Part shown: in pieces, positions 1 to 64,000 of the stretch
Numbering within the stretch: the stretch's first letter is position 1
Layout: each line of letters opens with the position of its first letter
NCBI GenBank assembly: GCA_018061035.1
Contig: JAGOUX010000001.1
Span: 6,817 to 70,816, forward strand
Reading direction: 5' to 3'
Source: Minisyncoccota bacterium
GTDB taxonomy: Bacteria; Patescibacteriota; Minisyncoccia; Phycocordibacterales; UBA9973
DNA: 64,000 bases
Position numbers and translations under genes: made by a program
The notes under the pieces: model-generated
The model's database searches: none
What the model saw: the letters and a program-made list of their open reading frames with translations, nothing else
What the model was told of the DNA's origin: nothing

Positions 1-79
1 AATACCATTCGTGCTTTTCGCATATAGTTAGTATATCAACAAGCGAGCAACGTATGCAAGCGTTAACTTCAGTGAGTAA

Positions 80-1810
80 TTATTCAAAATATTCTGGAGT
101 ATATATAGACATCCAGTCTAGAAGCTGACGCATTATTGAGGAAGCTCCGACCCCATTGGTCGAAGGGCCAGCCTCCATCATGATAGTGAAGGAGTATTTC
201 GGATTTTCGTATGGGAAGAAACCGATTGCCCAAGAGTTCACTTTATTTTTCAGTACTCCCAGCTGTGCAGTACCTGTTTTCGCTGCCACATCTACATACG
301 GGACATTGAGAGCCACAGCAGTTCCGTAGGTTACAGCTTGGCGCATACCTTCGTGGGCAATATCAAAGTATTCCTTTTTGAGATCTATTATTCGTATTTG
401 ATTTTCTTTTTCCTTGTCGCCAAGAATGAAATGTGGAGTGAGAAGTGTCCCATCATTGGCAATAGCTGATACAGCTCTGGCCATTTCTATTGGTGTGACT
501 TGGAATCCATATTGTCCGATGGCTGTATGATATGTATCTCCAATTCTCCACGGGTCACCGTTGAAATTTTTCAACTTCCACTCAGGACTAGGAATTACAC
601 CGGACTTTTCGTCTGGCACATCTACACCAGTTTTCTCATCCATACCGAAAAGTTTTGAATATTCTCCAATTTTCAAAATTCCTAAACCTTTTTGATCTTC
701 AAATCCACCGCCTATTTCATAAAAGAAAACGTCGGACGAAACCGCAATTGCTTCTTTGATGTCAGTCCAGCCATGAGCTTTCCAGTCTTTAAAAACAGTT
801 TTCTGATCTGGGAAATATGGATTCGGAATGGATATAGATCCGGTAGATATAATCTGTTTGTACTGATCTATAATACCTTCAGCCAAGGCTCCAATTGCAA
901 ATATTGGTTTTACGATTGATCCTGGTGTATACAAACCAGAAATAGCTCGATCAAGAAAAACCTTTCGTTTATCTGCCAAGTAGCCATTGATCACCTTGCT
1001 ATCCTTGCCGAGCGACAATACTTCCGAATTATATTCTGGATAACTAGTAGAAGTTAGAATTTCTCCATTTCGTACATCCATAATCACACCACTACCACCA
1101 GCAAAAGAATTGCTTTCAGACAAATTTTTGATCAATGCATATAATTCCTTCTGAATTCTAGAATCGATTGTCGTTATCAAATCTGCGCCACGGGTTGGAG
1201 GGTTTACGATGTTTTCTCCATGAGTAACACCCTTGGCATCTGTTTCGACAATTTTTGAACCATTTTCACCCTGAAGTTTGGTATTGTATTGTTTCTCGAG
1301 ACCATCCTTACCTATAAATTCACTTTGCCAGAGTTTATTCATTTTGTCTCGAGCAGGATAACTAACGTAACCCAAAATATGAGCAAAACCATTCGATAAA
1401 TATGAGCGTATTTCAAAATCACTTTTTACTTGTTCTTCGCCCGTTTGTGAAGGAAGGGTCGCACTTTCTTTTTTATTCCAGGCCAATTCGACTTTGTTTC
1501 GGTCGTAAATGATTCCTCGATCAGCAAAAATTACCACCTTTTCTAAGGTGTTATTTTCACTGCGTTTGAAATAAGCCTCTCCTTTTGATATTTGGAGATA
1601 ACCAAGTCGTGCACCAAAAGTACCTGCAATTAAAAAGAAAAATATTCCAAGAAATACAATGGTTCGTTTTGGAATTGGCTTTTCAATTCGCCCCTCAAAT
1701 TGTTGGCGGTCGAAATTCTGAATATTTTTTGAATCCAAAAAAATCTCATCGGGTTCAACCATGAAGTTATGTTTCTTGAGCTTATTCTTCTTGAATACTC
1801 GAGTAATCAT
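80..1810 (-). CDS. Penicillin-binding protein 2 / FtsI-type peptidoglycan transpeptidase
   Basis: N-terminal TM helix; transpeptidase motifs S-x-x-K (GSIVKP region) and KTGT (AAKTGTAQ); 576 aa. Confidence 0.8.
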   Translation of the reverse strand: MITRVFKKNKLKKHNFMVEPDEIFLDSKNIQNFDRQQFEGRIEKPIPKRTIVFLGIFFFLIAGTFGARLGYLQISKGEAYFKRSENNTLEKVVIFADRGIIYDRNKVELAWNKKESATLPSQTGEEQVKSDFEIRSYLSNGFAHILGYVSYPARDKMNKLWQSEFIGKDGLEKQYNTKLQGENGSKIVETDAKGVTHGENIVNPPTRGADLITTIDSRIQKELYALIKNLSESNSFAGGSGVIMDVRNGEILTSTSYPEYNSEVLSLGKDSKVINGYLADKRKVFLDRAISGLYTPGSIVKPIFAIGALAEGIIDQYKQIISTGSISIPNPYFPDQKTVFKDWKAHGWTDIKEAIAVSSDVFFYEIGGGFEDQKGLGILKIGEYSKLFGMDEKTGVDVPDEKSGVIPSPEWKLKNFNGDPWRIGDTYHTAIGQYGFQVTPIEMARAVSAIANDGTLLTPHFILGDKEKENQIRIIDLKKEYFDIAHEGMRQAVTYGTAVALNVPYVDVAAKTGTAQLGVLKNKVNSWAIGFFPYENPKYSFTIMMEAGPSTNGVGASSIMRQLLDWMSIYTPEYFE

Positions 1811-1816
1811 TGGTAA

Positions 1817-2083
1817 TTATTTATTGTAAAACTTCAGCCTCTTTTTCAATATTTCAGCTAATATTAATGCTACACCGCCTAGTATGGTTGTTAAGAAAAA
1901 TACCCCACCAAATTTTCCACTTCTTGCAGCATAAAGAATATCAGACAAAAGTAATAGTACTATGCTCTCAGCAAAGATATCAAAGTAAATAATCCCTGCG
2001 GCTACCATAAGAACAAATACCCAAAAAGGCATGAAAAATATTGAAAAAAGTATAACAAGTACAGACACGATACGAATAGCCAT
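1817..2083 (-). CDS. Small hydrophobic membrane protein (hypothetical)
   Basis: 88 aa ORF, almost entirely hydrophobic, co-directional and tightly spaced with neighbours. Confidence 0.3.
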   Translation of the reverse strand: MAIRIVSVLVILFSIFFMPFWVFVLMVAAGIIYFDIFAESIVLLLLSDILYAARSGKFGGVFFLTTILGGVALILAEILKKRLKFYNK

Positions 2084-2139
2084 ATCTACATATTACACGT
2101 AGATTGTCAGAATACAAAATCCTTTATCGTAGAAGATAA

Positions 2140-2985
2140 TTATGAATAAAATACCCTACGCCAGATTGCTCTTACGATAAAAAAAGTGACTATACATATT
2201 ATTCCATAAAAAATTACTCCGTACTTGAAAAGGTATGACAATAATGTAATTAGAAATAACTCAACGTATTTGAAGGGTTTGATAAACTTACTCGCCTTTT
2301 CAGCTTTCTCTGATTTAGGATTCGTAGAGCTCAGACTCTTTATAGCTGTACTGACTTCAACTTTTTTATTACTGGTTGCGACGCTGGCACTTGTACGAAC
2401 ACTCTCTAGCATATTTGCAGTAGCTATTATGGGTGTCGAGATTAACTTTGGAGTGTTGGACACAATTTTCTCCTCGAGTTCTTTGACAGGATCGATTGCT
2501 ACTTCGGTATTTTTATTTGTAGAAGTTTTTACCTCAGCTTTATTGGTCGAGATGTCATTCTCTATAATAATTTTGGAAGCGACGGTACGCTCATTCTCCT
2601 CTGTCTGATTGCCAGAGCGATACACTGGTTCATACTTCCCTCCCCCTAAAGCAAATTTTGCATTTTCAATCTTGGCATAGATTTTGTGCGAGCCAGCCAC
2701 AACTGTCCAATCGATAGATATTTCCGTAGCATCTTTGGGTTTCAGAACAAAATCCTTTTTCCCTAAGAAAAGTGATTTGTCAAAAAAAATAACTGTACCC
2801 GAAAATTCTCTTATGTCGGGATTAAACAACATAGTGTAAATTTTAATTTTATCGCCAGCATCAAATGGATCTTTCGAATACCAAATATTACCAGGAACAA
2901 AACCCGCTCCAGATTCCTGGGCCAATATAAAAAAATTCGGTAGAAAAGAAAAAATAATAGCTAGAAAAAATACCAGTTTTTTCAT
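2140..2985 (-). CDS. Secreted Ser/Thr-rich protein with C-terminal membrane anchor (hypothetical)
   Basis: N-terminal signal-peptide-like segment, S/T-rich middle, C-terminal hydrophobic segment. Confidence 0.4.
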   Translation of the reverse strand: MKKLVFFLAIIFSFLPNFFILAQESGAGFVPGNIWYSKDPFDAGDKIKIYTMLFNPDIREFSGTVIFFDKSLFLGKKDFVLKPKDATEISIDWTVVAGSHKIYAKIENAKFALGGGKYEPVYRSGNQTEENERTVASKIIIENDISTNKAEVKTSTNKNTEVAIDPVKELEEKIVSNTPKLISTPIIATANMLESVRTSASVATSNKKVEVSTAIKSLSSTNPKSEKAEKASKFIKPFKYVELFLITLLSYLFKYGVIFYGIICIVTFFIVRAIWRRVFYS

Positions 2986-3024
2986 TGGTAATATTATAGC
3001 AGGATTTAAAAGGTAATAAAGTAC

Positions 3025-4278
3025 TTATTCTTTATTTAGGGCTTCTATTGGGTTTAGCTTAGCAGCATTTCTAGCAGGAAAGACTCCGAACACCACTCCG
3101 ATTAGCATAGATATCGTTACAGAAAGTACGATTCCGTATATTGGAATAGCAAAATTCCAATCGAAGCCATATGCCTGAGCGGCCTTGGCTATAATGAAGG
3201 TAAACAATGTTCCTCCCAATATGCCGACGACTCCTCCAAGTAGAGTTAATATCACAGCTTCAATTAAAAATTCATATAATATATCTTGATTTCTAGCACC
3301 GAGAGCTTTTTTAAGACCAATTTCGCCGATACGTTCTGTGACTACCACATACATAATATTCATGACCCCGACACCACCTACAATGAGTGATATCAATGCA
3401 ATAGCTATAAGTAGAAATGTAACCGCACTCAGAATAGTGTTAAAAGTCTCCAAATTTTGTTCTTGTGTTTTGACGACGAAATCGTCTTTGGTCGGATCGG
3501 TGATCGAGTGATTACGGCGAAGCACATCTGTGGCATCGAGGGCTGTGGTCTCACCTTTCGCTGGATCGATAGGCTCGATTATTCCATAAAATAAATAATC
3601 AATACCTAGAAACTTTTTCTGTAGTGTGGTCGAGGGTATATAGATTTGCTCATCATCATTGTTGGGACCAAAGCTACCTCTGCTTTCATACACTCCAATT
3701 ACTTCAAAATTGTAAGCTCCGATTCGAATTAATTTTCCCAGTGGATCATTGTCGCCAAAGAAATTTTCAGAAATATCATGTCCGAGTACTGCTACTTGAG
3801 CCAATGACCTATTTTCTTCTAGAGTATAGGGTCGTCCTACTTCTATTACACCTTTGTCGATATCAAACCTGGCAGCATCAGCACCAAAAAGAAATGCATT
3901 TTTTGAAACATTGCCATAACTAGCTACTTCTTGACCGATTACGGCGCCGTAAGCATTTCTTACATTTGGTAGCATTTTAATGTCTTCAATATCTTTGTTT
4001 TTGAATGTAGTGATAGGTACTGCATTCGAGGCAGTATTGCCACCAGATGTAGCGCCATCATTTCTAGATTTGGTCGAAGCTGGGACAACAGTTTCAATAG
4101 TAAGAGTGTTTGATCCAAACATTTCAACCTGGGCATTTATGTAGCTTTTAAATCCTTCACCTGCGCCTAGCACCAATACAACCGTACCTATACCGATCAT
4201 AATACCCAAAGTAGTTAGGACTGTTCTACCCTTGTTGGTTGTTATTCCCCGAATTGCTTGTTTGAGATATGTTTGCAT
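3025..4278 (-). CDS. ABC transporter permease, FtsX/MacB family
   Basis: N-terminal TM, large extracytoplasmic domain, C-terminal 3-TM FtsX-like domain; sits next to the ABC ATPase. Confidence 0.8.
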   Translation of the reverse strand: MQTYLKQAIRGITTNKGRTVLTTLGIMIGIGTVVLVLGAGEGFKSYINAQVEMFGSNTLTIETVVPASTKSRNDGATSGGNTASNAVPITTFKNKDIEDIKMLPNVRNAYGAVIGQEVASYGNVSKNAFLFGADAARFDIDKGVIEVGRPYTLEENRSLAQVAVLGHDISENFFGDNDPLGKLIRIGAYNFEVIGVYESRGSFGPNNDDEQIYIPSTTLQKKFLGIDYLFYGIIEPIDPAKGETTALDATDVLRRNHSITDPTKDDFVVKTQEQNLETFNTILSAVTFLLIAIALISLIVGGVGVMNIMYVVVTERIGEIGLKKALGARNQDILYEFLIEAVILTLLGGVVGILGGTLFTFIIAKAAQAYGFDWNFAIPIYGIVLSVTISMLIGVVFGVFPARNAAKLNPIEALNKE

Positions 4279-4281
4279 AAT

Positions 4282-5559
4282 TTATTCGTATCTTAGTGCT
4301 GCTATAGGGTCGAGCTTGGCAGCCTTGATTGCTGGGTATAAGCCGAACACTATTCCTGTTAAGGTCGACACAAATACTGCCAAAATCACAGCCATTGGCG
4401 AAATAACAAAAGACCAATCATACCCAGCCACTCTAGCACCAATAGCAATCAAATAAGAAATAAGTATACCAATGATTATACCCAATATGCCTCCCATACC
4501 AGTTAGGACTACAGCTTCTATGAGAAATTGGTTGCGAATTTGCTTTGGTGTAGCGCCAATAGCTTTGCGAAGACCGATCTCTCTTGTTCTTTCAGAAACT
4601 GTAACCAGCATGATATTCATAATTCCTATTCCACCAACAATCAGAGAGATCCCCGCCATTAATCCCAAGAACATGCGAAGTGCATCTGTGATGCTGGTCA
4701 ATACTTTGATTGCGTCTGCCAAATCTCTCACAGAAAAATCGTCATTTTCAGAATTCGTAATTCGATGCTCTTCACGAAGAACCTGAGTTATATCTTCGAT
4801 AGTACTTTTTACATTTTCTGGCGCGTCTGCTTTTAGTCGTATAAATTGAATATAATCAATACCCAATATCTGCCTTTGACCAATTTGAAATGGAATAAAT
4901 ACCTGATCATCTTGATTTTGAAATGCGACTGTTCCCAGTTTCTCTTGAATTCCTACTACTCGAAATGGAATACCACCTCCCTTATCTCCACCTTGTTGAA
5001 TCTTTACTATTGATCCAATTGCGGATGAATTAGGAAATAATTGAGTCGCTACGTCATATCCAAGCACAATCACATTTGCTCCCGCTTTACCTTCTTCGTC
5101 AGAGAAAAATTGACCTTCACTCATTTTTACATTCTGAACTCTAGGATAAGAGCCATCAGTCGCAGTAAATGATGTGTCTACAGATTCTCGGCCAGATATT
5201 ATCGTGACATTACCACGTACAAATTGCGCCACTTCTGCCAAATGAGGCACACGAGATTTGTCCTCTATGGCTCTCATATCAATAGAGCTTAGTGTTTTGA
5301 CCTGTATTCCGAACACGGCTGCGGGTGGACCATTTTCATTGCTTTTGCCAGGTAAAATTCCAATTAGGTTTGTTCCCAATTTGGTAATTTGGCCAAGTAC
5401 GAGTGCTTGAGCACCAGCACCGAGAGATATGATCACAATAACTCCAGATACACCAATAACAATACCCAATATGGTCAGTAGGCTTCGGACTTTTCTTGCA
5501 AAAAGATTTTTAATTATTGCTCGTGTATTTTTGAAGTAATTTGCCATATTACTTGTCAT
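4282..5559 (-). CDS. ABC transporter permease, FtsX/MacB family (second copy)
   Basis: Same architecture as 3025..4278; overlaps the ATPase gene by a few nt. Confidence 0.8.
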   Translation of the reverse strand: MTSNMANYFKNTRAIIKNLFARKVRSLLTILGIVIGVSGVIVIISLGAGAQALVLGQITKLGTNLIGILPGKSNENGPPAAVFGIQVKTLSSIDMRAIEDKSRVPHLAEVAQFVRGNVTIISGRESVDTSFTATDGSYPRVQNVKMSEGQFFSDEEGKAGANVIVLGYDVATQLFPNSSAIGSIVKIQQGGDKGGGIPFRVVGIQEKLGTVAFQNQDDQVFIPFQIGQRQILGIDYIQFIRLKADAPENVKSTIEDITQVLREEHRITNSENDDFSVRDLADAIKVLTSITDALRMFLGLMAGISLIVGGIGIMNIMLVTVSERTREIGLRKAIGATPKQIRNQFLIEAVVLTGMGGILGIIIGILISYLIAIGARVAGYDWSFVISPMAVILAVFVSTLTGIVFGLYPAIKAAKLDPIAALRYE

Positions 5560-6265
5560 CTTCTTCGACTAATAGCTTGCTTCGTTTTTGATTAGAAATC
5601 TTTTCATCAGCAATAATGCTTCCATCCATAATAGTGATGACGCGCTTAGCGTGTTCGGCCACACCTCGATCATGTGTAACTAGAATAATTGTTCTTCCTT
5701 CATCATTTAGTCTTTGCAATATGCTCATGACGATTGCGCCACTTTTTGAATCTAGGTTTCCGGTTGGCTCATCAGCAAATATAACCTTCGGATCACATAC
5801 GAGTGCTCGTGCTATGGCTACGCGTTGTTTCTGTCCACCAGAAATTTGATTTGATAAGAAATTCAATCTATTACCCAGACCCACAGCCTCGAGAGCCTTT
5901 GTGGCCAATTCGGCATGATTTGTTTTTTTGCTATAAGTTAGAGGCAGTATGACATTGTCGAGTACTGTAGTACGAGCAAGCAGGTTGAACGATTGAAAAA
6001 CGAAACCAATTCTTTCGTTTCGAATATGTGCCAACTCGTCATCATTGAAAAGAGCTGTATTTTCGCCATCAAATAAATATTTTCCTCTTGTTGGACGATC
6101 TAGAAATCCAATTGTGTGCATTAGGGTCGATTTTCCCGATCCAGAAGGGCCCATCACAGCCAAAAATTCCCCTTCTTTTACGTCTAGAGATACTCCACGA
6201 AGCACTTTCGTAAGTCCTCCTCCATTGTCGTATTCTTTTTCTATATCTTTAAGCTGTATGAGCAT
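5549..6265 (-). CDS. ABC transporter ATP-binding protein (MacB/LolD-like)
   Basis: Walker A GPSGSGKST, ABC signature LSGGQKQRVAIARAL, Walker B IFADEPTGNLD. Confidence 0.9.
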   Translation of the reverse strand: MLIQLKDIEKEYDNGGGLTKVLRGVSLDVKEGEFLAVMGPSGSGKSTLMHTIGFLDRPTRGKYLFDGENTALFNDDELAHIRNERIGFVFQSFNLLARTTVLDNVILPLTYSKKTNHAELATKALEAVGLGNRLNFLSNQISGGQKQRVAIARALVCDPKVIFADEPTGNLDSKSGAIVMSILQRLNDEGRTIILVTHDRGVAEHAKRVITIMDGSIIADEKISNQKRSKLLVEEDDK

Positions 6266-6267
6266 AA

Positions 6268-7827
6268 TTATGCTTTGATTAAGACGACGAATTCATCACC
6301 AGTATTTAGTCCTGATGTGATTTCTACTTGTCCTCCATCACCTTCCATGCCGGTTGTGACTTCGACCTGCTCCCATTCTTTGGTCTTAGGATTAGTTACA
6401 AGACGAATAGTTTTCTTGCCAGATTTGTCCGTCAGTACTGCTCTACTAGGGACTGAAATAATATTTTCTTTTGCTGAGACTAGAATAGTCATGTTTGCAG
6501 TCATTCCAGGTCGAAGTTCTGGTGTAGAATCTATGCTTGCTGTGACTTTATAATTCACAACTCCAGATATAAGAGTTGAAGATGGATCTACTCTTAGTAC
6601 TTTACCAGTAAAAACCTTGTCGGAACCAAATGCATCAAAAGTTAGATCTACGTGAGCATCTGGAATTATGGATGTTATGTTTGCTTCATTAATATTTGCT
6701 TCCAAATATAAATCACTAACATTTTGTATGACCATAACGTTATTTTGCGCTTGGGCCAATTCACCTAACTTGATATCTACTTTTGTAACTGTGCCATTTG
6801 TCGGTGCTCTTAACAGTGTGTGTTCAAAATTCGCTGATGCTGATTGAACCTGTCCTTGGGCACTTAGAATATCAGCTTGCGCTAGGTTGAGATCAGCGGG
6901 ACGGGCCATAGATTTTTTGAGTGACAACTCGGCATTGCGTTGATTTACTAAAGCTTCAGATGTACCCAATGCAGATTCTTCAGTTTTTAGAGCAGACTGG
7001 TATGCATTGTAATTTGTTACATAGTCAGAAGCATTTTTGTTTGGAATATCAATAACCCAATCTGTAACTCCAGGATTAAGACTTGCAAATGCAATTGATA
7101 ATCCTGAATTTCCTACTGACTGAGGTGATGTACTAACTACACCAGAGGCGGTTACAATTCCGGAAGCATTAAATCTAGTACCATCACCTGCTGTATATAC
7201 TGAAATATGAATTTGGCCTTCACTCGTTTTATTGTATGAACCACTAATAGTTGGTGCAGTCGTAGAACTACTACCATTTGTAGCAACTGCCTCCAGGCTT
7301 GAGCTCAGAAGTTTTTTGTAAGCATTCTCAACTAAAATTTGTTGTTGGGATTTTACTCGTATTTGGTCACTTTTAGCATTATCTAGTGCTACTTGAGCCA
7401 AAGCTACTTCTTCACTCGAAGCTCCGTCGAGGATTTTCTGATATCTCGCTTGAGCTGCTGCTTCTGCTCCTCGCGCAGAAGTTAATGCAGCGAGTTCGGT
7501 ACCTTGATCAAGGGTGGCCAATATCGCACCAGCTCTTACTTGATCACCCACTTTTACTCTAAGTGACTTCACGGTGCCACTTTTTCCGAAAGACAAGCTG
7601 AGATCGGTCGTAGATGTGACCTGCCCAGTAGCCAAGACAGTACGCTTAAGATTAGATACATGAGCCATGTCTGTAGTAATGTTGGCACTATTGTCTTTTG
7701 GACCGAATATTTTATAGCCAAGAAAAAGTACTAAAATAAGTAATAATCCGTAGATTATTTTTTTTGTAAGCGACCATCCAACTATCCGTGCACCAAGATT
7801 GGTAAAAAAGTTTTTTATTTTATGCAT
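6268..7827 (-). CDS. HlyD/MacA-type periplasmic adaptor (membrane fusion protein)
   Basis: N-terminal TM, long coiled-coil/beta-barrel-like architecture, operon position upstream of the ABC ATPase. Confidence 0.65.
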   Translation of the reverse strand: MHKIKNFFTNLGARIVGWSLTKKIIYGLLLILVLFLGYKIFGPKDNSANITTDMAHVSNLKRTVLATGQVTSTTDLSLSFGKSGTVKSLRVKVGDQVRAGAILATLDQGTELAALTSARGAEAAAQARYQKILDGASSEEVALAQVALDNAKSDQIRVKSQQQILVENAYKKLLSSSLEAVATNGSSSTTAPTISGSYNKTSEGQIHISVYTAGDGTRFNASGIVTASGVVSTSPQSVGNSGLSIAFASLNPGVTDWVIDIPNKNASDYVTNYNAYQSALKTEESALGTSEALVNQRNAELSLKKSMARPADLNLAQADILSAQGQVQSASANFEHTLLRAPTNGTVTKVDIKLGELAQAQNNVMVIQNVSDLYLEANINEANITSIIPDAHVDLTFDAFGSDKVFTGKVLRVDPSSTLISGVVNYKVTASIDSTPELRPGMTANMTILVSAKENIISVPSRAVLTDKSGKKTIRLVTNPKTKEWEQVEVTTGMEGDGGQVEITSGLNTGDEFVVLIKA

Positions 7828-7866
7828 AATTGCTTCAATTATAGCATAAAAATATGAACCTGTAAT

Positions 7867-9087
7867 CTACTTAGTTTTTGATTCGATACGCATCAATGCT
7901 AAGACAAAGGCACCTCTTCTTAGGTCAGTATTAAGTTCCCGCGATTTAGCTAAAATCATTTTTGCGGAATCATCGAGCATGGGTTGTAATTTCTCAAATA
8001 CTTGCTGTTCCGTCCAGTGCTCCTTTTTGAGATTTTGATCCCACTCGAAATATGAGACTGTTACTCCACCTGAGTTGGCTAGAATGTCCGGAATTACTTG
8101 AATTCCCTTTTTAAATAAAATCTCATCTGCTTCTGGTGTCGTCGGCCCATTGGCTAATTCGAGCACCACTTTGGCCTTCACCATATTTGCATTAGTTTCG
8201 GTAATCTGATTTTCGAAAGCTGCTGGAATCAGTAGATCGCAAGGTAATTCCAATAATTCTGCGTTAGAAATATTTTTGCTACCAGGAAAACCAGACAAAC
8301 TACCGGTATTTTTCTTATGTTCAGAAAGTTTTTCAATATCCAAGCCTTCGGAATTATAGATACCTCCTTTTGAATCCGAAACTGCTACCACCTTATGTCC
8401 ATTTTTATTCCAAATTTTAGCCGCGAAGCTACCAGCATTGCCAAATCCTTGCACAGCCACTTGGCACACATCTGGAAGACCTAAATCTTTCCTTAATGAT
8501 TCGAATACATAAAATCCTCCTTGTGCTGTGGCAGTACCTCGGCCCTCTGAACCACCTTTATCTAGAGGCTTACCAGTAATCACAGCTCCAGTAGTGTCTC
8601 CTGTAATTTTTCCATATTCATCGGCAATCCAAGCCATCATTTGTGGTGTGGTGTTTACATCGGGGGCAGGGACATCCTTTTGTGGACCCAATACGTCACT
8701 TAATCTTCTGGCCCAGCCTCGTGATAATCTTTCGAGCTCTCCTGCTGAAAGCTTTTTCGGATCAACAGTGACTCCACCCTTACCACCTCCCATGGGGATA
8801 TTCACCACTGCGCACTTGAGAGCCATCCAGAAAGCGAGAGCCTTTACTTCATTTACTTCGGTATCCTGATGATATCTAATACCGCCTTTGTAAGGACCTA
8901 GTGCGTTGTTATACTCAACTCGATATCCATCAAAAATAGAGAGAGAACCATCGTCCATAGTTACGGGAATAGAAAATCTAATATCACGATCTGGCACTCT
9001 CATGCGCGCAAGAAATTCTGGACTAAAGTTTTTAATCTTAGCTACTTTTTCTAACTGCGACATCGCGTTCTCGTAAGGATTGTGCAT
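7867..9087 (-). CDS. gdhA: Glutamate dehydrogenase
   Basis: KGGIRYH and GGGKGG motifs of the Glu/Leu/Phe/Val dehydrogenase family; 406 aa. Confidence 0.85.
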   Translation of the reverse strand: MHNPYENAMSQLEKVAKIKNFSPEFLARMRVPDRDIRFSIPVTMDDGSLSIFDGYRVEYNNALGPYKGGIRYHQDTEVNEVKALAFWMALKCAVVNIPMGGGKGGVTVDPKKLSAGELERLSRGWARRLSDVLGPQKDVPAPDVNTTPQMMAWIADEYGKITGDTTGAVITGKPLDKGGSEGRGTATAQGGFYVFESLRKDLGLPDVCQVAVQGFGNAGSFAAKIWNKNGHKVVAVSDSKGGIYNSEGLDIEKLSEHKKNTGSLSGFPGSKNISNAELLELPCDLLIPAAFENQITETNANMVKAKVVLELANGPTTPEADEILFKKGIQVIPDILANSGGVTVSYFEWDQNLKKEHWTEQQVFEKLQPMLDDSAKMILAKSRELNTDLRRGAFVLALMRIESKTK

Positions 9088-9121
9088 TATATTATGTGGT
9101 TAGGTAATAATTATTTGCCAA

Positions 9122-9514
9122 CTATCTAAATAAAAAATAAATTATGATTGATGTCAGAGCTGTGACAAATATGCCCCAGGACATGTCGGTCAAAGTCACT
9201 ATCGATGGCCATTTCATAATGGTCGCATTGTTGGTTAGGTCGTATGCTCCATATGCTGCTAGTCCGAGTATTGCCCCTCTCCATATGGCCGTCCAAGCTG
9301 AATGACTGGCAATGGCTGGTGTAATAGCAAAGACAGACAAAGCAATAGCATAGACTAGGTAAAATAATATTACTGGCCACCAGATTACGGACTCACCCAT
9401 AAGATAACCCAAATGTTTGAGGTTAAAACTCTTCACTACATAACCAAGCCAAAATGCATCAAGGCCAGCCATGACGAGCACACTAGCAATGTATATTTTT
9501 ATTATTTCAATCAT
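9122..9514 (-). CDS. Integral membrane protein (hypothetical, DUF2177-like)
   Basis: 130 aa with four hydrophobic segments. Confidence 0.4.
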   Translation of the reverse strand: MIEIIKIYIASVLVMAGLDAFWLGYVVKSFNLKHLGYLMGESVIWWPVILFYLVYAIALSVFAITPAIASHSAWTAIWRGAILGLAAYGAYDLTNNATIMKWPSIVTLTDMSWGIFVTALTSIIIYFLFR

Positions 9515-9559
9515 TAGAATATTGTAGCACTTTGTTAAAATTTAACTACAAGTGTCGAA

Positions 9560-10114
9560 TTAATATTCTATTGTAATGGGGAAAGACACAGAAGCGTCTA
9601 ATTCGCGCATATCAGATGGATTATCCTTATGGAGAACTACAGTAGCTGGACCTATGTATGATTCTGGAACTTTGACCATTATCTCAAAAGGCACCAAATC
9701 ATCTACCATCCATTCGCCTAGGGCTTGCGCTGGGCCAATAAAAAGTCGTTTGCCATCTTTGTCTAAGATCTCTACAGGAAATGATCCTTCGAAATAAAAT
9801 GCTCGTGCTTGTCCTGAAACTTTGAATTCTTTACCAGTTACTGCGCCTGATGTCGGAGTGTCAATAATCATATATTCCTTAGTGGTATTTGTGTATGTAA
9901 TAGGTGGGGGTGGAAGTTCTTCACTATAAGTACGACCATCTGGGGTCTTGCATTGACGCGGATGGCTCTCCATTATCGGATATCCTGCATTGGCACAATC
10001 TTCAAAAGATTGAATATTGAGGACTATAGAATCTTTGGTGTTAAAAAATCCCAACCATATTGCACCACCCAATATCGCAAGCACAATTAAAATATTTAAA
10101 AATTTATTATTCAT
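9560..10114 (-). CDS. Secreted/membrane-anchored hypothetical protein
   Basis: N-terminal TM or signal segment; no recognised catalytic motif. Confidence 0.4.
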   Translation of the reverse strand: MNNKFLNILIVLAILGGAIWLGFFNTKDSIVLNIQSFEDCANAGYPIMESHPRQCKTPDGRTYSEELPPPPITYTNTTKEYMIIDTPTSGAVTGKEFKVSGQARAFYFEGSFPVEILDKDGKRLFIGPAQALGEWMVDDLVPFEIMVKVPESYIGPATVVLHKDNPSDMRELDASVSFPITIEY

Positions 10115-10134
10115 TTATTTATTATAGCATTAAG

Positions 10135-10755
10135 TTATTCGACTAGCTGTGCCGTGACCACAAGGCGTTCTGCATGAGTACGCAATTCCTTGATGAAGTT
10201 TCCTGTACAAGTTATCAATCGAATCAACTTGCCACTTTTATCATTAAAAACTTCTGCTGGTGCGCTGTCGTATGGGTAAATTTTGCTACCTGTGACTACA
10301 AAGTGCAATTTAGTATCTTTGTCAGTATTGATATATATATCATCTCCTACTTGCAATTTATTCAAATGAGCAAAAACAGCGGGCATAGCTACACCATTGT
10401 CGACATGCCCAGCGATAACCGCACTACCCAATTTGCCTGGAAATGTTCCATATTTATACCAACCCACATCTGCAAAAGTACGCGGAGCAGCCATATTTCC
10501 CTTAGCATTTATTCCAAGTTCACCCATTTTCGCATTTACCTTTATACTAGGTATTGTAAGTTTCATTGAAAATTTTTCATCAGCATTTTTTGCTAATGCC
10601 ACTTGGCTTTCAGGATTGATTATTTGAGCAACTTGTTCATCAGGCAATGAGATTTCGTCAGATGGAAAATAATAAAATGCACGCATATAACCCACTGAAA
10701 ATATCGTGAGCGCAATTAGAGTCGTTATTAAAATAATAGTATTTTTGATTTTCAT
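10135..10755 (-). CDS. Sortase-family transpeptidase
   Basis: N-terminal TM; AGHVD histidine region and LITCTG (TLxTC catalytic Cys motif); directly downstream of an LPXTG protein. Confidence 0.65.
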   Translation of the reverse strand: MKIKNTIILITTLIALTIFSVGYMRAFYYFPSDEISLPDEQVAQIINPESQVALAKNADEKFSMKLTIPSIKVNAKMGELGINAKGNMAAPRTFADVGWYKYGTFPGKLGSAVIAGHVDNGVAMPAVFAHLNKLQVGDDIYINTDKDTKLHFVVTGSKIYPYDSAPAEVFNDKSGKLIRLITCTGNFIKELRTHAERLVVTAQLVE

Positions 10756-10820
10756 TTAAAATTTAAAGGTATCGAAAAGCGGATACACATGTACCCGCAT
10801 TCGATCTCCTTTGTCCTAAG

Positions 10821-11315
10821 TTAGATTGAATTTGAACTCGCAAGGCGTTTTAGGCCAATGAAAGCAATTCCACCTGATAGAGCCAATAGAGCTAGAAGGC
10901 CGTAAGTGTTGGCACCAGCACCTGTTGTAGGTAAGCCTGGATTTGTAGTTGTGCCACCAGGAATTGGAGCATTCGTAGCTACAAATGTTCCGTTACATGG
11001 CGCAGCTGTGATTGTGCTGTAGCCATAAATAGACGTACATCCTGCCAAGTATGAGATTGCAACTGAACCTCCACTACATGGAGCGCCATTTGTGACACTG
11101 TATCCTAATACACTCGAACAACCGTATAAGTTTCCCATGGTTGCAGTGGAAGTGCCATTACATGGAAGACCAGTTGTAACACTGTATCCCATCGCACTTG
11201 AACATCCCGAAGGAAAAGTCGCTGTCTGAGCACTAGCTGTCTCGGTTCCGCTAATAAACGCAATACTAAGCATGAATCCTAATACCATTGCTGATCCAAA
11301 TATTTTTTTAATCAT
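10821..11315 (-). CDS. LPXTG-anchored surface protein with tandem Cys-containing repeats
   Basis: Signal peptide; at least three ~26-aa repeats C-x5-Y-S-x-T-x-x-P-C-x-G; C-terminal LPTTG plus hydrophobic stretch plus KR tail. Confidence 0.7.
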   Translation of the reverse strand: MIKKIFGSAMVLGFMLSIAFISGTETASAQTATFPSGCSSAMGYSVTTGLPCNGTSTATMGNLYGCSSVLGYSVTNGAPCSGGSVAISYLAGCTSIYGYSTITAAPCNGTFVATNAPIPGGTTTNPGLPTTGAGANTYGLLALLALSGGIAFIGLKRLASSNSI

Positions 11316-11465
11316 AAAATTTTATAGTTATAGTCATTAATAATACCGACCTATATAAAGAAGATTATTCTCTATATAGCTACATTATATAAAATATATG
11401 TTAAATTAGCTAAATTAGTTATCCCCTTAAAATAATCATACAAAATAGGGATAATACATCTATAT

Positions 11466-12020
11466 TTATTTCTTATTAAATGCCATGTTAAACATTCCCA
11501 AAGCTTCAACCAGTTCTTCTCTCTCTATGATGATCTTCAAAAAGGCAATAATCAGTCCTTTTGTGATAGGAATTTCTTCCTTATTTTCTACCAGTATTTC
11601 AGCCTCGACAAAATATCTAATATTTTCAGAATGATCAAATTTTACATTATCCATGTCTACATGCATGGTTGTATTTTGATATTTACCTGCCCAACTTTGT
11701 CGATCTTTTGAGAGTTTTAAAATTATTGGCCCAGACTCAATCACCTTCATGAATTCTGCCCGAGTCACTTCCCTTTCTGTTTCCTTGGTAATTTTATTTC
11801 CATCCACAATTTCTGTTTCTTTCTCTGTGTATAGAATATTTTTCCCTTCATCTCGATAACGTTTGATATTATAGCCACCTTCGGCTAATTTAGTTGCCTC
11901 AGTATAATAATTATCTTGATGCACAGTATCTCGTGAGATAAAACCATCTCTTGTGAGTGTTTGAACTAATTTTGCCCTTTCCTCTTTAGTTATTTCTACT
12001 TTATATTCTACTTCGTACAT
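11466..12020 (-). CDS. CYTH-domain (triphosphate tunnel metalloenzyme) protein
   Basis: N-terminal EVEYKVEI and C-terminal ExExE (FVEAEILVE) pattern typical of CYTH. Confidence 0.5.
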   Translation of the reverse strand: MYEVEYKVEITKEERAKLVQTLTRDGFISRDTVHQDNYYTEATKLAEGGYNIKRYRDEGKNILYTEKETEIVDGNKITKETEREVTRAEFMKVIESGPIILKLSKDRQSWAGKYQNTTMHVDMDNVKFDHSENIRYFVEAEILVENKEEIPITKGLIIAFLKIIIEREELVEALGMFNMAFNKK

Positions 12021-12022
12021 AA

Positions 12023-13123
12023 TTATTTATTATAAGATGACTCAAGTACTGCCATTTTTGCTAATAGCACAGGATGAGTGATGAACGGTTTAGTATATTC
12101 TAGGAATTCAATAAATAAAGGTATCTTTTGTGCTCGCTCATATTCAAATGCTTTCTCTACAGCTTGATATTTATCTATTTGTCTTGCGAGTGAAGCAATT
12201 TCATCATCAGATAATTCAAATTTAAGCCATAAGTCTAGTATCTCTTGTCCCTTGCCCCCAAGCTCGCTACAAATTTTAGTTAATGCTTCTCGCTCAGCAA
12301 TAAACTTGTCTTCCTTGAGTTGTTTTAGCTTGATTTTATCTTCTTCAACCACTATTTGATCACCATTAATAGCCTCAGGCCAATCGTGTATCTCTAGCAT
12401 ATCAAGCAATTCTCTCTTTTCCATTTCTGATAAATCAGGTATCTCTAGAGCCACTATTCGAGCTGAGATTGTGTGTTGCTGTACAGTTTCGGGATTCTTG
12501 ACTGAGCGCTTAACCCAACCTTTTCTTTTAAGTTTACCTAACTCTGCCCATGCATCGGGAGCTAAATGTGCGAATCTAAGTTTAGGACCTTGTTCCTGAA
12601 GTGGCTTGCCATACTTTTCATACATATCCTCAATTCCAGCCTTCAGAGCATCAAGACCCATTATTTTCCTCCGCTCATCAACATGTTCCGGGTCCTTTAT
12701 CGGCTTTGGCACGAATTCTCCATTTATTTCATCGAATTGTGTTCCATAGGTTTGTTCACCTGTTTCCTTTAAGAGAACTCGATCCTCTAATAAAGCTATG
12801 TTCTTTGAGTTGATCTCGCTGTGAGGCAACTTCTTCATTAATTCCAAACAATATCTTTGAAAAGTTACGTCATGATCAGCGTGCTGGACAAGTAGCCAGG
12901 CATCTTCAGAGCCATTTTTGCCGATATTAGATATGGTGGGCCAGCCAATCTCATTAACGATCTCTTTCATCCTGTCAGTATTTTTCCTGTCGACTTCATA
13001 ATCCCAAAAATCGTCATCTTTTAGACTTCTATCACGCATGTCCTGATCAATATTAACCATTTCTTTTAACTCTAGTGCGATCTTAGGATACATTATTGGT
13101 TGTGGAATTGATTCGTTTTTCAT
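12023..13123 (-). CDS. HD-domain phosphohydrolase (YfbR-like) with uncharacterised N-terminal domain
   Basis: H...HD motif (QQHTISA ... EIHDWPEAINGD) in the C-terminal half. Confidence 0.55.
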   Translation of the reverse strand: MKNESIPQPIMYPKIALELKEMVNIDQDMRDRSLKDDDFWDYEVDRKNTDRMKEIVNEIGWPTISNIGKNGSEDAWLLVQHADHDVTFQRYCLELMKKLPHSEINSKNIALLEDRVLLKETGEQTYGTQFDEINGEFVPKPIKDPEHVDERRKIMGLDALKAGIEDMYEKYGKPLQEQGPKLRFAHLAPDAWAELGKLKRKGWVKRSVKNPETVQQHTISARIVALEIPDLSEMEKRELLDMLEIHDWPEAINGDQIVVEEDKIKLKQLKEDKFIAEREALTKICSELGGKGQEILDLWLKFELSDDEIASLARQIDKYQAVEKAFEYERAQKIPLFIEFLEYTKPFITHPVLLAKMAVLESSYNK

Positions 13124-13143
13124 GGAAATTGATAAATATTTGT

Positions 13144-13767
13144 CTAGCTATTCAATAAAATCTCCTGTAATGCTTGAGGGTTATGGACTAAAAAATCAGG
13201 CTCTACAGAACTCAATCTTTTTTCATTGCAGAAACCCCATGTGACTGCGACGCTATGTATACCAAACTTTTTGGCAACTTCAACTTCATGATTGCTGTCT
13301 CCGATGAAATAAGTCTCTTCCGGTTCTAGCTGGTACTCTTTAATAATACCCTCAACAGAATCTGATTTGTCATGCACTTCTGATATAACCTTATCGAATA
13401 TATCTTTAAGTCCAAAAAGTTCAATTTCCTTTAATAACGTCTCCTTGTGATCTGAACTTACTACAACAAGAAGATTATTCATTCGTTTCAAATCTATTAT
13501 CAATTCGGCAATTTGCGGAAATACCCCAGATTTAGGACAGTCAGTGCTGGTCATGGCTTCCCTGTAGTCTCTGCCTTCTTCCTCAAGGGAAATATCAGGT
13601 ATGTATTTGTTATAAAAAAGCTGATACGGTTGTTCCCAGTCTTCTCTGAATTGTTCGAGCGACAAGGGTTCCACTCCGTGCTTTTGAAACACTTTATTAG
13701 TAGCCCAGAGTTGGGCTTTCACTGCATCTTTTATCACTCCTGACCAGTCAAAAATTATATTTTTCAT
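13144..13767 (-). CDS. HAD-superfamily hydrolase
   Basis: N-terminal IFDWSGVIKD (motif I variant) and IGDSNHEV (motif IV). Confidence 0.6.
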   Translation of the reverse strand: MKNIIFDWSGVIKDAVKAQLWATNKVFQKHGVEPLSLEQFREDWEQPYQLFYNKYIPDISLEEEGRDYREAMTSTDCPKSGVFPQIAELIIDLKRMNNLLVVVSSDHKETLLKEIELFGLKDIFDKVISEVHDKSDSVEGIIKEYQLEPEETYFIGDSNHEVEVAKKFGIHSVAVTWGFCNEKRLSSVEPDFLVHNPQALQEILLNS

Positions 13768-13785
13768 TATTTAACGTTCTCTGTA

Positions 13786-14262
13786 TTATCCCTGGCGTGC
13801 CTTGTCTATAGTTGCAACGTCAATCTTTTGCATGGTCATCATGGCATCGAAGGCACGCTTTGCCTCCTCACCGCTTGCTACCATAGCCTCGATAAGAGTT
13901 CGAGGGGTAATCTGCCAGGACAAGCCCCATTTGTCTTTGCACCATCCGCACTCACTCTCCTTGCCTCCATTTCCAACGATCGCGTTCCAATATTTATCTG
14001 TTTCTTCTTGATCTTCGGTCATTATCTGAAAAGAAAAAGCTTCGCTCTGCTTGAACACAGGGCCACCATTTAGACCTATGCAAGGGATACCGCACACGGT
14101 GAATTCTACGGTCAACACATCACCCTGCTTGCCACCTGGAAAATCACTCGGCGCATGGGAGACACTAGTTAACTTACTATCAGGGAAAGTAGCTGCATAA
14201 AATTTTGCCGCCTCTTCTGCTTCCTTATCAAACCAAAGACAAATTGTATTTTTAGGTATCAT
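13786..14262 (-). CDS. VOC/glyoxalase-fold protein (PhnB-like)
   Basis: N-terminus ICLWFDKEAEEAAKFYAATFPDS is characteristic of the PhnB/3-demethylubiquinone-MTase-like VOC family. Confidence 0.6.
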   Translation of the reverse strand: MIPKNTICLWFDKEAEEAAKFYAATFPDSKLTSVSHAPSDFPGGKQGDVLTVEFTVCGIPCIGLNGGPVFKQSEAFSFQIMTEDQEETDKYWNAIVGNGGKESECGWCKDKWGLSWQITPRTLIEAMVASGEEAKRAFDAMMTMQKIDVATIDKARQG

Positions 14263-14337
14263 GTTTTTATGATATCACAGCGAGTTGAATTCTCAATCAA
14301 TTACTATTTCTCCCATCAAACGACATTTGCTTGCTTG

Positions 14338-14408
14338 CTGGGAGACATGGATTCGAACCATGATTCACGGCTTCAAAGGCCGCTGTCCTACCATTAGACG
14401 ATCTCCCA
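14338..14408 (-). tRNA. tRNA-Gln (anticodon UUG)
   Basis: Folded by hand: acceptor UGGGAGA/UCUCCCA with U1-A72 and G73 (typical of tRNA-Gln), anticodon loop CUUUGAA, T-arm CAUGG-UUCGAAU-CCAUG; no encoded CCA. Confidence 0.8.
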
Positions 14409-14417
14409 ATATAAACA

Positions 14418-15458
14418 CTACTTATCTTGCCCGATTATCTTGATTAAGGCAAGCTCTAGTGGCAATTCAGGAATGAATGTATTATCCATATTTTGATAGC
14501 TTTTGAGAAGCACTGCGAGGGCTGGGGATCGAATCATTCCTTCTTTGTCACCTTTTACTATACCTTCTAGGAAACCGAGATCTGCCTCGCTCACCCCTCC
14601 CGCCATTTCAGCCTTAAGCTTGGGCGCATAGCGGATAATTATCGCTACTCTAAATTTCTCAATGATCAGTTTGAAGTACAGCTTCAAGTCCAGATTATTT
14701 TCGTTTGCAGTTTTGACCGTACTAATACCTTTCTCAATATTCTTTTCAGCAATTGCAGAAATAAAATCATTTACCAGAACGCTCTTTGGTGCTCCAGTGA
14801 TAGCTTCCACATCTTCACGTTTGATTTTCTTATTTTTTGAAAAATTAAGTACCTTTTGGAGCTGTCCTAAGGCATCGCGGTATGATCCATCTCCCAAAAT
14901 AGCCACTAGCTCGGCACTTCCGGCATCAAGCTCGAAGCCTTCCTTTTTCGCTACATCGGTGAGCATTTTCCTGAGTATTGTGTCGCTGGGTTTCTTGAAA
15001 GTGAATATCTGGCAACGAGAAATAATTGTTTCGGGAACTTTATGAAGCTCTGTGGTCGCTAATATAAAAATGACATGTTTTGGAGGCTCTTCCAAGGTCT
15101 TCAGCAATGCATTAAATGCCTCTTTGGTAAGCATATGCACCTCGTCGATGATATATACCTTATATTTTGAATCAAATGGCAATACTCGTACTCCGTCTCG
15201 AAGTGCTTTAATATCATCGATGCCTCTATTCGAAGCGGCATCAATTTCATAGAGATCATTCACTGATACTCCAATACTGGTAGCGAAAATTCTTGCAAGC
15301 GAAGTCTTGCCAGTGCCTCGTGTTCCTACAAAAAGATAAGCGTGGGATACCTTGTTGCTCTCTACTGAACTCTCGAGTACGCTAACAATATGATCCTGCC
15401 CGAGGACTTCCTTAAATTTACTTGGTCTATATTTACGGTACAGGGCTAAATCGTGCAT
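14418..15458 (-). CDS. dnaX: DNA polymerase III subunit gamma/tau, short form
   Basis: Walker A GTRGTGKTS, LLKTLEEPP clamp-loader motif; only 346 aa. Confidence 0.85.
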   Translation of the reverse strand: MHDLALYRKYRPSKFKEVLGQDHIVSVLESSVESNKVSHAYLFVGTRGTGKTSLARIFATSIGVSVNDLYEIDAASNRGIDDIKALRDGVRVLPFDSKYKVYIIDEVHMLTKEAFNALLKTLEEPPKHVIFILATTELHKVPETIISRCQIFTFKKPSDTILRKMLTDVAKKEGFELDAGSAELVAILGDGSYRDALGQLQKVLNFSKNKKIKREDVEAITGAPKSVLVNDFISAIAEKNIEKGISTVKTANENNLDLKLYFKLIIEKFRVAIIIRYAPKLKAEMAGGVSEADLGFLEGIVKGDKEGMIRSPALAVLLKSYQNMDNTFIPELPLELALIKIIGQDK

Positions 15459-15467
15459 TGCATTATT

Positions 15468-16448
15468 CTACCCTAAAGTAGCCAAAAAATCATTAGTTAT
15501 AGTTTCGATCTCAGATGCAGTATTTGCTTCCATCAGCTTAACTCGGAGTTCCTTTGCCCCATCAAAATTATTAACATAAGCTTTGTAGTGCTTCTTCATG
15601 ATTGCAAAGTTCTTGTATCCACCAAGTTTCTCTTCGAATAATTTTGTATGTTCGACCATGACTCGTAATTTCTCCTCTACCGACGGTACTTTTGTAAAGG
15701 ACTGTCCTTTACAAGAAAATAGCCAGGGGTTGCCAAAGATAGCTCTACCGAGCATAACACCATCACAACCAGTATCTGCAACTTTTTTCTCAGCATCAGA
15801 GATATCAAGAGCATCGCCATTGCCGAAAATGAGAGTATCTTTCTTCATTTCATCGCGAATAGCTAAGACATCCTTCATCAAGTCCCAGTGAGCTGGAACT
15901 AGAGACATTTCTTTTCGAGTACGAAGGTGAACTGTGAGCACTGCTATATCTTCTGACAATAGTTCGCGAATCCATGTATCTATCTCATTTTTATTATATC
16001 CAATGCGAGTCTTTACCGATATTGGCAATCCTTGACCTCCTTCGATGGCAGCACGAATAACCTCGCGGGCAAGCTTGGGATCTTTCATCATCGCTGCTCC
16101 TGCGCATTGCTTCTCAATGCTTTTATCGGGACAACCCATATTAATATCAATACCATCAAAACCAAGCTCCTTGCAGAGTTTTGCAGCTTCGCGGATATTC
16201 TCAGGCTTGCCTCCAAATATCTGCGCTACAATCGGGTGCTCATTAGGGCTAAATTTTAAATCAATCAGAAGTTTTTCGCGTGCCTGAAGGTGGGCTAATC
16301 CATCAGCAGAGACAAATTCAGTCCAGAATACATCAGGCTTCCCATATTTGTTTATAATCTCTCTAAACACACAATCCGTAACATCAGCCATAGGCGCTAG
16401 CACCATTATTGGTTTATTAAGTTTTGCCCAAAATCCTAAATTGCTCAT
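15468..16448 (-). CDS. tRNA-dihydrouridine synthase
   Basis: LAPMADVTDCVFRE and DINMGCP motifs of the Dus family; carries an in-frame palindromic insert (see findings). Confidence 0.85.
   Translation of the reverse strand: MSNLGFWAKLNKPIMVLAPMADVTDCVFREIINKYGKPDVFWTEFVSADGLAHLQAREKLLIDLKFSPNEHPIVAQIFGGKPENIREAAKLCKELGFDGIDINMGCPDKSIEKQCAGAAMMKDPKLAREVIRAAIEGGQGLPISVKTRIGYNKNEIDTWIRELLSEDIAVLTVHLRTRKEMSLVPAHWDLMKDVLAIRDEMKKDTLIFGNGDALDISDAEKKVADTGCDGVMLGRAIFGNPWLFSCKGQSFTKVPSVEEKLRVMVEHTKLFEEKLGGYKNFAIMKKHYKAYVNNFDGAKELRVKLMEANTASEIETITNDFLATLG
15691..15714. repeat. 24-bp perfect palindrome TTTGTAAAGGACTGTCCTTTACAA inside the dus CDS
   Basis: Identical to 38471-38494 inside rsmI; in frame, encoding CKGQSFT. 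Confidence 0.85.
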
Positions 16449-16453
16449 CAGAA

Positions 16454-17344
16454 TTATTTAAATTTATAGTAAACTTTATTACCAAAACGAAGATCGATAT
16501 ACAATAAATTATTAAAATTATTCCTAAAATCATTCGCCAAAGGCTCGGTCGACAATGCTGTTTCTAGATTTTCTGCAATCTTATTTAAGTCTGAATCACT
16601 TCTAAACAATATTTTTTGTGCATTTGGTGGTGTCAGATTCGAGGCTAAATACAATTCTATGTCACCATCATCCTTGGCATAAAGTATCGATGGCTTCAAT
16701 TCCATTTTCGAAATTGCATTTTTAAAATCAAGGATGTCTTTCCATTGTAATGGCATAAAAGACAGACCCTCTGGTGTCTCACCATCTCCGCCCAATCCGC
16801 CATAAAATTTGAAATAGACATTACCCGAAAAATACGGCGCTCGGTCAAAAATATACCCATTGTCATCCATAAAATAACATCCGTTCGCGTCAGCCTTGGC
16901 GATAAGTGTCTGATTTATTTCTTCACTGATTTCATTTCCACACCATAAATACTTTCCTTCTCGTTCGCTGAAATTTATGTTCAAAGTTTTATGTCCATCC
17001 ATCTCAAAGCTGACATCTTTGATTCTTCGAAATTCAGTTGTTAGATTTGCTAGGACTGTATTTTCGGGGTATAGCAAAAAATTATTCTTGGGAAATAACC
17101 AAAAATAATATCCCGAAATATCCTGAGCCACTCTAGACCGTACAGATTCTACTTCGATTACTTTGTTTCCAGAAATATTAATATTTTCAATTCTCAAACT
17201 TGGAATACGTGCTATCAAGGTCAGACAGATAAGTCCAATAGCAAAAAATACACTATACAAAATAATTTTGTTGCGCAAATTCTTCCGTCTTTGTTTTTTG
17301 AGCTCTCTCAAACGCGGAGAGCTTAATACATCTCTCTTTTGCAT
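16454..17344 (-). CDS. FtsQ/DivIB-like cell-division protein (POTRA-like)
   Basis: Single N-terminal TM followed by an FtsQ POTRA-like pattern (IENINISGNKVIEVESV...). Confidence 0.45.
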   Translation of the reverse strand: MQKRDVLSSPRLRELKKQRRKNLRNKIILYSVFFAIGLICLTLIARIPSLRIENINISGNKVIEVESVRSRVAQDISGYYFWLFPKNNFLLYPENTVLANLTTEFRRIKDVSFEMDGHKTLNINFSEREGKYLWCGNEISEEINQTLIAKADANGCYFMDDNGYIFDRAPYFSGNVYFKFYGGLGGDGETPEGLSFMPLQWKDILDFKNAISKMELKPSILYAKDDGDIELYLASNLTPPNAQKILFRSDSDLNKIAENLETALSTEPLANDFRNNFNNLLYIDLRFGNKVYYKFK

Positions 17345-17363
17345 AATATATTATTGCCGACAA

Positions 17364-18632
17364 TTATTTACCGATGAATTCCCTACCACCCATATACTTT
17401 CGCAAAACATCAGGAATTCTTATTGTTCCATCGGCTTGCTGGCAATTTTCGATCAATGATACTAGGGCTCTTGGTGTGGCGATGGCAGTATTATTAAGAG
17501 AGTGCGCATACTGCATTTTGCCTGCCTCATCTTTATAGCGTATTCCCAATCTTCGCGTTTGAAAATCATGAAAATATGAAGCAGAAGCAACTTCTCGATA
17601 TTTATTCTCTTTCGGAACCCAAGCCTCTAGGTCGTATTTCTTTACTTGTCCTAGACCTAGATCACCTCCACAATTTATAACCTTATGATAAGGCAAATTC
17701 ATAGATTCAAAAAATTCTTCGGTATTCTTGGTGAGTTCCTCATGAAATTTGACCGATACTTCGTGATTCGCTTCACAAAGTATCACTTGCTCAAATTTAT
17801 AAAATTCATGAACTCTAATTAGACCCTTCACATCTTTGCCATGGCTTCCTGCTTCGAGTCTATAACACGGAGAAAAGCCGAGATATTTTATTGGTAAACT
17901 TGCTTCGTCGAGAACCTCACCAGCATGCATACCCATTATTGGAACTTCTGCTGTGCCAGCAAGGTAGTCGCCAGTCTGAGTCTTGTACAGATCTTCTTCG
18001 CTCTGAGGAATCATAGCGGTACCAATAAAATTTTCTTTTCTGGCGATAGCAGGAGGAAGAACAAAAGTATAACCTCGAGAAGTAAAAAATTCCATCGCGT
18101 GATTCCAAATAGCCATCGACAACATAGCACCATCACCAATCAAAAAGTATCCGCGAAAACCATGCACCTTGGTACCTCTTTCAAAATCTACCATCTTGAG
18201 TGCATTCATGATTTCTAGATGATCCTTCGGTTCAAAATCAAAGACAGGTTTTTCACCCCAGACTTTTACTTCTTGATTCTCTTCATCAGTATTTCCCTCA
18301 GGAACTGTCATATCAGGAACATTCGGAACATGTAGCATCATTAACTGCCATTCATTCATGATTGTTTTCAATTTCTCTTCTTTGGCTTTTATCTCGTCCT
18401 TAACTACTCGCATCTCTTCTATCAGTTGAACCTTAAGAGCAGGATCTTGATCTCTACCAATATCATTTGAAACTCGATTGACTTCTGTGCGCAATACTTC
18501 GATTTCTTTTAGTAGTACCAACCTTGTATCATCGAGTGCGATAAGAGCATCAATATCAATTTCTACACGTTTTTTCTTCGCCCCCATCTGGACGATATCT
18601 TTATTCTCGCGAATGAATTTAATATCTAACAT
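17364..18632 (-). CDS. serS: Seryl-tRNA synthetase
   Basis: N-terminal coiled-coil arm plus class II catalytic core; 422 aa. Confidence 0.9.
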   Translation of the reverse strand: MLDIKFIRENKDIVQMGAKKKRVEIDIDALIALDDTRLVLLKEIEVLRTEVNRVSNDIGRDQDPALKVQLIEEMRVVKDEIKAKEEKLKTIMNEWQLMMLHVPNVPDMTVPEGNTDEENQEVKVWGEKPVFDFEPKDHLEIMNALKMVDFERGTKVHGFRGYFLIGDGAMLSMAIWNHAMEFFTSRGYTFVLPPAIARKENFIGTAMIPQSEEDLYKTQTGDYLAGTAEVPIMGMHAGEVLDEASLPIKYLGFSPCYRLEAGSHGKDVKGLIRVHEFYKFEQVILCEANHEVSVKFHEELTKNTEEFFESMNLPYHKVINCGGDLGLGQVKKYDLEAWVPKENKYREVASASYFHDFQTRRLGIRYKDEAGKMQYAHSLNNTAIATPRALVSLIENCQQADGTIRIPDVLRKYMGGREFIGK

Positions 18633-18654
18633 ATTTCATATTGTATATAAATAT

Positions 18655-18663
18655 TGATATAAT
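18655..18663 (+). promoter_or_regulatory. Extended -10 element TGaTATAAT upstream of dprA
   Basis: TG-n-TATAAT, 11 nt before the ATG at 18675, with no SD; suggests a very short or leaderless transcript. Confidence 0.4.
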
Positions 18664-18674
18664 TGCAAAATAAC

Positions 18675-19535
18675 ATGTATCAATTAGAAATTTTGGAAAA
18701 AGAAAATATTCCGAAAGATTTACTCGAAATTCCACAACCTCCCAAGAAACTCTACATCTCTGGATCGCTTCCACCGAGCGGAACTATATTTTTGGCTGTA
18801 GTTGGATCAAGAAAAGCAACCAACTATGGAAAAGATGTTGTGAGGAAATTGATATCAGGACTCAAGGGTTATCCTATCGCTATTGTTTCTGGTCTGGCTC
18901 AAGGGATAGATGCTCTGGCCCATGAAGCAGCCATGGAAGCTGGATTATATGTTTTGGGTTTCCCTGGAAGTGGAATTTCAGACGAAGCTCTTTCTTATAA
19001 TCCAAATACTGCACTAATTAAAAAAGTTAGCGAGAATGGATGTCTTGTTTCGGAATTCGCACCTGATTTCAAGGCCACTTCATATGCATTTCCAATGCGC
19101 AATAGATTAGTCGCCGGGATATCAAAGGCTGCACTTATAATTGAAGCCCAGGAAAAATCAGGAACATTGATCACTGCCAGAATGGCTCTAGATTATAATA
19201 AGGAAGTTTTAGTTGTTCCAGGTCCAATTAATTCCGAGTATTCCAAGGGTACAAACAGACTTCTTAAAAATGGTGCCACCCCCATAACTTCAAGTGAAGA
19301 TATTTTGGAAGCATTGGGATTTAAATTAGATGATTCGATAAAGCAAGAAAGTTTATTTAATGATGCTTCGAATGAAGAAAAAAAGATACTCAAATTACTC
19401 ATCGAACCACTTGAGCGTGATGAATTAATTAGAAAAATGAAAATTGAAATCGGTGAGGCAAATGCCATTCTGTCTATTATGGAAATCAAAGGATTGATCA
19501 AGGAAGAGCTCGGTGAAATTCGAAAAATTTTCTAG
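18675..19535 (+). CDS. dprA: DNA processing protein DprA (Smf)
   Basis: SGLAQGIDALAHEAA (GxARGID motif). The ORF track starts at a TTG at 18663; I prefer the ATG at 18675. Confidence 0.85.
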   Translation: MYQLEILEKENIPKDLLEIPQPPKKLYISGSLPPSGTIFLAVVGSRKATNYGKDVVRKLISGLKGYPIAIVSGLAQGIDALAHEAAMEAGLYVLGFPGSGISDEALSYNPNTALIKKVSENGCLVSEFAPDFKATSYAFPMRNRLVAGISKAALIIEAQEKSGTLITARMALDYNKEVLVVPGPINSEYSKGTNRLLKNGATPITSSEDILEALGFKLDDSIKQESLFNDASNEEKKILKLLIEPLERDELIRKMKIEIGEANAILSIMEIKGLIKEELGEIRKIF

Positions 19536-19593
19536 CAAAATATTTTTGTAAATTTGCAATAGAAAACTATTTCGTGTAATACTTGTGTTGGAA

Positions 19594-19713
19594 ATGAATC
19601 CCGTTAGAAGCCGCGGTCGCATTCATTTCAAAATAAATGCTTTTACTAATATCAAAAAAATTATTACTATAAAAAAGCTTAACCGCGGTGTTACAACCGC
19701 GACCTGCTTCTAA
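19594..19713 (+). other. Upstream ORF within MITE copy 1 (39 aa, MNPVRSRGR...TATCF)
   Basis: ATG supplied by the left TSD copy, open through the element, TAA inside the right TIR 5 nt before the topA ATG. Confidence 0.45.
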
Positions 19714-19718
19714 ACGGG
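19599..19718 (+). mobile_element. MITE-like element, copy 1 (between the topA promoter and the topA start)
   Basis: TIRs CCCGTTAGAAGCCGCGGTCGC / GCGACCTGCTTCTAAACGGG; 5-bp direct repeat ATGAA at 19594-19598 and 19719-19723. Confidence 0.7.
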
Positions 19719-21935
19719 ATGAAATTATTAATCGTAGAGTCACCATCAAAAGCTAAAACTATCGAGAAATATCTCGAGGGTTCTTATACTGTGCGCGCAT
19801 CAGTTGGACATGTGCGAGATCTTCCGAAATCCAACAAAAAGGCGATCGACATCGAAGCAGGATTTCTCCCCCATTACGAAATTTCTAAAGGAAAAGAAAA
19901 AGTAGTTCACGAACTACAAGGTTTAGCTGAAAAAGCAACGGAAATAATGCTTGCGACAGACCCCGACCGTGAAGGTGAAGCCATAGCTTGGCATATTGAG
20001 ACACTTCTCCATGCAGACAAGAAAGTTAAGGCTCCGATTCATAGAGTAGCCTTTCACGAAATCACCAAAGAGGCAGTTGAAGAAGCGCTCTCACATCCCC
20101 GCAAAATAGATACTGCACTTCGAAAGGCGCAAGAAGCGCGTCGGGTACTCGATCGACTCGTAGGCTACGATCTTTCAGGAATAATTTGGAAAAAAGTTCG
20201 CTATGGATTATCTGCAGGGCGAGTTCAATCCCCAGCTCTCCGTATTATTATGGAACGTGAACGTGAGATTCGAGCTTTTGTGCCAGAAAAGTACTGGAGG
20301 CTTTTTGGAATTTTTGAAACATCTAAAAAAGATAAGCTGACACTTGAGTGTAGCGAAGAGCCTCGTGATGAAAAATTAGTAAATAAAATATTAGAAGAAG
20401 GCAAAAAGGGTTCATGGATAGTAAAGGGAGTAAAAGAGTCTGAGCAAAAGAGATCTCCTCGTGCTCCATTTACCACATCGACACTTCAGCAAACCGCGAG
20501 CTCACGATTGGGCTACTCACCTTCTCGCACTATGCAGATCGCTCAGAAGCTCTACGAAGCAGGACATATCACATATATGCGTACAGATAGTACAAACCTT
20601 GGCGCTTCTGCTCAGAGCCAAATTCTGGCATTCGTAAAAAAGCAATACGGCCCGGAATATGCTGAAGCTCACATATATAAGACTAAATCTAAGAATGCTC
20701 AAGAAGCTCACGAAGCCATCCGTCCTACACATATAGAGAAGATGCATGCCGGCACTGAGGAGCAGAGCCGTCTGTATCAACTTATTTGGGAGCGAGCTAT
20801 CTCTTCTCAGATGACCGACGCAAAACTACTCAAGACAAAAATCACCGCTGTTATCGAAGGCCATGAAGACCTCCCAGAATTCGGAGCAGTTGGCTCAAGA
20901 TTACTTTTCCCAGGATGGCTTGCAGCTGATACAGGTGCTCGAGGTGAAGATGTGGAACTACCACTTGTAAAAGCCGGCGAAAAATTAAAACTACTTGATC
21001 TCACAAGTGAAGAGAAGTTTACCGAGCCACCAGGCAGATATTCAGAGGCAGGTCTTGTGAAGGAGCTTGAGAGTAGAGGCATTGGCCGACCGTCGACCTA
21101 CGCATCTATCATGCGCACAATCGAAGATCGTGGCTATGTACGCAAGGAAGGCAAAACATTGTTCCCCACCGACACTGGTGAAGTAGTTTCAGATTTTCTC
21201 GAAGCACATTTCGCAAATTATATCTCTGATACATTTACAGCAGAAATGGAAGATGAGCTCGATGAAATCTCTCGCGGTGAACGTGAGTACGAAAAAACTT
21301 TGAAGGATTTTTATGGTCCATTCCTAAAAGAAGTTAAAGCTAAAGATAAGTTGGAAAAAGCAACCAATTTGGGAGATGCCCCAGATGGCACAAAATGTCC
21401 CAAATGTGGAAGTACGATGATTATAAAATTATCCCGAGGCGGTAAATTTTATTCTTGCTCTAAGTATCCAGACTGTGATGGTGCTCTCATGCTCGATGGT
21501 ACTGAATTAAAAGGCCCAGAAGAAACCGGCGAAATGTGTCCTACATGTGGAGACAAGAAGGGCAAATCAGGTGGAGGCAAGCTTGTTGTTCGACAGCGAC
21601 GAGACGGAGGCGGAAGTTTTATATCTTGCTCACGATATCCAAAATGCAAATTTATCAAACAAGACGAAGCGGAACTCGCTCGCAAGCGCACTGGGGTATT
21701 GTGCCCTCTGTGCAAAACCGGTGATATATCCGAACGCCGAGGCAGATTCGGAATATTCTACTCATGCTCCAACTACCCAGACTGCAAATATGCAATCAAG
21801 GCCAAGCCAACTGGAAATATTTGTAAAGAATGCGGAGCACTCATGATGGAAGGTACTAAGACAATCCCCGAGAGATGTTCAAACAAAGCATGTAAAATGC
21901 ACAATCCTCACAAAATCCCAAAAATTGAATCATAG
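19719..21935 (+). CDS. topA: DNA topoisomerase I
   Basis: TOPRIM/Topo IA core plus four C-terminal C4 zinc-ribbon repeats (CPKCG...CSKYPDC etc.). Confidence 0.9.
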   Translation: MKLLIVESPSKAKTIEKYLEGSYTVRASVGHVRDLPKSNKKAIDIEAGFLPHYEISKGKEKVVHELQGLAEKATEIMLATDPDREGEAIAWHIETLLHADKKVKAPIHRVAFHEITKEAVEEALSHPRKIDTALRKAQEARRVLDRLVGYDLSGIIWKKVRYGLSAGRVQSPALRIIMEREREIRAFVPEKYWRLFGIFETSKKDKLTLECSEEPRDEKLVNKILEEGKKGSWIVKGVKESEQKRSPRAPFTTSTLQQTASSRLGYSPSRTMQIAQKLYEAGHITYMRTDSTNLGASAQSQILAFVKKQYGPEYAEAHIYKTKSKNAQEAHEAIRPTHIEKMHAGTEEQSRLYQLIWERAISSQMTDAKLLKTKITAVIEGHEDLPEFGAVGSRLLFPGWLAADTGARGEDVELPLVKAGEKLKLLDLTSEEKFTEPPGRYSEAGLVKELESRGIGRPSTYASIMRTIEDRGYVRKEGKTLFPTDTGEVVSDFLEAHFANYISDTFTAEMEDELDEISRGEREYEKTLKDFYGPFLKEVKAKDKLEKATNLGDAPDGTKCPKCGSTMIIKLSRGGKFYSCSKYPDCDGALMLDGTELKGPEETGEMCPTCGDKKGKSGGGKLVVRQRRDGGGSFISCSRYPKCKFIKQDEAELARKRTGVLCPLCKTGDISERRGRFGIFYSCSNYPDCKYAIKAKPTGNICKECGALMMEGTKTIPERCSNKACKMHNPHKIPKIES

Positions 21936-21959
21936 GAGTATAAGTGTTATCATTTCTAT

Positions 21960-23432
21960 ATGGAACAAACTATCAAGGAAATACTTGATCTCAACGGAAA
22001 CATGAATCCGAAGGAAATAGAGCTTATCAAAAAAGCCTACCAATTCGCGGAAAAGGCTCATTTTGGGCAGAAAAGAATGAACGGTGACCCATATTTTGTT
22101 CATGTACTTGAAACTGCCAAAATATTGGCGAAGCTGGGTATGGACTCTCAAACCATCGCAGCTGGTTTTTTACATGATGTACTTGAGGACACAGAAACAA
22201 CCGAGGAATCAATGCATAAGGAATTTGGAGGTGACATTGTATTTCTAGTGAATGGGGTCACGAAATTGGGAACACTCAAATACCGTGGACATGAAAGACA
22301 CGTTGAATCATTGCGTAAATTTTTTATCGCTATGGCTCTCGACCTGCGTGTAGTCATTATCAAATTTGCCGATAGATTGCACAATCTAAGAACCTTGCAA
22401 TACGTGCGTGAAGACAAAAGAGAACGAATTGCTCTTGAATCAATCGAAGTATACGCCCCACTAGCCAATAGGCTCGGTATGGGTAAATTGAAAGGCGACA
22501 TCGAGGATGCTGCCTTCCCTTTCGCTTTTCCAAAAGAGTACGCTGAAGTAGAGAACCTAATCAAAAACGAAAAAGAAAAATATGGTAAGTATCTCGAAGA
22601 AGTATCTCAAGAGCTGAACAAAGAACTTCAAAAAAATAAAATCAAAGTTGATGAAATCAGCTATCGCATAAAACATAAATATAGCTTATACAAAAAATTA
22701 CAACGGTATGATATGGATATCAGCAAAATATTCGACGTGGTAGCTCTCAGAGTCGTTGTCGACAACATAGAAGAATGCTACCGGGTACTTGGCTTGGTTC
22801 ACTCTATTTGGAATCCACTTCCTGGTAGGATAAAGGACTACATCGCTGTCCCAAAGCCAAATGGATACCGATCTATTCACACAACTATTTTTACTGGGTT
22901 GGGTGGTATAGCAGAAATTCAAATTCGAACCAAAGAAATGCATGCAGAAGCAGCTTATGGTATCGCTGCGCATTTTGCATACAAGGAAAATAGTAATAGC
23001 AAAAATAAACCAACTGACAATTCAAAATTTAAGTGGATTGAAGAGCTCAAGGAATTAAATTATTCCCCTGATGAACCAAAAAAATTTCTCGAGCACCTAC
23101 GTATGGATTTTTTTAATGATCGAATATTCGTCTTTACACCAAAAGGTGATGTTATAGATCTCCCAGACAATTCTACTCCCATTGATTTCGCATACAACAT
23201 TCACTCTGATGTTGGTGACCATGCACTAAGTGCAAAAATAAATGGCAAGATGTCCCAACTAACCACAGCGCTTAAAAATGGAGATATCGTTGATATTGCA
23301 GTCAACAAAAAAGCTCATCCGACAACCAAATGGTTAGAATCTGTAAAAACTAGTATAGCTAAAAAACACATCAAATCTTATCTCGAAAAGAATAGTCTTC
23401 TCGCTAGACTAAAATCTTTTGGGAGATCTTAA
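21960..23432 (+). CDS. (p)ppGpp synthetase/hydrolase (Rel/SpoT homolog)
   Basis: HD hydrolase domain (LHDVLEDT), RelA/SpoT synthetase domain and a TGS-like C-terminus; 490 aa, no ACT domain. Confidence 0.85.
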   Translation: MEQTIKEILDLNGNMNPKEIELIKKAYQFAEKAHFGQKRMNGDPYFVHVLETAKILAKLGMDSQTIAAGFLHDVLEDTETTEESMHKEFGGDIVFLVNGVTKLGTLKYRGHERHVESLRKFFIAMALDLRVVIIKFADRLHNLRTLQYVREDKRERIALESIEVYAPLANRLGMGKLKGDIEDAAFPFAFPKEYAEVENLIKNEKEKYGKYLEEVSQELNKELQKNKIKVDEISYRIKHKYSLYKKLQRYDMDISKIFDVVALRVVVDNIEECYRVLGLVHSIWNPLPGRIKDYIAVPKPNGYRSIHTTIFTGLGGIAEIQIRTKEMHAEAAYGIAAHFAYKENSNSKNKPTDNSKFKWIEELKELNYSPDEPKKFLEHLRMDFFNDRIFVFTPKGDVIDLPDNSTPIDFAYNIHSDVGDHALSAKINGKMSQLTTALKNGDIVDIAVNKKAHPTTKWLESVKTSIAKKHIKSYLEKNSLLARLKSFGRS

Positions 23433-24442
23433 ACGCTAAAATTAGAGATATTGTAGAGATTTGAATCGTCCTCCTTGATTTCATCTTTTGTTCGATCGTC
23501 CACTGGCGCTTCTTCTGTTGGTTGTGGAGAAGTGTCTCCTGTTGTGTCAGTGCCGACAACTTGTGTAGCAAGATTGGCAATGTGGTTTTCCATCATATCT
23601 TCTGGTTTCTTTTCTGCCGTAGACTTCTGTATTAAGTCCAAAATCTGACGAAGATCATCGGTGGAGAAATAATCAATCTTGATCTGTCCACCAAGTTCTT
23701 TGCGGTCAATGTGTACTCTAGTACCGAGCTTCTCTTGGAATTCTTCTTCGAGTTCTGTAATCTCTGGATCAGGCATGAATTCTTTTTTACGAACTCGATC
23801 ATATGCTATCTTGCGAGCCAAACGTTCAGCCTCTCTCACTGTAATCTTCTTGTAGACAATCTCTTTAAATAAAACTAACTGCTCTTCTGGGTGATCAGCG
23901 AGCATGAGTATCGGCCTGGTATGACCTTCGGTTATTTTTCCCTCAGACAATCCATTCAATATTTCTTCGGGTAATGCAAGGATACGAAGAGAATTAGAAA
24001 CATATTCTCGACTTCGTCCCATTTTCTTGGCAATTTCGGCATGAGTGAATTTGAACTCGGAGGCAAGTCGAAAAAATGCTCGAGCTCGGTCAACTGCATT
24101 GAGATCTTCGCGCTGAAGATTCTCAATAATGGCAAGCTCGAGCTTCATCATTGATGTATCACCTACTCGGATGATAGCCGGCACCTGAGTCACACCAGCG
24201 AGCTTGGCTGCGCGCAAACGGCGCTCTCCAGCGATAAGTTCATACTCAGTACTTAATCCGCCTTCTTCTTTTTCAACTTCTACTCTAGAAACAGTGAGAG
24301 GCTGAAGAACTCCATACTGTTTGATTGAGAGAGCTAGGTCTTCTAGACGTGCTTCGTCGAATTCACGTCTAGGTTGGTATGGATTCGGCTTGATCTTATC
24401 GGTGTCGATCCAGAAAATTGAATTGGAATATAGGTTGGACAT
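23429..24442 (-). CDS. parB: ParB/Spo0J-family partition protein
   Basis: ParB box GERRLRAAK, HTH region, acidic C-terminal tail. Confidence 0.8.
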   Translation of the reverse strand: MSNLYSNSIFWIDTDKIKPNPYQPRREFDEARLEDLALSIKQYGVLQPLTVSRVEVEKEEGGLSTEYELIAGERRLRAAKLAGVTQVPAIIRVGDTSMMKLELAIIENLQREDLNAVDRARAFFRLASEFKFTHAEIAKKMGRSREYVSNSLRILALPEEILNGLSEGKITEGHTRPILMLADHPEEQLVLFKEIVYKKITVREAERLARKIAYDRVRKKEFMPDPEITELEEEFQEKLGTRVHIDRKELGGQIKIDYFSTDDLRQILDLIQKSTAEKKPEDMMENHIANLATQVVGTDTTGDTSPQPTEEAPVDDRTKDEIKEDDSNLYNISNFSV

Positions 24443-24483
24443 GAAATGATTTTAACATATTAAAAAATATTTCGACAATTGAT

Positions 24484-24555
24484 CCCGTTAGAGATTATGT
24501 TAATTACTTGGGGAATAAAAGGTCAATTTTTATATATTTCTGGATCTCTAACGGG
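24484..24555. mobile_element. MITE-like element, copy 5 (short subfamily)
   Basis: Perfect 12-bp TIRs CCCGTTAGAGAT / ATCTCTAACGGG with a perfect 6-bp TSD ATTGAT at 24478-24483 and 24556-24561. Confidence 0.7.
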
Positions 24556-24604
24556 ATTGATTTTGAGTATAAATATGTGTATCATATGTGGATTAGCCCC
24601 TATT

Positions 24605-24688
24605 GCCCAGGTGGCGGAATTGGTAGACGCGATAGACTCAAAATCTATTGTTGGCAACAACATGAGAGTTCGATTCTCTCCCTGGGCA
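24605..24688 (+). tRNA. tRNA-Leu (anticodon CAA)
   Basis: Hand fold: acceptor GCCCAGG/CCUGGGC, anticodon loop CUCAAAA, long variable arm, T-arm GAGAG-UUCGAUU-CUCUC; 84 nt. Confidence 0.85.
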
Positions 24689-24783
24689 CAGAAACAGTAA
24701 ATTTATTTACTGTTGTGGAGAGATCGAAAGGATTTTCGTTGTTGAATGAAATGAAACCGAAAATCACCCGGCTAAGTAATAGC

Positions 24784-24806
24784 CGATTCTCTCCCTGGGC
24801 ACAGAG
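24784..24806 (+). repeat. Direct repeat of the tRNA-Leu 3' end (identical to 24671-24693)
   Basis: CGATTCTCTCCCTGGGCACAGA is repeated 113 bp downstream. Confidence 0.8.
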
Positions 24807-24819
24807 AAAATTAAACAAT

Positions 24820-26136
24820 ATGAAAAATAATACTGAGGATTTTGTAATAGAAGGCGGAAGGAAGCTTTCAGGTACGATCGAAACAAACACATCCAAAAAT
24901 GGCTCTGTGGGTCTTTTGTGCGCCGCATTGATAAATAAAGGCAAGACCACCCTTCATGGTATTTCTAAAATCGAAGAAGTCTACAGAGTCATCGAAATAC
25001 TAGAAAGTATCGGTGTCGATATTAAATGGGTTGGCGACCAAATCATCGAGATGCAACCACCAGCAAAGTTTAATCTCCGAGGTCTTGATCAGACAGCAGC
25101 ACTCAAAACTAGAAGCATCATCATGCTCGCTGGCCCGCTTATACACAATCTTAAATCCTTTTATCTTCCCCACGCTCAAGGTTGCAAACTCGGCAAACGC
25201 ACAGTTAGTGCTCATATCTACGGACTCGAAGAGCTAGGCGTAAAGATCAAGGTTACTAATCAAAACTATAATATTAGCTACAAAAAGCTTCACGCTCGAG
25301 AAATTATCATGTATGAATCTGGTGACACTGCATGCGAGAACCTCATCACCGCTGCTGCGCTAATACCCGGCAAAACTACTATAAAATTCGCCGCATCAAA
25401 TTATATGGTCCAGGAAGTATGTTTCTTTATGGAATCCTTGGGGGTTAAGATCGAGGGCATTGGTACTTCCACATTGGTAATCCATGGTGTCAAAGAGATC
25501 AACAAGGATCTCGAGTACTGCAATAGTGAAGATCCTATCGAATCTATGATGTGGATCACTGCTGCTATCGCTACAAATTCCGAACTTGAAATCAAACGCT
25601 GTCCTATAAATTTCCTAGAGCTAGAGCTTTATAAACTCAAAAAGATGGGTCTACGGTTTAAAGTTTCCCCTATTTACAAATCATACAATCACCGCACCAA
25701 CCTTGCCGATATAAAGGTTCTCCCTTCTAGGCTCAAAGCTCTCGAGGACAAGATCGAGGCACGTCCCTACCCAGGCATCAATATCGACAACCTTCCATTC
25801 TTTGGAATGATTGCCGCATGCGCCAAAGGTACAACTTTGATTCATGACTGGGTTTATGAAAATCGTGCAATTTACCTAACAGAATTAAATCGACTTGGTG
25901 GAACAGTACTTCTAGCAGATCCTCATAGAGTGTATGTGGAAGGTCCAACTAAGTGGAAACCAGGACAGCTAGTGTGCCCTCCTGCACTTCGTCCGTCTGT
26001 GGTTATCATGCTGGCTATGCTCGCAGCCAATGGTAATTCTACTCTTCACAATGTATATATGATCAAGCGCGGATATGAGGACATCGTAAACAGATTCAAC
26101 AGCATAGGTGCCAATATCAGATCAGTTCAGAACTAA
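24820..26136 (+). CDS. murA: UDP-N-acetylglucosamine 1-carboxyvinyltransferase
   Basis: EPT-fold MurA-like sequence. The ORF-track N-terminal extension runs through tRNA-Leu and is spurious; the start is the ATG at 24820. Confidence 0.85.
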   Translation: MKNNTEDFVIEGGRKLSGTIETNTSKNGSVGLLCAALINKGKTTLHGISKIEEVYRVIEILESIGVDIKWVGDQIIEMQPPAKFNLRGLDQTAALKTRSIIMLAGPLIHNLKSFYLPHAQGCKLGKRTVSAHIYGLEELGVKIKVTNQNYNISYKKLHAREIIMYESGDTACENLITAAALIPGKTTIKFAASNYMVQEVCFFMESLGVKIEGIGTSTLVIHGVKEINKDLEYCNSEDPIESMMWITAAIATNSELEIKRCPINFLELELYKLKKMGLRFKVSPIYKSYNHRTNLADIKVLPSRLKALEDKIEARPYPGINIDNLPFFGMIAACAKGTTLIHDWVYENRAIYLTELNRLGGTVLLADPHRVYVEGPTKWKPGQLVCPPALRPSVVIMLAMLAANGNSTLHNVYMIKRGYEDIVNRFNSIGANIRSVQN

Positions 26137-26143
26137 AACTACT

Positions 26144-26223
26144 CCCGTTAGAAATTCTATGATTGGAAACTTTACTAAAAGTGATATAACAATGGAAATG
26201 CGAAGCATTTCCTATTTCTAACG
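26144..26223 (+). mobile_element. MITE-like element, copy 6 (short TIR, between murA and miaA)
   Basis: TIRs CCCGTTAGAAAT / ATTTCTAACG, no clear TSD; the reading frame CCC GTT AGA ... TTC TAA is open throughout. Confidence 0.55.
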
Positions 26224-26225
26224 TG

Positions 26226-27101
26226 ATGCAAAAAGTTTTTGTTATACTCGGGCAAACAACTACCGGCAAGAGTGCTTTGGCGGTAAAATTGGCAAAGAAA
26301 ATTAACGGAGAAATTATCTCTGCTGATTCACGGCAAGTATACACAGGTCTGAATATAGGTAGCGGAAAAGTAACAAAAAAAGAAATGGCTGGTGTCCCCC
26401 ATCATTTGCTTGATGTTGTGAGCCTAAAGAAAAAATTCTCTGTTGCTGAATATCAAAAATTAGCAAATAGTGTAATCACTGAAATTATAAAGCGAGGTAA
26501 GGTACCAATTATAGTTGGCGGAACGGGGTTCTATATTGATGCTGTAACCAAAGGCATAGTCTTACCCGAAGTACCACCCAATCCTAAGCTACGCAAAGAG
26601 CTAGAGAAGAAGAGCCTGTCTCAATTGGTGACAATGCTCAAAAAGCTCGATCCCGCGCGAGTAAAAAATATTGATGTGAAAAATAAAGTACGCTTAATCC
26701 GAGCCATAGAAATATCCAAGACGCTTGGGAAGGTACCAAAAATTAAAATCATGAAACCCGCATATGAATTCGTGCAGTTAGGATTATTTCTCCCCGAGAA
26801 GAAATTGAGGTCAAAAATATCTACTCGTCTCAAATCTAGAATGACTCAAGGAATGCTTCGTGAAGCAAAGAGTTTAAATAAAAATGGTCTGTCGTGGAAG
26901 CGCATGCGAGAGCTAGGATTGGAATACAGATTTATGGCTCTTCATCTAGAAGGAAAAATTAACAAAAAAGAAATGATAGAGAAGCTAGAGAAAGAGATAT
27001 ATCAATACGCCAAACGCCAAATGACTTGGTTCAAGAGAGATCAGAGTATTATTTGGTTTGACGCTTCCAAGAAAATTAGCCTTCGTAAAATTGGTGTATA
27101 A
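26226..27101 (+). CDS. miaA: tRNA dimethylallyltransferase
   Basis: P-loop GQTTTGKSALAV and DSRQVY motif. Confidence 0.85.
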   Translation: MQKVFVILGQTTTGKSALAVKLAKKINGEIISADSRQVYTGLNIGSGKVTKKEMAGVPHHLLDVVSLKKKFSVAEYQKLANSVITEIIKRGKVPIIVGGTGFYIDAVTKGIVLPEVPPNPKLRKELEKKSLSQLVTMLKKLDPARVKNIDVKNKVRLIRAIEISKTLGKVPKIKIMKPAYEFVQLGLFLPEKKLRSKISTRLKSRMTQGMLREAKSLNKNGLSWKRMRELGLEYRFMALHLEGKINKKEMIEKLEKEIYQYAKRQMTWFKRDQSIIWFDASKKISLRKIGV

Positions 27102-27102
27102 T
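27097..27102 (+). promoter_or_regulatory. -10 hexamer TATAAT overlapping the miaA stop
   Basis: TATAAT lies 6 nt before the ATG at 27109 (the left TSD copy); consistent with a leaderless start before insertion. Confidence 0.4.
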
Positions 27103-27108
27103 GCCCAG

Positions 27109-27189
27109 ATGGATTCCGTTAGAAGCCGCGGTCGCAATTACAATCAAATAACCTTAAGTAGTCTCGGTCTGACCGCGACCTGCTTCTAA
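27109..27189 (+). other. Upstream ORF within MITE copy 2 (26 aa, MDSVRSRGR...TATCF)
   Basis: Starts at the ATG of the left TSD copy and ends at a TAA in the right TIR 4 nt before the murI ATG. Confidence 0.45.
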
Positions 27190-27192
27190 CGG
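27115..27192 (+). mobile_element. MITE-like element, copy 2 (inserted at the murI start codon)
   Basis: TIRs CCGTTAGAAGCCGCGGTCGC / GACCGCGACCTGCTTCTAACGG; 7-bp TSD GATGGAT at 27108-27114 and 27193-27199. Confidence 0.75.
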
Positions 27193-27193
27193 G

Positions 27194-27910
27194 ATGGATG
27201 CACGACCGATTGGAGTTTTTGATTCAGGTATAGGAGGACTGACAGTTCTCAAGGAACTACAAAAGGCTATGCCAAATGAGAATTTCATATACCTAGCAGA
27301 TCAGGCTCACTTACCGTATGGAAACAAAAGCAAAAAAGAACTGATAGGCATAACTAGCACTATCATGAATTACTTCCTCACAAAGGATGTGAAGCTTGTA
27401 GTTATAGCTTGCAACACTGCTACTGCAAATACCATCGATGCCCTTCGCAAGAAATATTCTCTACCCATTGTTGGTACAATTCCTGCAGTTAAGCCCGCAG
27501 CAGAAAATACAAAGACTGGAACTATCGCGGTATTATCTACACCCGCAACAGCAAAAAGTTCTGCTTTGAAGAAATTGATCAGACAGTATTGCCGAGGAAT
27601 AAAAGTGCTCAACATTCCCTGCCCCGATCTAGTTGCTCAAATAGAAAAAGGCGACCTAGATAGTACAAAAACAAAGAAACTTTTGGAAAAATACCTCAAG
27701 CCCGTAATAGATTCAAATGCTGACCATGTTGTCCTTGGATGTACCCATTACCCACTTCTCAAGAAACAGATGCAAAAAATATTAGGAAGAAAAGTAAAAA
27801 TTATAGACTCGGGAACAGCCATTGCAAAAAGAACAAAACATATTCTACAACGGGAAAATATAGAAAATAAAACTAGGGGTAAGACTATTTACCAAACTAC
27901 ACTTACTTAA
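27194..27910 (+). CDS. murI: Glutamate racemase
   Basis: VFDSGIGGLTV and GCTHYP motifs. Confidence 0.85.
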   Translation: MDARPIGVFDSGIGGLTVLKELQKAMPNENFIYLADQAHLPYGNKSKKELIGITSTIMNYFLTKDVKLVVIACNTATANTIDALRKKYSLPIVGTIPAVKPAAENTKTGTIAVLSTPATAKSSALKKLIRQYCRGIKVLNIPCPDLVAQIEKGDLDSTKTKKLLEKYLKPVIDSNADHVVLGCTHYPLLKKQMQKILGRKVKIIDSGTAIAKRTKHILQRENIENKTRGKTIYQTTLT

Positions 27911-27918
27911 TTCACAAT

Positions 27919-28419
27919 TTAAGAATTTAATATTTTATTAGCCAATTTTTCCAATTTCTTAAAATCAGCTTTTGGGCCATCGTGAGAAGCCAAATATCCT
28001 TCGTACTTTTTGTAGTAATCCATTTTATTACTGGAATACTGTTTCCATATGCCCTTTTTCATGTGAGCTGTGCCGTGCATAGGCACTAGCTTTATATGAG
28101 CATGATTTATGCCTGTACCTTCCATGATCAAACCCACTCTACCCACGTCTTTGAAATTCTTAAGTAATAAATTAGAAACTTTTTTTGATACCAATATAAA
28201 TGAAGCTAGCTCTTTATCGGGCATTGCCAAGACATCAGAATCATAATGTTTTTTAGGTATAACTACAGCGAAGCCTTCTGTATTTGGAAATGGAGAAAGC
28301 CAAGCCATATATTTTTTATCTTCATATATTTTCCCGTTTCCCAAGGGATTCATTGTATGTGATCCTATTTCACAAAAAATGCACTTATTTTCCACTGTGA
28401 CTGATTTGTATTTGGACAT
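27919..28419 (-). CDS. HIT-family (histidine triad) hydrolase
   Basis: CIFCEI zinc motif and HAHIKLVPMHG histidine triad. Confidence 0.75.
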   Translation of the reverse strand: MSKYKSVTVENKCIFCEIGSHTMNPLGNGKIYEDKKYMAWLSPFPNTEGFAVVIPKKHYDSDVLAMPDKELASFILVSKKVSNLLLKNFKDVGRVGLIMEGTGINHAHIKLVPMHGTAHMKKGIWKQYSSNKMDYYKKYEGYLASHDGPKADFKKLEKLANKILNS

Positions 28420-28484
28420 AGGTATATTGTAGCAGATTTGTAATAAAGCAAGAAAAAGGTACCTGACCCTATTATTCTATTATT

Positions 28485-28991
28485 TTATAAAGAATCTAGA
28501 AATTCGTTTATTTCCTTAAAAGAAGACAGCGTGATTACTTCGTGTTTACGTGGTTCAATAAGGATAGATGGCGTTCGCTTCCCCTTCCTATACCCGAGTC
28601 CATATTTTTTATAGAGTACATGTTTCATAAGCTTTAATGACCCCAATATGGTATCGTTTTCTCTTTGAAAATACCTCTTTAAAATAACTGCCCATTGGGT
28701 GGGTATATTTTTATATTTAAGATGAATGATTGTATCAGCTGAATGTAATCCTGGTTCAAGTAGATATTCAGTTGTGCCTTCTACTATCCATTTTTCTTTT
28801 TTAAAGACTTCTGATATTTGAAATATGGACTCTGGCCTATTTCGAATTTTTGTAAATTTTACTTCGTAATAAAAATCGTCAGTTGAATAATTTGGTATTC
28901 CTAACTTGGAAGAAAGTTTGGATGCGAGGGTAGATTTTCCTCTACCAGCATCTCCTACAATGAGTATTCTATTTAAAATTCTGTCTGCCAT
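28485..28991 (-). CDS. P-loop NTPase (adenylate-kinase / topology-modulation-protein-like)
   Basis: Walker A GDAGRGKST near the N-terminus; ~170 aa. Confidence 0.5.
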   Translation of the reverse strand: MADRILNRILIVGDAGRGKSTLASKLSSKLGIPNYSTDDFYYEVKFTKIRNRPESIFQISEVFKKEKWIVEGTTEYLLEPGLHSADTIIHLKYKNIPTQWAVILKRYFQRENDTILGSLKLMKHVLYKKYGLGYRKGKRTPSILIEPRKHEVITLSSFKEINEFLDSL

Positions 28992-29005
28992 ATTTTTAGC
29001 ATCTG

Positions 29006-29076
29006 CGGGCGATGAGAGAATCGAACTCCCGCCAGCGGTTTTGGAGACCGCTGTTCTGCCACTAAACTAATCGCCC
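29006..29076 (-). tRNA. tRNA-Trp (anticodon CCA)
   Basis: Hand fold: acceptor GGGCGAU/AUCGCCC, anticodon loop CUCCAAA, T-loop UUCGAUU; 71 nt; no encoded CCA. Confidence 0.8.
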
Positions 29077-29110
29077 GTGACTTATTTATACCTTAAAACA
29101 GCGAAATAGG

Positions 29111-29135
29111 CAAAAGAAAATCCCCTATTCGGGGA
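29111..29135 (-). terminator. Rho-independent terminator downstream of rpmG
   Basis: Minus-strand stem UCCCC-gaaua-GGGGA followed by UUUUCUUUU. Confidence 0.6.
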
Positions 29136-29152
29136 CTTTCTAGAAAATGAGA

Positions 29153-29311
29153 TTATTTCTTGATCTCTTTGTGCTTAGTTACTTTTTTGCACCATTTGCA
29201 ATATTTATTAAGCTCTATCTTTTTAGTGACGAGTTTCTTGTTCTTGCTGGACCAGTAATTTGTACGCTTGCAGGTTCCGCAGGCGAATTTAATAAGTCTA
29301 TCTTGTGACAT
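29153..29311 (-). CDS. rpmG: 50S ribosomal protein L33
   Basis: 52-aa ORF MSQDRLIKFACGTCKRTNYWSSKNKK...KYCKWCKK with two CxxC pairs; below the ORF-track size cutoff, found by hand. Confidence 0.8.
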   Translation of the reverse strand: MSQDRLIKFACGTCKRTNYWSSKNKKLVTKKIELNKYCKWCKKVTKHKEIKK

Positions 29312-29384
29312 GAATATAGATTAATACAAAATCCCTTAAAAGGCAAGCCTATTTTAGAAATATCCCAATATAGGTCTAATTGGG

Positions 29385-30524
29385 CTAAAATCTCTTGATT
29401 ATAGGGTTAATTCGGGTAGTTATCTCGTAGTTAATAGTATCTGAATCCTGAGCCATCATATCAGCCTCGGCATAGTAGCCCTTTTCCCCACCGATTATTG
29501 CCACCTCGTCCCCTACCTTAACCTTGTGCCCAGTCAGGTCGATAGTGATCATATCCATCGAAACTCTACCTATTAATTTCACCATTTTTCCACGCAGACT
29601 AAGCATTCCTTTGCTAGATAACAATCTCGAATATCCATGCCAATAGCCCACAGGCACAATTCCCAGTAATGTATCTCGTTTGAGTTCCTCAGTAAGGTCG
29701 TAGCCGATCTTTGCGCCCTTGGGGATTTTTTTAATTTCTGAAATTACAGCTTTCCATGAGAGTACTGGGTACAATTTATATTTATGTCCAAGTTCTTCTT
29801 TTGTCTCTCGGGATGGCCACAGACCATACATACCGATACCAACGCGCACCATATCAAAATGTAGCTCTGGGAAAAACATTGTCGAAGATGTAGCGCATAG
29901 ATGCTTGAGTGGCTTGAAACCAAGAGCCAAAAATGCAAGATACCAAACATCAAGTCTACTTGCCTGAAGCATAGTGTATTCTCGCCCCGCAAGATCCTCG
30001 CCCACTGCGAGGTGACTATAAATACCCTCGAGATGAATACATTTTTTTGTTTCATCTTTGCTTAATTGTCCAAGGACTTTCTTCATATCTTCTGGCATAA
30101 AGCCTTGGCGACCGAGACCAGTGTCAGCCTTAATATGGATTTTCAATTTACCAGTAAGCTTTTGCTTCAATATTGCCTCAAGCGCTGGGAAATTGGATAT
30201 TGTAAGAGAAATATTTTTTCTAACTGCTTCCTGATAATACGAGGGCGATACATACCCGAAAACCATAATAGGAGTTTTGATTCCGGCTGTTCGGAGCTCG
30301 AGTGCCTCATCGAAGGAATCAACACCAAGGAAATTAACCCCAGCCTTCACCACCTCTTTTGCGAATGGCACAAGACCGTGGCCGTAAGCATTTGATTTAA
30401 CTACAGACATTAGCAAGCATTCCTTGGGAATCATTTTGCGAAAAGTCTGGGAGTTTTTCTTTATTGCTACTCTATCTAGCTCTACCCAAGTGCGCAGTTT
30501 AGTTTTTTCTATCTGTGTAAGCAT
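29385..30524 (-). CDS. alr: Alanine racemase
   Basis: PLP-lysine motif SVVKSNAYGHG. Confidence 0.85.
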   Translation of the reverse strand: MLTQIEKTKLRTWVELDRVAIKKNSQTFRKMIPKECLLMSVVKSNAYGHGLVPFAKEVVKAGVNFLGVDSFDEALELRTAGIKTPIMVFGYVSPSYYQEAVRKNISLTISNFPALEAILKQKLTGKLKIHIKADTGLGRQGFMPEDMKKVLGQLSKDETKKCIHLEGIYSHLAVGEDLAGREYTMLQASRLDVWYLAFLALGFKPLKHLCATSSTMFFPELHFDMVRVGIGMYGLWPSRETKEELGHKYKLYPVLSWKAVISEIKKIPKGAKIGYDLTEELKRDTLLGIVPVGYWHGYSRLLSSKGMLSLRGKMVKLIGRVSMDMITIDLTGHKVKVGDEVAIIGGEKGYYAEADMMAQDSDTINYEITTRINPIIKRF

Positions 30525-31489
30525 TAGACTGAGGACTTAAGGTTAGCGTCACGGTCAAAACGCTCGAATGCAAGTTCTACTAATCGGTCGAGGAGCTTCG
30601 AGACAGGCAGTCCGCTCGCCTCCCACATCTTTGGATACATACTAATATCTGTAAATCCCGGAAGAGTATTAATCTCGTTCACTAAGATCTCTCCATTCTT
30701 CTTTAGAAATACATCAACACGGCTTAAGCCCTCGCAACCGAGAACTTGAAAGGTTTTAATTGCTATCTCCTGTACTTTCTTGGCAGTTTTTTTATCAATC
30801 TGAGCAGGAATAACTGAAACAGAATTGCTATCGTTATATTTTGCGTCATAAGAATAAAAATCTTGTCCGGCAATTATTTCTCCAGGAACAGAGGCCATAG
30901 GCAAATCATTCCCGAGCAATGCGCACTCTATCTCTCTGCCATCTATGAATTCTTCAATCACAACTTTTGTATCAAAGAGGAATGCTGTTGCAAGAGCTTT
31001 CTTAAATTCCTTTTCATTCCTAACTTTGCTGATACCTACAGATGAGCCCATATTGGCTGGCTTGATGAACATAGGCAAAATGAGTTCTTTTTTTATAGTA
31101 TTGAAATTTATTTTTTCACCCTTCCTAATAGCAACAAATTTGCCGATAGGTATACCTGCATCTCGAAGCAAGCGCTTCATGAAATCTTTGTCCATACCCA
31201 CCGCCGAACCAAGCACTCCTGGACCAACGAATGGCACACCTGCCAGCTTGAGCAAACCTTGCATACTGCCATCCTCTCCGAAGGGCCCATGAAGGACAGG
31301 AAAAATAACATCGAAGCTCTTCACCAGCTCAAGGTCGAAATTACCGTCTCTGCCTATCTCAATGGCAGTTATATCGTATTTTTTCTGATCGAGAGCCTGC
31401 AAAACATTGCGAGCAGATACCAAAGACACATCATGCTCTGCTGACTTTCCCCCCGAGAGTATTCCAACCTTTATCTTTCGTTTAGCCAT
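30524..31489 (-). CDS. ddl: D-alanine--D-alanine ligase
   Basis: ATP-grasp fold, Ddl-like N-terminus KIKVGILSGGKSAEHDVS. Confidence 0.85.
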   Translation of the reverse strand: MAKRKIKVGILSGGKSAEHDVSLVSARNVLQALDQKKYDITAIEIGRDGNFDLELVKSFDVIFPVLHGPFGEDGSMQGLLKLAGVPFVGPGVLGSAVGMDKDFMKRLLRDAGIPIGKFVAIRKGEKINFNTIKKELILPMFIKPANMGSSVGISKVRNEKEFKKALATAFLFDTKVVIEEFIDGREIECALLGNDLPMASVPGEIIAGQDFYSYDAKYNDSNSVSVIPAQIDKKTAKKVQEIAIKTFQVLGCEGLSRVDVFLKKNGEILVNEINTLPGFTDISMYPKMWEASGLPVSKLLDRLVELAFERFDRDANLKSSV

Positions 31490-31507
31490 TCTTCGAGTAT
31501 ATCTTAA

Positions 31508-32236
31508 TTATTTCAAAATCGCACTCTCGAGATCCTTGGGCACCTTGGTGAGATTTTCGTATCCATTTGCAGTGATGAGGACCATGTCTTCTATGCGCAC
31601 CCCTCCGAAACCTTTCAAATATATACCGGGCTCTATGGTCATAACGCATCCCACAGGCAATACATCTTCGCTCTTTGGTTTGAAGTTCGGCCACTCATGG
31701 ATCACAGTGCCGACACCATGACCAAGACCATGTTGAAAGTTATCTTTATATTTTTTAGCGAGAAATTTTCTTGCAGATGCATCGATTATTTTTGCTCGCT
31801 TCTCACCAACTGCCAATTTTTTCATTGCTTGCTCCATCGCGCCAAGGACATCTAGATATACCTTTTTCTGTTTGGCTGTCGGCTCACCGAAGAAATATGT
31901 TCGGGTCATATCCGAACAGTAATGATTCACAGTACAACCGAAATCAAACATGACCATGTCTCCTTTTTTAAGCTTTGATTTACCCGGCTCATGATGGATG
32001 TTCGCAGAATTTTTACCAAAGGCTACGATCGGAGAAAATGAAAGTATCGGCGCGCCATACTTTTTAAATTGAGAAGCAATATAATTCGCAAGCTCTATCT
32101 CAGTAACTCCTATTTTCACCCTAAGGACAACATCAGCCAGAACTTTTTCTGAGATTCGCTGTGCCTTAATTATATTCGCGAGTTCCTTTTTGTTTTTTGC
32201 AGCACGAATTTGATGAATGAGGGTAACAGATTCCAT
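31508..32236 (-). CDS. M24-family metallopeptidase (Xaa-Pro peptidase-like catalytic domain)
   Basis: HGLGHGVG motif and pita-bread-fold metal ligands; short form without the N-terminal domain. Confidence 0.7.
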   Translation of the reverse strand: MESVTLIHQIRAAKNKKELANIIKAQRISEKVLADVVLRVKIGVTEIELANYIASQFKKYGAPILSFSPIVAFGKNSANIHHEPGKSKLKKGDMVMFDFGCTVNHYCSDMTRTYFFGEPTAKQKKVYLDVLGAMEQAMKKLAVGEKRAKIIDASARKFLAKKYKDNFQHGLGHGVGTVIHEWPNFKPKSEDVLPVGCVMTIEPGIYLKGFGGVRIEDMVLITANGYENLTKVPKDLESAILK

Positions 32237-32239
32237 AAA

Positions 32240-33334
32240 CTAAAATAGATTTGCTACATCATGATAGGTGATGAAGATCATAAACAAGATAAGTATTCCG
32301 AATCCGATAGTGTTGAGAGTATTTGCAACTTTTGGATTTATAGGAGAACCCTTGATCTTCTCAATAAGCAAGAAGAAAAGTCTACCACCATCTAGGGCAG
32401 GAAAAGGTACCAGATTGATAATACCTAGGTTTATAGAAATAAGAGCTGCAAAGGATAGCAGGTAAGCAAAACCGAGAGTATAGGCATCCCCCACGATACC
32501 CACCATTCCCACCGGTCCAGTCACCCCAGACAGGCTTCCTTGGCCCATAATAGCGTCTTTTATGAGCGTATAAAGGCCTACGGCGGTACTTTTGGTGACA
32601 TTAGCTGTTAGACTCATTCCCTCCTTTAAAGCCATGAAAAAGGGCAATTTTGCTATACCGATTTCATCCATGGATATGCCAATAGCGGGCACTCCAGACT
32701 CATTAACCTTTGGCTGTATATTATATTCACCAGTTTCTCCTCCTCGCATGTAGGCGATAGTGAGCTCACCTTCGCCAGTTGAAATTACAAAGTCTCGAAA
32801 AGTGTCTGGGGTGATATCATTTGTAATTGCAGTTTTTTCATTTCGAACTCCGAGAATTTTATCACCAGACTGGAGACCAGCGTGATCTGCAGGAGAATCA
32901 CCAAGAACTGAAACCACTACGAGATGTACATCTTTGAGATTAGAGCCTTTAGATTCACTTCCTACTGATGTAGGCATGCCTGACATAAATCCAAAAGAGA
33001 ACAATAGCCATGCAAGTAAAAAGTTGGCAAAAACACCTGCCCCTAGCACTATGGCTTGTTTCCACTTGGCCTTGTGTACAAAACTTCTCTCTCGATCTGG
33101 ACCATTAGTATTTTCGTCGTCTGGATTCTCTCCGAATATCTTCACAAAGCCTCCGATCGGTAGCAGATTGAATGTATACTCAGTCTCACCTTTTTTAATA
33201 CCAAAAAGCTTAGGTGGAAACCCGAAACCGAATTCATCTACCCGAATACCAAACTTTTTCGCAGAATAAAAATGTCCGAATTCATGGACGATTACTAGTA
33301 CCAATAAAATTATGATGAAAATTACTATATTCAT
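32240..33334 (-). CDS. rseP: RseP-type site-2 protease (M50 zinc metalloprotease with PDZ)
   Basis: HEFGHF zinc motif in TM1, central PDZ-like region, C-terminal TM with LDGG motif. Confidence 0.8.
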   Translation of the reverse strand: MNIVIFIIILLVLVIVHEFGHFYSAKKFGIRVDEFGFGFPPKLFGIKKGETEYTFNLLPIGGFVKIFGENPDDENTNGPDRERSFVHKAKWKQAIVLGAGVFANFLLAWLLFSFGFMSGMPTSVGSESKGSNLKDVHLVVVSVLGDSPADHAGLQSGDKILGVRNEKTAITNDITPDTFRDFVISTGEGELTIAYMRGGETGEYNIQPKVNESGVPAIGISMDEIGIAKLPFFMALKEGMSLTANVTKSTAVGLYTLIKDAIMGQGSLSGVTGPVGMVGIVGDAYTLGFAYLLSFAALISINLGIINLVPFPALDGGRLFFLLIEKIKGSPINPKVANTLNTIGFGILILFMIFITYHDVANLF

Positions 33335-33340
33335 TCGGTC

Positions 33341-33892
33341 TTACCCCATTACTTCGGTCTGCTTCTTCTCAAATATTGCCTCAAGAGAATTGTTGGCTTC
33401 GTTGATTATCTTCTGAAGCTCTTCCTTTGCTCGGAATAGCTCGTCCTCGGTCATCTTGCCTTCCTTTTCTTGTGCAGTAATTGTTGAAAGTACATTCTCA
33501 CGTTCCTTGCGGACAGTGATTCTGGAATCTTCCAACTTCTCTTTCAGGACTTTTACTAGTCGCTCTCTGGTTTCGGTTGTGAGCTGAGGGAAGATAACTC
33601 TCATTCCGGCATCGTCAGTAGCCACAGACAATCCCAAATTTGCCGCTACGATAGCGCGCTCGATATCCTTAAGCTGATTTTTATCCCACGGCGCAATGCG
33701 GAGTGTTTTTGGATCCTCGATAGATACAGATGCTAGGTTCTTGATCGGCATATATTGCCCATAGCTCTCTACAGAAACACCATCCAATATCATTGGTGAG
33801 GCTCGGCCGACATTGAGCTGGCTGTACTCTTTGCTGAGGAATTCCTCTACTTTCTTAAGATCATTTTTGAAAACGGAAAAATTGTATAACAT
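33341..33892 (-). CDS. frr: Ribosome recycling factor
   Basis: 183-aa RRF-like sequence in the usual position. Confidence 0.9.
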   Translation of the reverse strand: MLYNFSVFKNDLKKVEEFLSKEYSQLNVGRASPMILDGVSVESYGQYMPIKNLASVSIEDPKTLRIAPWDKNQLKDIERAIVAANLGLSVATDDAGMRVIFPQLTTETRERLVKVLKEKLEDSRITVRKERENVLSTITAQEKEGKMTEDELFRAKEELQKIINEANNSLEAIFEKKQTEVMG

Positions 33893-33915
33893 ATGCTTAT
33901 TGTAACATACTAAAT

Positions 33916-34647
33916 TTATTTTAATAAATGAGGAGTCACAAGGGCCACTGACTCCATCAAACTCTTCGTACTTGAGCCTGGCATACGGAGAAATTTACGA
34001 ACTTTAAAAACATGCTCCAAAGAAAACAAAAGCTCTTTATTGTCAGGATTATTCTTTAGGCTCGCACCCATAATTGATTCGATTCCATTCAAAAACACCA
34101 TTGCTCTTGCTCGTGCAGAATTTTCACTTTCTATTTCTTTACCCTCTTCGTCTACTTGCTCTTCTTCCACTAGCATATCTTTAATATAATCGATTCGTTT
34201 AAAAAGAGGCATTCTTAGAAAATTTTCAATTTCATTATCTTCATTCTTTCTATTCTTGGCAGTAATAAAATAAAACCGAGAAATAAGAGTTGGTAAAAGA
34301 GCATTCCGGTCTGGAATGATTATAAAAAAATGAGTATTCTCTATAGGTTCCTCAAACATTTTTAGCAATGTATTTTGCGCTTCAAATAGAAAACTATTTA
34401 CCGAAACCACAAATATTTTTTTATTTTCTGAATATCCTTTCTCTGTTGCTAAGGCTTTCAAATTTCTAGCATCATCAATTTTGAATGAATCTATATGAAT
34501 ATGAGTAAAATCTGCATTTCCCACAGTAGCAACTCCCAAACTTTCAGCAAAACTAAAAATTTGAGGAAGCAATTCTTCCTTATCTCCTTCAATTAGAAAT
34601 GCATGATGTAGATTATCCTTGTCCAGATTTTGAAAGATTAGGTTCAT
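33916..34647 (-). CDS. DNA polymerase III delta-prime-like clamp-loader subunit
   Basis: N-terminal HHAFLIEGDKE resembles the holB hHAyLf.G pattern; no intact P-loop. Confidence 0.45.
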   Translation of the reverse strand: MNLIFQNLDKDNLHHAFLIEGDKEELLPQIFSFAESLGVATVGNADFTHIHIDSFKIDDARNLKALATEKGYSENKKIFVVSVNSFLFEAQNTLLKMFEEPIENTHFFIIIPDRNALLPTLISRFYFITAKNRKNEDNEIENFLRMPLFKRIDYIKDMLVEEEQVDEEGKEIESENSARARAMVFLNGIESIMGASLKNNPDNKELLFSLEHVFKVRKFLRMPGSSTKSLMESVALVTPHLLK

Positions 34648-34693
34648 AGGTTCTAGGTTCTAGAAGCTAATCACTAGCCACTAGCACCTGATT
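34648..34693. repeat. CTAG-rich intergenic repeat (copy A)
   Basis: AGGTTCTAGGTTCTAGAAGCTAATCACTAGCCACTAGCACCTG fills the whole holB-like/mreB intergenic space; its reverse complement matches 45681-45756. Confidence 0.7.
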
Positions 34694-35707
34694 TTACTTC
34701 TTACTTAATACTGTTTTCTTATATACGTCCAAGTGATCGAGTGCTATGCCTGTACCTTTGACAACACAAAATAATGCATCCTCTGCTAGATTTGCCTTTA
34801 CTCCAGTCTTGCGATATACGAGATCAGTAAGATTGCGGAGCTGAGATGAGCCACCAGTCATGATTATTCCGTGATCCATGATATCAGAAGCCAATTCGGG
34901 TGGAGTCTCCTGAAGTACGTCCTTAATAGCTTTAATAATTTGTTTCAATTCTCCATCAATAGCTCTAACTATTTCATTTGTACCTACCTGAGCGCTTCGA
35001 GGCAAGCCTTGTATAAAATCTCTACCTTTGATTGTTACTCTTAGTTCTTCATCGAGAAGTATTGCTGCTCCAATTTTAATTTTAACTTCTTCGGCTGTTC
35101 TATCACCAATGGCTAGGTTGAAAGTTTTTTTAATATAGTCTGCGATAGCTTGATCAATTTTATTGCCAGCACACTTTACAGAAGTAGAAGCAACGATTCC
35201 GCCAAGCGAAATCACAGCTACGTCTGTGGTGCCTCCGCCTATGTCTACTACCATATACCCTTTTGATTCATATATGGGAATTCCCGCACCGATAGCTGCC
35301 AAAATCGGCTCTTTGACGACATAAGCATTTCTAGCGCCTGCGCGAATTGCAGCTTCTACCACTGCTCGACGTTCGGTCGAAGTCACTCCAGCTGGCACAG
35401 AGACCATCACATCTGGTTTGAAAAAATTCCATTTACCCATAGCCTTGCTGATAAAATATCTGAGCATTGCTTCAGTCACTCGATAATCCGCAATGACTCC
35501 ATCCTTCATCGGACAATATGTAATAATAGATTCGGGTGTCTTGCCGATCATATCTTTCGCTTCGAAACCAATAGCTAAAATTTTATTATCTTGCTCTGAA
35601 ACTGCTACCACTGATGGTTCATTTAATACTATTCCTTTGCCGGGCATAAATACGAGCGTATTTGCAGTACCCAAATCTATTCCTAATTTCTTTGAAAAAA
35701 TACCCAT
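34694..35707 (-). CDS. mreB: Rod-shape-determining protein MreB
   Basis: Actin-fold MreB sequence (GIDLGTANT, DIGGGTTD). Confidence 0.9.
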   Translation of the reverse strand: MGIFSKKLGIDLGTANTLVFMPGKGIVLNEPSVVAVSEQDNKILAIGFEAKDMIGKTPESIITYCPMKDGVIADYRVTEAMLRYFISKAMGKWNFFKPDVMVSVPAGVTSTERRAVVEAAIRAGARNAYVVKEPILAAIGAGIPIYESKGYMVVDIGGGTTDVAVISLGGIVASTSVKCAGNKIDQAIADYIKKTFNLAIGDRTAEEVKIKIGAAILLDEELRVTIKGRDFIQGLPRSAQVGTNEIVRAIDGELKQIIKAIKDVLQETPPELASDIMDHGIIMTGGSSQLRNLTDLVYRKTGVKANLAEDALFCVVKGTGIALDHLDVYKKTVLSKK

Positions 35708-35821
35708 CCCGTTAGAAGCAGGTCACGGTTGAATAACCGTGATTTAGCTTGATTATCTTATTAAATTTTTGAAGTTTGATTATCATTTTTTCTTAATATT
35801 GTGACCACTATTTCTAACGGG
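35708..35821. mobile_element. MITE-like element, copy 3 (abutting the mreB start codon)
   Basis: TIRs CCCGTTAGAAGCAGGTCACGG / TGTGACCACTATTTCTAACGGG; perfect 6-bp TSD ACCCAT at 35702-35707 and 35822-35827. Confidence 0.7.
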
Positions 35822-35863
35822 ACCCATGAAAGTAATATAACACATATATGCTAGAATAAAAGC

Positions 35864-37780
35864 ATGAAAATCGTTACCGTTATTCCGCTCGAAAAAACTG
35901 CATTTTCTGGAATTCTGACATATTTTACCTCTAAAGAATTGTCACCTGGAAGCATCGTTTCTATCGCTATTCGCAACAAAAAGATACTCGGCTTAGCTGT
36001 ATCTGTAGAAGAAGCTGAAGATATGAAAAGCGATATAAAGGGTATGGATTTCAATCTTCGAAAGATACTCGACGTCAAGGAGCATTCCCTATTTCGAGGT
36101 GAATTTCTTGATGCTGCTTTTATGACTAGCGAATACTTTGGAAGTACAAAAAATAGCGGACTTTCTCTCCTAATCCCCACTATACTAAAAACAGAGTACG
36201 ACAAAATTTCAAAATTTGTACCTGCCACAACTATTTCAAGTCAGCACTCTGAAATACGTCCAGAGAAATTGCTATTACAGATGCCGTTTGAAGAAAGAAT
36301 TTCAGTTTATAAAACTTTAATTCGTGAAAATTTTGCAGTCAAAAAATCTATCTTCATAGTCCTGCCGACCGAGCAAGATATAAAAGAAATTTCTGGGATA
36401 TTATCTAAGGGTATTGAACAATTCACTTATGCCTTGTACAGCAACCTAAGTGAAAAAAAGACACTACATGCAATACAAGGCATTATTACCAACGCTCATC
36501 CGATATTGATTTTGGGCACTGCACCATTTTTGTCTGTGCCACGTTATGATATCGGTACAATAATCCTCGAACACGAGAGCTCAAATGCGTACCGAAACAT
36601 TGGTCGCCCACACATGGATCAAAGAGTCTTCGCCGAAATATTTGCCTCAAAAATAAATGCTAAAATTATTTTTAGTGATACTATGCTTCGATTTGAAACT
36701 ATTGGCCGAGAAGAAATCGACAACTTTGCGCCGATGCATCCGATGTCTTACCGAATAGACCTGGCAAAAGAAATTCAAATTTTGGACAAAGGAGACAAAT
36801 TTAAGGTGCTCTCAGACGAGGTGATAAGAGAAATCACGGCTACATTAGAAAAAGGCGAGAATGCTTTTGTATTCGCCCTTCGAAAGGGCCTAGCGACTAT
36901 GACTGCATGTCGAGATTGTAGCCATGTAGTAGATTGCGAAAATTGTGGCGGGCCAGTGGTATTGTATTTATCTCGTGATGGCAAAAAACGAATGTTCATC
37001 TGTAATAGATGTAAAAATCAAATGAAAGATGATACCTATTGCAAAAGTTGTGGCTCATGGAATCTCATGCCACTAGGTATAGGCACCGACACAGTAGAAC
37101 TCGCTTTAAGAGAAATATTTCCTAAGATTAAATTATTTAAAATAGACAAAGAGGCAGTAAAAAGTTCCAAGGGTGCCGAAAAAATCGTTGAAGAATTTGA
37201 ATCAGAAAAAGGAGCTATTTTGATAGGAACAGAGATGGCCCTATATTATATTCACAAACAAATTCCCCTTTCGATAATATCTTCCTTCGAAACTCTATGG
37301 GGCATTCCGAATTTCAAAATGAGTGAAAAGGTGATCCAGCTTATATTGGCCCTCCATTCAAAATCTTCAAAAAAGTTGATTGTGCAAACCAAAAACCCAA
37401 CCGACCCGGTGATACAGGCAGTGCAATCTGGAAATCTAGTTTCTTTTGTGCGTAGTGAACTAGAAGACAGAAAAAACTTGGACTATCCTCCCTATAAGCG
37501 TTTCGTTAAAATTACCCACACTGGAGAAAAATCTGATTCTGTAAATGCCAAAGAAGCATTGTTAGAAGTATTCTCGCCATACCAGCCGGAAATTTTTGGA
37601 GGATTTATTGGTTCAAGTAAAAATAAATATGTCACCAATATGTTGATCAAAATCGAACCATCAAAATGGTCCCTACCCGAATTATCTACTGGTGGAACAT
37701 TGGACAAAAATCTCCTTTTGAAATTATTATCACTGCCTTCTGTTTTTGATATATATATCGACCCTGAAGATCTGCTGTAA
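35864..37780 (+). CDS. PriA-like primosomal protein with degenerate helicase motifs
   Basis: PriA-like N-terminal 3' DNA-binding domain and Cys-rich zinc region (CRDCSHVVDCENCGG...CNRCKNQ). Walker A position reads MPFEERIS, the DEEH box reads LEHE, and motif VI is absent. Confidence 0.6.
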   Translation: MKIVTVIPLEKTAFSGILTYFTSKELSPGSIVSIAIRNKKILGLAVSVEEAEDMKSDIKGMDFNLRKILDVKEHSLFRGEFLDAAFMTSEYFGSTKNSGLSLLIPTILKTEYDKISKFVPATTISSQHSEIRPEKLLLQMPFEERISVYKTLIRENFAVKKSIFIVLPTEQDIKEISGILSKGIEQFTYALYSNLSEKKTLHAIQGIITNAHPILILGTAPFLSVPRYDIGTIILEHESSNAYRNIGRPHMDQRVFAEIFASKINAKIIFSDTMLRFETIGREEIDNFAPMHPMSYRIDLAKEIQILDKGDKFKVLSDEVIREITATLEKGENAFVFALRKGLATMTACRDCSHVVDCENCGGPVVLYLSRDGKKRMFICNRCKNQMKDDTYCKSCGSWNLMPLGIGTDTVELALREIFPKIKLFKIDKEAVKSSKGAEKIVEEFESEKGAILIGTEMALYYIHKQIPLSIISSFETLWGIPNFKMSEKVIQLILALHSKSSKKLIVQTKNPTDPVIQAVQSGNLVSFVRSELEDRKNLDYPPYKRFVKITHTGEKSDSVNAKEALLEVFSPYQPEIFGGFIGSSKNKYVTNMLIKIEPSKWSLPELSTGGTLDKNLLLKLLSLPSVFDIYIDPEDLL

Positions 37781-37827
37781 TTGACTTAGCTCATATTTGA
37801 TGTAAAGTTCAGTCAGACATTATCCAT

Positions 37828-38088
37828 ATGGGGCACAGCGTCCCAAAAGGAGTACACGTGTGGCATGGACGGAATTACGTTCCCAGTTACCGCTTCATCA
37901 TGCGGTCACCTCGTCCAGGCGAAATGATCCTTGATGAAGTGACCACCTGCGCATCTCTCTTGGAGGCATGTAGATGGGCAGAAATGAATTTCCCGCAAGG
38001 GGGTACGCTGTGGCATGGGGATACAGCAGTTCTTTGTGTTCCTCAGATGAAGTTCGAAGCAGTAAATACGCAAGGGGCGGCGTCGTGA
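37828..38088 (+). CDS. Hypothetical protein in GC-rich island A
   Basis: 86-aa ORF with GC-rich codons in an otherwise AT-rich genome, followed by the GC hairpin GGGGCGGCGTCGTGAGAACGACCCGCCCC. Confidence 0.35.
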   Translation: MGHSVPKGVHVWHGRNYVPSYRFIMRSPRPGEMILDEVTTCASLLEACRWAEMNFPQGGTLWHGDTAVLCVPQMKFEAVNTQGAAS

Positions 38089-38112
38089 GAACGACCCGCC
38101 CCTAAAATATGC

Positions 38113-38802
38113 CTAAGACACAATTACAGTAAATTCCCCTCTTTGCTTTTCAGTATTTTTTACAAAATATTCGAGAACTTCGGCAGGAGTGCCAGTTTTA
38201 AATTCCTCATATATTTTTGTAAGTTCACGGGCAACACACACCTTCTTCTCTGGGCAAAATTTTATTAACGATTCCAAAGTTTTTAAAATTCTGTGGGGAG
38301 ATTCATAAAACACCATTGTCCGCTCTGATGATGCTATTTCTTTAAATAATGTTTCTCTACCCTTTTTGTGCGGTAAAAATCCAAGAAAAGTAAATTCATG
38401 AGTCGGAAGTCCTGAAGCCGAAAGCGCGGTGATCACAGCAGAAGCTCCAGGTATAGGCACCACCTCCACATTTGTAAAGGACTGTCCTTTACAAAATTTT
38501 TCTTTTATTTGTGAGACAAGCATGGCCCCTGGGTCAGATATGCCTGGCGTGCCTGCGTCTGAAACCAATGCCAAATCTTTACCTTCCTCAAGCATTTCAA
38601 AAATTTTATCTGTCTTGGACAACTTACTCTGCGCGTGGTAGCTCATAGTAGGCTTGCTGATAGCGTATTTATTTAAAAGATTTTTAGTTGTACGGGTGTC
38701 TTCGCAGAGTATTAGATCCACACTTTTAAGCGTTTCAATTGCCCGAAGAGTGATATCTCCCATATTGCCTATTGGTGTCGCTATTACATAAAATTTAGAC
38801 AT
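38113..38802 (-). CDS. rsmI: 16S rRNA 2'-O-methyltransferase RsmI-like (tetrapyrrole-methylase fold)
   Basis: N-terminus LYVIATPIGNMGDITLRAIETL; carries the same in-frame palindromic insert as dus. Confidence 0.8.
   Translation of the reverse strand: MSKFYVIATPIGNMGDITLRAIETLKSVDLILCEDTRTTKNLLNKYAISKPTMSYHAQSKLSKTDKIFEMLEEGKDLALVSDAGTPGISDPGAMLVSQIKEKFCKGQSFTNVEVVPIPGASAVITALSASGLPTHEFTFLGFLPHKKGRETLFKEIASSERTMVFYESPHRILKTLESLIKFCPEKKVCVARELTKIYEEFKTGTPAEVLEYFVKNTEKQRGEFTVIVS
38471..38494. repeat. Same 24-bp palindrome inside the rsmI CDS
   Basis: Identical sequence; encodes CKGQSFTN on the minus strand. Confidence 0.85.
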
Positions 38803-38907
38803 AGAAATAATATAGCATATAAATTATTAAAGGGGCCGCAACATACAGTCGCGACCCCTTCGAGATGATCCTCGAGTTTATTTTGTTTGCCCTCGTGGCA
38901 ATAGTGT

Positions 38908-39420
38908 TCAGCGCGGCCTGGAGAGCCAGAGATGAGGCACCAGCTCTTGGAGAGCCTCAGCTTGGGCCTCAGTGAGACCTACAGCCAGCACGGTGCCGAG
39001 CGCCGTCGTCATCAGTTTGGTCTCAGCGAAGGGGTCGCCATCCTGCATCAACCGCCTCCGGTTGAAGGCCGCCACGATGCGTGACGACTCCTCGTTATTC
39101 AGGCAAGGCGTCGTAGAGCTCATGGTGCAGGCCCCGACCAACAACGTCTCCTTTTTATCCGCAAACATCGCGTGGATGAACCAGGCATCCCCACCAGCAT
39201 TTATCTTTGTGACGTCTGTGCCGTACCTGGCCTTCGTCGGCTCGGGCAACAGCAATAGCGCAACGCAAAATGCTGCGCCAACACCACCGACAATCAATGT
39301 AGTGACCGCCAGCCACCACGCGAGGATCTGAGACTGTCCACCCGCCAGCCACTTGATTGAATCCGCCACACAAAAAGTGCAAACAAGCACCACCAACACT
39401 AACACGATCTTTCTGAACAT
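38908..39420 (-). CDS. Hypothetical two-TM membrane protein (GC-rich island B)
   Basis: GC-rich codon usage; likely start at MFRKIVLVLVV; GC hairpin terminator downstream at ~38831-38858. Confidence 0.4.
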   Translation of the reverse strand: MFRKIVLVLVVLVCTFCVADSIKWLAGGQSQILAWWLAVTTLIVGGVGAAFCVALLLLPEPTKARYGTDVTKINAGGDAWFIHAMFADKKETLLVGACTMSSTTPCLNNEESSRIVAAFNRRRLMQDGDPFAETKLMTTALGTVLAVGLTEAQAEALQELVPHLWLSRPR

Positions 39421-39598
39421 TTTTCCCCCTTGAGTTAATATACGATCCAAGATAAAGCACTAAAAATTCAAATATATTAAATTCTTAATGCTTTATCCAA
39501 GATTTTTTATTTTAAATGAGCAAAACATTATACTCTTGTAGTATAGCATAAATTATAGCAAAAGTCAATATTATTGTATTTAAAATAAAACTAATACA

Positions 39599-39629
39599 GG
39601 TCGGAGGAGAATGGTTTTCTCCGCCGACC
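39599..39629 (-). terminator. Rho-independent terminator for the island-B gene 39640..40272
   Basis: 13-bp stem GGTCGGAGGAGAA/TTCTCCGCCGACC, then a U-rich tract on the minus strand. Confidence 0.6.
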
Positions 39630-39639
39630 TGCTGTGTGA

Positions 39640-40272
39640 TTACAAGTGATTTTCAATCCGCAGGGCGGATTTGAAGAACCGGATCTTGTCATGCCGGTTC
39701 TTGGAATTGCAGCCCGCCTGGTACGCCAGGATGGCGTCCTTCTTGCGGACTACTCGCGCATCGGCCTCCAAGTTGGCCACCCGTCGATCTCCCTGCACCG
39801 GCATCGACGAAGCAGGTTCCGGATCAACACCCTTCCGCTGGAGTGACTCGAGAAGGCCGCGGTGCGACTTCTTGTGCTTCTCGGCCGAGCCGTTGTCCTC
39901 GAAGGCGACGAACCACTTCTTGAGTTCGTACAGGTTCCGGCACGCATCGAACCCAAGACGGAGTGCTCGACGTTCGTCCTCCGGCAGGTCGCGCTTGGCC
40001 AAGATCCGCTCGAACCTTGTACGAAACTTTTCCCGTCGTTCGAACGCCACGCGATTCTTCTTAAGGCCCGCGAGACAGGTGTTCACGAAATCGATGGCCT
40101 CCGTGATCACTTCGGGTTTTTTGTCCCCGAGAACCTCGGCGTACTCTGAATAATCCAGAGCCTGCCTAGCCGCTGAAGCCAACGCCGTTTTCAGGATGTT
40201 CATCCTGAGATTGGCGTCGACTTCCCCCCGCAGCCTGTCTGCCTGTGTCAAAAGCTCACTACGTTTCGACAT
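39640..40272 (-). CDS. Hypothetical charged/helical protein (GC-rich island B)
   Basis: 210-aa ORF with strongly GC-biased third codon positions; the antisense ORFs are Arg/Ser-rich artefacts. Confidence 0.5.
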   Translation of the reverse strand: MSKRSELLTQADRLRGEVDANLRMNILKTALASAARQALDYSEYAEVLGDKKPEVITEAIDFVNTCLAGLKKNRVAFERREKFRTRFERILAKRDLPEDERRALRLGFDACRNLYELKKWFVAFEDNGSAEKHKKSHRGLLESLQRKGVDPEPASSMPVQGDRRVANLEADARVVRKKDAILAYQAGCNSKNRHDKIRFFKSALRIENHL

Positions 40273-40315
40273 CTACCCCCCACTGAAAACTGTCAAACAA
40301 CAAACAACAAACAAC

Positions 40316-40346
40316 AAAAAACTAGTATTATTTATACTAGTTTTTT
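40316..40346 (-). terminator. Palindromic terminator after atpC (end of the atp operon)
   Basis: AAAAAACTAGTAT-TATTT-ATACTAGTTTTTT, perfect 13-bp arms flanked by A/T runs (bidirectional), next to an (AACAA)n simple repeat. Confidence 0.65.
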
Positions 40347-40361
40347 GGAAAAAGTCAATCT

Positions 40362-40808
40362 CTATTTTCTATATTTTCGCACCTTCCACTTGTCGGCAAT
40401 TTTTACACGTGTAAGTGATCGTTCGAGCTCAGACACGAAGTGCTCGTAGTCTACATGCTCTTTGTTTTCCATTAGCTTGTGAAGCTCTTCACTTCTCGCT
40501 ATGGCCTGAGCAATCTTTTCATCTCCAAGCTCGGATACATGTTCCGCGAAATCAGCAAGCACAGCAACCTCTGTCTCCCCGTGTGATCCGTGTTTGACTT
40601 CGAGAAATCCGCCAACAATAGCCATAGGTACATGCTCGCCATTTACTACAGCCACAACATCTCCAGATCCAAGAGCGGAAATAAGACCGATATGCTCAGG
40701 CAAGATAGTTATCTCCCCTTCTGTGGTAGGCAAAGAAACCTGATCCACATTTTCTTCGAGAATCAGTTTCTCTGGTGTCACTATCTTTAATTTTATTTGT
40801 TTTGACAT
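40362..40808 (-). CDS. atpC: ATP synthase F1 epsilon subunit
   Basis: Position and sequence in the atp operon. Confidence 0.8.
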   Translation of the reverse strand: MSKQIKLKIVTPEKLILEENVDQVSLPTTEGEITILPEHIGLISALGSGDVVAVVNGEHVPMAIVGGFLEVKHGSHGETEVAVLADFAEHVSELGDEKIAQAIARSEELHKLMENKEHVDYEHFVSELERSLTRVKIADKWKVRKYRK

Positions 40809-40851
40809 AATTTTGAAAAAATTTCAGATTCGAAATTTTTAAAGACCTGAA

Positions 40852-42249
<1,398 letters not shown>

Positions 42250-42276
42250 TTAAACTTAATACTTTCGACTTTATAA

Positions 42277-43182
42277 CTATCCTATGCTTGCCATGCCGGC
42301 GCTGATCTCTGATATTTCTCTGGTAATGTTCGACTGTCTGGCTTTGTTAAATACTAATGTAAGATCATCTATCATTTCTCCCGAAGCTTCTGATGCGTTC
42401 TTCATGGCCATCATTCTACTCGATTGCTCTGAAGCGTTTGATTCAAGGAGCATCTGGTAGATCTGCATTCGAGTGAGCTTCTCTGCAAGTGACTCAATAA
42501 GCTCATCCATATTTCCTTCAAACAAATATGGCGATTCTCCTGTCGGTGTTAAGTCAATTTTCTGATTTTCATTTTTTGCCGTATGGACTATTTCTGTCAT
42601 GTCATCCTTTGATATAGGCAAGAGTTTTCTAATTTTCGGCTTCTGAGTTAATGCTGATATAAAATCTGTATATGCCACATACACTTCCTTATATTTTTCA
42701 CTTTTAAATTCATTTATTAAAAGAGTTGATAGTGGTGCAACATCTGATAGTCGAAGCACCGCTGGTAGATCTGTGAAGGCAGCGAGTACATTTTGTTTTA
42801 CTCGGCGCATTGCCTCATCCCCCTTTTTGCCAACTGAAACAATATCTACCATCGCTGGATCTGCTTGGATCTTTAGCATACTAAGCACCTTTTTAATTAT
42901 CTGAGAATTGTATCCGCCACACAGTGAACCATTCGAAGTGATAAGCACTATAAGAGTGCGTCCTTCTGTTCGATCTACGAAGAATGGGTGGGTTATCTCT
43001 TCGAGTTTATTTGAAAGTGAAGTAAGCAATTCCCATGAATAGCCGGAATAAAGGCGAGAAGAAGTAGCCTGAGCGACAGCTCGGCGCATCTTAGAAGCAG
43101 CCACCAATTCCATTGCTTTGGTGATCTTCTTGGTGTTCTTCACACTTTTTATTCTTCTTTTTATTTCCTTTGTTCCAGCCAT
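42277..43182 (-). CDS. atpG: ATP synthase F1 gamma subunit
   Basis: Position between alpha and beta; gamma-like termini. Confidence 0.85.
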   Translation of the reverse strand: MAGTKEIKRRIKSVKNTKKITKAMELVAASKMRRAVAQATSSRLYSGYSWELLTSLSNKLEEITHPFFVDRTEGRTLIVLITSNGSLCGGYNSQIIKKVLSMLKIQADPAMVDIVSVGKKGDEAMRRVKQNVLAAFTDLPAVLRLSDVAPLSTLLINEFKSEKYKEVYVAYTDFISALTQKPKIRKLLPISKDDMTEIVHTAKNENQKIDLTPTGESPYLFEGNMDELIESLAEKLTRMQIYQMLLESNASEQSSRMMAMKNASEASGEMIDDLTLVFNKARQSNITREISEISAGMASIG

Positions 43183-43258
43183 CCCATTATAAATTTTAAT
43201 TAATAATCTTTCATTATTTTATCCTGCCCGTTCAATTTATAACGGGTCAAGTATAATT

Positions 43259-44761
43259 TTATTTACTGAATGATACTTTGAAATCTGCAATCACTTTCTT
43301 GAGCTCTTCTTCGCCTTTGTCAGTCCACATTTTGCTCTCCTTAACTTCCTTGTAGAAAGTCTTAGCATTACGCTCACTGTATTCGATCAATCCTTTCTCG
43401 AATTCCTTGATTCTATCTACAGCGACATCATCCATGTAGCCTTTTACAAGTGCGTAGAAAGTTACCACTTGGTGCTCGGTCTTTACTGGAGAATATTGAG
43501 CCTGCTTTAGGATCTCAACTGATCTCTTTCCTCTTTCAAGAGATTTCTTTGTAGATTCATCAAGATCAGAACCGAACTGAGAGAAAGCTTCGAGCTCTCG
43601 GAACTGCGCAAGGTCGAGCTTCAAAGTACCTGCAACCTTTTTCATAGCCTTAATCTGAGCAGAAGATCCCACACGAGACACAGATGATCCCACGTTCACC
43701 GCAGGGCGAATACCCTTGTAGAAAAGATCTGTTTCAAGGAAAATCTGTCCATCAGTGATAGAAATAACGTTTGTAGGAATGTATGCAGAGATATCACCAG
43801 CCTGAGTTTCAATGATTGGGAAAGCTGTGATAGATCCGCCTCCATACTTCTCATTTCTTCGGCAGGCTCGTTCAAGAAGTCTTGAGTGCAAATAGAAAAC
43901 GTCTCCAGGGTACGCTTCACGGCCTGGTGGTCGGCGAAGAAGAAGAGAAATTTCTCGGTATGCAACCGCGTGCTTGGAAAGATCATCGTATATGATGAGC
44001 ACATCCTTGCCTTGGTCCATAAAATATTCCGCAATAGAAACTCCGGTATACGGTGCGATATAAGAAAGTGGTGCAGCTTCTGATGCTCCAGCTGAAACGA
44101 TAACTGTATAATCCATAGCTCCACCTTCTTCGAGGCGAACTTGAATCTTTCGAAGCTTTGAATCCTTTTGTCCGATAGATACATAGACACAAATCATATT
44201 CTGACCCTTCTGGTTTAGGATGGCATCGATAGCAAGCGCAGTCTTTCCTGTCTGGCGGTCACCGATGATAAGCTCACGCTGCCCGCGACCCACAGGGATA
44301 ATCGCATCGATAGCCTTGATACCAGTAGCAACTGGCTGATCAACTGACTGTCGTGTTACAACACCAGGAGCAACCTTTTCAATAGGATAAGTTTTGTCAG
44401 CTTTTAGAGCACCCTTACCATCGATTGGGGCTCCGAGTGCATTTACCACACGTCCTAAAATAGCATCCGAAACAGGGACTTCGAGAATTCTACCTGTTGC
44501 CTTAACTTCATCTCCTTCGCGGATCTTAGAGAAATCACCGAGAATAATGACACCCACAGTGTCTTCTTCGAGGTTGAGCGCAACACCAGTCTCACCATTT
44601 GGGAACGAGATCATTTCAGATGAACGGATGTCTGTAAGGCCAGAAACCTTTGCGATACCGTCGAATACCTCGATAACCTTGCCTACCTTCTCAACCTTTG
44701 CATCCATTGCAAAGCCTGCGATCTCTTTTTTTAAATTTTCTACAATGTTGTTGCTACTCAT
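43259..44761 (-). CDS. atpA: ATP synthase F1 alpha subunit
   Basis: Walker A GDRQTGKT. Confidence 0.95.
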
Positions 44762-45168
44762 ATGTTTCTTGTTAAATATTCTTGTAATTTCGTAATCTTA
44801 TTCTTCATGGTCAGATCTATCACTTCATCATTTACCTCTATCTTCATTCCTCCAACCAAACTCTCATCTACTTTTTCTTTTAAAATTATATCTTTCGCTC
44901 CGTATCTCTCTTGTATAAAATGTTTGAGGTCATGTATGGTGGTCGGTTCTAATTTCTGTGCGCTCCATACTTGTACCTCCAGCCTACCTTCTTCTTTGTT
45001 GATTATTTTCTCAAGACTCTCTAATATCGCACTAGCCTTGGACATAAGTCGTTTTCGGTCGAGGAACTTCACCACATCCTTAATCCGTGAATCCAAAGAC
45101 GCTCCAGTCTCGCCTTTTGTTGCGAGATATATTGCGTGAGCTATGTCTTTGTTGGTTGTAACTGCCAT
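44758..45168 (-). CDS. atpH: ATP synthase delta (OSCP) subunit
   Basis: Position and size; short form (136 aa). Confidence 0.65.
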
Positions 45169-45172
45169 TGTG

Positions 45173-45664
45173 TTATATATTTCCTAATTCTTTGATTATC
45201 TTTGTCTCTACCTCCTTATTTACGCTCTGTCCGAGTAATTTCTCGGCAACAGTCATCGCAAGAGCTACTACTTCCTTCTTCGCCTCTGCTACCATCTTTA
45301 CTTTCTCGGCTTCGAGGGTCTTCTTGCCATTTGAGATGATCGTTGCAACTTCATTCTTTGCTTCCTCTATCATTTCCATTTTCTTTGCTTCAGCTTCTTT
45401 CTTGCCACTCTGGAATATGGTATTGGCTTCATTTTTTGCTTTGCGAAGCACCTCATCGTACTCTGCCTGTGTTTTTGTAAGAATAGCGGAATTTGTCTTC
45501 GCATCATCAATACCTTTTGAGATCTTCTCAGCGCGCTCATTCATGAGCTTCGATAGAGGCTTGAGAGCAAAGATATAGAGCACTACGAAGACCACGCCAA
45601 AGTTGAAAGCTTGAGCAATGATGATCTTCCAGTCTATGTGAAATGTGGAAATGATTGAGTCCAT
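45173..45664 (-). CDS. atpF: ATP synthase Fo b subunit
   Basis: N-terminal TM then long charged helix. Confidence 0.7.
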   Translation of the reverse strand: MDSIISTFHIDWKIIIAQAFNFGVVFVVLYIFALKPLSKLMNERAEKISKGIDDAKTNSAILTKTQAEYDEVLRKAKNEANTIFQSGKKEAEAKKMEMIEEAKNEVATIISNGKKTLEAEKVKMVAEAKKEVVALAMTVAEKLLGQSVNKEVETKIIKELGNI

Positions 45665-45680
45665 GTTTTTTTGATTAAGT

Positions 45681-45756
45681 GTTAGGTGCTAGGAGCTAGT
45701 GGCTAGTAATTCTAGATTTAACTAAAACCTAGTCACTAGAAACCTAGAACCTAGTT
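45681..45756. repeat. CTAG-rich intergenic repeat (copy B)
   Basis: GTGCTAGGAGCTAGTGGCTAGTAATTCTAGA...AACCTAGAACCTAG between atpF and atpE; related to copy A in inverted orientation. Confidence 0.7.
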
Positions 45757-45758
45757 AA

Positions 45759-45983
<225 letters not shown>

Positions 45984-46070
45984 TTATTATTAATATCTTC
46001 TCTTTTCGATTAAGAGCAGATTTCTTTTATACATGAGTTGTATCGCTCGATGTACAAAAGAAATACGCGC

Positions 46071-47009
46071 TTACGCATGCACTACTTTGTGTTCTTCTTC
46101 TTTGTGACCTTCGTGTCCCCCTTCCTCGTGTTCATCATGATCACTTGCTGATATCGTGAAGTAAACCACAAGCAAAATTGAAAAGATCAACGCCTGAATT
46201 ACACCCACCAATATCTCAAGGAACAAGAATGGGATCGGAACCACATAAGCGAAAATCGCTGCCATTGAGGCCAAAAGAACTTCACCTGCAAATACGTTTC
46301 CAAAGAGACGAAATGCCAATGATGCCATCTTTGCGAATTCTCCAATGATTTCGATAATACCAACAAAGAACGTAATTGGAGCAACAATTACAACAGTAGG
46401 ATCCTTGCGGACCTTGGTAAATATGCCTCCAAGTGCCTTCAGATTAACATATTTGTTGAAAGTTTTCCATATGCCGATTGAGATGATACCGAAGACATTT
46501 GCGCCGACAACTGCAGTGACTGCAAGGGCGATAGTAGTATTGATATCAGCTGTTCCTCCACGAAGATACGGAATAAATGCCAAACCATGTTCTCCTTGCT
46601 CAATTAAACCAAAACCACCAAGAGGAACAATTCCCAGCCAATTGTTGATCAATATGAAAAAGAATGCGGAAATAGCTATAGGAAAGATCTGCATTGAAAG
46701 CTTGCGACTATTGGTAACCTGATCACACAATCCCAAAGCGCCTTCCAAGATAATCTCAAATAGGTTCTGAAACTTTCCTGGGACTTCTTTGATTTTGGAT
46801 CGCAAGATAGCAGAAATTATTATTATAATAAGAACCACTACCCATGAGGTGAGAAGAGCGTTGGTGATAGCAAAATGTCCATAATGAGCAACAGGCTCAG
46901 CAAAAAGAGTAACCTCATGTGCTACCTCAGTACTCGCTTCACCATGCTCACCTATAGCTATAGGCAATTCATGTGTTTCTTCTATTGTTGTTACTTCGTG
47001 TCCTTCCAT
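46071..47009 (-). CDS. atpB: ATP synthase Fo a subunit
   Basis: Multi-TM; conserved Arg-containing helix (RLFGNVFAGE). Confidence 0.85.
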   Translation of the reverse strand: MEGHEVTTIEETHELPIAIGEHGEASTEVAHEVTLFAEPVAHYGHFAITNALLTSWVVVLIIIIISAILRSKIKEVPGKFQNLFEIILEGALGLCDQVTNSRKLSMQIFPIAISAFFFILINNWLGIVPLGGFGLIEQGEHGLAFIPYLRGGTADINTTIALAVTAVVGANVFGIISIGIWKTFNKYVNLKALGGIFTKVRKDPTVVIVAPITFFVGIIEIIGEFAKMASLAFRLFGNVFAGEVLLASMAAIFAYVVPIPFLFLEILVGVIQALIFSILLVVYFTISASDHDEHEEGGHEGHKEEEHKVVHA

Positions 47010-47015
47010 AAAAAA

Positions 47016-47327
47016 TTAATTTGTTTCTTTTTTGTTCTTGTCTTCACTAGCAATCTTCTTCATATATCTGGTCACCACTCGCACAATTCCAAATGAAGAA
47101 ATGATGAATGCAAATATTGTAAGTCCTAGGAATATCCATGGTCGCGTATTGAAACGTGAGTCTAGATACTTGCCAGCAATGAGGGCAAAAATTATAGGCC
47201 CCGCTATCCAGCTTGAAACCTCAGTAAATATCTCTACCGCAGGCTCCCACCAAGCAACCTTATTCTCTTGTTTTGGGTTATCTGACACAAAAAACAAAGC
47301 CGAAGTGGCTTTAGTGGAGTATATCAA
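47016..47327 (-). CDS. Small membrane protein upstream of atpB (AtpI/AtpZ-like)
   Basis: 103 aa, two TM segments, position typical of atpI/atpZ. Confidence 0.45.
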   Translation of the reverse strand: MIYSTKATSALFFVSDNPKQENKVAWWEPAVEIFTEVSSWIAGPIIFALIAGKYLDSRFNTRPWIFLGLTIFAFIISSFGIVRVVTRYMKKIASEDKNKKETN

Positions 47328-47368
47328 AAAGAAATTAGTAACGCAAAATATTGATTATATTTAATAAT

Positions 47369-48289
47369 TTATTCAATAATCTCACTAACCTTTTCAGCAA
47401 ACTCGTTAATTAAATCCATTGAATATATTATGCCCAAACTTTCATTTTCATCTGAACTCACCATGGAAGGCACACCAATCATACATCCGTCTTTGTCGGT
47501 AGCCAATCCACCAGAGTTTCCATGACTAATCTTCGCTGAAGTATAAATTAAGCCATCACTAGTGAGACTACTTACTACTCCATCAGTAACTGTCAAAGAA
47601 TATCCTCCGCTTATTGAAGGATAACCAAATACACGGATTGGATCTCCTAGCTTAACATTTGTATTCTCGCATATATATTTCGGGAAAGTTCTTGGATACA
47701 CCCCCATGTAGATTTTCTCCTCATCATCATAGTATGCAGAGTAAATTTGCATAAAAGCAAGATCATACTTATCGCTAATCCCTGAAAGCACAATTGGATG
47801 TGCTAGATAATAGTCTTCCGCTTGTCCAGTAATAGCGTCAGACATAACAACCAAACAACCCTCAGTTCCTACATGCAAATCAGTCTCGTCTTGCGGAATA
47901 ATGTGTGAATTAGTAAGAATAATGCCATCATCTGAAATGATTGTACCTGAACCCCCGCTTGTCTCCTCTTCTGGCATTACGCTTGGACAAAAGATATTTA
48001 CTACAGCAGCAGAATTTTTATTCTGACCATACATATCAACAGTATTTATTTTTTCATTTGAGAGTTGCGCCTCAGAGTTATTATTTGATTCAAAAAAATC
48101 ACCTCCATTAATAATAACTATAAGTATGGTAATACCTAAAATAACTGGCACTATAAATTTAGGATTTTTAAAATATTCGCTCAGTTTAATGCTAAACAAG
48201 CTAGCAAAATTTTGTTTCTTTAAATTACCACAGTGTGTGCAAAATTTGTTTCCTAAAGTTATGCCTTTTCCGCAATTTGTACAGAACAT
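47369..48289 (-). CDS. Zinc-ribbon membrane protein with C-terminal trypsin-like serine-protease domain
   Basis: N-terminal CxxC...CxxC (MFCTNCG...KFCTHCGN), TM helix, then TNSHI and GNSGG motifs of the S1 family. Confidence 0.6.
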   Translation of the reverse strand: MFCTNCGKGITLGNKFCTHCGNLKKQNFASLFSIKLSEYFKNPKFIVPVILGITILIVIINGGDFFESNNNSEAQLSNEKINTVDMYGQNKNSAAVVNIFCPSVMPEEETSGGSGTIISDDGIILTNSHIIPQDETDLHVGTEGCLVVMSDAITGQAEDYYLAHPIVLSGISDKYDLAFMQIYSAYYDDEEKIYMGVYPRTFPKYICENTNVKLGDPIRVFGYPSISGGYSLTVTDGVVSSLTSDGLIYTSAKISHGNSGGLATDKDGCMIGVPSMVSSDENESLGIIYSMDLINEFAEKVSEIIE

Positions 48290-48295
48290 AATAAA

Positions 48296-48679
48296 TTAAT
48301 TTAATTTAACCCAAACATACCTTGCTACATTATTAATTATATAAACAGGAGCAATAAATAGCGAAATCACACCCAACCACCCGATGCACAATGTTGTAAG
48401 TGTATATTTCCAAAAATACTTATCTATACAACTTTTGCAGAAATTACCGCGTATTTCTCTATGATACCGCATAACAATAGCACCTCTATTTTCATAAAAA
48501 ACTACATGCGCTAAAGCCTCATTTTGCCCACAAGCCTCACATAGATTGAAATTGTTTTCGTGGAAAAAACTAGATTCATTTTCTACTTCTGCGTCAACTA
48601 AACCTGCAACATTATTTCCACATTTGCCACAAAACTTAGTATTTTTTTCCAGCATACTTCCACATTTATTACAGTACAT
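48296..48679 (-). CDS. Zinc-ribbon domain membrane protein
   Basis: MYCNKCG...KFCGKCGN plus a second CEACG pair, C-terminal TM; paralogous N-terminus to the 47369..48289 gene. Confidence 0.5.
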   Translation of the reverse strand: MYCNKCGSMLEKNTKFCGKCGNNVAGLVDAEVENESSFFHENNFNLCEACGQNEALAHVVFYENRGAIVMRYHREIRGNFCKSCIDKYFWKYTLTTLCIGWLGVISLFIAPVYIINNVARYVWVKLN

Positions 48680-48776
48680 ATTTGTAGCTTATTAGGTTAG
48701 AATAATAATTACAATTATACAACTCTTTTAACAAAAAACCCACTATTTCAATATATCTTACTGGACAAATTTAATC

Positions 48777-48851
48777 TGGTGAGTGTGGATGGAATCGGAC
48801 CATCGACCTCTGTCTTATCAGGACAGCGTTCTACCACTGAACTACACACTC
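48777..48851 (-). tRNA. tRNA-Ile (anticodon GAU), CCA encoded
   Basis: Hand fold: acceptor GAGUGUG/CACACUC, anticodon loop CUGAUAA, 3' ACCA; T-loop reads UCCGAUU (C at position 55). Confidence 0.7.
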
Positions 48852-48908
48852 AAACTAAACAAACAATAGAGAAAATATAACAGAAAAATTAGATTTAGGC
48901 AAACAAAA

Positions 48909-48935
48909 AATCGCCCCGTAGGGCGACTCCTTGTT
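48909..48935 (-). terminator. Rho-independent terminator after the RRM gene
   Basis: Minus-strand stem UCGCCC-uacg-GGGCGA followed by UUUUUUUGUUUG. Confidence 0.65.
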
Positions 48936-48952
48936 TGAAAGTTTAAATTGAA

Positions 48953-49300
48953 TTAGTACTCTCGGCGTCCACCGCGGCTTGCACCACCGTAACCACCATT
49001 TGAGCCTCCTCCGTATCCACCGCCATTTCCACCTGTTCGTGGAGGACGAGCTTCCATAGGGCGAGCCTCATTTACAGTCAATTTGCGTCCTTCGAATTCC
49101 TGATCGTTGAACATTGAGATCGCCTTTGCAGCCTCATCAGCTGAAGACATTTCAACGAATCCAAATCCCTTAGAACGACCAGACATTTTGTCCATGATAA
49201 TCACAGCTGAGGTAACATTACCTGCCTGTGCAAAAAGATCTCGTAGAGCATCTTCTTGTGTACTGTAAGGTAGTCCCCCTACATATAGCTTTGTAGCCAT
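48953..49300 (-). CDS. RRM-domain RNA-binding protein with Gly-rich tail
   Basis: RNP2 KLYVGGL and RNP1 KGFGFVEM, C-terminal GGNGGGYGGG; start taken at MATKLYV. Confidence 0.75.
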   Translation of the reverse strand: MATKLYVGGLPYSTQEDALRDLFAQAGNVTSAVIIMDKMSGRSKGFGFVEMSSADEAAKAISMFNDQEFEGRKLTVNEARPMEARPPRTGGNGGGYGGGSNGGYGGASRGGRREY

Positions 49301-49475
49301 CTTCTTTACTTCTTCCCTTTTTCCTAAAAAGGACAAAAAACTATTTTATAAACGTAGAAACTCTTTTTTCGCTAAATGAGAAACTACCCCAAAAGTGTAA
49401 CACAGATTGCTAAAATAGCAATCAAGCAAATTAAATGGCGCCGCATGACCAAGTCAGGCGGCGCCAAATTTTTTG

Positions 49476-49709
49476 CTAATTCTCTAGATCAGAGCTGTCC
49501 CCGTAGTCGATGAGCGGAGGCGGCTCCTCGATATCTGGAACGGCGTCCATTGGGGACGTCTGACGAATGATCGGTACGCGCTCGATCTGTTCGAGCTGCC
49601 GCCTGATCGGGACATTTCCTCGTATAGCCTCTCGATCGAAGAAATCATCCACATCATGTGGCTCTCGACGCGCTCGCGTCACTTTTGCATCATTCCGAAT
49701 GCTACGCAT
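49476..49709 (-). CDS. Hypothetical acidic protein (GC-rich island C)
   Basis: 77-aa GC-rich ORF with the GC hairpin GGCGCCGC...GCGGCGCC plus a T-run downstream. Confidence 0.3.
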   Translation of the reverse strand: MRSIRNDAKVTRARREPHDVDDFFDREAIRGNVPIRRQLEQIERVPIIRQTSPMDAVPDIEEPPPLIDYGDSSDLEN

Positions 49710-49807
49710 TTACCACCACCCCCGAAAAAAACGAAAGAAAAACTGAACCAGATATATGTTACCTTAGAATTTATTAAACGACAACGTAAAACCCATTTTA
49801 CATATTA

Positions 49808-49836
49808 TTGACAATTTTCAAATATAGTGTAAGAAT
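49808..49836 (+). promoter_or_regulatory. Sigma70-like promoter for the island-C lipoprotein
   Basis: Perfect -35 TTGACA, 17-nt spacer, TGt-AAGAAT extended -10, then the RBS GGAGG 7 nt before the ATG at 49880. Confidence 0.55.
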
Positions 49837-49879
49837 AATCTCGATTAGGTTCGCATCCCGCGAGCTCGGAGGCACACCC

Positions 49880-50299
49880 ATGAAAGCCAAGACTGCTCTT
49901 TCCATTCTCGTCTTCCTGGCGTTGGGACTCAGCGTCGCCTGCTCGAAGTCTTCACCGACAGCACCGACACCAACCCCGGTCACCTACACGGTGGCTATCA
50001 CCCCGACTGCTTCCACGTTGACCTTCAAGGCCGGCGCGGGCGCTCCGCTGACCTTCACTGCCAGAATCACAGGGAGTGACGGTACCACAGTGGCACCATC
50101 CGCATCTGATGCGGTGGTGATCACCTTCGGCACGTCTGGGGTCGCGACAGCGACGATGCAGACGCCCGTGGCGACCAGCACCAGTCTGATCCAGACCGTC
50201 AGCTTTGGTGGCACGAAGGTCGGCACAACCACGGCAACGGCGACCATGTCCAACCCCAAGTACGTGGGGAACGTCACCGTGACCATCGTCGTGCAATAG
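49880..50299 (+). CDS. Lipoprotein with Ig-like (Big_2-like) Thr/Ala/Val-rich domain, GC-rich codon usage
   Basis: Signal peptide with lipobox LSVA-C; beta-rich T/A/V composition; strong third-position GC bias. Confidence 0.6.
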   Translation: MKAKTALSILVFLALGLSVACSKSSPTAPTPTPVTYTVAITPTASTLTFKAGAGAPLTFTARITGSDGTTVAPSASDAVVITFGTSGVATATMQTPVATSTSLIQTVSFGGTKVGTTTATATMSNPKYVGNVTVTIVVQ

Positions 50300-50319
50300 A
50301 CGGTGAGACAGAACAAAAA

Positions 50320-50348
50320 GCGAGAGTCTGCTCACGGCAGACTCTCGC
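50320..50348 (+). terminator. GC hairpin after the lipoprotein gene
   Basis: GCGAGAGTCTGC-tcacg-GCAGACTCTCGC, perfect 12-bp stem, no U-tract. Confidence 0.5.
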
Positions 50349-50600
50349 AATAACACAACGAACATAAGTTCGCATTATCTAAAGTCGTTAGCACCCCAAA
50401 AAAGCGGTACTAACGGCTTTTTTGATTTCTGTTATTTATTTCACAAACTGCAAACTCCTCACTCAAAAAACTTCCAACAACAAACTAACTATTAAAATAT
50501 ATTAAATCCAGATGGCATGCAAAAGGCCCCGTCGACATCTGTCGACGGGGCCGATTTTCTTCGTGCTCAAGCCTACCATTGGTTCTGAATGTGACCAATA

Positions 50601-50930
50601 TCACACCGGCGACATTTCTGCCTCGGAAGAACCATTACTGCTGTTTTTGTGGTGTCGGTGACGCCCTTGATACCTCGCAGGGTACTGGCTTTCGTTTTCG
50701 ACCAAACGTTCGAGAAGAAGGATAAACTTGTCGAGAATGCCGTGCTTATTCATCCGGCGTAATTCGACCATTGCCCAGTACTGGTCCTTATGCGAGAAGA
50801 ACAAATAGACCAGTCGCACACGCAACTTCTTGATTCTTTCTGCTTGTCGCTTTAGGCCTCCCTTTTTACGATGTGGGTATACATGCAGGTCAACACGATC
50901 CCTTTCGCACCGCCTCTGGTTCACATGCAT
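50601..50930 (-). CDS. Hypothetical protein, possible degenerate HNH-like remnant
   Basis: RRCERDRVDLHVYPHRKKGG loosely resembles the C-x2-C...DHxxP..GG segment of HNH nucleases but lacks the second Cys pair; GC hairpin terminator at 50525-50552. Confidence 0.25.
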   Translation of the reverse strand: MHVNQRRCERDRVDLHVYPHRKKGGLKRQAERIKKLRVRLVYLFFSHKDQYWAMVELRRMNKHGILDKFILLLERLVENESQYPARYQGRHRHHKNSSNGSSEAEMSPV

Positions 50931-51021
50931 CAGGTCTTCGCCTTTCGCTTAAACCAAAGTACACCAAGAACTAATTACAAAAATATTCTACATCAGTAAA
51001 AATTTTGTGCAATATAAGATT

Positions 51022-51993
51022 TTATTCCTCGTCTTCTGTTCCCTCTTCTCCAGACTCTAGTGCAGAAAAAATATCTTCCATATAACCTTCGAGTATCTTT
51101 GGCAGATTGTGCCAGGATTTCTTGAGTCTGTGGTCTGTGATTCTGTCTTGTGCGAAATTATAAGTGCGGATTTTTTCTGAACGATCACCAGAACCAATCT
51201 GATTCTTGCGAACACCGGCATACTTGGCAGCTTCCTTTTCTTCTTCGAGCTGTTGAAGCTTGGCCATCAATATACCCATAGCTTTCTCACGGTTTGCTAG
51301 CTGGCTTCGTTCATTAGTAGAACGCACATCTATGCCAGTAGGTTTGTGAATCAATCGCACCGCGGTCTCCACCTTATTCACGTTCTGTCCGCCCTTTCCA
51401 CCAGAGCGAGAATACTCCATTTCAATATCAGAAGGATTAACTTCAAAATTTACTTTTTTGCGGATAGGCAACACTGCGACAGATGCAGTAGAGGTATGCA
51501 CACGGCCGTTTTTCTCGGTAGCGGGCACTCTCTGTACTCGGTGCACGCCTGTCTCATATCGCATCATCTTATATACATCTTTCCCACGTATTTCAAAGCT
51601 GGCTTCTTTATATCCACCTTGGTCACTCTTGGATTCATAATTGGTCTTCCAATTCCATCCTCGCATTTCAGAGAATTTTTCATACATGTGTGCCAGCTCC
51701 CATGCGAACAAAGATGCCTCGTCTCCTCCGGCACCTGCTCGCACTTCTAGGACGATCTCATTTGGAGATTCTTCCTCTTCTTTATCTTTCGCAAGGATAT
51801 CTTCAATCTGACCTTCTACTGCTTCTCGCTCGAGCTGTATGCCCTTCAATTCCTCAGCTGCAAGATCATGCAGTGTCGCATCACCTGCAAGCATTTCTCG
51901 CACTTCTGCCTCCTGACGCATAAGGCGCTCCAAATTTCCTGCGAGATAATTCGTACGGTGGTCTTTCTTTAATTCATCTATATTTAATTCCAT
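51022..51993 (-). CDS. prfA: Peptide chain release factor 1
   Basis: GGQ motif ([13 protein letters not shown]) and the PAT tripeptide (RVPATE) diagnostic of RF1; start taken at MELNIDEL. Confidence 0.85.
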
Positions 51994-52059
51994 AAATTGA
52001 TATATTAATTCTATCACACAAAGCAAAAACACCCTGCAAATACAGGGTGTCCATGGTGT

Positions 52060-52281
52060 TTATTTCTTTGCTTTGGTAGCGACAAGAGCTCGGCGCTTGT
52101 TGAATCGATCTACGCGTCCTGCTGTGTCCATGATCTTTTCGTTACCTGTATAGAATGGATGGCAAGAACTGCAGATTTCCATACGGATTTCTGGCATAGT
52201 TGAGCCAACCTCAAAGACTGCTCCGCATGCGCAGATTGCCTTTGTTTTGATATCATATTTTGGGTGAATGTCTTTTTTCAT
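52060..52281 (-). CDS. rpmE: 50S ribosomal protein L31
   Basis: MKKDIHPKY...CxxC...C pattern. Confidence 0.9.
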   Translation of the reverse strand: MKKDIHPKYDIKTKAICACGAVFEVGSTMPEIRMEICSSCHPFYTGNEKIMDTAGRVDRFNKRRALVATKAKK

Positions 52282-52400
52282 TCCGTTAGAGATAGAAAAT
52301 CTTTAGATTTTCGTAATTAAATTACTCCTAATAAACAAAATAACCAATTCGATTAGTTATTATTCATGAATTCCATTAAACCAATAGATCTCTAACAGAA
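52282..52400. mobile_element. MITE-like element, copy 7 (abutting the rpmE start codon)
   Basis: TIRs TCCGTTAGAGAT / ATCTCTAACAGA (one mismatch); 5-bp TSD TTCAT at 52277-52281 and 52401-52405. Confidence 0.65.
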
Positions 52401-52427
52401 TTCATGTCCTTAGACTTTATCACACAA

Positions 52428-53801
52428 TTACGACGAAAGCAAATCTATATTGGCCTGAATGGTCGCCCGAAGTTTGGCGACACTATTACCATACGAACAG
52501 CTAGAACCCCCTGAACCATAGTATCTGCAAGCTGCTTTCTTTTGAGCGCTTTCACTTGTGCCTACAGCACCTAAATCTGTCAGATACATACCAGAGGCCA
52601 TGAAAGCATCTTTTGGTGCCCAAGGATTTGCTTCATAGCCCAATATTGCTTTTAATCTCGAAGCAAATAACTGCCAAGTCGAAGGTATAAATTGTGCAGG
52701 ACCCATAGCTCCACCATAACCAGCCACTCCGGCTATAGGGCAAGATACTGCAGTATTATATGGATTTAAATTCAATCTACTAGTAATAGCTAAAAATGGT
52801 TCGACGTCTCGTGTAGGTTTCATGAGATTTGTCCAAACTTTACCAGTCTTAATATTTTTTCCATAGCCTATATTAGGACCAGTACTATCAGTGAGATAGC
52901 ATTGTCCCACATTTGAACCGAGATTACTTTCTTGGGTCAATATTGCCAATAGGAAAGCTGGGTCAACACCTGTCTTTTTACTTACATCATTTGCATAAAG
53001 CAAGGCTGTACCGAATTCAATCTTTTGAGAAATACCTGCGAGCGAGAAAAGAGCACTTCGAATTTTGTCAGCTTGGGCTTTTTTCTCTGCGGCTAATTTC
53101 TGATAAGCTGCTTCTTGATTCTTTGAAATTTGAAGCAACTTTTTTTTGTCCGCTTCTGATTGTGCTACTTTCTTTTGAGCACTTTCCAATTCAGCCTTGG
53201 CGTCTGTCTCGGCATCTTGTTTGGCTTCCAAATCTTTCTTGGCGACCTCGGTATCAGATTTAATTCCCTTGATATTGTCTACTGATACTTTGACCGCCTC
53301 TTTGATAGTGGAATATGACTCTAGGTCACTATAAAAATCAGAAATGCTTTCATCACCGAGGACCACATGTAAAATATTGGCATTATCAAATTCATTAGTA
53401 TTTCGAATTAATTGAGCGATAGACTCGTGCTCTCGTTCGATTTTAGCATTCAAACTTCCAATTTGTTTAGACTTTTCAGTTATAGAAACTTTCAACTGAG
53501 CTATTACCAAAGCTCGGGCTTTGATCTTTGTTTTAAGAGCATTGATTTGACTGGTGAGATAATCCACATCACCTTTTAGTGTACCAGTTTGCTTTTGCTG
53601 TTCTTTTTGCTTGGCTATGAGTTCTGCTAATTGATTTTCTATTTGAGTAAGCTCATTTCGACAATAATCCTTATCAGAATTACTCGAAGAAGGAGTAATA
53701 TTGAGACAATCCACAGCAAAAGCCTTGGGAATAGCCAAATATCCAGCCGTAATAAGCATTATTGAAAATATAAAAATAAAAACTATGGTCTTCTTTGCCA
53801 T
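52428..53801 (-). CDS. Secreted coiled-coil protein with C-terminal lytic-transglycosylase-like (SLT/GEWL-like) domain
   Basis: Signal/TM segment, long coiled-coil, then AILTQESNLG (ES catalytic-Glu motif); a PcsB-like architecture. Confidence 0.45.
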   Translation of the reverse strand: MAKKTIVFIFIFSIMLITAGYLAIPKAFAVDCLNITPSSSNSDKDYCRNELTQIENQLAELIAKQKEQQKQTGTLKGDVDYLTSQINALKTKIKARALVIAQLKVSITEKSKQIGSLNAKIEREHESIAQLIRNTNEFDNANILHVVLGDESISDFYSDLESYSTIKEAVKVSVDNIKGIKSDTEVAKKDLEAKQDAETDAKAELESAQKKVAQSEADKKKLLQISKNQEAAYQKLAAEKKAQADKIRSALFSLAGISQKIEFGTALLYANDVSKKTGVDPAFLLAILTQESNLGSNVGQCYLTDSTGPNIGYGKNIKTGKVWTNLMKPTRDVEPFLAITSRLNLNPYNTAVSCPIAGVAGYGGAMGPAQFIPSTWQLFASRLKAILGYEANPWAPKDAFMASGMYLTDLGAVGTSESAQKKAACRYYGSGGSSCSYGNSVAKLRATIQANIDLLSS

Positions 53802-53838
53802 AGTTCTTATTGTACCATATTTGAGATAAAAATTTGAA

Positions 53839-54492
53839 TTATTTTGCGTCTGGAGTAGCTTCTCCTGCACCTTCTTCTTCTTTCTTACCTTTCTTTTCTA
53901 CTTCGATAGCAGATAGATCAACTGGAGCTGCTTCTTCTTCTTTTTCTTCAACCTGAGCAACGATAGAAGCGACAACTTCTGTAGCCGGAGTTATAGCTTC
54001 AACACCTGATGGAAGCTTGATGTCAGCAACAGTTACTACATCTTCGAGAGTATTCAATCCTGTGACATCTGCAACAAGATTATGAGGAAGATCCTTAGGA
54101 AGAGCTTCGATTTCGATTTCGTGTAGAACCTTAACAAGGTTACCAATTCCACTCTTCACAGCTCCGGCTACACCTTCGAATTCGAGAGGAACATTGACCT
54201 TGATCTTCTTCTTCATGTCGATAGCAAGGAAGTCAGCATGTATAGGCTCGCTAGTAACAGGGTCTACCTGCACATCGTGGATAAGTACATCTACATCTCC
54301 TTCTGGAGTTGAGACAACAATAGCAGAAGACTCTCCGGCATCTCTCCAAACCTTCTTAAAATCAACAATAGATACAGAGATAGAAGTAGTTTCCTTGCCT
54401 GCTCCGTAAAAAACAGCAGGGATTTCTCCCCCTTTTCTTAGAACATCTAGTTTTACTCCCTCATCTCGCTTTTTAGCTTTGATTACAAACAT
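53839..54492 (-). CDS. rplY: 50S ribosomal protein L25 / general stress protein Ctc
   Basis: N-terminal KAKKRDEGVKLDVLRKGGEIPAVFYG; long form with acidic C-tail. Confidence 0.8.
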   Translation of the reverse strand: MFVIKAKKRDEGVKLDVLRKGGEIPAVFYGAGKETTSISVSIVDFKKVWRDAGESSAIVVSTPEGDVDVLIHDVQVDPVTSEPIHADFLAIDMKKKIKVNVPLEFEGVAGAVKSGIGNLVKVLHEIEIEALPKDLPHNLVADVTGLNTLEDVVTVADIKLPSGVEAITPATEVVASIVAQVEEKEEEAAPVDLSAIEVEKKGKKEEEGAGEATPDAK

Positions 54493-54623
54493 ACAGACAA
54501 GTATATACAAAAAATTTAAAAAAGCAAATAAAAAAGCCGTCAGTGCTCTTCCGTGGAAGTCTTAACGACTTTGACTATATGGACGCGGTAGGCAAGCCTT
54601 GTTCTGCCTGCCTACCGATATCT

Positions 54624-55070
54624 CTATCCGAACATGACCTCGAAGCCAGCTTCCTTGGCCTCGCGGACGAGGAATGCCTCCGTCATGGAATCATCCCCAA
54701 AACTCGGAAGAAAGAGCTTTGGCGCTGGCTTCTCGTCCGTATTCTTCCGACGGGCACGAGGCCGAGCTGAGACGAGTCCGTGCTCCTTCCACTCGTGCTC
54801 ACCCGTGTACTGAACCAGCCAGAGATACGACGCACCGATGCCAGCCACTTGATGACTCTCTGGGATGTACGGAACGCACGCCCAAGTGCAGCCGTGCAAG
54901 GCCGTACGAAGCTCCGGCAACGGATTGATCCGAAACCGGTAGCCGACATCGAGGTGCGACTGGATCAGTCGAAGCGCGTCCGACAAAACCAAGCGACCCC
55001 CGGGGTCAGGCTGTCCATCCAGCATCGCCATGAGACGATGATGAAAACTACGATTACTCTCTTTGTGCAT
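54624..55070 (-). CDS. Hypothetical protein (GC-rich island D)
   Basis: 148-aa GC-rich ORF; GC hairpin GGTAGGCA...TGCCTACC downstream. Confidence 0.35.
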   Translation of the reverse strand: MHKESNRSFHHRLMAMLDGQPDPGGRLVLSDALRLIQSHLDVGYRFRINPLPELRTALHGCTWACVPYIPESHQVAGIGASYLWLVQYTGEHEWKEHGLVSARPRARRKNTDEKPAPKLFLPSFGDDSMTEAFLVREAKEAGFEVMFG

Positions 55071-55188
55071 GGGGCTCTCCCACAGTCTCGCGGACTAGCT
55101 CACCCTTGGAACGATTCCCTCGAAGCTCTGGTGACGAGCTTGTGCATTACGAAAATTACCATACCACATTTATAGGAAAAAGACAACC

Positions 55189-56901
55189 CTAGACCTTGTG
55201 CTCGACTTTATGTTCTATAGCTAAATGAGAAGAAATATATTCCCTTGTTCCCCCTTCCTTTTCCGTTGGAACTTTCTTGCCGGGGTTTAAAATATTCTTT
55301 GGATCGAAAGCAAACTTGATATCCTTGAATATAGCGGTGACTCTCGCGCCAAACATCTTTTCTAGATATGGTGTGCGGATAATACCGTCATTGTGCTCCG
55401 CAGTAATCGAGCCATGATAATGCATCACGAGATCATAGACCTTGTCAGAAAGCTCGGTGATAATTTGGGCAGTATCAGGCCGTGAGAAATCCATGAGCGG
55501 AATGATGTGAAAATTGCCATCACCAGCATGACCAGCGATAGTATAGGTCAGATCGTATTTGCTCAATATTTTATTAAGCTCTGGTATGAATTTAGGTAGG
55601 AATTCTGGGCGCACGATGATGTCGTCGATGAATGGAGCAGTTCTTTTGCCTTTCACATGCTTGCGAAGAAGCGCAAAGCTGTCTCTGCGAATATCCCAAT
55701 ATTTATTTGCTTCAGATTCGTTCTTGGTTATGTGGGTCTTAAGGCCGAAAGGCTTGATTTTTGCGACCAATGCCTCGCATTTCTTTTGTACTTCTTCTTC
55801 GCTATTGCCGGCAAATTGCGCGAGGATCACCATCTTTGGGAATCCGCCACGAACCATCATGAAAAATTCCGGCAAGAATGACCACATCATTTTAAACATA
55901 CCCACGAGTCCTTTGTTCTTTAAAAAATCTGGGAAGAACTTCACTGCAAGTGCCAAAGTCTTGTCGTCATAAGTCTCCAAGGTTTCGGGATCCAGGGTCA
56001 GCATCTCATCTACGAGTCTGCCGAGAGGCATAAGGTCCTGCATGAATACTGCCACGAGCTTGGTGTGCTTGATGTCCGGCAATACTTTGAAAGTTATTTC
56101 GGTAACTATGCCGAGAGTACCCTGAGAGCCGACGAGTAATTTGTTCAAATCAAACATGCCATTCGCTGTCATCACATTCCAGATATAATATCCGGCGGAA
56201 TTTTTGCTCACCTTTGGCTTCGCTTCCTTTATTTCCTCTTTGTTCTTCTCGATCAGATTATAAATCTGCTTATACACTTCTCCTTCGAAGGATTTCTCTG
56301 CCATTTTTTGCGCGAGCTCCTTGAGATTTAATGGCTTAACCACATATTCATTACCATCAGAGAAAATAACTTTTGCCGAAAGTACATAATCTTCTGTTTT
56401 ACCGTATTTGAGTGTTCGCTCACCTGCAGAATTGTTGCCATACATACCACCCATAGCATTGAGACTCTTTGATGCGGTATAGCAAGGCAATATCAAACTC
56501 TTCTCGAGGGTTATCTTTTCAAAATCACGGTAATACATACCAGGCTGGACCGTTATAGAATATTCCTTTTGAGTTAGGCTTCCAGGATATTTCTGAGGAA
56601 TGTGATCAATGAATTTCACCAAGTGATTCATATATCTGGTGAAGTCGAGAATGATCGACGGCCCTATCGCCCCTCCAGACATATCTGTGCCGGCACATCT
56701 TGCAGTGATCGAAAGAGTTGGGCGAACCTTTTTGGTGTAGTTGACCCATTTTACGATGTTCTGAACATCCAATGAATCCTTGGGATATAGCACGAGCTTC
56801 GGCTTCACCTCTAGTAGGCTCGCGTCGTGAGAATATTTATTGAGAGTCTCTCGGCTATCATCGACATCTCCCTTGAAAAATTTTTTAATTTCGTCTTTCA
56901 C
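55189..56901 (-). CDS. FAD-linked oxidase (GlcD / D-lactate dehydrogenase / alkyl-DHAP-synthase-like)
   Basis: FAD_binding_4-type N-terminal domain and a large C-terminal cap; 570 aa. Confidence 0.7.
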   Translation of the reverse strand: MKDEIKKFFKGDVDDSRETLNKYSHDASLLEVKPKLVLYPKDSLDVQNIVKWVNYTKKVRPTLSITARCAGTDMSGGAIGPSIILDFTRYMNHLVKFIDHIPQKYPGSLTQKEYSITVQPGMYYRDFEKITLEKSLILPCYTASKSLNAMGGMYGNNSAGERTLKYGKTEDYVLSAKVIFSDGNEYVVKPLNLKELAQKMAEKSFEGEVYKQIYNLIEKNKEEIKEAKPKVSKNSAGYYIWNVMTANGMFDLNKLLVGSQGTLGIVTEITFKVLPDIKHTKLVAVFMQDLMPLGRLVDEMLTLDPETLETYDDKTLALAVKFFPDFLKNKGLVGMFKMMWSFLPEFFMMVRGGFPKMVILAQFAGNSEEEVQKKCEALVAKIKPFGLKTHITKNESEANKYWDIRRDSFALLRKHVKGKRTAPFIDDIIVRPEFLPKFIPELNKILSKYDLTYTIAGHAGDGNFHIIPLMDFSRPDTAQIITELSDKVYDLVMHYHGSITAEHNDGIIRTPYLEKMFGARVTAIFKDIKFAFDPKNILNPGKKVPTEKEGGTREYISSHLAIEHKVEHKV

Positions 56902-56934
56902 GAAGATAATTATAGCACCTTTATACTTTAGATT

Positions 56935-57789
56935 TTATTTTATACCGTTGAAAAGTTTCAGTCTGGCTTCCACAACAGCTTCAACTGCATCCTCAGCAGG
57001 TTGCAAAATCTTTGCAGGAGTAATTTCTTCTGTATGTTCTGATAACGACTCTTTTACAGCATCACGGAAAGCCAAGCGAAGCTCAGAGTTAATGTGCACT
57101 ACTGAAATTCCTGCCTTGATAGCATTGGTAAAGTCTTCATCCCTAAGTCCTGATCCACCATGAAGTACCAGCGGAATTTTTACCGCATCTTTTATTTTTT
57201 TTACCAGTTCCGCATCTATGTGCGGTTTGCCACTCTTGATAAGGCCATGAATACTACCGACAGACGGCGCGAACATATCTATACCAGTTTCTTCCACAAA
57301 TCTTTTTGCATCCTCGGGTGTAGTCAGTACTCCTGCGCCTTCAGGTATAGTTTCTTTGATATCTGAGCCTGACCCGATATATCCGAGTTCTGCTTCTACT
57401 AGAACCTCGCGTCCAATCATTCGCGCATATATTACGCACTCCTTAGTGACTTTTACATTCTCTTCAAAGCTAAGCTTGGCTCCATCAATAATAACCATAT
57501 CAAAGCCAGCATCAATCGAGGCCTTCACAGACTCAAAGCTTGAATGATGATCGGCATTTAGAAATATCGGATAATCATCTCTGGTGCGGATAGCCTGCAC
57601 GAGAGCAACTGCCTCCTCTCTGCCCACAAATTTCTCTTCACCCTCAGAAACTCCGATTATCACCGGCACATTTAGCTTCTTTGCCGCATTGTAGATGGCA
57701 TGAAGGGCCTCTAAATTTGAAATATTAAAATGTCCAATAGCTACACCCTTATCTTCTGCTTCTTTTATATATTCTCTGAGTGATTTCAT
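56935..57789 (-). CDS. fba: Fructose-bisphosphate aldolase class II
   Basis: KGVAIGHFNISNLE, GVSEG and HGGSG motifs. Confidence 0.9.
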   Translation of the reverse strand: MKSLREYIKEAEDKGVAIGHFNISNLEALHAIYNAAKKLNVPVIIGVSEGEEKFVGREEAVALVQAIRTRDDYPIFLNADHHSSFESVKASIDAGFDMVIIDGAKLSFEENVKVTKECVIYARMIGREVLVEAELGYIGSGSDIKETIPEGAGVLTTPEDAKRFVEETGIDMFAPSVGSIHGLIKSGKPHIDAELVKKIKDAVKIPLVLHGGSGLRDEDFTNAIKAGISVVHINSELRLAFRDAVKESLSEHTEEITPAKILQPAEDAVEAVVEARLKLFNGIK

Positions 57790-57905
57790 TCCGTTAGAGG
57801 CAGGTCGCGATCTTCGCTTCCTGTAAATTATTTATAATGTAGTTAGTAGTAATAATGTTATTAATTAATCTTAATGGTATTTTGTGACCGCGGCCTCTAA
57901 CGGAA
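57790..57905 (-). mobile_element. MITE-like element, copy 4 (abutting the fba start codon)
   Basis: TIRs CCGTTAGAGGCAGGTCGCGA / TGTGACCGCGGCCTCTAACGG; 5-bp TSD TTCAT at 57785-57789 and 57906-57910. Confidence 0.7.
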
Positions 57906-57910
57906 TTCAT
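57794..57910 (-). other. Upstream ORF within MITE copy 4 (38 aa, MNSVRGRGH...IATCL)
   Basis: ATG from the TSD copy, open through the element, TAA in the TIR, then 4 nt (CGGA), then the fba ATG. Confidence 0.45.
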
Positions 57911-57914
57911 GATT

Positions 57915-59345
57915 TTATTTTAGCATTTCCTTAAGCAACTTTATAACGATCTGTGGGTTGGCTGATCCATTTGATTCTTTGATGACCTTGCCCACGAGTG
58001 ACATTATCGCATTCTCCTTGCCGGCTTTATATGTGGCCACGACTTCGGGATTTGCATCTATCATTTTCTGTACTATCTCTTTGAGCGCTCCTTCATCATT
58101 ACTCTGCAGCATATTCTTTTCGGTCGCTATTTTAAGTGGAGACTCATCAGAAACTACAATCATCGCAAGAATATCCTTGGCTCCACGAGAAGAAATTTTA
58201 CTTTCGGCAATCAAGCCGACAAGCTCCCCAAAATTTAGAGGTGAAGGAAGCTTGGCATTAGAATTTGCCTTCTTGAGTCCCGTAAAGTCAGAGGTAATAT
58301 AGTTTGATGCAATTTTAATTTTTTCCTTGTCGACGAGGATCTTAGAAACTTCTTCGAACCATACTCCGAGCTCAGGATCATTCACATACACTTCGATATC
58401 TTCTGCTTTAATGCCGAAATTATTCATATATCTTTCTCTCTTCTCGGCTGGCAGCTCAGGCAAATTTTTCTTCATAGCCTCGAGATCGAAAGCTTCGTGA
58501 AGTTTCATTTTTGGCAGATCAGGATCGGGGAAATATCGGTAGTCTTCACTGGACTCCTTTTTGCGCTGAGAGAATGTTTTCTGCTTGGCTTCATCCCAGC
58601 CTCGTGTCTCCTTTACTATTTCTTCTTCTTTGCCGGCTTCTATGAGCTCAATCATTCTCTCTATCTCGTATTTGATCGCTTTCTCGACAGTCTTGAATGA
58701 GTTAAGGTTCTTCACCTCGACATAACTCTTGGACATTTTGTTCGGATCAGCAGACACAGAAACGTTCGCCTCTACACGCATCTCACCTTTCTCCATATTC
58801 GCTTCTGAAGCTCCGAGATACCAGAGCAAAAGCTGATACTCTTTCGCGAATACGCTCGCTGCTTTGGCAGCCTCGTCTCCAGTATCAAATGTATGCGCAC
58901 CGGTTACCAGCTCCATCAGTGGCACTCCTGCTCGGTTGAAATCTATCAAAGAGAAATCTCCACGATCATGTTTGTTGTTCGCTGTGTCTTCCTCGAGGTG
59001 TATACGAGTAACTTTCATCCCCGCCAAGGCACCGCCTGAGACTATTGGATATTTGTATTGCGAGATCTGGTAGCCCTTTGGTATGTCGGGATAGAAATAG
59101 TTTTTGCGATCAAATTCAGAAAAGTCCGCGATATTGGCGCCAATTGCTAGACCCACCTTGATCACATTCTCTATTGCCTGCTTATTAGGTACAGGCAGAG
59201 CTCCCGGATGTGCCATGCACACAGGACATATATTAGTATTCGGATTCTCTTCATCAGGATCGTTTTTGCAGGAGCAAAACATCTTGGTTTTGGTCTTAAG
59301 TTCCGCGTGAATCTCAAGTCCAATTGTCGGATAATATTTGGTCAT
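57915..59345 (-). CDS. gatB: Asp-tRNA(Asn)/Glu-tRNA(Gln) amidotransferase subunit B
   Basis: N-terminal IGLEIHAELKT, C-terminal YqeY-like helical domain. Confidence 0.9.
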   Translation of the reverse strand: MTKYYPTIGLEIHAELKTKTKMFCSCKNDPDEENPNTNICPVCMAHPGALPVPNKQAIENVIKVGLAIGANIADFSEFDRKNYFYPDIPKGYQISQYKYPIVSGGALAGMKVTRIHLEEDTANNKHDRGDFSLIDFNRAGVPLMELVTGAHTFDTGDEAAKAASVFAKEYQLLLWYLGASEANMEKGEMRVEANVSVSADPNKMSKSYVEVKNLNSFKTVEKAIKYEIERMIELIEAGKEEEIVKETRGWDEAKQKTFSQRKKESSEDYRYFPDPDLPKMKLHEAFDLEAMKKNLPELPAEKRERYMNNFGIKAEDIEVYVNDPELGVWFEEVSKILVDKEKIKIASNYITSDFTGLKKANSNAKLPSPLNFGELVGLIAESKISSRGAKDILAMIVVSDESPLKIATEKNMLQSNDEGALKEIVQKMIDANPEVVATYKAGKENAIMSLVGKVIKESNGSANPQIVIKLLKEMLK

Positions 59346-59346
59346 T

Positions 59347-60360
59347 TTATTTTTTCTTTAAAATTTTTGCTAATTCATCACCAAACTCCTTCACTGATTC
59401 GTCGTCGAATAGTGACAGTACGAAAACTTTCTTTGCAATCTTTTTAAATTCTTTTTGAACTTTGCTGATTAACTTTGGATCTTCAATCACATCGGTCTTG
59501 GTAAGCACAATGATCTCTTCTTTTTCAGAGAGCCCGTCATCTGAGAGACCGAGATTTTTGTCATACTTTGCAAGCTCTTTTCTGATTTCCTTATACACCT
59601 TTAACATTCCAGCCGGACTGGATGATTTCAGATTCTCGAATGATACGAGGTGCGCTAGCATCTTGGTGCGCTTGATGTGTCGTAGGAATTTTGCTCCCAG
59701 ACCCTTGCCCTCGGATGCACCTTCAATGATACCTGGAATATCTGCGATAATGTACCCATAAAAATCTCCGAGGTTTGGATCGAGTGTAGTGAATGCATAA
59801 TCGCCCACTTTCGCATCGGCATTGGTGATCGAGTTGAGAAGTGAAGACTTGCCGGCATTCGGTAAGCCGATAAGTCCTATATCCGCAAAAAGCTCGAGCT
59901 CGATCTTGAATGTTCCTCTCTCTCCTTCCTGTCCTGGCTTCCATTCCTGTGGAGTAGTATTAACTGAACTTTTGAAATGTTCATTACCGAATCCTCCGTA
60001 GCCACCCTTCAATACCATTATCTTCTCTCCTTCTTCTGTGAGTGTCCATGTTTCATCGGTATCGAGGTTGGTAATGATAGAGCCGATCGGAAGATCAAGT
60101 ACGAAATCCTCGCCATTGGCGCCATGGAGAGATTTGTTTCCGCCATCCTCACCCTTGCCTGCAGCGAAACTCTTCTTGGCTTTATATTTAGAAAGTACAT
60201 GCACATCTCGTACAGCATGCACGTAAAAATTGCCTCCACGTCCGCCGTCTCCTCCGGAAGGTCCGCCTTTGGGTACGAATTTTTCCTGGCGCCATCTAAC
60301 GACGCCATTTCCTCCCTGCCCAGCCTGGGCTTCTATTTTCATTTCATCAATAAATGCCAT
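59347..60360 (-). CDS. obg: GTPase Obg
   Basis: Obg fold Gly-rich N-domain (GQGGNG, GGRGGN) and G-domain motifs GLPNAGKSS and DIPG. Confidence 0.85.
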   Translation of the reverse strand: MAFIDEMKIEAQAGQGGNGVVRWRQEKFVPKGGPSGGDGGRGGNFYVHAVRDVHVLSKYKAKKSFAAGKGEDGGNKSLHGANGEDFVLDLPIGSIITNLDTDETWTLTEEGEKIMVLKGGYGGFGNEHFKSSVNTTPQEWKPGQEGERGTFKIELELFADIGLIGLPNAGKSSLLNSITNADAKVGDYAFTTLDPNLGDFYGYIIADIPGIIEGASEGKGLGAKFLRHIKRTKMLAHLVSFENLKSSSPAGMLKVYKEIRKELAKYDKNLGLSDDGLSEKEEIIVLTKTDVIEDPKLISKVQKEFKKIAKKVFVLSLFDDESVKEFGDELAKILKKK

Positions 60361-60437
60361 CCCGATAGTAAAATTTAAATAATAAGCTCTATACCTACGA
60401 CTCCCGTGCAATCAAAATTTACTACGGGACAGGTATA

Positions 60438-61337
60438 TTATGATTCTAGCGCAATTTGAGCTAATTTGATAGCTCCCTCTTTGGATTGAGCTCCACAAAG
60501 GTAAAGTGCGTTGTGACAAAAAATTGCATCAGACACTCCAGTAACTTTCTGAAATTCTTCTCCCTTTAGTCCACCCCAAGACTTTGGCAGGTCCTTTCTG
60601 TTTTGGAAAGTCTTAATATCAGATCGAATTGCCTTCACTCCCCAGGTGCCATCTGTTTTTCTAGGATAGATAGCATAGAGGGGCTCGGAAAAATTATGAA
60701 GGAAAAATTCAAATGGGTAATTATCATCAAGTACAATTATTCTTTTGTCTTTTGTCTTCTGGTAAATGGCTGTGAGTTTATCCAAGGCAAGCATCATGTC
60801 GCTAGCTTGGATTATTTCTCTGCTTAAAATCATTTTCGCTATATCCACGCATTTTGGAAATATCGCATCTCTATCCTGATCTTCTTCTCGCCAGGTTGGA
60901 TAGAATGCAAAAAATACATGCTGCATTAAATATGGCGCAACTGAAGATGTATTCTTCACAATATCAATACCATTGTCCCAGGAATCTATCGGGCATGCCA
61001 CTTTAAAATCAATCATATCTGCAACCTTATTAGATCCACACAATTCAACTCCGAATTTCTTCCAGACCAATCCAAAGGAAGAATATTTAATGCTGTTCTC
61101 TCTCTGCCCTGCACCCCCTAACTGATGATGGTCAAATCTATTCTTCTCTTGATCATATATACCACCCACATCAAATACATAATCACCTGACGCAATAATA
61201 GATTCATCCCGAGATCGAATTATCTCAAATGTTTCTCCTCTCTTTTCAAGTAGTAATGACAAAGCAGCAGCCGCGAATATATCGTCAGTGTGAAAGGATC
61301 CATTATGTGTTACTAGTTTTTTAATTGGTGTTTGCAT
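60438..61337 (-). CDS. MYG1/UPF0160-family metal-dependent hydrolase
   Basis: THNGSFHTDD and DHHQ motifs. Confidence 0.65.
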   Translation of the reverse strand: MQTPIKKLVTHNGSFHTDDIFAAAALSLLLEKRGETFEIIRSRDESIIASGDYVFDVGGIYDQEKNRFDHHQLGGAGQRENSIKYSSFGLVWKKFGVELCGSNKVADMIDFKVACPIDSWDNGIDIVKNTSSVAPYLMQHVFFAFYPTWREEDQDRDAIFPKCVDIAKMILSREIIQASDMMLALDKLTAIYQKTKDKRIIVLDDNYPFEFFLHNFSEPLYAIYPRKTDGTWGVKAIRSDIKTFQNRKDLPKSWGGLKGEEFQKVTGVSDAIFCHNALYLCGAQSKEGAIKLAQIALES

Positions 61338-61929
61338 CTTCAAATTCTTCAAATAATTCATAAAGCCAGCCGACCATCTTGTCGAATATCATAAAGACAA
61401 TTATGAGTACGAGGATGATCATCGAGAACCTCCATATCTCTCGACTGACATGTAGCGCAGTATAGCTGAAAAAATATCCTAGTGCCATCATAAATGGTGC
61501 CCATATAATAGTAGCCCAAAATTCTGCACGGAGATATTTGCGATAACTTACCCGCTCAAAACCAGAATACAGTATCACGAGATGGTTCGCTCCGAGAATA
61601 AATTTGGAAATAAATATAGACCAAAATGGTTTCCTTTTAAATTTCGGCAATATTCTAGAAACTCTTTTCTGCATATATCTGAAAAATTTACTTTTGTTAT
61701 ATCGCTCATAGCAAAATTTGCCTATGGCATATCCCGCCAAAGTTTTTGTAAATGCTCCTGCTAAAATTATAAAAAATGACGCAGTGGGATTCAGAGCCCC
61801 CAAGTGAGCCAGAATGCCCACAGATATGACAGTCACTTCTCCTTCCAACAATACCCCTACATATATAAGAGCATGTGCTAGTATCGCATGATGCTCTACC
61901 AAACTAATTAGAAGATTTACAGTATGCAT
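61321..61929 (-). CDS. Multi-TM membrane protein (DedA/SNARE-associated-like)
   Basis: 202 aa, 4-5 hydrophobic segments. Confidence 0.35.
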   Translation of the reverse strand: MHTVNLLISLVEHHAILAHALIYVGVLLEGEVTVISVGILAHLGALNPTASFFIILAGAFTKTLAGYAIGKFCYERYNKSKFFRYMQKRVSRILPKFKRKPFWSIFISKFILGANHLVILYSGFERVSYRKYLRAEFWATIIWAPFMMALGYFFSYTALHVSREIWRFSMIILVLIIVFMIFDKMVGWLYELFEEFEDANTN

Positions 61930-62007
61930 CGCAGTACTAAATTTTAAAGTTGTTAATTTGTGTGGTCATATAATGTTCCGTGAATTTAGTACGGGACAAG
62001 TAATATA

Positions 62008-62457
62008 TTAGAAGAGCGAGTCGACGGCTTCTTTTACTGTACTGCCATCCGCTTTGCCTTTGAGATCTTTCATAAGAGCCGACATAAGCATACCCTTTTT
62101 TGTCGGATCTGTGATACCTAGTTCTATTTTTTTTGCTTGTGCTATTGATTTGACTTCATCAAGCTCCATCATTTTTGGCAAGTAAGTCTCTAAGATTGAA
62201 AGTTCTGCCTGCTCTTCGGCCACTAGATCTTCTCGGCCACCCTTTTGGAATTGTTCAATGGAATCTTTGCGCTGTTTTGCGAGCTTGGTGATTACCACCA
62301 TTGCTTCTTCATCAGTGAGCATTTCTTGAGGAGTCTTGCCTTTCACTCCGAGTTCATATGTAAATGCTGCAGACATTGCGCGGAATGCTTTTAATTTTAT
62401 TGCATCTTTGGCCATCATTGCTTCTTTGATGCCTGATTTGATTTGTTCGTGTAACAT
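62008..62457 (-). CDS. GatB/YqeY-domain protein
   Basis: 149-aa YqeY-like helical protein. Confidence 0.7.
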   Translation of the reverse strand: MLHEQIKSGIKEAMMAKDAIKLKAFRAMSAAFTYELGVKGKTPQEMLTDEEAMVVITKLAKQRKDSIEQFQKGGREDLVAEEQAELSILETYLPKMMELDEVKSIAQAKKIELGITDPTKKGMLMSALMKDLKGKADGSTVKEAVDSLF

Positions 62458-62494
62458 GGTTCTATTATATCAAAGTGTGTTAAAATAACCCAAT

Positions 62495-63220
62495 ATGAGC
62501 AAGACTAAAAAACTAATATTTTTTGATACAGAGACCACAGGCATAGGCGACGAGGACCGTTTGTGTCAAATTGCATACAAAATAAATGAGGAAAGCTTTA
62601 TGGGTATGTATAAACCACCTCTTCCTATACCACCTGGTGCATCTGCCGTACATCACATCACCAACGAAATGGTAGAAAGTAAATCATCTTTTATCGAGTC
62701 ATCTGATTTTCAATTAATGAAAGAATTGTTTGAACACCCAGAATCGATATTGATAGCGCACAATATGCCCTTCGATTATGCAATGATAAAAAAAGAAGGT
62801 ATAGAACCCAAGAATACTATCTGTACTCTCCGTGTCGCGAGGCATTTGGATAAAAATGGCAAACTCGCCAAACATAATCTCCAATTCCTGCGCTATGCAC
62901 TCGGAATAGAAATAGAAGCGACAGCACATGATGCTCTCGGTGATGTCCTAGTAATGGAACAATTATTCCAGAGACTTCTAAAAAAGATTGTTGAAGAAGA
63001 GAAAGTCACAGAAAGTGAAGCTATCGAAAAAATGATAGAAATATCTTCCAAGCCTTCCCTGCTTCGAAATATCAGCTTCGGCAAGCATGCTGGTAAAAAA
63101 ATTGAGGAAGTACTACAGACTGACAAAGGATATCTGGAATGGCTATTGTCACAAAAAGAACAAAAACCAAAAGGCGAAGATGACTGGATATACACACTCC
63201 GGCACTATCTCGGCAAATAG
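62495..63220 (+). CDS. DEDDh 3'-5' exonuclease (DnaQ-like) with C-terminal extension
   Basis: Exo I LIFFDTETTG, Exo II, and Exo III with H-x4-D (AHDALGD). Confidence 0.7.
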   Translation: MSKTKKLIFFDTETTGIGDEDRLCQIAYKINEESFMGMYKPPLPIPPGASAVHHITNEMVESKSSFIESSDFQLMKELFEHPESILIAHNMPFDYAMIKKEGIEPKNTICTLRVARHLDKNGKLAKHNLQFLRYALGIEIEATAHDALGDVLVMEQLFQRLLKKIVEEEKVTESEAIEKMIEISSKPSLLRNISFGKHAGKKIEEVLQTDKGYLEWLLSQKEQKPKGEDDWIYTLRHYLGK

Positions 63221-63369
63221 ACTATTAACATAATATAAAATTAGTATCCAATCCTTCACCGAAGAGCCCAATCTCCATCGGTACTTTTTCGTATTTGACA
63301 TTCATACGACTAGAATGCAGAATTGAAACGAGTGTACATCTAAATGGCCATTTTGGCCGGAAAGGTAAT

Positions 63370-63654
63370 ATGGCAGCGATTCCAAAGATTAAGGACGAGG
63401 TGTTCTTCAACGTCAACGAGGAAGGGATCCGCGCAGTTGGGGTCACGAATGAGGCCGGCGTCTTCATCGACGTCATGCCCGAAGAACCTCCTCAGGGCGC
63501 CGACGTGAGCGAAGCCGATCTAGCCAAGTGGCTGGCGGATGAGATCGATCCGACTGGCTTCAGCCAGATTGAGGTCGTGAAGGTCAAAAACGATCCGTTG
63601 ACCTTCAGAATTGATGACGCCAAAACTGGCGAGCTCCTTGACGCCAGCGAGTAG
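63370..63654 (+). CDS. Hypothetical acidic protein (GC-rich island E)
   Basis: 94-aa GC-rich ORF with SD GGAAAGG 5 nt upstream, a TTGACA -35-like hexamer at 63295, and a GC hairpin at 63665-63690 downstream. Confidence 0.4.
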   Translation: MAAIPKIKDEVFFNVNEEGIRAVGVTNEAGVFIDVMPEEPPQGADVSEADLAKWLADEIDPTGFSQIEVVKVKNDPLTFRIDDAKTGELLDASE

Positions 63655-64000
63655 ACAAGAAGATAGGGTGGCGACCACACGGTCGCCACCCTCGCGAGAA
63701 AATATATCAAGCACCGAAGAGCATATGCCCGATCGGTGCTTTCTTCGTTTTACCCTTAATGTGCTAAAATATATGGACTTGTCCCGTTATAAATTTAGCT
63801 CGCGGGATTTTGTAAATAAAGATTATTAATTAAAATTTATAATGGGATGCAAATTATTTGGATATTATTGGGAGTTATCGCAGGAGGCCTAGTAGCATAT
63901 GCTATCCTAGGAAAAAAGAGAGATGATTCAAATGGAGCCAAGGATCAATCCTTACTTCTTCTTCAGCAACAAATGGCCGAGCTCGCGAGAGCCCTTGATT

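Follow-up and report, generated by a model that had tools for sequence, protein, structure and literature searches.

A MITE-like inverted-repeat element family at start codons in Patescibacteria, with a putative translational relay into the downstream gene

In the window (the whole 64-kb stretch of DNA analysed), the murI gene is preceded by miaA and separated from it by a short inverted-repeat element. The miaA coding sequence (IPPT family) was taken from the ORF list at 26226..27101 on the + strand, and the IPPT Pfam family was reported for the same gene at locus L122. Its stop codon TAA (27099-27101) lies within a TATAAT (27097-27102, +), conserved as part of GGTGTATAATGCCC, which is the putative -10 hexamer of murI and ends 6 nt before the ancestral ATG. 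The hexamer is followed by GCCCA (27103-27107), by GATGGAT (27108-27114), by the element and, past it, by a second GATGGAT (27193-27199), in which the ATG of murI starts at 27194. The murI gene itself (27194..27910, +) encodes a glutamate racemase, as indicated by the Pfam family Asp_Glu_race and by named homologues. This arrangement of stop codon, TATAAT, GATGGAT pair and element had been described in a sequence-only reading of the locus, and all of its parts were found where that reading had placed them.

The same reading had regarded the whole GATGGAT as the target-site duplication. Comparison with 116 other copies of the element showed instead that the duplication at this site is 5 bp long (ATGGA), not 7, with the left copy at 27109-27113 and the right copy, which forms the first five nucleotides of murI, at 27194-27198. 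The element itself contributes the T at 27114 and the G at 27193, its terminal bases, which lie outside the duplication; the usual termini in the family are TC at the start and G at the end. Among the 116 copies, the flanking direct repeat was 5 nt long in 62, 4 nt in 19 and 6 nt in 5. The element has integrated exactly at the murI start codon with a 5-bp duplication, so that the right duplicate restores the ATG of murI one base past the last G of the element, while the left duplicate (+ strand) represents the start codon that murI once used and the predicted 5' end of the transcript; the empty site of a relative has a single ATGGA (see below).

The murI element, referred to here as copy 2, spans 27114..27193 on the + strand (TT-CCGTTAGAAGC...GCTTCTAACGG-G) and, being 80 nt long, is a short variant of a family whose usual length is about 116 nt. 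It was matched by the covariance model with 74.2 bits (E = 7.5e-21) on the + strand and with 34.5 bits on the - strand. The 5' arm (27116..27133, +) consists of one strand of helix 1, CCGTTAGAAGC, followed by one strand of helix 2, CGCGGTC; the 3' arm (27171..27192, +) consists of GACCGCG (helix 2), an ACCT bulge (27178-27181) and GCTTCTAACGG (helix 1), and includes a TAA at 27187-27189. The 18-mer arm occurs three times in the sequence against none expected from shuffles, which excludes chance. An ORF of 26 codons (MDSVRSRGRNYNQITLSSLGLTATCF; 27109..27189, +), proposed in the sequence-only reading and now verified, runs from the duplicated ATG at 27109 to the TAA in the arm and ends 4 nt before the ATG of murI; the TAA-CGGG-ATG junction upstream of murI is likewise present in the sequence.

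A natural empty site was found in a relative (L123) whose MurI is 80% identical. There, the element is missing and the site reads TGTATAAT-gccccc-ATGGATTCACGACC (...ttggTGTATAATgcccccATGGATTCACGACCGATTGG), with a single ATGGA. The pre-insertion site that had been reconstructed by removing the element, TATAAT-6 nt-ATGGAT, agrees with this natural site except for two substitutions, and the ancestral murI site is TATAAT-6 nt-ATG. The idea that murI was originally leaderless is well supported by several features of the sequence. In L123, the gene upstream of murI is divergent and only 56 nt away, so that the promoter must adjoin the ATG; the window, L122 and L123 differ in what lies upstream but share GGTGTATAATGCCC, and in all three the TATAAT-6 nt-ATG geometry is present at murI. 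Across the window, a TAnnnT ending at -7/-8 was found at 17 of the 55 element-free gene starts compared with 3.7% of all ATGs (p = 8e-12), and Shine-Dalgarno-like 4-mers at 5 of the 55, which is under background. The reconstructed target sites of the family showed a TAnnnT ending at -7/-8 in 31 of 81 cases. The host genome is thus, as far as its sequence tells, largely leaderless and devoid of Shine-Dalgarno sequences; this makes a leaderless ancestral murI, which combines a -10 hexamer about 6-7 nt from the ATG with no Shine-Dalgarno sequence, a well-founded proposal. A literature search for leaderless transcripts in Patescibacteria (CPR) returned no relevant paper.

Nine copies of the element were detected by the covariance model in the 64 kb of the window. 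Of these, five had been seen in the sequence-only reading, and their placement at the starts of topA, mreB, fba and rpmE in addition to murI was borne out, together with the duplications proposed for them (ATGAA at topA, ATGGG(T) at mreB, and ATGAA at fba and rpmE, which reads TTCAT on the + strand); the total was an underestimate. Copy 1 (19599..19718, +; 84.4 bits) precedes topA (ATG 19719) and is flanked by ATGAA at 19594-19598 and 19719-19723. On the - strand, copy 3 (35708..35822; covariance model match, duplication ATGGG) precedes mreB (ATG 35707), copy 4 (57790..57905; 88.8 bits, duplication ATGAA) precedes fba (class II aldolase, ATG 57789), and copy 5 (52282..52400; E = 0.007, duplication ATGAA), which has arms of a 'GAGAT' subtype, precedes rpmE (ATG 52281). 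The additional copies are located before miaA, atpG and an ORF at 63847, and upstream of a tRNA-Leu. Copy 7 (26143..26225, +; E = 4e-5) is degenerate, has lost its duplication and ends 1 nt before the ATG of miaA (26226). Copy 8 (43183..43246, -; E = 0.03-0.14) is degenerate and short and ends 1 nt before the ATG of atpG (43182), and the related copy 9 (63782..63846, +; E = 0.002), also degenerate and short, stands directly before the ATG at 63847 (ORF MQIIWILLGV...). Copy 6 (24483..24555, +, with the strand ambiguous; E ~2.5e-6), between a divergent gene and the tRNA-Leu, is the sole window copy off a start codon, and is flanked by ATTGA at 24478-24482 and 24556-24560. Each of the other eight ends 1 nt ahead of a start codon. 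Decay in place is evident in window copies 5 and 7-9 as well as at locus L090, and strict in-place conservation of the arms was consequently dropped as a feature of the family.

The evidence for mobility is not limited to murI. Empty sites were found at mreB (L012, L104 and L035, with an orthologous mreB copy at L082), at atpG (L078) and at topA, where an empty orthologous site was also present. One element was found inside another, at an internal ATGAA (L052), and in one MAG contigs break at near-identical copies. Perfect 5-bp duplications vary from site to site, and include duplications not of the start-codon type (GTGGA, ACAGA, GTCAA, ATTGA). The family therefore displays the attributes of a MITE: terminal inverted repeats; target-site duplications that differ between sites (ATGAA, ATGGA, ATGAG, ATGTA, GTGGA and ACAGA among them); small size (62-120 bp), no transposase gene and many copies (nine per 64 kb in the window, and several per MAG in public loci); and presence/absence polymorphism at orthologous sites (murI, mreB, atpG). 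As for its source of mobility, no pair of arms more than 260 bp apart enclosed an ORF in the 119 loci and the window, neither a transposase nor an autonomous element having these ends turned up in the window or in the roughly 0.9 Mb of flanking DNA, and the Pfam scan of the unannotated window ORFs tested revealed no transposase domain. The 3' arm had 0 hits among the viral contigs scanned, and hence there was no sign of a phage vector. On these grounds, we judge the family to be a non-autonomous, inverted-repeat, MITE-like element, mostly of about 116 bp, distributed across Patescibacteria.

The position of the element relative to genes is far from random. Of the 122 copies from other genomes, 113 have their 3' arm 1 nt before the start codon of an ORF of at least 50 codons (median 211 codons), which substantiates the enrichment at start codons that had been anticipated from the window. 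The genes concerned (topA, murI, mreB, fba, rpmE, ssb, murG, tig) are functionally unrelated. The predicted preference for ATG(A/G)(A/G) as target is also strongly supported, since the flanks were ATGAA in 49 cases, ATGGA in 21, ATGAG in 9 and ATGGG in 7, with ATGTA, ATGGC and a few non-ATG targets making up others. Even though the outer 12 nt of both arms are identical, the orientation relative to the gene is uniform except for one reversed copy, L117, which may provide an N-terminal extension. Outside coding sequences, the window contains 25 ATGRR sites that are annotated starts and 57 that are not (about 30% starts); these non-start sites, about twice as numerous as the start sites, are almost never occupied. 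A sister subfamily with CC...GG ends is found at GTYRA targets, away from start codons. The most likely cause of start-codon residence is a combination of target preference for (T)ATGRA by a putative transposase and survival of those insertions and orientations that kept the gene expressed. The arm sequence is conserved across many Patescibacteria classes, a statement to be read with the caution that the public copies were gathered by an exact 19-mer of the 3' arm, which inflates the apparent conservation of that arm.

The two arms pair over 12 bp and 7 bp, TCCCGTTAGARGC-CGCGGTC with GACCGCG-ACCT-GCYTCTAACGGG. In 60 copies, 98.2% of the cells were paired, and 25 cells carried changes on both sides, a number that none of 500 shuffles attained; in orthologous insertions at murG, a compensatory change of CGCGGTC/GACCGCG to CGCGATC/GATCGCG was observed. 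The long-range helix was predicted with a mean probability of 0.95, with pairing also predicted for the first two bases of the host AUG. When transcribed, the repeats should accordingly fold, in the model, into a 19-bp stem that hides the AUG of the gene. A K-turn in this stem was considered and set aside, as there are no G.A pairs. Neither in the window nor in the nine loci searched did any copy match a family of Rfam 15, whether at the gathering threshold or at E <= 10. The Rfam matches obtained in this material were to tRNAs and to one RNase P RNA only.

A second feature of the family is a short ORF ending at the TAA of the 3' arm. The frame of this TAA is free of stop codons across the interior in 43 of 116 copies, while the other frames are open in 14 and 5, and the interior ATGs in phase with it number 80, compared with 28 and 25 in the other phases, and cluster 63-72 nt upstream of the TAA. 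Indels preserve the phase of the internal ATG even though the interiors can barely be aligned. In 50 of 105 copies, an ATG-initiated ORF of 20 codons or more terminates at the arm TAA, while dinucleotide shuffling gave 6.6 +/- 2.4 (max 14). Such ORFs occur in five of the eight start-codon copies of the window: besides the one at murI, there is an ORF of 39 codons from the duplicated ATG to the arm TAA in copy 1 (topA), one of 38 codons extending to the arm TAA in copy 4 (fba), an internal one of 24 codons (MIIKLQKFNKIIKLNHGYSTVTCF) terminating there in copy 3 (mreB), and one of 20 codons in copy 7 (miaA). This excess suggests a built-in translational relay, although part of the signal could derive from shared ancestry of the copies rather than from selection. 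An ORF to the TAA of 20 codons or more is missing from about half of the copies, among them copies 5, 8 and 9 (before rpmE, atpG and another gene), and copy 5 has no ATG-initiated ORF to the arm TAA at all; since these copies stand before genes nonetheless, the relay cannot be indispensable. For the same reason, namely that copies without the ORF also precede essential genes such as rpmE and atpG, the earlier claim that murI is reached only via the TAA-CGGG-AUG junction is too strong in its 'only' as far as copy 2 is concerned, while coupling at the level of the family, in a broader form, is supported by the ORF excess. It should be noted that an ORF starting at the duplicated ATG, as in copy 2, was rejected as a family-wide feature, because in only 17 of 90 copies does it reach the TAA, and the duplicated ATG has no significantly preferred phase with respect to the TAA (37:29:24). 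A fixed internal promoter was rejected too: the positions of TAnnnT within the element are diffuse, with no peak 6-7 nt before the internal ATG.

Several known systems resemble the element in part. Correia elements (the CREE/NEMIS MITE of Neisseria) are recognized by a TA duplication and a characteristic 26-bp repeat. The present element shares with them a size of the order of 100-150 bp, long terminal inverted repeats, the lack of a transposase and many gene-adjoining copies. However, Correia elements make TA duplications at varied intergenic sites, occur in either orientation, carry promoter and IHF sites and have other end sequences, whereas the element described here has a 5-bp ATGRA duplication, is placed in one orientation, 1 nt ahead of the start codon, and contains an ORF that ends 4 nt before the ATG; with its different arm sequence and its Patescibacteria hosts, it does not belong to the Correia family. 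Integron attC sites have the box order RYYYAAC...GTTRRRY and lie at the ends of cassettes in an array next to IntI; IS200/IS605 and REP/REPIN-RAYT systems have subterminal hairpins but no terminal inverted repeats, and insert 3' of a fixed tetra- or pentanucleotide with no target duplication. With attC sites and REP/REPIN hairpins the element has in common imperfect palindromes, conserved ends, bulges, a variable interior and covariation that preserves pairing; it differs in the opposite polarity of its boxes, the absence of cassette arrays and of the GTAG REP motif, and its 5-bp duplications. Identity with attC was discarded in view of the reversed box order (5'-GTTAGAA...TTCTAAC-3') and the housekeeping neighbours, and derivation from IS200/IS605 or REP/REPIN-RAYT in view of the terminal inverted repeats and variable 5-bp duplications. 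Co-transcription with the neighbouring gene, giving an RNA hairpin that affects it, is another trait of Correia elements, there through RNase III cleavage (PMC10969869), the hairpin being a prediction in our case. Rickettsia palindromic elements are likewise small, palindromic and mobile, live in compact genomes, spare the host gene and contain an ORF (PMC10969869), but they are inserted in frame within coding sequences and translated as part of the host protein, while the present element, of unrelated sequence, remains outside the protein and its ORF ends before the gene. Finally, termination-reinitiation coupling (ATGA, TAATG; Huber et al., PMC6728339, PMC10666635) also involves a stop codon a few nucleotides from the next start, as in TAA-CGGG-ATG, and an upstream ORF whose translation would open the structure at the downstream AUG; in the known cases an ordinary gene acts as this ORF, and here a putative ORF of 21-40 codons from a mobile element would do so. 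The literature search on the arm sequence and on MITEs in Patescibacteria/CPR found no paper describing the element, and a 2024 review of prokaryotic MITEs (PMC10969869) mentions neither start codons nor CPR.

Taken together, it is reasonably probable that the whole set of observations is explained by a MITE-like family which resides at start codons and carries a translational relay. According to this explanation, the murI promoter would still be a leaderless one, and transcription would now begin at the left ATG copy (27109) and proceed through the element. In the RNA, the arms would pair as a stem of 12 bp and 7 bp with an ACCU bulge, burying the A and U of the murI AUG. A ribosome would begin on the short ORF, at the 5'-terminal duplicated AUG in copy 2 or at an AUG in the A-rich loop in most members of the family, translate through the 3' arm and so melt the stem, halt at the invariant UAA and reinitiate 4 nt further on at the AUG of the gene. 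A relay borne by the element could make insertion at start codons tolerable, which would matter in a host genome that appears to depend on leaderless starts and termination-reinitiation, without Shine-Dalgarno sequences. Known coupling depends steeply on the distance between stop and start (PMC6728339, PMC10666635) and fails at a gap of about 20 nt (PMC10666635), so that a 116-nt insertion would break it unless a stop codon were returned to the side of the AUG.

Other explanations have to be weighed against this one. It is not very likely, though it deserves serious consideration, that the family is purely selfish. A transposase preferring ATGRA, lethality of genic insertions and deletion of copies elsewhere by streamlined genomes would then leave only the start-codon copies, the downstream gene would be served by Shine-Dalgarno-independent internal initiation or by chance promoters in the AT-rich interior, and the short ORF would be an ancestral relic. 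The in-place decay of arms and ORF (window copies 5 and 7-9, and L090) and the lack of the ORF in half of the copies fit this account, as does the fact that the host genome already translates internal genes without Shine-Dalgarno sequences, and the sister CC...GG subfamily at GTYRA implies that the element or its enzyme determines the choice of target at least in part. It leaves unaccounted for, however, the arm-TAA ORF at about seven times its shuffled frequency with the internal ATG phase kept through indels, the near-invariant orientation despite the same outer 12 nt in both arms, and the almost complete vacancy of non-start ATGRR sites outside coding sequences, which outnumber the starts by about 2:1; moreover, a stem that buries the AUG, as predicted, would have to be opened in some way. 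Hardly credible is an immobile cis-regulatory leader or operator belonging to these genes. A leader of this kind would naturally keep a constant distance from the ATG and have arms conserved in many classes, but the idea is already contradicted by the empty sites and target duplications: the element is absent from orthologous genes in relatives, the direct repeats on either side agree with the second codon of the gene concerned, a nested copy exists, the host genes have no common function and no Rfam family was matched.

The stem might, with a rather low probability, be an RNA-processing cassette, cut by RNase III or another conserved nuclease to give an mRNA with a very short leader or none, the arm conservation then reflecting recognition by the nuclease. 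Such processing would suit the predicted high stability of the 19-bp stem with its conserved asymmetric bulge, the retention of RNase III and RNase J in Patescibacteria (PMC12641178), the cleavage of transcribed Correia elements by RNase III at their inverted repeats (reviewed in PMC10969869) and the use of leaderless starts by the host genome. Nevertheless, RNase III cuts inside a stem and not at its base, and would leave no 5'-terminal AUG; the frame-conserved ORF ending at the TAA would be unexplained, and the conservation of the 3' arm is partly a product of the way the copies were collected. It appears similarly improbable that the element moves as folded single-stranded DNA, through a HUH/RAYT-like enzyme (as REPINs and IS200/IS605 derivatives do) or through an integron-type tyrosine recombinase acting on an attC-like site. 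Compensatory changes maintaining the pairing of the arms, orientation-specific insertion, conserved ends around an interior of variable length, as in attC sites, and the negative search for a DDE transposase nearby would all be expected from it. Against it stand the target-dependent 5-bp duplications, which denote staggered cuts and are not made by IS200/IS605 or RAYT enzymes, the polarity of the GTT...AAC boxes, opposite to that of attC, the housekeeping genes in place of cassette arrays as neighbours, and the one reversed copy (L117). Two further mechanisms were set aside: translational bypassing of the gene 60 type, as there is no stop after the take-off codon, and BHB-type RNA splicing, as no motif is present; furthermore, we know of no BHB splicing enzyme in bacteria.

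Going one step beyond the start-codon MITE with a relay, we put forward more tentatively, and with somewhat less than even confidence, that it could represent a distinct type of mobile element adapted to start codons in ultra-compact genomes devoid of Shine-Dalgarno sequences, in which the duplication rebuilds the ATG, the 5' end gives stops to an overlapping upstream gene, and a micro-ORF in the loop unfolds the hairpin and passes the ribosome to the host gene 4 nt past the UAA.

If this further proposal is true, about one gene in eight in the host organism would be translated via a transposon-borne relay, and the very strong conservation of the arms from class to class within Patescibacteria would stem from recognition by a conserved enzyme. 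For genome annotation, the conserved 3' arm followed by G-ATG flags true gene starts in hundreds of uncultivated genomes, while the 5' ATG copy and the short ORFs can mislead gene callers. The arm and micro-ORF, as modelled here, would be a natural portable coupling cassette that could serve genetics in Patescibacteria. The element would also offer a testable handle on translation initiation in these bacteria, with their leaderless starts, reinitiation and lack of Shine-Dalgarno sequences. For transposon biology, it would illustrate how an element can reach a density of about one copy per seven genes where intergenic space is all but lacking: the start codon itself serves as the safe site, and the element brings along the means to keep the gene translated.

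The sequence at the start of murI (27194-27910, Asp_Glu_race) reads just as the sequence-only reading had described it. The stop codon of miaA (TAA, 27099-27101) falls within the hexamer TATAAT (27097-27102), followed by GCCCAG, ATGGAT, the inverted-repeat element (copy 2 of its family in the window) and G-ATGGAT-GCACGACC, the opening of murI. The 5' arm of the element (CCGTTAGAAGC-CGCGGTC) occupies 27116-27133, and the 3' arm (GACCGCG-ACCT-GCTTCTAACGG) 27171-27192. The left ATG (27109) opens an ORF of 26 codons, whose TAA (27187-27189) lies 4 nt ahead of the murI ATG. A target duplication is present, but it is 5 bp long (ATGGA) and not 7 as proposed, because comparison with other copies identifies T 27114 and G 27193 as the element's own terminal bases, outside the duplication. 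The pre-insertion site that had been reconstructed from the window was checked against relatives and exists as a natural empty site, aatattggTGTATAATgcccccATGGATTCACGACCGATTGG, at the element-free murI locus L123 (MurI 80% identical). L122, a strain whose MurI is 99% identical, still has the element, behind a different upstream gene; in more distant relatives the element is absent, and murI is coupled to ddl, from which it is separated by 1-4 nt. In L122 (260-902), an opposite-strand NUDIX gene lies between miaA and murI, and GGTGTATAATGCCCAG is retained with the same element. A 43-codon ORF (27058-27189) runs across copy 2 in the mechanical ORF list; the element can therefore mislead start calling.

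A scan with the 19-mer CGYGACCTGCYTCTAACGG, in which each species was represented by one genome, returned at least 119 stretches. The hosts among the matches listed were nearly all Patescibacteria MAGs, drawn from many lineages (Saccharibacteria, Paceibacteria, and Nomura-, Kaiser-, Zambryski-, Moran-, Buchanan-, Komeili-, Taylor-, Harrison- and Niyogibacteria), and the window itself belongs to a 'Pacebacteria' MAG; its MreB shares 93% identity with the MreB of a Paceibacterota MAG (L082). Among the same matches, 116 of 122 3' arms were followed by one base and then a start codon, which in 113 of those 116 opened an ORF of at least 50 codons (median 211). In the 116 listed copies with a recognisable 5' arm, the intervening base was G in 113 and the arm was preceded by TC in 108; the modal length, from TC through the final G, was 116-121 nt. 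It should be noted that the 3' arm was set by the search pattern, which partly accounts for its conservation; the 5' arm, outside that pattern, is 94-100% conserved over 20 positions in the matches listed. Element interiors are A-rich and barely alignable, and decayed copies exist (L090; copies 5 and 7-9 of the window).

When the window was searched with a covariance model trained on 60 copies, nine loci were found, and nothing else convincing over its whole length. The copies precede topA, murI, mreB, fba, rpmE, miaA, atpG and an ORF at 63847, and one lies upstream of tRNA-Leu; eight of the nine stop one base short of a start codon. The four best gave much better scores when read along the gene than on the other strand (e.g. 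88.8 vs 49.8 bits). Together the copies cover 1.2% of the window and stand before roughly every eighth gene. The enrichment at gene starts that had been predicted from the window is strongly supported, with 113 of 122 listed 3' arms and eight of nine window copies adjoining starts. In the mechanical ORF list, murA (24508-26136) is given a TTG start at 24508, an upstream extension that crosses both tRNA-Leu and copy 6; this shows how elements can mislead start calling.

The family is a mobile element. Both ends are flanked by direct repeats whose sequence varies with the second codon of the gene concerned (ATGAA, ATGGA, ATGAG, ATGTA, ATGGG, ATGCAA); 62 of the listed copies have repeats of 5 nt, 19 of 4 nt and five of 6 nt. 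Duplications without ATG also occur (GTGGA, ACAGA, GTCAA, and ATTGA in the window). In a Saccharibacteria MAG (L052, about 1780-2060, minus strand), one element is nested in the interior ATGAA of another, both upstream of topA. The contigs of one MAG end at identical copies, and relatives carry element-free orthologues of mreB (L012, L104, L035) and atpG (L078). An interior (T)ATGAAA, present in many copies, resembles the family's own target. No transposase was found in about 0.9 Mb of flanking DNA or in the window, and no viral contig scanned contained the 3' arm.

As to the identity of the element, no Rfam family matched any copy in the window or in the nine other loci searched. An attC site was rejected for its reversed box polarity, a REP element or IS200/IS605 derivative because terminal repeats and target duplications are present, and a Correia element because both duplication and arm sequence differ.

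The arms would fold, as RNA, into two helices of 12 and 7 bp, separated by a 4-nt bulge (ACCU) on the 3' strand. Pairing holds in 98.2% of cells; five pairs and 25 cells are altered on both sides, a result matched by none of 500 shuffles. Among orthologous murG insertions, which share flanks and have alignable interiors, helix 2 changes from CGCGGTC/GACCGCG to CGCGATC/GATCGCG. When 105 copies were folded with their flanks, the long-range helix had a mean probability of 0.95, and the host AUG was predicted to have its A and U paired.

Why the copies sit at start codons may be considered in terms of selection and of target choice. The window contains 629 ATGRR sites, 540 of them within coding sequence, 25 at annotated starts and 57 at non-start positions outside coding sequence; lethality within genes alone would thus place about 30% of surviving insertions at starts, whereas more than 90% are observed there. 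Orientation to the gene is also nearly fixed, with one reversed copy (L117) among about 115. The proposed target preference ATG(A/G)(A/G) agrees with the commonest flanks, ATGAA, ATGGA, ATGAG and ATGGG. In addition, a sister subfamily with CC...GG ends (43-141 nt; L026 865-1006 and 1279-1349, L032 1273-1390, L045 7435-7504, L105 1254-1315) duplicates GTCAA, GTTGA, GTTAA or GTCGA (GTYRA) away from start codons, and this different target implies that the choice of site lies in part with the element itself or with its enzyme. The most likely explanation is therefore sequence preference together with selection for position and orientation, in shares that are not separable here. The reversed copy (L117 5114-5231) stands where a 426-codon ORF begins on the opposite strand; an ATG inside the copy shares the frame of the host ATG, and a start there would extend the protein by 12 residues.

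The murI start had been read as probably leaderless. The upstream gene is divergent in L122 and L123, the intergenic region of L123 is 56 nt, and GGTGTATAATGCCC is kept in all three contexts (window, L122, L123). Because the divergent region is short and the sequence conserved, the promoter would have to be the -10 box ending 6 nt before the ATG. TAnnnT ends at -7/-8 in 17 of 55 element-free window starts, compared with 3.7% of all ATGs (p = 8e-12), and 12 of those 17 have TGnTAnnnT; Shine-Dalgarno-like 4-mers occur at five of the 55 window starts, under the 13% background. Reconstructed target sites among the matches listed show the same peak (31/81). From the conserved box and the window-wide peak, which support the earlier reading, we infer leaderless transcription of murI. 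About 45% of the listed insertions lie 30 nt or less from the stop codon of a gene upstream that runs in the same direction, so the element lands on every kind of start codon, not solely on leaderless ones; seven upstream genes in the matches listed end at a TAG within the 5' arm.

The ORF from the duplicated ATG reaches the arm TAA in 17 of 90 copies, with unbiased phase. The interior, however, is stop-free in the arm-TAA frame in 43 of 116 copies, vs 14 and five in the other frames, and 80 interior ATGs are in phase with that TAA, vs 28 and 25. The in-phase ATGs concentrate 63-72 nt upstream of the TAA, giving ORFs of 21-24 codons (e.g. MKSNIEKINNIKYQIRELIATCF). In 50 of 105 copies, an ORF that starts with ATG and has 20 codons or more ends at the arm TAA, vs 6.6 +/- 2.4 (maximum 14) after dinucleotide shuffling of the interiors. 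In the window, the ORF starts at the duplicated ATG in copies 1, 2 and 4, and at an internal ATG in copies 3 and 7. The internal ATG has A-rich surroundings and T at -1, as at host gene starts; no fixed -10 box precedes it in the family copies. Since termination-reinitiation is lost at a gap of about 20 nt (PMC10666635), a stop 4 nt ahead of the AUG is what a 116-nt insertion would need to stay harmless. These statistics suggest that a ribosome ending the ORF at the arm TAA may reinitiate at the gene, and hence a probable translational relay in the family.

Several other features were observed. The 3' end (24671-24701) of tRNA-Leu(caa) (24605-24689) is repeated at 24784-24814 (87% identity), 113 nt downstream and just before murA, and looks like the attachment-site scar of an integrated element. 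There are patches of higher G+C (39000-42000, 49000-51000, 54000-55000; 0.46-0.52 vs a mean of 0.41). Pfam gave no match for ORFs 39640-40272(-), 38908-39420(-), 49880-50299(+) and 54624-55070(-), and for some of these the sequence upstream is G-rich, which sets them apart from the remainder of the window. A 67-nt direct repeat (11057-11123/11141-11207, 73% identity, spacing 84) makes the protein of ORF 10821-11315(-) internally repetitive. At L067 (3015-3120), the upstream ORF runs 33 nt into the element before it stops, and the triplet after the element, at the head of an open frame of 1065 codons, is ACT in place of ATG; translation may begin at a non-AUG codon here, the start may have mutated, or the triplet may be a sequencing error. 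In a Buchananbacteria MAG, the match to the 367-position RNase P RNA model extends over 718 nt (L028, 248-965), indicating a large insertion in rnpB.

In the literature searched, no paper described this element or any MITE targeting start codons. The interpretation proposed for murI is supported and extends to the whole family, which can be described as a Patescibacteria MITE that is associated with start codons and probably carries a translational relay.

What the first reader, a model, noticed from the sequence alone, without database searches (positions are those of the whole stretch)
35864..37780. PriA-like protein that appears ATPase/helicase-dead
Seen directly: the N-terminal 3'-DNA-binding-domain-like region and a Cys-rich zinc region (CRDCSHVVDCENCGG ... 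CNRCKNQ ... CKSCG) are present. Where PriA has Walker A GxTGSGKT this protein reads LQMPFEERISVY. The DEEH box is LEHE, the SAT motif is GTAPF, and the motif VI QxxGRxGR is missing. A PriA without ATPase or helicase activity has precedent (the Deinococcus PriA is reported to lack helicase function). That would imply a primosome-loading role that relies only on DNA-structure binding.
Basis: partly seen in the sequence, partly recalled or inferred. Interest (0 to 1): 0.5.

Follow-up and report, generated by a model that had tools for sequence, protein, structure and literature searches.

The report
Motor-dead PriA replication-restart protein
This gene is the bacterium's own copy of PriA, the protein that restarts broken DNA replication forks, but in this whole group of tiny uncultured bacteria (Paceibacteria) its ATP-burning helicase motor has been erased and replaced by a different, conserved set of residues, so it most likely works only as a DNA-fork-recognising scaffold.

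Summary
ORF 35864..37780 (+, 638 aa) is a full-length PriA homologue: TIGR00595 E=2e-56, HHalign to E. coli PriA probability 100%, AlphaFold model TM 0.72-0.75 to PriA structures. It keeps the 3'-DNA-binding domain, both RecA-like lobes, all eight zinc cysteines and the C-terminal domain. It has no P-loop: GVTGSGKT becomes MPFEERIS. Walker B DEEH is EHES, motif III is FSDTM, and motif VI carries a 5-residue deletion. The winged-helix domain is absent.

GTAPF is motif Ib, not SAT, and DEEH aligns to EHES, not LEHE. The conclusion still holds.

This is a lineage-wide state, not decay. In 380 relatives (31-99% identity, Nomurabacteria/Vogelbacteria/Paceibacterota) none has a P-loop and 379 have Arg at the Walker lysine position. 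The replaced motifs are more conserved than their domain averages, and dN/dS is 0.05-0.2. Distant relatives sit in the classical priA-def-fmt position, which argues for orthology.

The best explanation is a PriA pseudohelicase that recognises forks and nucleates helicase reloading without ATP. This matches D. radiodurans PriA and E. coli PriA K230R. I rate it a new, more extreme variant of a known kind. A second intact priA elsewhere in the genome could not be excluded.

The parts
35864..37780 (+). priA-like gene, 638 codons plus stop: full-length PriA homologue with a degenerate helicase core (pseudohelicase).
   Evidence: ORF. PriA homology. dN/dS of 0.049 against a 99%-identical homologue.
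35708..35863 (.). 156 bp AT-rich (GC 0.31) divergent intergenic region between mreB (-) and priA (+). It presumably holds both promoters.
   Evidence: Coordinates and GC. The mreB/priA divergent arrangement is conserved in 77 of 80 related genomes. No strong sigma-70 consensus for the + strand was found here, so the promoter is inferred, not shown.
35864..36178 (+). 3'-DNA-binding domain (3'BD), aa 1-105. Pocket residues are largely retained: Y20 (Ec Y18), R66/K67 (Ec K61) and T19 (Ec D17).
   Evidence: Pfam PF17764 E=1.3e-4, 22.1 bits against cutoff 22.7. 51 of 59 diverse family members hit it. Column counts: Y 143/144, K/R 143/144, S/T 137/144.
36179..36265 (+). Short variable linker (aa 106-134) in place of the ~70-90 residue winged-helix (WH) domain of E. 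coli PriA.
   Evidence: Large gap opposite E. coli residues ~110-200. pLDDT is below 50 at residues 124-131. This region has the highest entropy, 3.42 bits. PF21213 PriA-like_WH hits E. coli PriA but 0 of 59 family members. The engineered E. coli PriA delta-WH (6dcr) has the highest TM in both directions among the top PriA chains.
36266..36763 (+). RecA-like helicase lobe 1 (aa ~135-300; boundaries approximate) carrying the degenerate motifs I, Ia, Ib, II and III.
   Evidence: Fold match, HHalign and secondary structure.
36278..36316 (+). Pseudo-Walker A: Q139-M-P-F-E143-E144-R145-I-S-V-Y149-K-T. It has no glycines, a one-residue deletion, and Arg in place of the catalytic Lys. Family consensus is Q-x-x-x-[ED]-[ED]-R.
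   Evidence: R in 379/380 and an acidic residue before it in 366/380.
36560..36583 (+). Pseudo-Walker B: I-I-L-E236-H237-E238-S239-S, aligned to E. coli V-I-D320-E-E-H323-D. The second (catalytic) Glu is replaced by His/Arg/Lys in the family.
   Evidence: E 282 / D 98; H 138 / R 102 / K 79; E 370 of 380. This is the lowest-entropy segment, 1.40 bits.
36584..36625 (+). Segment corresponding to the PriA aromatic-rich loop (Ec 325-338): N-A-Y243-R-N-I-G-R-P249-H-M-D252-Q-R254. Y243, P249, D252 and R254 are near-invariant in the family.
   Evidence: column counts (Y 133, P 139, D 141, R 138 of 144). The role of this loop at the fork junction in E. coli is described in PMC10175261.
36668..36697 (+). 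Pseudo-motif III: I-F-S-D272-T-M-L-R-F-E, aligned to E. coli I-L-G-S356-A-T-P-A-L-E. Asp replaces Ser.
   Evidence: D in 366/380. Entropy 1.53 bits.
36872..36895 (+). Motif IV retained: F-A-L-R340-K-G342-L-A (E. coli F-L-N-R-R-G-F-A).
   Evidence: R 136/144, G 142/144.
36908..37054 (+). Cysteine-rich region (CRR). Four CxxC pairs (C349/352, C358/361, C380/383, C393/396) give two predicted Zn sites, plus the beta-hairpin between them.
   Evidence: for positions. Each Cys is kept in at least 374 of 380 members. It aligns column-for-column with E. coli C436...C479.
37217..37237 (+). Motif V retained: I-L-I-G455-T456-E457-M (E. coli I-L-I-G-T-Q-M).
   Evidence: T 143/144, E 130/144.
37340..37390 (+). 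Pseudo-motif VI: L-I-L-A-L-H-S-K-S-S-K-K-L-I-V-Q-T. The QxxGRxGR arginine-finger motif is absent and five residues are deleted.
   Evidence: gap in 144/144 opposite Ec G586-K590. One search agrees.
37499..37777 (+). C-terminal domain (aa ~546-638), PriA CTD-like, ending in the family-conserved VDPEDLL (E. coli ends VDPIEG).
   Evidence: HHalign covers Ec 631-729. The fold match spans the whole chain. Pfam PriA_C is reached by only 3 of 59 members.

Best explanation
This is the lineage's orthologous priA (primosomal protein N'), and it has evolved into a pseudohelicase.

**Shown**
- The protein keeps the whole PriA architecture except the winged-helix domain: 3'BD, two RecA-like lobes, two-zinc CRR with its beta-hairpin, and CTD.
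- Every element that binds and hydrolyses ATP has been replaced: the P-loop glycines, Lys and Thr, the catalytic Glu of DExH, the Ser/Thr of motif III and the arginine finger of motif VI.
- The replacement residues are themselves strongly conserved across Paceibacteria. They are Q-x3-[ED]-[ED]-R at motif I, E-[HRK]-E-S at motif II, and D at motif III.

**Inferred**
- The protein cannot hydrolyse ATP or unwind DNA.
- It still recognises abandoned forks and D-loops. The 3'BD pocket would hold the nascent leading-strand 3' end, and HD1, CRR and CTD would hold the arms.
- It then serves as an ATP-independent platform that recruits the replicative helicase, directly or through a loader or SSB, to restart replication. 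D. radiodurans PriA and E. coli PriA K230R work in this way.
- The conserved charged residues in the former nucleotide cleft probably form an interlobe salt-bridge network that replaces the nucleotide and fixes the lobes in one conformation.
For: - **Homology and fold.**, with a high-confidence model.
- **Motif loss confirmed by two alignment methods.**
- **Secondary structure at the old P-loop.** The model gives strand 135-139 followed directly by helix 142-158, so the glycine-rich loop is reduced to two residues.
- **Clade-wide state.** 0 of 380 members have a P-loop, R145 is present in 379/380, and the 8 Cys are each kept in at least 374/380.
- **Generic helicase models.** DEAD and Helicase_C are each reached by only 1 of 59 members, while the PriA-specific 3'BD is reached by 51 of 59. 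E. coli PriA as control hits all of them.
- **Not decaying.** dN/dS is 0.049 against the nearest homologue and the median is 0.21 over 187 pairs. The pseudo-motifs have lower entropy (1.4-2.0 bits) than the domain mean of ~2.1.
- **Stable core gene.** The holB-mreB/priA arrangement is kept in 73-77 of 80 species genomes.
- **Orthology.** 4 of 5 distant members lie in priA-def-fmt. B. subtilis has the defA-fmt operon, and a cited title places a promoter inside priA (PMC8359813).
- **Mechanistic precedent.** D. radiodurans PriA pseudohelicase binds ssDNA, forks and DnaB (PMC4504706). E. coli K230R behaves much like wild type in vivo, and K230A loads DnaB in vitro (PMC5778457; PMC10175261).
- **DNA-contact residues retained.** Y18, K61 and parts of the aromatic-rich loop.
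Against: - No biochemical measurement exists. Loss of ATPase activity is inferred from motifs only.
- The high conservation of the remodelled cleft could equally mean that it binds some ligand.
- D17 and F16 of the 3'-end pocket are changed (to S/T and L), and the WH domain that contacts parental duplex in E. coli is missing. Fork recognition may therefore differ.
- No partner gene (DnaB, DnaC/DnaI, DciA, DnaD, PriB, SSB) lies in the window, so the downstream pathway is unknown.
- A second, intact priA elsewhere in the genome was not excluded.
- The score is below the TIGR00595 trusted cutoff (191.5 against 230.35).
Confidence: 0.72

Rival explanations
1. Neofunctionalised paralogue. A canonical, motor-competent priA exists elsewhere in these genomes, and this protein does something else with DNA, such as a structural, recombination or segregation role next to mreB.
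For: - Only 64 kb of the genome was visible, and whole genomes could not be scanned.
- The tight linkage to mreB and holB is not typical of priA.
- The protein scores below the TIGR00595 cutoff.
Against: - There is no second PriA-like sequence in the window.
- The gene occupies the classical priA-def-fmt slot in 4 of 5 distant relatives.
- The complete PriA-specific architecture is retained, including the 3'BD pocket residues and CRR.
- From general knowledge, these genomes are very small, so redundancy is unlikely. Contigs up to 716 kb carry the gene.
Confidence: 0.1
2. Cryptic enzyme. The remodelled cleft (Q139, E143/E144, R145, E236, H/R/K237, E238, D272, R340, T456/E457) still binds a nucleotide or another phosphorylated ligand in a non-P-loop way. 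That binding would drive a conformational switch or weak translocation.
For: - The former ATP-site residues are among the most conserved in the family.
- Motifs IV and V are kept.
- The literature mentions a possible second, weaker nucleotide site in E. coli PriA (PMC5778457).
Against: - There is no glycine-rich loop to form the phosphate anion hole.
- Two acidic residues precede R145 and would repel phosphate.
- The arginine finger of motif VI is deleted.
- K230R alone abolishes ATPase activity in E. coli (PMC5778457; PMC4504706).
Confidence: 0.08
3. Decaying pseudogene or annotation/alignment artefact. On this reading the motifs are simply eroding, or were mis-registered.
For: Pfam recognises only a sub-threshold 3'BD.
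Against: - The reading frame is intact at the same ~620-660 aa length in almost all of the hundreds of relatives found.
- dN/dS is 0.05-0.2.
- The replacement residues are conserved.
- Two alignment methods and a fold comparison agree on registration.
Confidence: 0.01

Closest known systems
Canonical PriA / primosomal protein N' (E. coli, K. pneumoniae; PDB 4nl4, 6dgd, 8fak)
   Same: - Same overall fold and domain order: 3'BD, RecA lobe 1, RecA lobe 2 with inserted two-zinc CRR, then CTD (TM 0.72-0.75; HHalign over 591 columns).
- Motifs IV and V, the eight cysteines, Y18 and K61 of the 3'-end pocket, and the C-terminal VDP are conserved.
- Relatives lie in priA-def-fmt.
   Different: - Only ~21% identity.
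- Walker A, Walker B, motif III and motif VI are all non-functional by sequence.
- The WH domain is absent.
- It fails the TIGR00595 cutoff and all generic helicase Pfam models.
Deinococcus radiodurans PriA pseudohelicase (Lopper, Boone & Morrow 2015, PMC4504706)
   Same: - A natural PriA with Lys-to-Arg at the Walker A lysine and a poor Walker B.
- It is proposed to keep fork binding and helicase recruitment without ATPase or helicase activity.
- Here R145 occupies the same position in 379 of 380 members.
   Different: - A different phylum: Paceibacteria (CPR/Patescibacteria), not Deinococcus-Thermus.
- The degeneration is more extreme. The whole glycine-rich loop is gone and shortened, motif III is changed, and motif VI is deleted.
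- Whether the two losses are independent was not tested, because no Deinococcus sequence was available.
- The 2017 review still lists Deinococcus as the only exception (PMC5778457).
Engineered E. coli variants priA300 (K230R), K230A and PriA delta-WH (PDB 6dcr)
   Same: - K230R/K230A are ATPase- and helicase-dead but support PriA-PriB restart in vivo and DnaB loading in vitro.
- The delta-WH protein is among the closest structural matches to this model (TM 0.74/0.73).
- The natural protein here combines both features.
   Different: - Those are single-site or single-domain laboratory mutants in an otherwise canonical protein that works with PriB, DnaT and DnaC.
- In E. coli the helicase-dead allele is defective in the PriA-PriC pathway.
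- The partners in Paceibacteria are unknown.
Other SF2 fork or DNA translocases (Mfd, RecG-like)
   Same: Shared two-lobe RecA-like SF2 core. Mfd is the next-best structural hit (E ~1e-11 to 1e-9).
   Different: - TM is only 0.28-0.40 and alignments are partial.
- These proteins lack the 3'BD, CRR and PriA CTD.
- They are not candidates for membership.

Membership tests
PriA / primosomal protein N' (TIGR00595, PRK05580) | Significant full-length sequence and fold similarity to characterised PriA | tested here: met
   TIGR00595 E=2.1e-56. PDB PriA E=1e-28. HHalign probability 100%. Foldseek TM 0.72-0.75.
PriA / primosomal protein N' (TIGR00595, PRK05580) | Score above the curated equivalog cutoff | tested here: not met
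   191.5 bits against a cutoff of 230.35 for TIGR00595. All PRK05580 and PRK14873 equivalogs score far below their cutoffs.
PriA / primosomal protein N' (TIGR00595, PRK05580) | N-terminal 3'-DNA-binding domain with the 3'-end pocket | tested here: met
   PF17764 at 22.1 bits against cutoff 22.7 for the query. 51 of 59 family members hit at E<=1e-3. Y18 and K61 equivalents are conserved, while D17 is S/T.
PriA / primosomal protein N' (TIGR00595, PRK05580) | Winged-helix DNA-binding domain between 3'BD and the helicase core (as in E. coli) | tested here: not met
   The alignment shows a gap opposite Ec ~110-200. PF21213 hits 0 of 59 members but does hit E. coli PriA. N-terminal length varies among PriAs (PMC4504706), so this feature may not be universal.
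PriA / primosomal protein N' (TIGR00595, PRK05580) | Walker A GxxGxGK[ST] (motif I) | tested here: not met
   The sequence is MPFEERIS. 0 of 380 members have a P-loop, and Arg replaces Lys in 379 of 380.
PriA / primosomal protein N' (TIGR00595, PRK05580) | Walker B DExH (motif II), motif III (SAT-like) and motif VI (QxxGRxGR) | tested here: not met
   The sequences are EHES and FSDTM, and motif VI carries a 5-residue deletion.
PriA / primosomal protein N' (TIGR00595, PRK05580) | Cysteine-rich region with eight Cys (two Zn) inserted in lobe 2 | tested here: met
   C349, 352, 358, 361, 380, 383, 393 and 396 align to Ec C436-C479 and are each kept in at least 374 of 380 members. Zinc binding itself was not tested.
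PriA / primosomal protein N' (TIGR00595, PRK05580) | PriA C-terminal domain | tested here: met
   HHalign covers Ec 631-729, and the whole-chain fold match includes it. Pfam PF18074 is reached by only 3 of 59 members, so the match is by profile and fold rather than by the curated model.
PriA / primosomal protein N' (TIGR00595, PRK05580) | Conserved genomic position (priA-def-fmt in many bacteria) | tested here: inconclusive
   Met in 4 of 5 distant family members. Not met in the window, where rsmI lies downstream. The B. subtilis reference arrangement is taken from PMC8359813 and my own knowledge.
PriA / primosomal protein N' (TIGR00595, PRK05580) | DNA-dependent ATPase and 3'-5' helicase activity; primosome assembly | not testable with these tools
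   This needs purified protein and genetics.
PriA pseudohelicase (Deinococcus-Thermus type, PMC4504706) | PriA homologue with the Walker A lysine replaced (K to R) and a poor Walker B | tested here: met
   R145 aligns to K230, and EHES aligns to DEEH.
PriA pseudohelicase (Deinococcus-Thermus type, PMC4504706) | No ATPase or helicase activity, but fork/ssDNA binding and DnaB interaction retained | not testable with these tools
   This is a biochemical definition.
PriA pseudohelicase (Deinococcus-Thermus type, PMC4504706) | Common descent with the Deinococcus-Thermus pseudohelicase clade | not tested
The different phylum and the different extent of loss suggest independent origin, but that is inference.

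The most novel reading that the evidence does not exclude
The former ATP cleft may be a newly evolved functional site rather than a dead relic, conserved across the whole class Paceibacteria. On this reading the invariant Arg and its acidic and basic partners act as a built-in 'nucleotide mimic', or as a docking site for a partner. That would lock PriA in the fork-engaged conformation, so that this PriA alone, without WH, PriB, DnaT or DnaD, hands the replicative helicase onto forks. One of the most species-rich bacterial lineages would then run replication restart with no PriA motor at all. This would overturn the textbook statement that PriA helicase activity is conserved in all bacteria except Deinococcus.
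Probability: 0.25. Interest if true: 0.6.

Novelty: new variant of a known kind. Interest (0 to 1): 0.45.

Why it matters
- **Current view in the field.** PriA is the central replication-restart protein of bacteria. [quoted passage not shown]
- **What this adds.** A second and much larger exception appears here. Every sampled Paceibacteria PriA, across hundreds of sequence clusters, lacks all ATP-handling motifs and the WH domain, yet is under strong purifying selection.
- **A natural experiment.** It could show which PriA functions are indispensable (fork recognition, CRR, CTD) and which are optional (motor, WH).
- **An open question made testable.** The review asks whether PriA can act alone, and without ATP, in bacteria that lack PriB, PriC, DnaT and DnaD. 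This family offers a way to test that.
- **Practical consequence.** NCBI labels many of these proteins 'hypothetical protein', probably because they miss the curated model cutoffs, as the query does. Replication-restart capacity in CPR genomes may therefore be under-annotated.

Tried and rejected
- **Mis-registered motifs.** Tested with MAFFT and HHalign. Both give the same registration, so this is rejected.
- **'GK[ST]' strings in some relatives.** Those at ~155-167 align to E. coli A-Q-G-K-Q before motif Ia, not to the P-loop. They are chance matches.
- **Second priA in the window.** The family HMM on a six-frame translation, and tblastn with E. coli PriA, hit only this ORF.
- **Phage or defence-system helicase.** PADLOC and PHROGs give no hits.
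- **Pseudogene.** Rejected by dN/dS and conservation.
- **Diverse alignment A2 as a genome-scan query.** A1 was used instead, so only close relatives (>=50% identity) were retrieved from GTDB genomes.
- **AFDB50 fold search for organism labels.** The library was unavailable.
- **The listing of cluster members for taxon names of distant members.** It gave few names, none outside Paceibacterota/Pacebacteria.
- **DNA of the 66%-identical homologue P0002.** It could not be fetched.
- **Literature on degenerate PriA in CPR/Patescibacteria or mycobacteria.** Nothing relevant was found.
- **Primosome partner genes in the window.** None was found among the ORFs scanned.
- **Third homology search.** Not used. 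A seed inside the family would return family members again and could not resolve the second-copy question.
Full report
**1. The observation**

The window contains an ATG-initiated ORF at exactly 35864..37780 (+) encoding 638 aa. It is unmistakably a PriA homologue:
- NCBIfam TIGR00595 'replication restart helicase PriA' gives E=2.1e-56, and PRK05580 sub-models go down to 1.7e-59. All score below their curated equivalog cutoffs (191.5 against 230.35 bits for TIGR00595).
- phmmer against PDB finds only PriA chains, with 4nl4/6dgd at E=1.1e-28.
- Pfam sees only a PriA_3primeBD match just under threshold (22.1 against 22.7 bits) and no DEAD, ResIII, Helicase_C, PriA_C, Zn_ribbon_PriA or PriA-like_WH.
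- E. coli PriA, run as a positive control, hits all of those models.

**2. Motif registration**

I fetched E. coli priA and aligned it with the query and its relatives by MAFFT. I also aligned it independently by profile-profile HHalign (probability 100%, E=1.4e-40, 591 columns). Both methods give the same registration:

| Element | E. coli PriA | Query |
|---|---|---|
| Walker A (motif I) | G224-V-T-G-S-G-K230-T | M140-P-F-E-E-R145-I-S, with G224 deleted and no glycine left |
| Walker B (motif II) | D320-E-E-H | E236-H-E-S |
| Motif III | G-S356-A-T-P | S-D272-T-M-L |
| Motif VI | Q-V-A-G-R-A-G-R | A-L-H-S-K-S plus a five-residue deletion |
| Motif Ia | VPEIGLT | LPTEQDI |
| Motif Ib | IGTRSALF | LGTAPFLS |
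| Motif IV | RRGF | RKGL |
| Motif V | LIGTQM | LIGTEM |

Motifs Ia, Ib, IV and V remain recognisable. All eight CRR cysteines are present (C349, 352, 358, 361, 380, 383, 393, 396).

Two placements were wrong. 'GTAPF' is motif Ib rather than the SAT motif, and DEEH corresponds to EHES rather than LEHE. The winged-helix (WH) domain is also absent. E. coli residues ~110-200 face a short, variable, low-confidence linker (aa 106-134).

**3. Structure**

An AlphaFold2 model built on a 120-sequence alignment is confident (pLDDT 87.4, pTM 0.87). Foldseek against the PDB ranks PriA chains first (E 4e-38 to 1e-27, TM 0.66-0.75). The engineered E. coli PriA delta-WH protein (6dcr_A, TM 0.74/0.73) is among the best matches. 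The next family, Mfd, is 27 orders of magnitude weaker.

In the model, strand 135-139 is followed almost directly by helix 142-158. The glycine-rich phosphate-binding loop is therefore reduced to two residues, and R145 sits in the first helical turn where K230 would be (together with the alignments).

**4. A clade-wide, selected state**

*Size and spread of the family*
- A word-indexed search of 5.8 billion clusters returned 826 hits. The top 120 are all ~640 aa and ~55% identical, labelled Patescibacteria, Paceibacterota, Nomurabacteria or Minisyncoccia.
- An exhaustive phmmer search of 1.84 billion 50%-identity representatives found 1,445 proteins at E<=1e-30. The best 150 (55% down to 32% identity) are nearly all 620-660 aa.
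- A further search seeded from a 33%-identical member reached Vogelbacteria- and Parcubacteria-labelled sequences.

*Motif state across 380 full-length members (31-99% identity to the query)*
- None has a P-loop, and 379 have Arg at the K230 position.
- 366 have Asp or Glu at the residue just before that Arg.
- Walker B reads E/D-[H/R/K]-E in the great majority.
- Asp replaces the motif III Ser in 366.
- Each of the eight cysteines is kept in at least 374.

*Evidence for selection*
- The replaced motifs are more conserved than their surroundings (entropy 1.40-1.96 bits for pseudo-motifs I-III against ~2.1 for the lobes).
- Only 1 of 59 diverse members still reaches DEAD and 1 of 59 reaches Helicase_C. 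By contrast 51 of 59 reach the PriA 3'BD model, and none reaches the WH model.
- dN/dS between the window gene and a 99%-identical metagenomic homologue is 0.049 (22 synonymous and 4 conservative non-synonymous changes).
- The median over 187 pairs among 80 species genomes is 0.21.

The gene is therefore under strong purifying selection, and so is the remodelled cleft.

**5. Orthologue or paralogue**
- No second PriA-like sequence exists in the 64 kb window (family HMM on six-frame ORFs, and tblastn with E. coli PriA).
- A scan of GTDB species genomes found 192 species encoding a relative. In the 80 best loci the neighbourhood is stable: mreB lies divergently upstream in 77, a holB-like delta' gene is within 6 kb in 73, and rsmI in 71.
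- In more distant members, the gene is directly followed by def and fmt on the same strand in 4 of 5 contigs examined, again with holB-mreB upstream.
- priA-def-fmt is the arrangement in B. subtilis. There the defA-fmt-... operon is described, and a cited paper's title places a promoter inside priA (PMC8359813, plus my own knowledge).
- This positional conservation argues that the family is the lineage's orthologous priA.
- I could not scan whole genomes, because the tools return at most 10 kb either side. An intact second copy elsewhere is unlikely but not excluded.

**6. Mechanism**

*What is shown.* The DNA-recognition and scaffold parts of PriA are retained, and the ATP-handling residues are not.

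*What is established elsewhere*
- E. coli priA300 (K230R) lacks ATPase, helicase and translocase activity, yet cells behave much like wild type and the protein is active in restart assays. Helicase activity is needed only for the PriA-PriC route and some special substrates (PMC5778457).
- D. radiodurans PriA, which has K-to-R at Walker A and a poor Walker B, has no ATPase or helicase activity but binds ssDNA, forks and DnaB (PMC4504706).

*Inference.* The Paceibacteria protein is a pseudohelicase that recognises abandoned forks or D-loops and nucleates reloading of the replicative helicase without ATP. Supporting details are that Y18 (Y in 143/144) and K61 (K/R in 143/144) of the 3'-end pocket are kept, and several aromatic-rich-loop positions are near-invariant.

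*Differences that may matter*
- D17 is Ser/Thr and F16 is Leu.
- The WH domain that contacts parental duplex is missing.
- No partner genes are visible in the window.

The conserved charged residues in the old cleft (E143/E144, R145, E236, H/R/K237, E238, D272, R340) suggest an interlobe salt-bridge network standing in for nucleotide. This is speculation, because I had no access to the model coordinates.

**7. Rivals**
- A paralogue with a new role (0.10) is disfavoured by synteny and architecture.
- A cryptic non-P-loop nucleotide site (0.08) is disfavoured by the missing anion hole, the acidic residues and the deleted arginine finger.
- A pseudogene or artefact (0.01) is refuted.
- A phage or defence origin has no support.

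**8. Comparison with the known, and novelty**

It works like, and by homology is, a PriA. However, it fails the family's curated score cutoff and every catalytic-motif criterion, so it should be filed as a divergent PriA pseudohelicase rather than a PriA helicase.

The concept already exists for Deinococcus-Thermus. The held literature lists that as the only exception, and I found no report for CPR/Patescibacteria. Three things are new here:
- the phylogenetic scale, apparently all sampled Paceibacteria;
- the extent of the loss, covering motifs I, II, III and VI plus WH;
- the fact that the replacement residues are conserved.

I rate this a new variant of a known kind with moderate interest (0.45). 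It is not shocking, given priA300 and Deinococcus. It is still a useful natural experiment for the open question of whether PriA can restart replication alone and without a motor.

**9. Limits**
- No biochemistry was possible.
- Whole-genome copy number is untested.
- The relationship to the Deinococcus clade is untested.
- The family boundary is unknown, including which CPR classes still have intact PriA. Only the best 120-150 hits of each search could be inspected.

Noticed in passing
window 37781-38112, 38908-39450 and 39640-40272: Three GC-rich segments (GC 0.50, 0.56 and 0.58, against ~0.38 for the surroundings) flank the conserved rsmI-like gene. The first holds an 86-codon ORF (37828-38088, +) followed by a GC-rich hairpin. 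The other two are ORFs of 180 and 210 aa on the - strand. The latter two have no Pfam hit, and none of the three has a PADLOC hit. The only PHROG match is a weak one to an unknown-function family (phrog_36584, E=5e-4). No DNA match exists in 86 related loci, where rsmI is usually followed directly by the atp operon. They look like small lineage-specific foreign insertions.
   Followed up: partly
window 32240-35707 (- strand), and L084-L087: A gene block of rseP (M50 protease), frr, a holB-like DNA pol III delta' gene and mreB lies divergently upstream of priA. It is conserved from Nomurabacteria to Vogelbacteria-type genomes. A clamp-loader subunit and the restart protein bracket mreB across the class.
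   Followed up: partly
window 24508-26136 (+) and tRNA-Leu 24605-24689 (+): The mechanically called 542-aa MurA/EPSP-synthase-family ORF starts at a TTG upstream of a same-strand tRNA-Leu gene and runs through it, so its true start must lie downstream of 24689. In distant relatives (L084, L086) the equivalent gene next to priA is fused to an N-terminal HTH_3 domain (~502 aa). That is an unusual architecture for this enzyme family.
   Followed up: no
window 18663-21935 (+); also L086 10187-13914: dprA (DNA-processing protein A) lies directly upstream of topA. In one relative the same pair, with serS, lies within 5 kb of priA.
   Followed up: no
window 14418-15458 (-): dnaX is short (346 aa: AAA+ module and DNA_pol3_delta2 only), with no long tau C-terminal extension.
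   Followed up: no
window 35851-36228 (-): A 125-codon GTG ORF lies antisense inside the 5' part of priA. No support was found, and it is most likely a spurious ORF.
   Followed up: no
L009, L017, L021, L047 and others: Many GTDB records that carry a 51-56% identical copy of this Paceibacteria-type gene are titled 'uncultured Candidatus Saccharibacteria bacterium', and one is titled 'Burkholderiales bacterium' (L056). These submitter labels are probably mis-assignments or bin contamination rather than real occurrences outside Paceibacteria.
   Followed up: no

Follow-up and report, generated by a model that had tools for sequence, protein, structure and literature searches.

The five GC-rich islands of the window, the whole 64,000-nucleotide stretch analysed here, are, on a modest balance of probability, exchangeable slots for accessory genes; they sit at fixed junctions in a housekeeping array that is otherwise syntenic, and their contents would be swapped by homologous recombination. 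In related strains the equivalent gaps hold other genes, decayed genes or none, which points to exchangeable slots rather than to a simple recent import of high-GC DNA. Each slot would hold a cassette that runs from promoter to GC hairpin, carries no mobility gene, and may be gained, swapped, diversified or lost singly. The source contig belongs to Candidatus Paceibacterota (Nomurabacteria-like), an ultra-small CPR bacterium with an AT-rich genome (window GC 0.41), and eight GC-rich ORFs, isl1 to isl8, are spread over five intergenic gaps among its housekeeping genes.

Sliding-window GC and per-ORF statistics reproduced the five islands where the sequence-only reading had placed them, as well as the GC bias that it had seen at third codon positions. 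The eight ORFs have GC of 0.49-0.61 and GC3 of 0.52-0.74, against GC of 0.402+/-0.036 and GC3 of 0.350+/-0.060 (maximum 0.49) for 60 host ORFs, and all eight lie above all 60 (Mann-Whitney U=480, p=1.4e-10). The island orphans exceed the host mean by 9-21 GC points and 17-39 GC3 points, and the same statistics found no comparably GC-rich ORF in the first 37 kb of the window. RSCU of islands and host is anti-correlated (r=-0.42), while two disjoint island subsets correlate at r=+0.60, for which two host halves (r=0.91) provide the yardstick. The island proteins are high in Arg and low in Lys and Ile, and the ORFs are supported as compositionally foreign by nucleotide, codon and amino-acid usage. 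The regions at 38.8-40.3 kb and 49.4-50.9 kb are GC-rich as first described, but they are not continuous islands: each holds two or three GC-rich ORFs, and the spacers between these are host-like, very AT-rich (GC 0.22-0.37) and contain the promoters. Clade-wide, 19% of singleton ORFs have a GC3 more than 0.15 above that of their own locus, compared with 0-2% of conserved genes, and some of these rare GC-rich ORFs are probably not genuine but lie over GC-rich features of another kind. The 11-mer CAAGTGGCTGG occurs three times in the window, each time inside an island.

The ORFs and their signals were read from the sequence and, between 37.5 and 56 kb, from a promoter-consensus and terminator scan in which consensus matches are scored out of 12. 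A GC-rich hairpin lies 3' of every island ORF, a promoter-like site and a ribosome-binding site are recognisable for most, and seven of the eight form a self-contained unit of promoter-like site in AT-rich DNA, ribosome-binding site, ORF and GC hairpin. The GC hairpins quoted in the sequence-only reading exist and were located at 38074-38102, 50525-50552 and 63666-63692, the first two among the strongest terminator-like sites of the scan, but they are terminators 3' of each ORF and not brackets around the islands. The promoters had been called E. coli-like; since the promoter-like sites sit in host-like AT-rich DNA, they give no evidence for a foreign, E. coli-like source. All these signals are sequence matches, from which expression of the cassettes would follow.

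At the first island, a promoter-like site (37781..37808, plus strand, TTGACT-16-TAAAGT, 9/12 in the scan) lies in AT-rich DNA directly past the priA stop codon and precedes isl1 (37828..38088, plus strand, 86 codons, GC 0.53, GC3 0.52). The GC hairpin GGGGCGGCGTCGT..ACGACCCGCCCC at 38074..38102, read from the sequence with both strands folded, lies between the convergent isl1 and rsmI and is probably a bidirectional terminator. On the minus strand follows isl2 (38908..39420, GC 0.58, GC3 0.70), an orphan protein of 170 aa in which two hydrophobic helices at the N-terminus are joined to a soluble domain; isl2 has only self matches in the protein search and one marginal PHROG match (E 6e-4) at its hydrophobic N-terminus. 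Its terminator hairpin (38829..38861, minus strand; 14 pairs, 8 of them G-C, in the scan) is about 30 nt upstream of the rsmI start codon, and its promoter-like site (39540..39568, minus strand, TTGACT-17-TG-TATACT, 10/12 in the scan) lies inside a 169-bp spacer with GC 0.22. The neighbouring isl3 (39640..40272, minus strand, GC 0.58, GC3 0.72) encodes a 210-aa, all-helical, highly charged orphan protein, the AlphaFold model of which (pLDDT 74) has only generic helical bundles as structural matches. It belongs to a small family with P0019 and P0020 (25-30% full-length identity). Its terminator, read from the sequence, is the hairpin CAGGTCGGCGGAGAA..TTCTCCTCCGACCTG with a T-rich tail (39597..39631, minus strand), and its promoter (40331..40358, minus strand, TTGACT-16-TATAAA), recognised by alignment of the window with L171, L172 and L085, overlaps an AT-rich atpC terminator hairpin found by the scan at 40315-40347.

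At the third island, the hairpin GGCGCCGCC..GCGGCGCC (49437..49465, minus strand, read from the sequence) is the terminator of isl4 (49476..49709, minus strand, GC 0.55, GC3 0.55), a 77-aa acidic, charged orphan protein whose sole match is the strain variant P0006 with 3 amino-acid changes. A divergent control region of 170 bp, which contains the isl5 promoter-like site (49808..49836, plus strand, TTGACA-17-TG-AAGAAT, 10/12 in the scan), separates it from isl5 (49880..50299, plus strand, 139 aa, GC 0.61, GC3 0.74), which has a GGAGG ribosome-binding site. The isl5 product is a probable lipoprotein with a signal peptide ending in ..LSVAC, and its mature domain is Thr/Ala-rich and probably beta-rich; the scan places a GC hairpin 3' of it at 50320..50348. 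The 109-aa basic, helical orphan protein isl6 (50601..50930, minus strand, GC 0.49, GC3 0.57) has a relative, P0018, which is 40% identical and is a tandem duplication of the isl6 domain. Its terminator GGCCCCGTCGAC..GTCGACGGGGCC (50525..50552, minus strand) is the strongest hairpin of the scan, with 12 pairs of which 10 are G-C, while its promoter-like site (50985..51012, minus strand, TTGCAC-16-TAGAAT) was read from the sequence and not flagged by the scan.

The fourth island holds isl7 (54624..55070, minus strand, GC 0.58, GC3 0.65), a 148-aa orphan protein with a poor AlphaFold model and the strain variant P0009 as sole match. A GC hairpin read from the sequence (54587..54616, minus strand) and then an imperfect T-tailed hairpin at about 54530-54572 lie 3' of it, and its 5' leader (55071..55188, minus strand) is unusually GC-rich (0.50, computed) and contains a weak promoter-like site, TTGTCT-17-TATGGT at 55158-55186, with 8/12 matches by eye. 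The fifth holds isl8 (63370..63654, plus strand, GC 0.56, GC3 0.71), a 94-aa acidic orphan protein whose sole match, the strain variant P0011, differs by 1 amino acid. Its promoter-like site (63295..63323, plus strand, TTGACA-17-CAGAAT) and the hairpin GGGTGGCGACC..GGTCGCCACCC 3' of it (63666..63692, plus strand) were read from the sequence, and a second, T-tailed hairpin is at 63711-63739.

Seven of the ORFs, all but isl1, have the coding-type GC1>GC2<GC3 pattern or its compositional equivalent, and coding is supported by synonymous-dominated change in the mature part of isl5 and by protein-level family alignments. By prediction, isl2 encodes a membrane protein and isl5 probably a lipoprotein, and several other products are small, soluble and highly charged, a set that suggests envelope or interaction roles with fast or diversifying evolution. 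That isl1 is coding is doubtful, and the locus may specify a small RNA instead: its GC1/2/3 of 0.59/0.48/0.52 makes codon periodicity weak, no Shine-Dalgarno sequence is visible, protein searches found no homologue, and its RNA is more stably folded than shuffled sequences (z=-3.6). The islands could in principle be chimeric assembly, contamination or GC-rich non-coding RNA genes taken for ORFs; in favour of this, besides isl1, are the high GC of structured RNAs in AT-rich genomes and the frequent ends of Logan contigs close to island borders. Such an artefact is very improbable, and for the seven other ORFs it is already largely refuted by their coding-type composition, ribosome-binding sites, frame-preserving variation and protein-level homologues. 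Rfam gave no family for the islands even at E <=1. The junctions, for which the sequence-only reading had proposed a chimera check, recur at the assembly level in GCA_020047435.1, Logan SRR11088468 and SRR12762291, and JGI 3300043411; host-island junctions common to at least four independent assemblies, diverged strains included, are not chimeric.

Foreign composition suggests a second explanation, namely that a high-GC donor (the host of an epibiont, or a phage) supplied each island recently and independently, by illegitimate insertion between genes, and that amelioration has yet to occur. The islands share the usage typical of a genome of about 50-60% GC as well as the island-restricted 11-mer, and their GC3 is not depressed, being at or above the value predicted from GC1 and GC2. 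The gaps are also empty in close relatives, and L044, another species, has a GC-rich insert that can be recognised as an Amidase_3 gene and is plausibly foreign. A donor homologue was not found, however, among 1.84 billion representative proteins (standing for about 15e9, the same metagenomes included), IMG/VR contigs, GenBank phages or PLSDB plasmids. The protein search returned only three distant relatives, P0018, P0019 and P0020, and no homologue context outside Paceibacterota. The ORFs match no family in Pfam, PHROGs, PADLOC or NCBIfam, in agreement with the sequence-only reading.

The relatives of isl3 and isl6 occur in matching slots of sister species. P0018 occupies the identical prfA-RRM gap in the sister Paceibacteria L085, and P0020 sits in the atpC-rsmI slot of L171/L172, both being GC-rich there too; the L085 homologue of P0020 is directly downstream of atpC. 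P0019 is on a 1.2-kb contig of unknown origin, and all family copies with enough flank to judge are chromosomal and from Paceibacterota. Since isl1, isl2, isl4, isl5, isl7 and isl8 have no homologue beyond their own species, strain variants aside, exchange between species is seen only for the isl3 and isl6 families and for a cassette of L010/L013. The cassette gene pool looks restricted to the Paceibacteria clade. Sister-slot relatives, the alignable promoter and right boundary of the atpC-rsmI slot, cassette divergence that is decoupled from the flanks, host-like spacers inside the islands and the lack of any integrase, repeat or target duplication seen at the islands all weigh against recent import, which is unlikely. 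What stands of the import first proposed is the foreign composition without signs of amelioration and the nearly empty gaps of most relatives; the recent, direct high-GC donor is not supported.

Flanking gene order is kept in about 160 related loci, many with short gaps, and in most relatives the gaps are nearly empty (2-40 bp). The atpC-rsmI gap is <=40 bp in about 40 loci, the rsmI-priA gap (the isl1 site) 8-40 bp in 23 related species, the FAD-oxidase-rplY gap (the isl7 site) 19 bp in L091 and 37 bp in L173, and the prfA-RRM gap about 85-210 bp in most loci. By majority rule, rather than from a rooted tree, the empty gap would be the ancestral state. Other lineages have unrelated inserts at equivalent places. 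The promoter and right boundary of the atpC-rsmI slot are alignable in three species; this boundary is the isl2 terminator hairpin, whose position and following AT-rich stretch align with L171. Judged from homology and conserved gene order, the genes of 37-64 kb include no apparent mobility gene.

Cassettes and flanks diverge at different rates. Between the window and the strain L174, atpC is 8.5% diverged, isl3 only 0.5% (99.5% identical) and isl2 18.7%, and the ends of the divergence tracts coincide with the start codons of isl2 and isl3. The isl2 allele of L174 differs at 35 synonymous and 39 non-synonymous codons with its frame intact and a GC3 of 0.68. Against the sister strain L084, isl5 is 10.7% diverged between flanks of <=1.6%; its 5' end reaches 29% across 107 bp, and changes in the mature part are mostly synonymous (17, versus 6 conservative). 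In the same genome, isl6 is a 101-bp remnant after two deletions (50819-50991 and 50541-50717). The L010/L013 cassette has a four-fold-site identity of 0.66 between flanks of 0.31-0.54, and its L036 homologue is located at another site. Cassette and flank divergence are decoupled in both directions, and this mosaic, observed in a few metagenomic contigs, points to exchange by recombination inside the clade.

The third explanation is that the genes are native, vertically inherited and very fast-evolving, with high GC actively upheld in situ through GC-biased gene conversion or selection on mRNA or ORF, patchiness due to repeated loss, and orphans due to divergence beyond recognition. The P0020 orthologues of L171 and L085 have a core-like four-fold-site identity (0.47, core genes 0.35-0.48) and hold a GC4 of 0.60 in both lineages, where core genes have 0.25-0.32, which speaks for native genes and against recent import. 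The orthologous promoter and boundary at the isl3 slot, the deletion of isl6 under way in L084 and the chromosomal location of all judgeable copies agree with vertical descent, and family members that are 25-40% identical between genomes with 64-92% identical core proteins agree with fast evolution. The contrast between isl3 and atpC speaks against it, and the L010/L013 cassette, which is younger than its flanks and has its L036 homologue elsewhere, requires lateral exchange. Slots are empty in the closest sampled relatives, it is implausible that a symbiont with a small population could sustain selection at hundreds of synonymous sites, and sharp borders between GC-rich ORF and AT-rich spacer are unexpected for conversion tracts. 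This third explanation is unlikely.

For exchangeable slots, DNA would be taken up between related strains and species and recombined through conserved flanking genes and slot boundaries, by analogy with the 'minimal mobile elements' (MMEs) of naturally competent Neisseria. Natural competence and homologous recombination are reported in Saccharibacteria (PMC10633639). The MME model leaves the GC-richness unexplained, which is best read as a lasting property of the cassettes and not as the mark of fresh import. The high GC might come from GC-biased gene conversion where slots are prone to recombination, from selection that acts on the ORF or its mRNA, or from repeated re-seeding out of an unsampled GC-rich reservoir.

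Integron cassettes and integrase-less attC clusters contain small, mostly orphan ORFs, often of atypical composition, each followed by a hairpin-forming inverted repeat. The islands likewise have a small orphan ORF and then a hairpin, but their hairpins are short perfect G+C stems, several with T tails, and therefore terminator-like, with no common sequence or attC-like core by eye. In addition, each island ORF is served by a separate promoter, the cassettes lie dispersed instead of forming an array, and neither homology nor gene order points to an integrase in the region. Phage 'morons', reportedly described by Hendrix and colleagues, are said to be autonomous units of promoter, one ORF and terminator between conserved genes, with deviating composition. 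The islands are also autonomous single-ORF units unlike their flanks in base composition; unlike morons, they are part of a cellular chromosome, where their neighbours are genes for ATP synthase, translation and the cell wall. No prophage gene accompanies them, and searches against PHROGs, IMG/VR and phage DNA yielded nothing significant, the best being the marginal PHROG match of isl2.

Species-specific orphan genes of bacteria are short, rare and lineage-restricted, with signs of purifying selection, and their GC tracks genome GC (rho 0.96), phage-like orphans being GC-poorer (PMC11293555). The island orphans are similarly short, rare and lineage-restricted, but lie far above their host mean. 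Patescibacteria genomes have islands and individually transferred genes, exchanged mostly inside the phylum (PMC12455944). That work covers islands of larger size and genes with an annotation, for instance restriction-modification systems and ribosomal proteins, and single-gene GC-rich orphan cassettes at fixed operon junctions are not among its descriptions.

The MMEs of Neisseria are reportedly due to Saunders & Snyder (2002) and Snyder et al. (2007), and the GC of cassettes in Neisseria is mostly low or ordinary. By the definition quoted in PMC3082526, MMEs are conserved gene pairs that enclose different whole-gene cassettes, or nothing, across strains and species. Their cassettes resemble the islands in having no mobility genes, and exchange is ascribed to transformation and homologous recombination in the flanks. 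Neisseria is naturally competent, whereas competence would have to be assumed for this uncultured CPR bacterium. The islands also differ from MMEs in that each cassette is one small orphan gene equipped with a promoter and a terminator of its own, that the cassettes are strongly and persistently GC-rich relative to the genome, and that the slot boundaries, promoter and terminator, are conserved across species.

By exact matches of its proteins (MBP97114xx) the window belongs to a 156,303-bp contig of a metagenome-assembled 'Candidatus Pacebacteria/Paceibacterota' genome. Between 35 and 64 kb it carries a housekeeping array made, in order, of priA, rsmI, atpCDGAHFEB, two zinc-ribbon proteins, tRNA-Ile, an RRM protein and prfA, followed by rpmE, a lytic transglycosylase, rplY (L25), a FAD-linked oxidase, fructose-bisphosphate aldolase, gatB, obg and others. 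Five gaps between its genes hold eight small orphan ORFs: isl1 (37828-38088, plus strand), isl2 (38908-39420, minus), isl3 (39640-40272, minus), isl4 (49476-49709, minus), isl5 (49880-50299, plus), isl6 (50601-50930, minus), isl7 (54624-55070, minus) and isl8 (63370-63654, plus). The five GC-rich islands proposed in the sequence-only reading are borne out by computation, GC in 200-bp windows rising to 0.55-0.63 within the islands when the window as a whole has 0.41, and the eight ORFs named there have, computed one by one, GC of 0.49-0.61 and GC3 of 0.52-0.74. Host ORFs (n=60) have GC of 0.40+/-0.04 and GC3 of 0.35+/-0.06, with a highest GC3 of 0.49, and all eight island ORFs lie above all 60 of them (p=1.4e-10). 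Codon usage of islands and host is anti-correlated (r=-0.42), while isl1-isl3 and isl4-isl8 have a usage in common (r=0.60); the island proteins are Arg-rich and poor in Lys and Ile. The island ORFs are thus atypical of the recipient genome in both nucleotide composition and codon usage. The Muto-Osawa and Lawrence-Ochman relations serve as yardstick for GC3 against GC1 and GC2, and island GC3 is not lowered relative to the other two positions.

The near-consensus promoters described from the sequence are present, and so are the GC hairpins, but the latter do not bracket the islands as had been thought; each comes after an ORF as a terminator. The larger islands are GC-rich ORFs in series, and the spacers between these ORFs, where the promoters lie, are host-like and very AT-rich (GC 0.22-0.37). 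The 5' leader of isl7 (55071-55188) has GC of 0.50, against the AT-rich spacers upstream of the other cassettes, as the island gene units are called here, and it may be a structured regulatory leader or a piece of a longer ORF or unit. The same junctions between host and island DNA are found again in GCA_020047435.1, in two Logan assemblies and in one JGI metagenome, some of these being from diverged strains, which excludes a one-off chimera at the level of assemblies. Two short-read Logan contigs of this organism (L087 and L088) stop inside prfA or about 30 bp past it, near the island border, a pattern that assembly-graph forks from coexisting slot variants would produce.

None of the island ORFs matches Pfam, PHROGs, PADLOC or NCBIfam, in agreement with the earlier impression that no family could be recognized, and the lack of a PADLOC match extends to defence systems. 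A HMMER search of the eight concatenated island proteins against 1.84 billion representative proteins returns the proteins themselves, strain variants and only three distant relatives: P0018, 40% identical to isl6, and P0019 and P0020, 27-28% identical to isl3. P0018 and P0020 belong to Paceibacterota chromosomes, and P0019 comes from a 1.2-kb contig of unknown origin. Searches of IMG/VR contigs, GenBank phages and PLSDB plasmids give no relative of the island genes.

Judged from their sequences, seven of the eight ORFs, isl1 being set apart, look like real coding genes. These seven have ribosome-binding sites and a coding-type GC distribution by codon position; changes between isl5 and its allele in strain L084 are mostly synonymous in the mature part, isl2 keeps its reading frame intact despite 19% divergence, and isl3 can be aligned with its family over its full length. 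The product of isl2 contains two hydrophobic helices and that of isl5 a lipoprotein-type signal peptide, and isl3 is predicted as an all-helical bundle (pLDDT 74) whose fold matches are only generic. Envelope or interaction roles for the cassette products are only suggested. The isl1 ORF lacks a Shine-Dalgarno sequence, its codon periodicity is weak and it folds well (z=-3.6); it may be a small RNA. In the Rfam search of the whole window only four tRNAs attain the gathering score, and at E of 1 or less nothing credible appears in two island regions. A link between isl1 and the small GC-rich rsmI-priA ORFs of other species through the motif A..AE..F.GGTL is unsupported by jackhmmer, which among those ORFs joins only the ones of loci L005, L042 and L057 in a family.

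The 11-mer CAAGTGGCTGG has exactly three copies in the 64-kb window, at 39345-39355 (minus), 54841-54851 (minus) and 63525-63535 (plus), all within island ORFs (isl2, isl7 and isl8); isl7 reads it in a frame other than the one used by isl2 and isl8. Apart from same-strain copies, about 2.1 Mb of related loci lack the 11-mer. When one mismatch is allowed there are six matches, where shuffled sequences would give 0.65. The 11-mer may be an oligomer over-represented in a donor, a recognition site or a product of chance.

The gaps that hold the islands were compared across 80 GTDB species loci anchored on rsmI and 80 metagenome loci anchored on prfA. In these roughly 160 loci the flanking genes keep their order and the gaps are mostly tiny; the pairs atpC/rsmI, rsmI/priA, prfA/RRM and FAD-oxidase/rplY are adjacent in many of the loci having both genes. 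The atpC-rsmI gap is at most 40 bp in about 40 loci, frequently 2-10 bp, against 1,559 bp in the window, and the rsmI-priA gap is at most 40 bp in 23 loci against 332 bp. The prfA-RRM gap measures about 85-210 bp in most loci and 1,685 bp in the window, and the FAD-oxidase-rplY gap 19 bp in L091, 37 bp in L173 and 678 bp in the window. Elsewhere these gaps have no gene in them, or genes that are unrelated or only distantly related: many other lineages have inserts at these junctions, some AT-rich and some GC-rich, and none of these is detectably related to the window's island genes. In 133 loci, 19% of singleton ORFs have a GC3 over 0.15 higher than that of their own locus; among conserved genes the share is 0-2%. 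Some of these singletons are probably spurious.

Close relatives lack isl7 and isl4-isl6 at the orthologous site, and the isl3 and isl6 families fill the same slots in the sister Paceibacteria L171 and L085. P0018 lies in the prfA-RRM gap of L085, with GC3 of 0.60 against about 0.39 for core genes, and P0020 in the atpC-rsmI gap of L171 and L172, another sister locus, with GC3 of 0.64 against about 0.33. The L085 homologue of P0020 stands directly 3' of atpC and is followed by a different gene. In L171 the prfA-RRM gap and the stretch downstream of rsmI contain additional GC-rich ORFs. The isl3-family promoter TTGACT-16-TATAAA/C aligns across the window, L171 and L085, and the right slot boundary, which consists of the terminator hairpin and about 30 nt ahead of the rsmI start, aligns between the window and L171; the atpC-rsmI slot is therefore an old, orthologous locus. 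The P0020 orthologues of L171 and L085 are 72% identical as proteins, and their four-fold-site identity of 0.47 is as in core genes (0.35-0.48). Their GC4 is 0.60-0.61 in both loci, against 0.25-0.32 in most core genes, which is not what one would expect of a gene awaiting amelioration. One cassette family at least seems to have been GC-rich throughout the divergence of the core genes. The idea that isl2 is a diverged C-terminal half of P0020 was dropped, no similarity being found.

Several further arrangements are seen at these junctions. The atpC-rsmI slot of L044 (8923-9894) holds a GC-rich (0.55) secreted N-acetylmuramoyl-L-alanine amidase of 323 aa (Pfam Amidase_3, E=8e-14), the sole match to a known family in a Pfam search of ten GC-rich cassette proteins of relatives. 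In the rsmI-priA gap, L004 (7620-8386) and L017 (10676-11470) share a GC-rich element of about 500 bp with 90% identity, and it is partly conserved in L006 (10673-11532); no Rfam family attains the gathering score in these three loci, and the element may be a conserved opposite-strand gene or an unrecognised RNA. An identical 86-codon 'ORF' is present in both L128 (14712-14972) and L129 (19865-20125). In L171 (11860-12534) and L172 (2768-3442) priA does not adjoin rsmI, which is followed instead by a GC-rich 69-codon ORF, an AT-rich 107-aa gene and mreB; the 107-aa gene is 76-89% conserved in about 15 other loci where priA is not found, and this layout looks like an alternative junction arrangement in part of the clade. 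In L171 (6958-7149) and L085 (11923-12117) the space between atpA and atpG contains a hydrophobic ORF of 63-64 codons that the window lacks, the gap there being 76 bp; the ORF's GC of 0.25-0.26 indicates that variable slot contents can be AT-rich too. Between the atp operon and tRNA-Ile (47369-48679) the window has two adjacent AT-rich genes of 306 and 127 aa with zinc-ribbon N-termini, a lineage-specific pair of host-like composition with no counterpart there in L171, L085 or L091. The contig bearing P0019 (L086, positions 1-1209; GCA_021733325.1, contig JAKFZA010038768.1) has the same modular layout as the islands: a GC-rich ORF, a hairpin, an AT-rich TTGACA-type promoter and an unrelated second GC-rich ORF.

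Divergence between strains is a mosaic. In strain L174, atpC differs from the window by 8.5%, with 30 synonymous and four non-synonymous codon changes, while isl3 has 3 changed positions out of 633 (0.5%); the spacer that follows isl3 is 1.4% and isl2 18.7% divergent, and the start codons of isl2 and isl3 delimit the near-identical tract. In strain L084 the host genes are 0-1.6% diverged, isl4 differs by 3.4% and isl5 by 10.7%, with 29% across 107 bp of its 5' end, and isl6 is cut to a 101-bp remnant through two deletions. This mosaic divergence with its clustered substitutions, seen in few strains, is compatible with incorporation by homologous recombination in the flanks. The isl5 substitutions are not adenine-specific, which speaks against a diversity-generating retroelement. 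In prfA, 14 of the 16 differences between the window and L084 fall inside 165 bp (51217-51382), and this clustering suggests that short recombination tracts occur in core genes as well as in cassettes. In other species, a cassette shared by L010 and L013 has a four-fold-site similarity of 0.66, above that of its flanking genes (0.31-0.54), and its homologue in L036 is at another site.

The high GC itself had been attributed to horizontal acquisition from a high-GC donor, a reading that is supported in part. Foreign-like composition and lineage-specific genes agree with it, but at least the atpC-rsmI slot is old and the expected donor fails to appear, no homologue from a plausible donor lineage being present in the 1.84 billion representatives, IMG/VR, the GenBank phages or the PLSDB plasmids. 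Against a simple recent import, two of the three distant relatives sit in matching slots of sister species and have a high GC there as well. Typical bacterial orphans have the GC of their genome, or lower when phage-like (PMC11293555). The high GC of the island ORFs could come from a GC-rich reservoir not yet sampled, from GC-biased gene conversion where slots are prone to recombination, or from selection on ORFs or transcripts. It is conceivable, though rather doubtful, that the GC-richness is not a scar of transfer and is actively maintained in place, a clade of AT-rich Paceibacteria holding orphan ORFs at these junctions, and not their promoters, at 55-60% GC through saturating divergence, by GC-biased gene conversion at recombination-hot slots or by transcript selection. 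Were it maintained in place, 'foreign composition' would point falsely to recent transfer in these genomes, and the slots would constitute a system devoted to the trial and exchange of fast-evolving small proteins. Why the ORFs stay GC-rich is testable by population metagenomics.

CPR bacteria (Patescibacteria) have tiny genomes that are thought to be strongly streamlined, and how they acquire and test genes is poorly known. The islands are a real, unusually clean case of accessory-gene slots in a CPR genome, and three known kinds of element can be compared with them. A phage moron or prophage remnant would be embedded among phage genes or have homologues in phages, but the neighbours here are housekeeping genes and no phage homologues are found in PHROGs, IMG/VR or the GenBank phages. 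Integron gene cassettes have an attC site after the ORF and an integrase or array, whereas no array and no integrase are apparent near the islands, and the island hairpins, checked by eye for attC sites, are terminator-like and of unrelated sequences. No mobility genes are apparent in or around the cassettes, and the island borders share no repeats or target duplications beyond a few 11-14-mers. The minimal mobile elements (MME) of Neisseria (PMC3082526) are closer: the window slots are bounded by conserved pairs of flanking genes, whole-gene cassettes differ or are missing at the same site with strain-level allele replacement and decay, and the cassettes are single ORFs without self-mobility functions or family matches. 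Natural competence with homologous recombination has been shown only in Saccharibacteria, another class of Patescibacteria (PMC10633639). Since the pattern fits the definition of the Neisseria elements, the islands are read, with a slight preference, as MME-like cassette slots supplied from a clade-restricted pool of fast-evolving orphan genes. If this holds, a conserved housekeeping array has fixed slots in which strains exchange, diversify and lose single orphan genes that each bring what looks like a promoter and a terminator of their own. Composition-based island detection and the amelioration clock may then mislead, and the eight genes, a membrane protein and a lipoprotein among them, would make up a small set of candidates for interaction with host or phage that evolve fast and are specific to the lineage. 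The MME model does not account for the GC-richness, whose persistence in the orphan ORFs is a genuine oddity of these slots. Read as MME-like, these slots would extend the mechanism of competent Neisseria to uncultured ultra-small bacteria.
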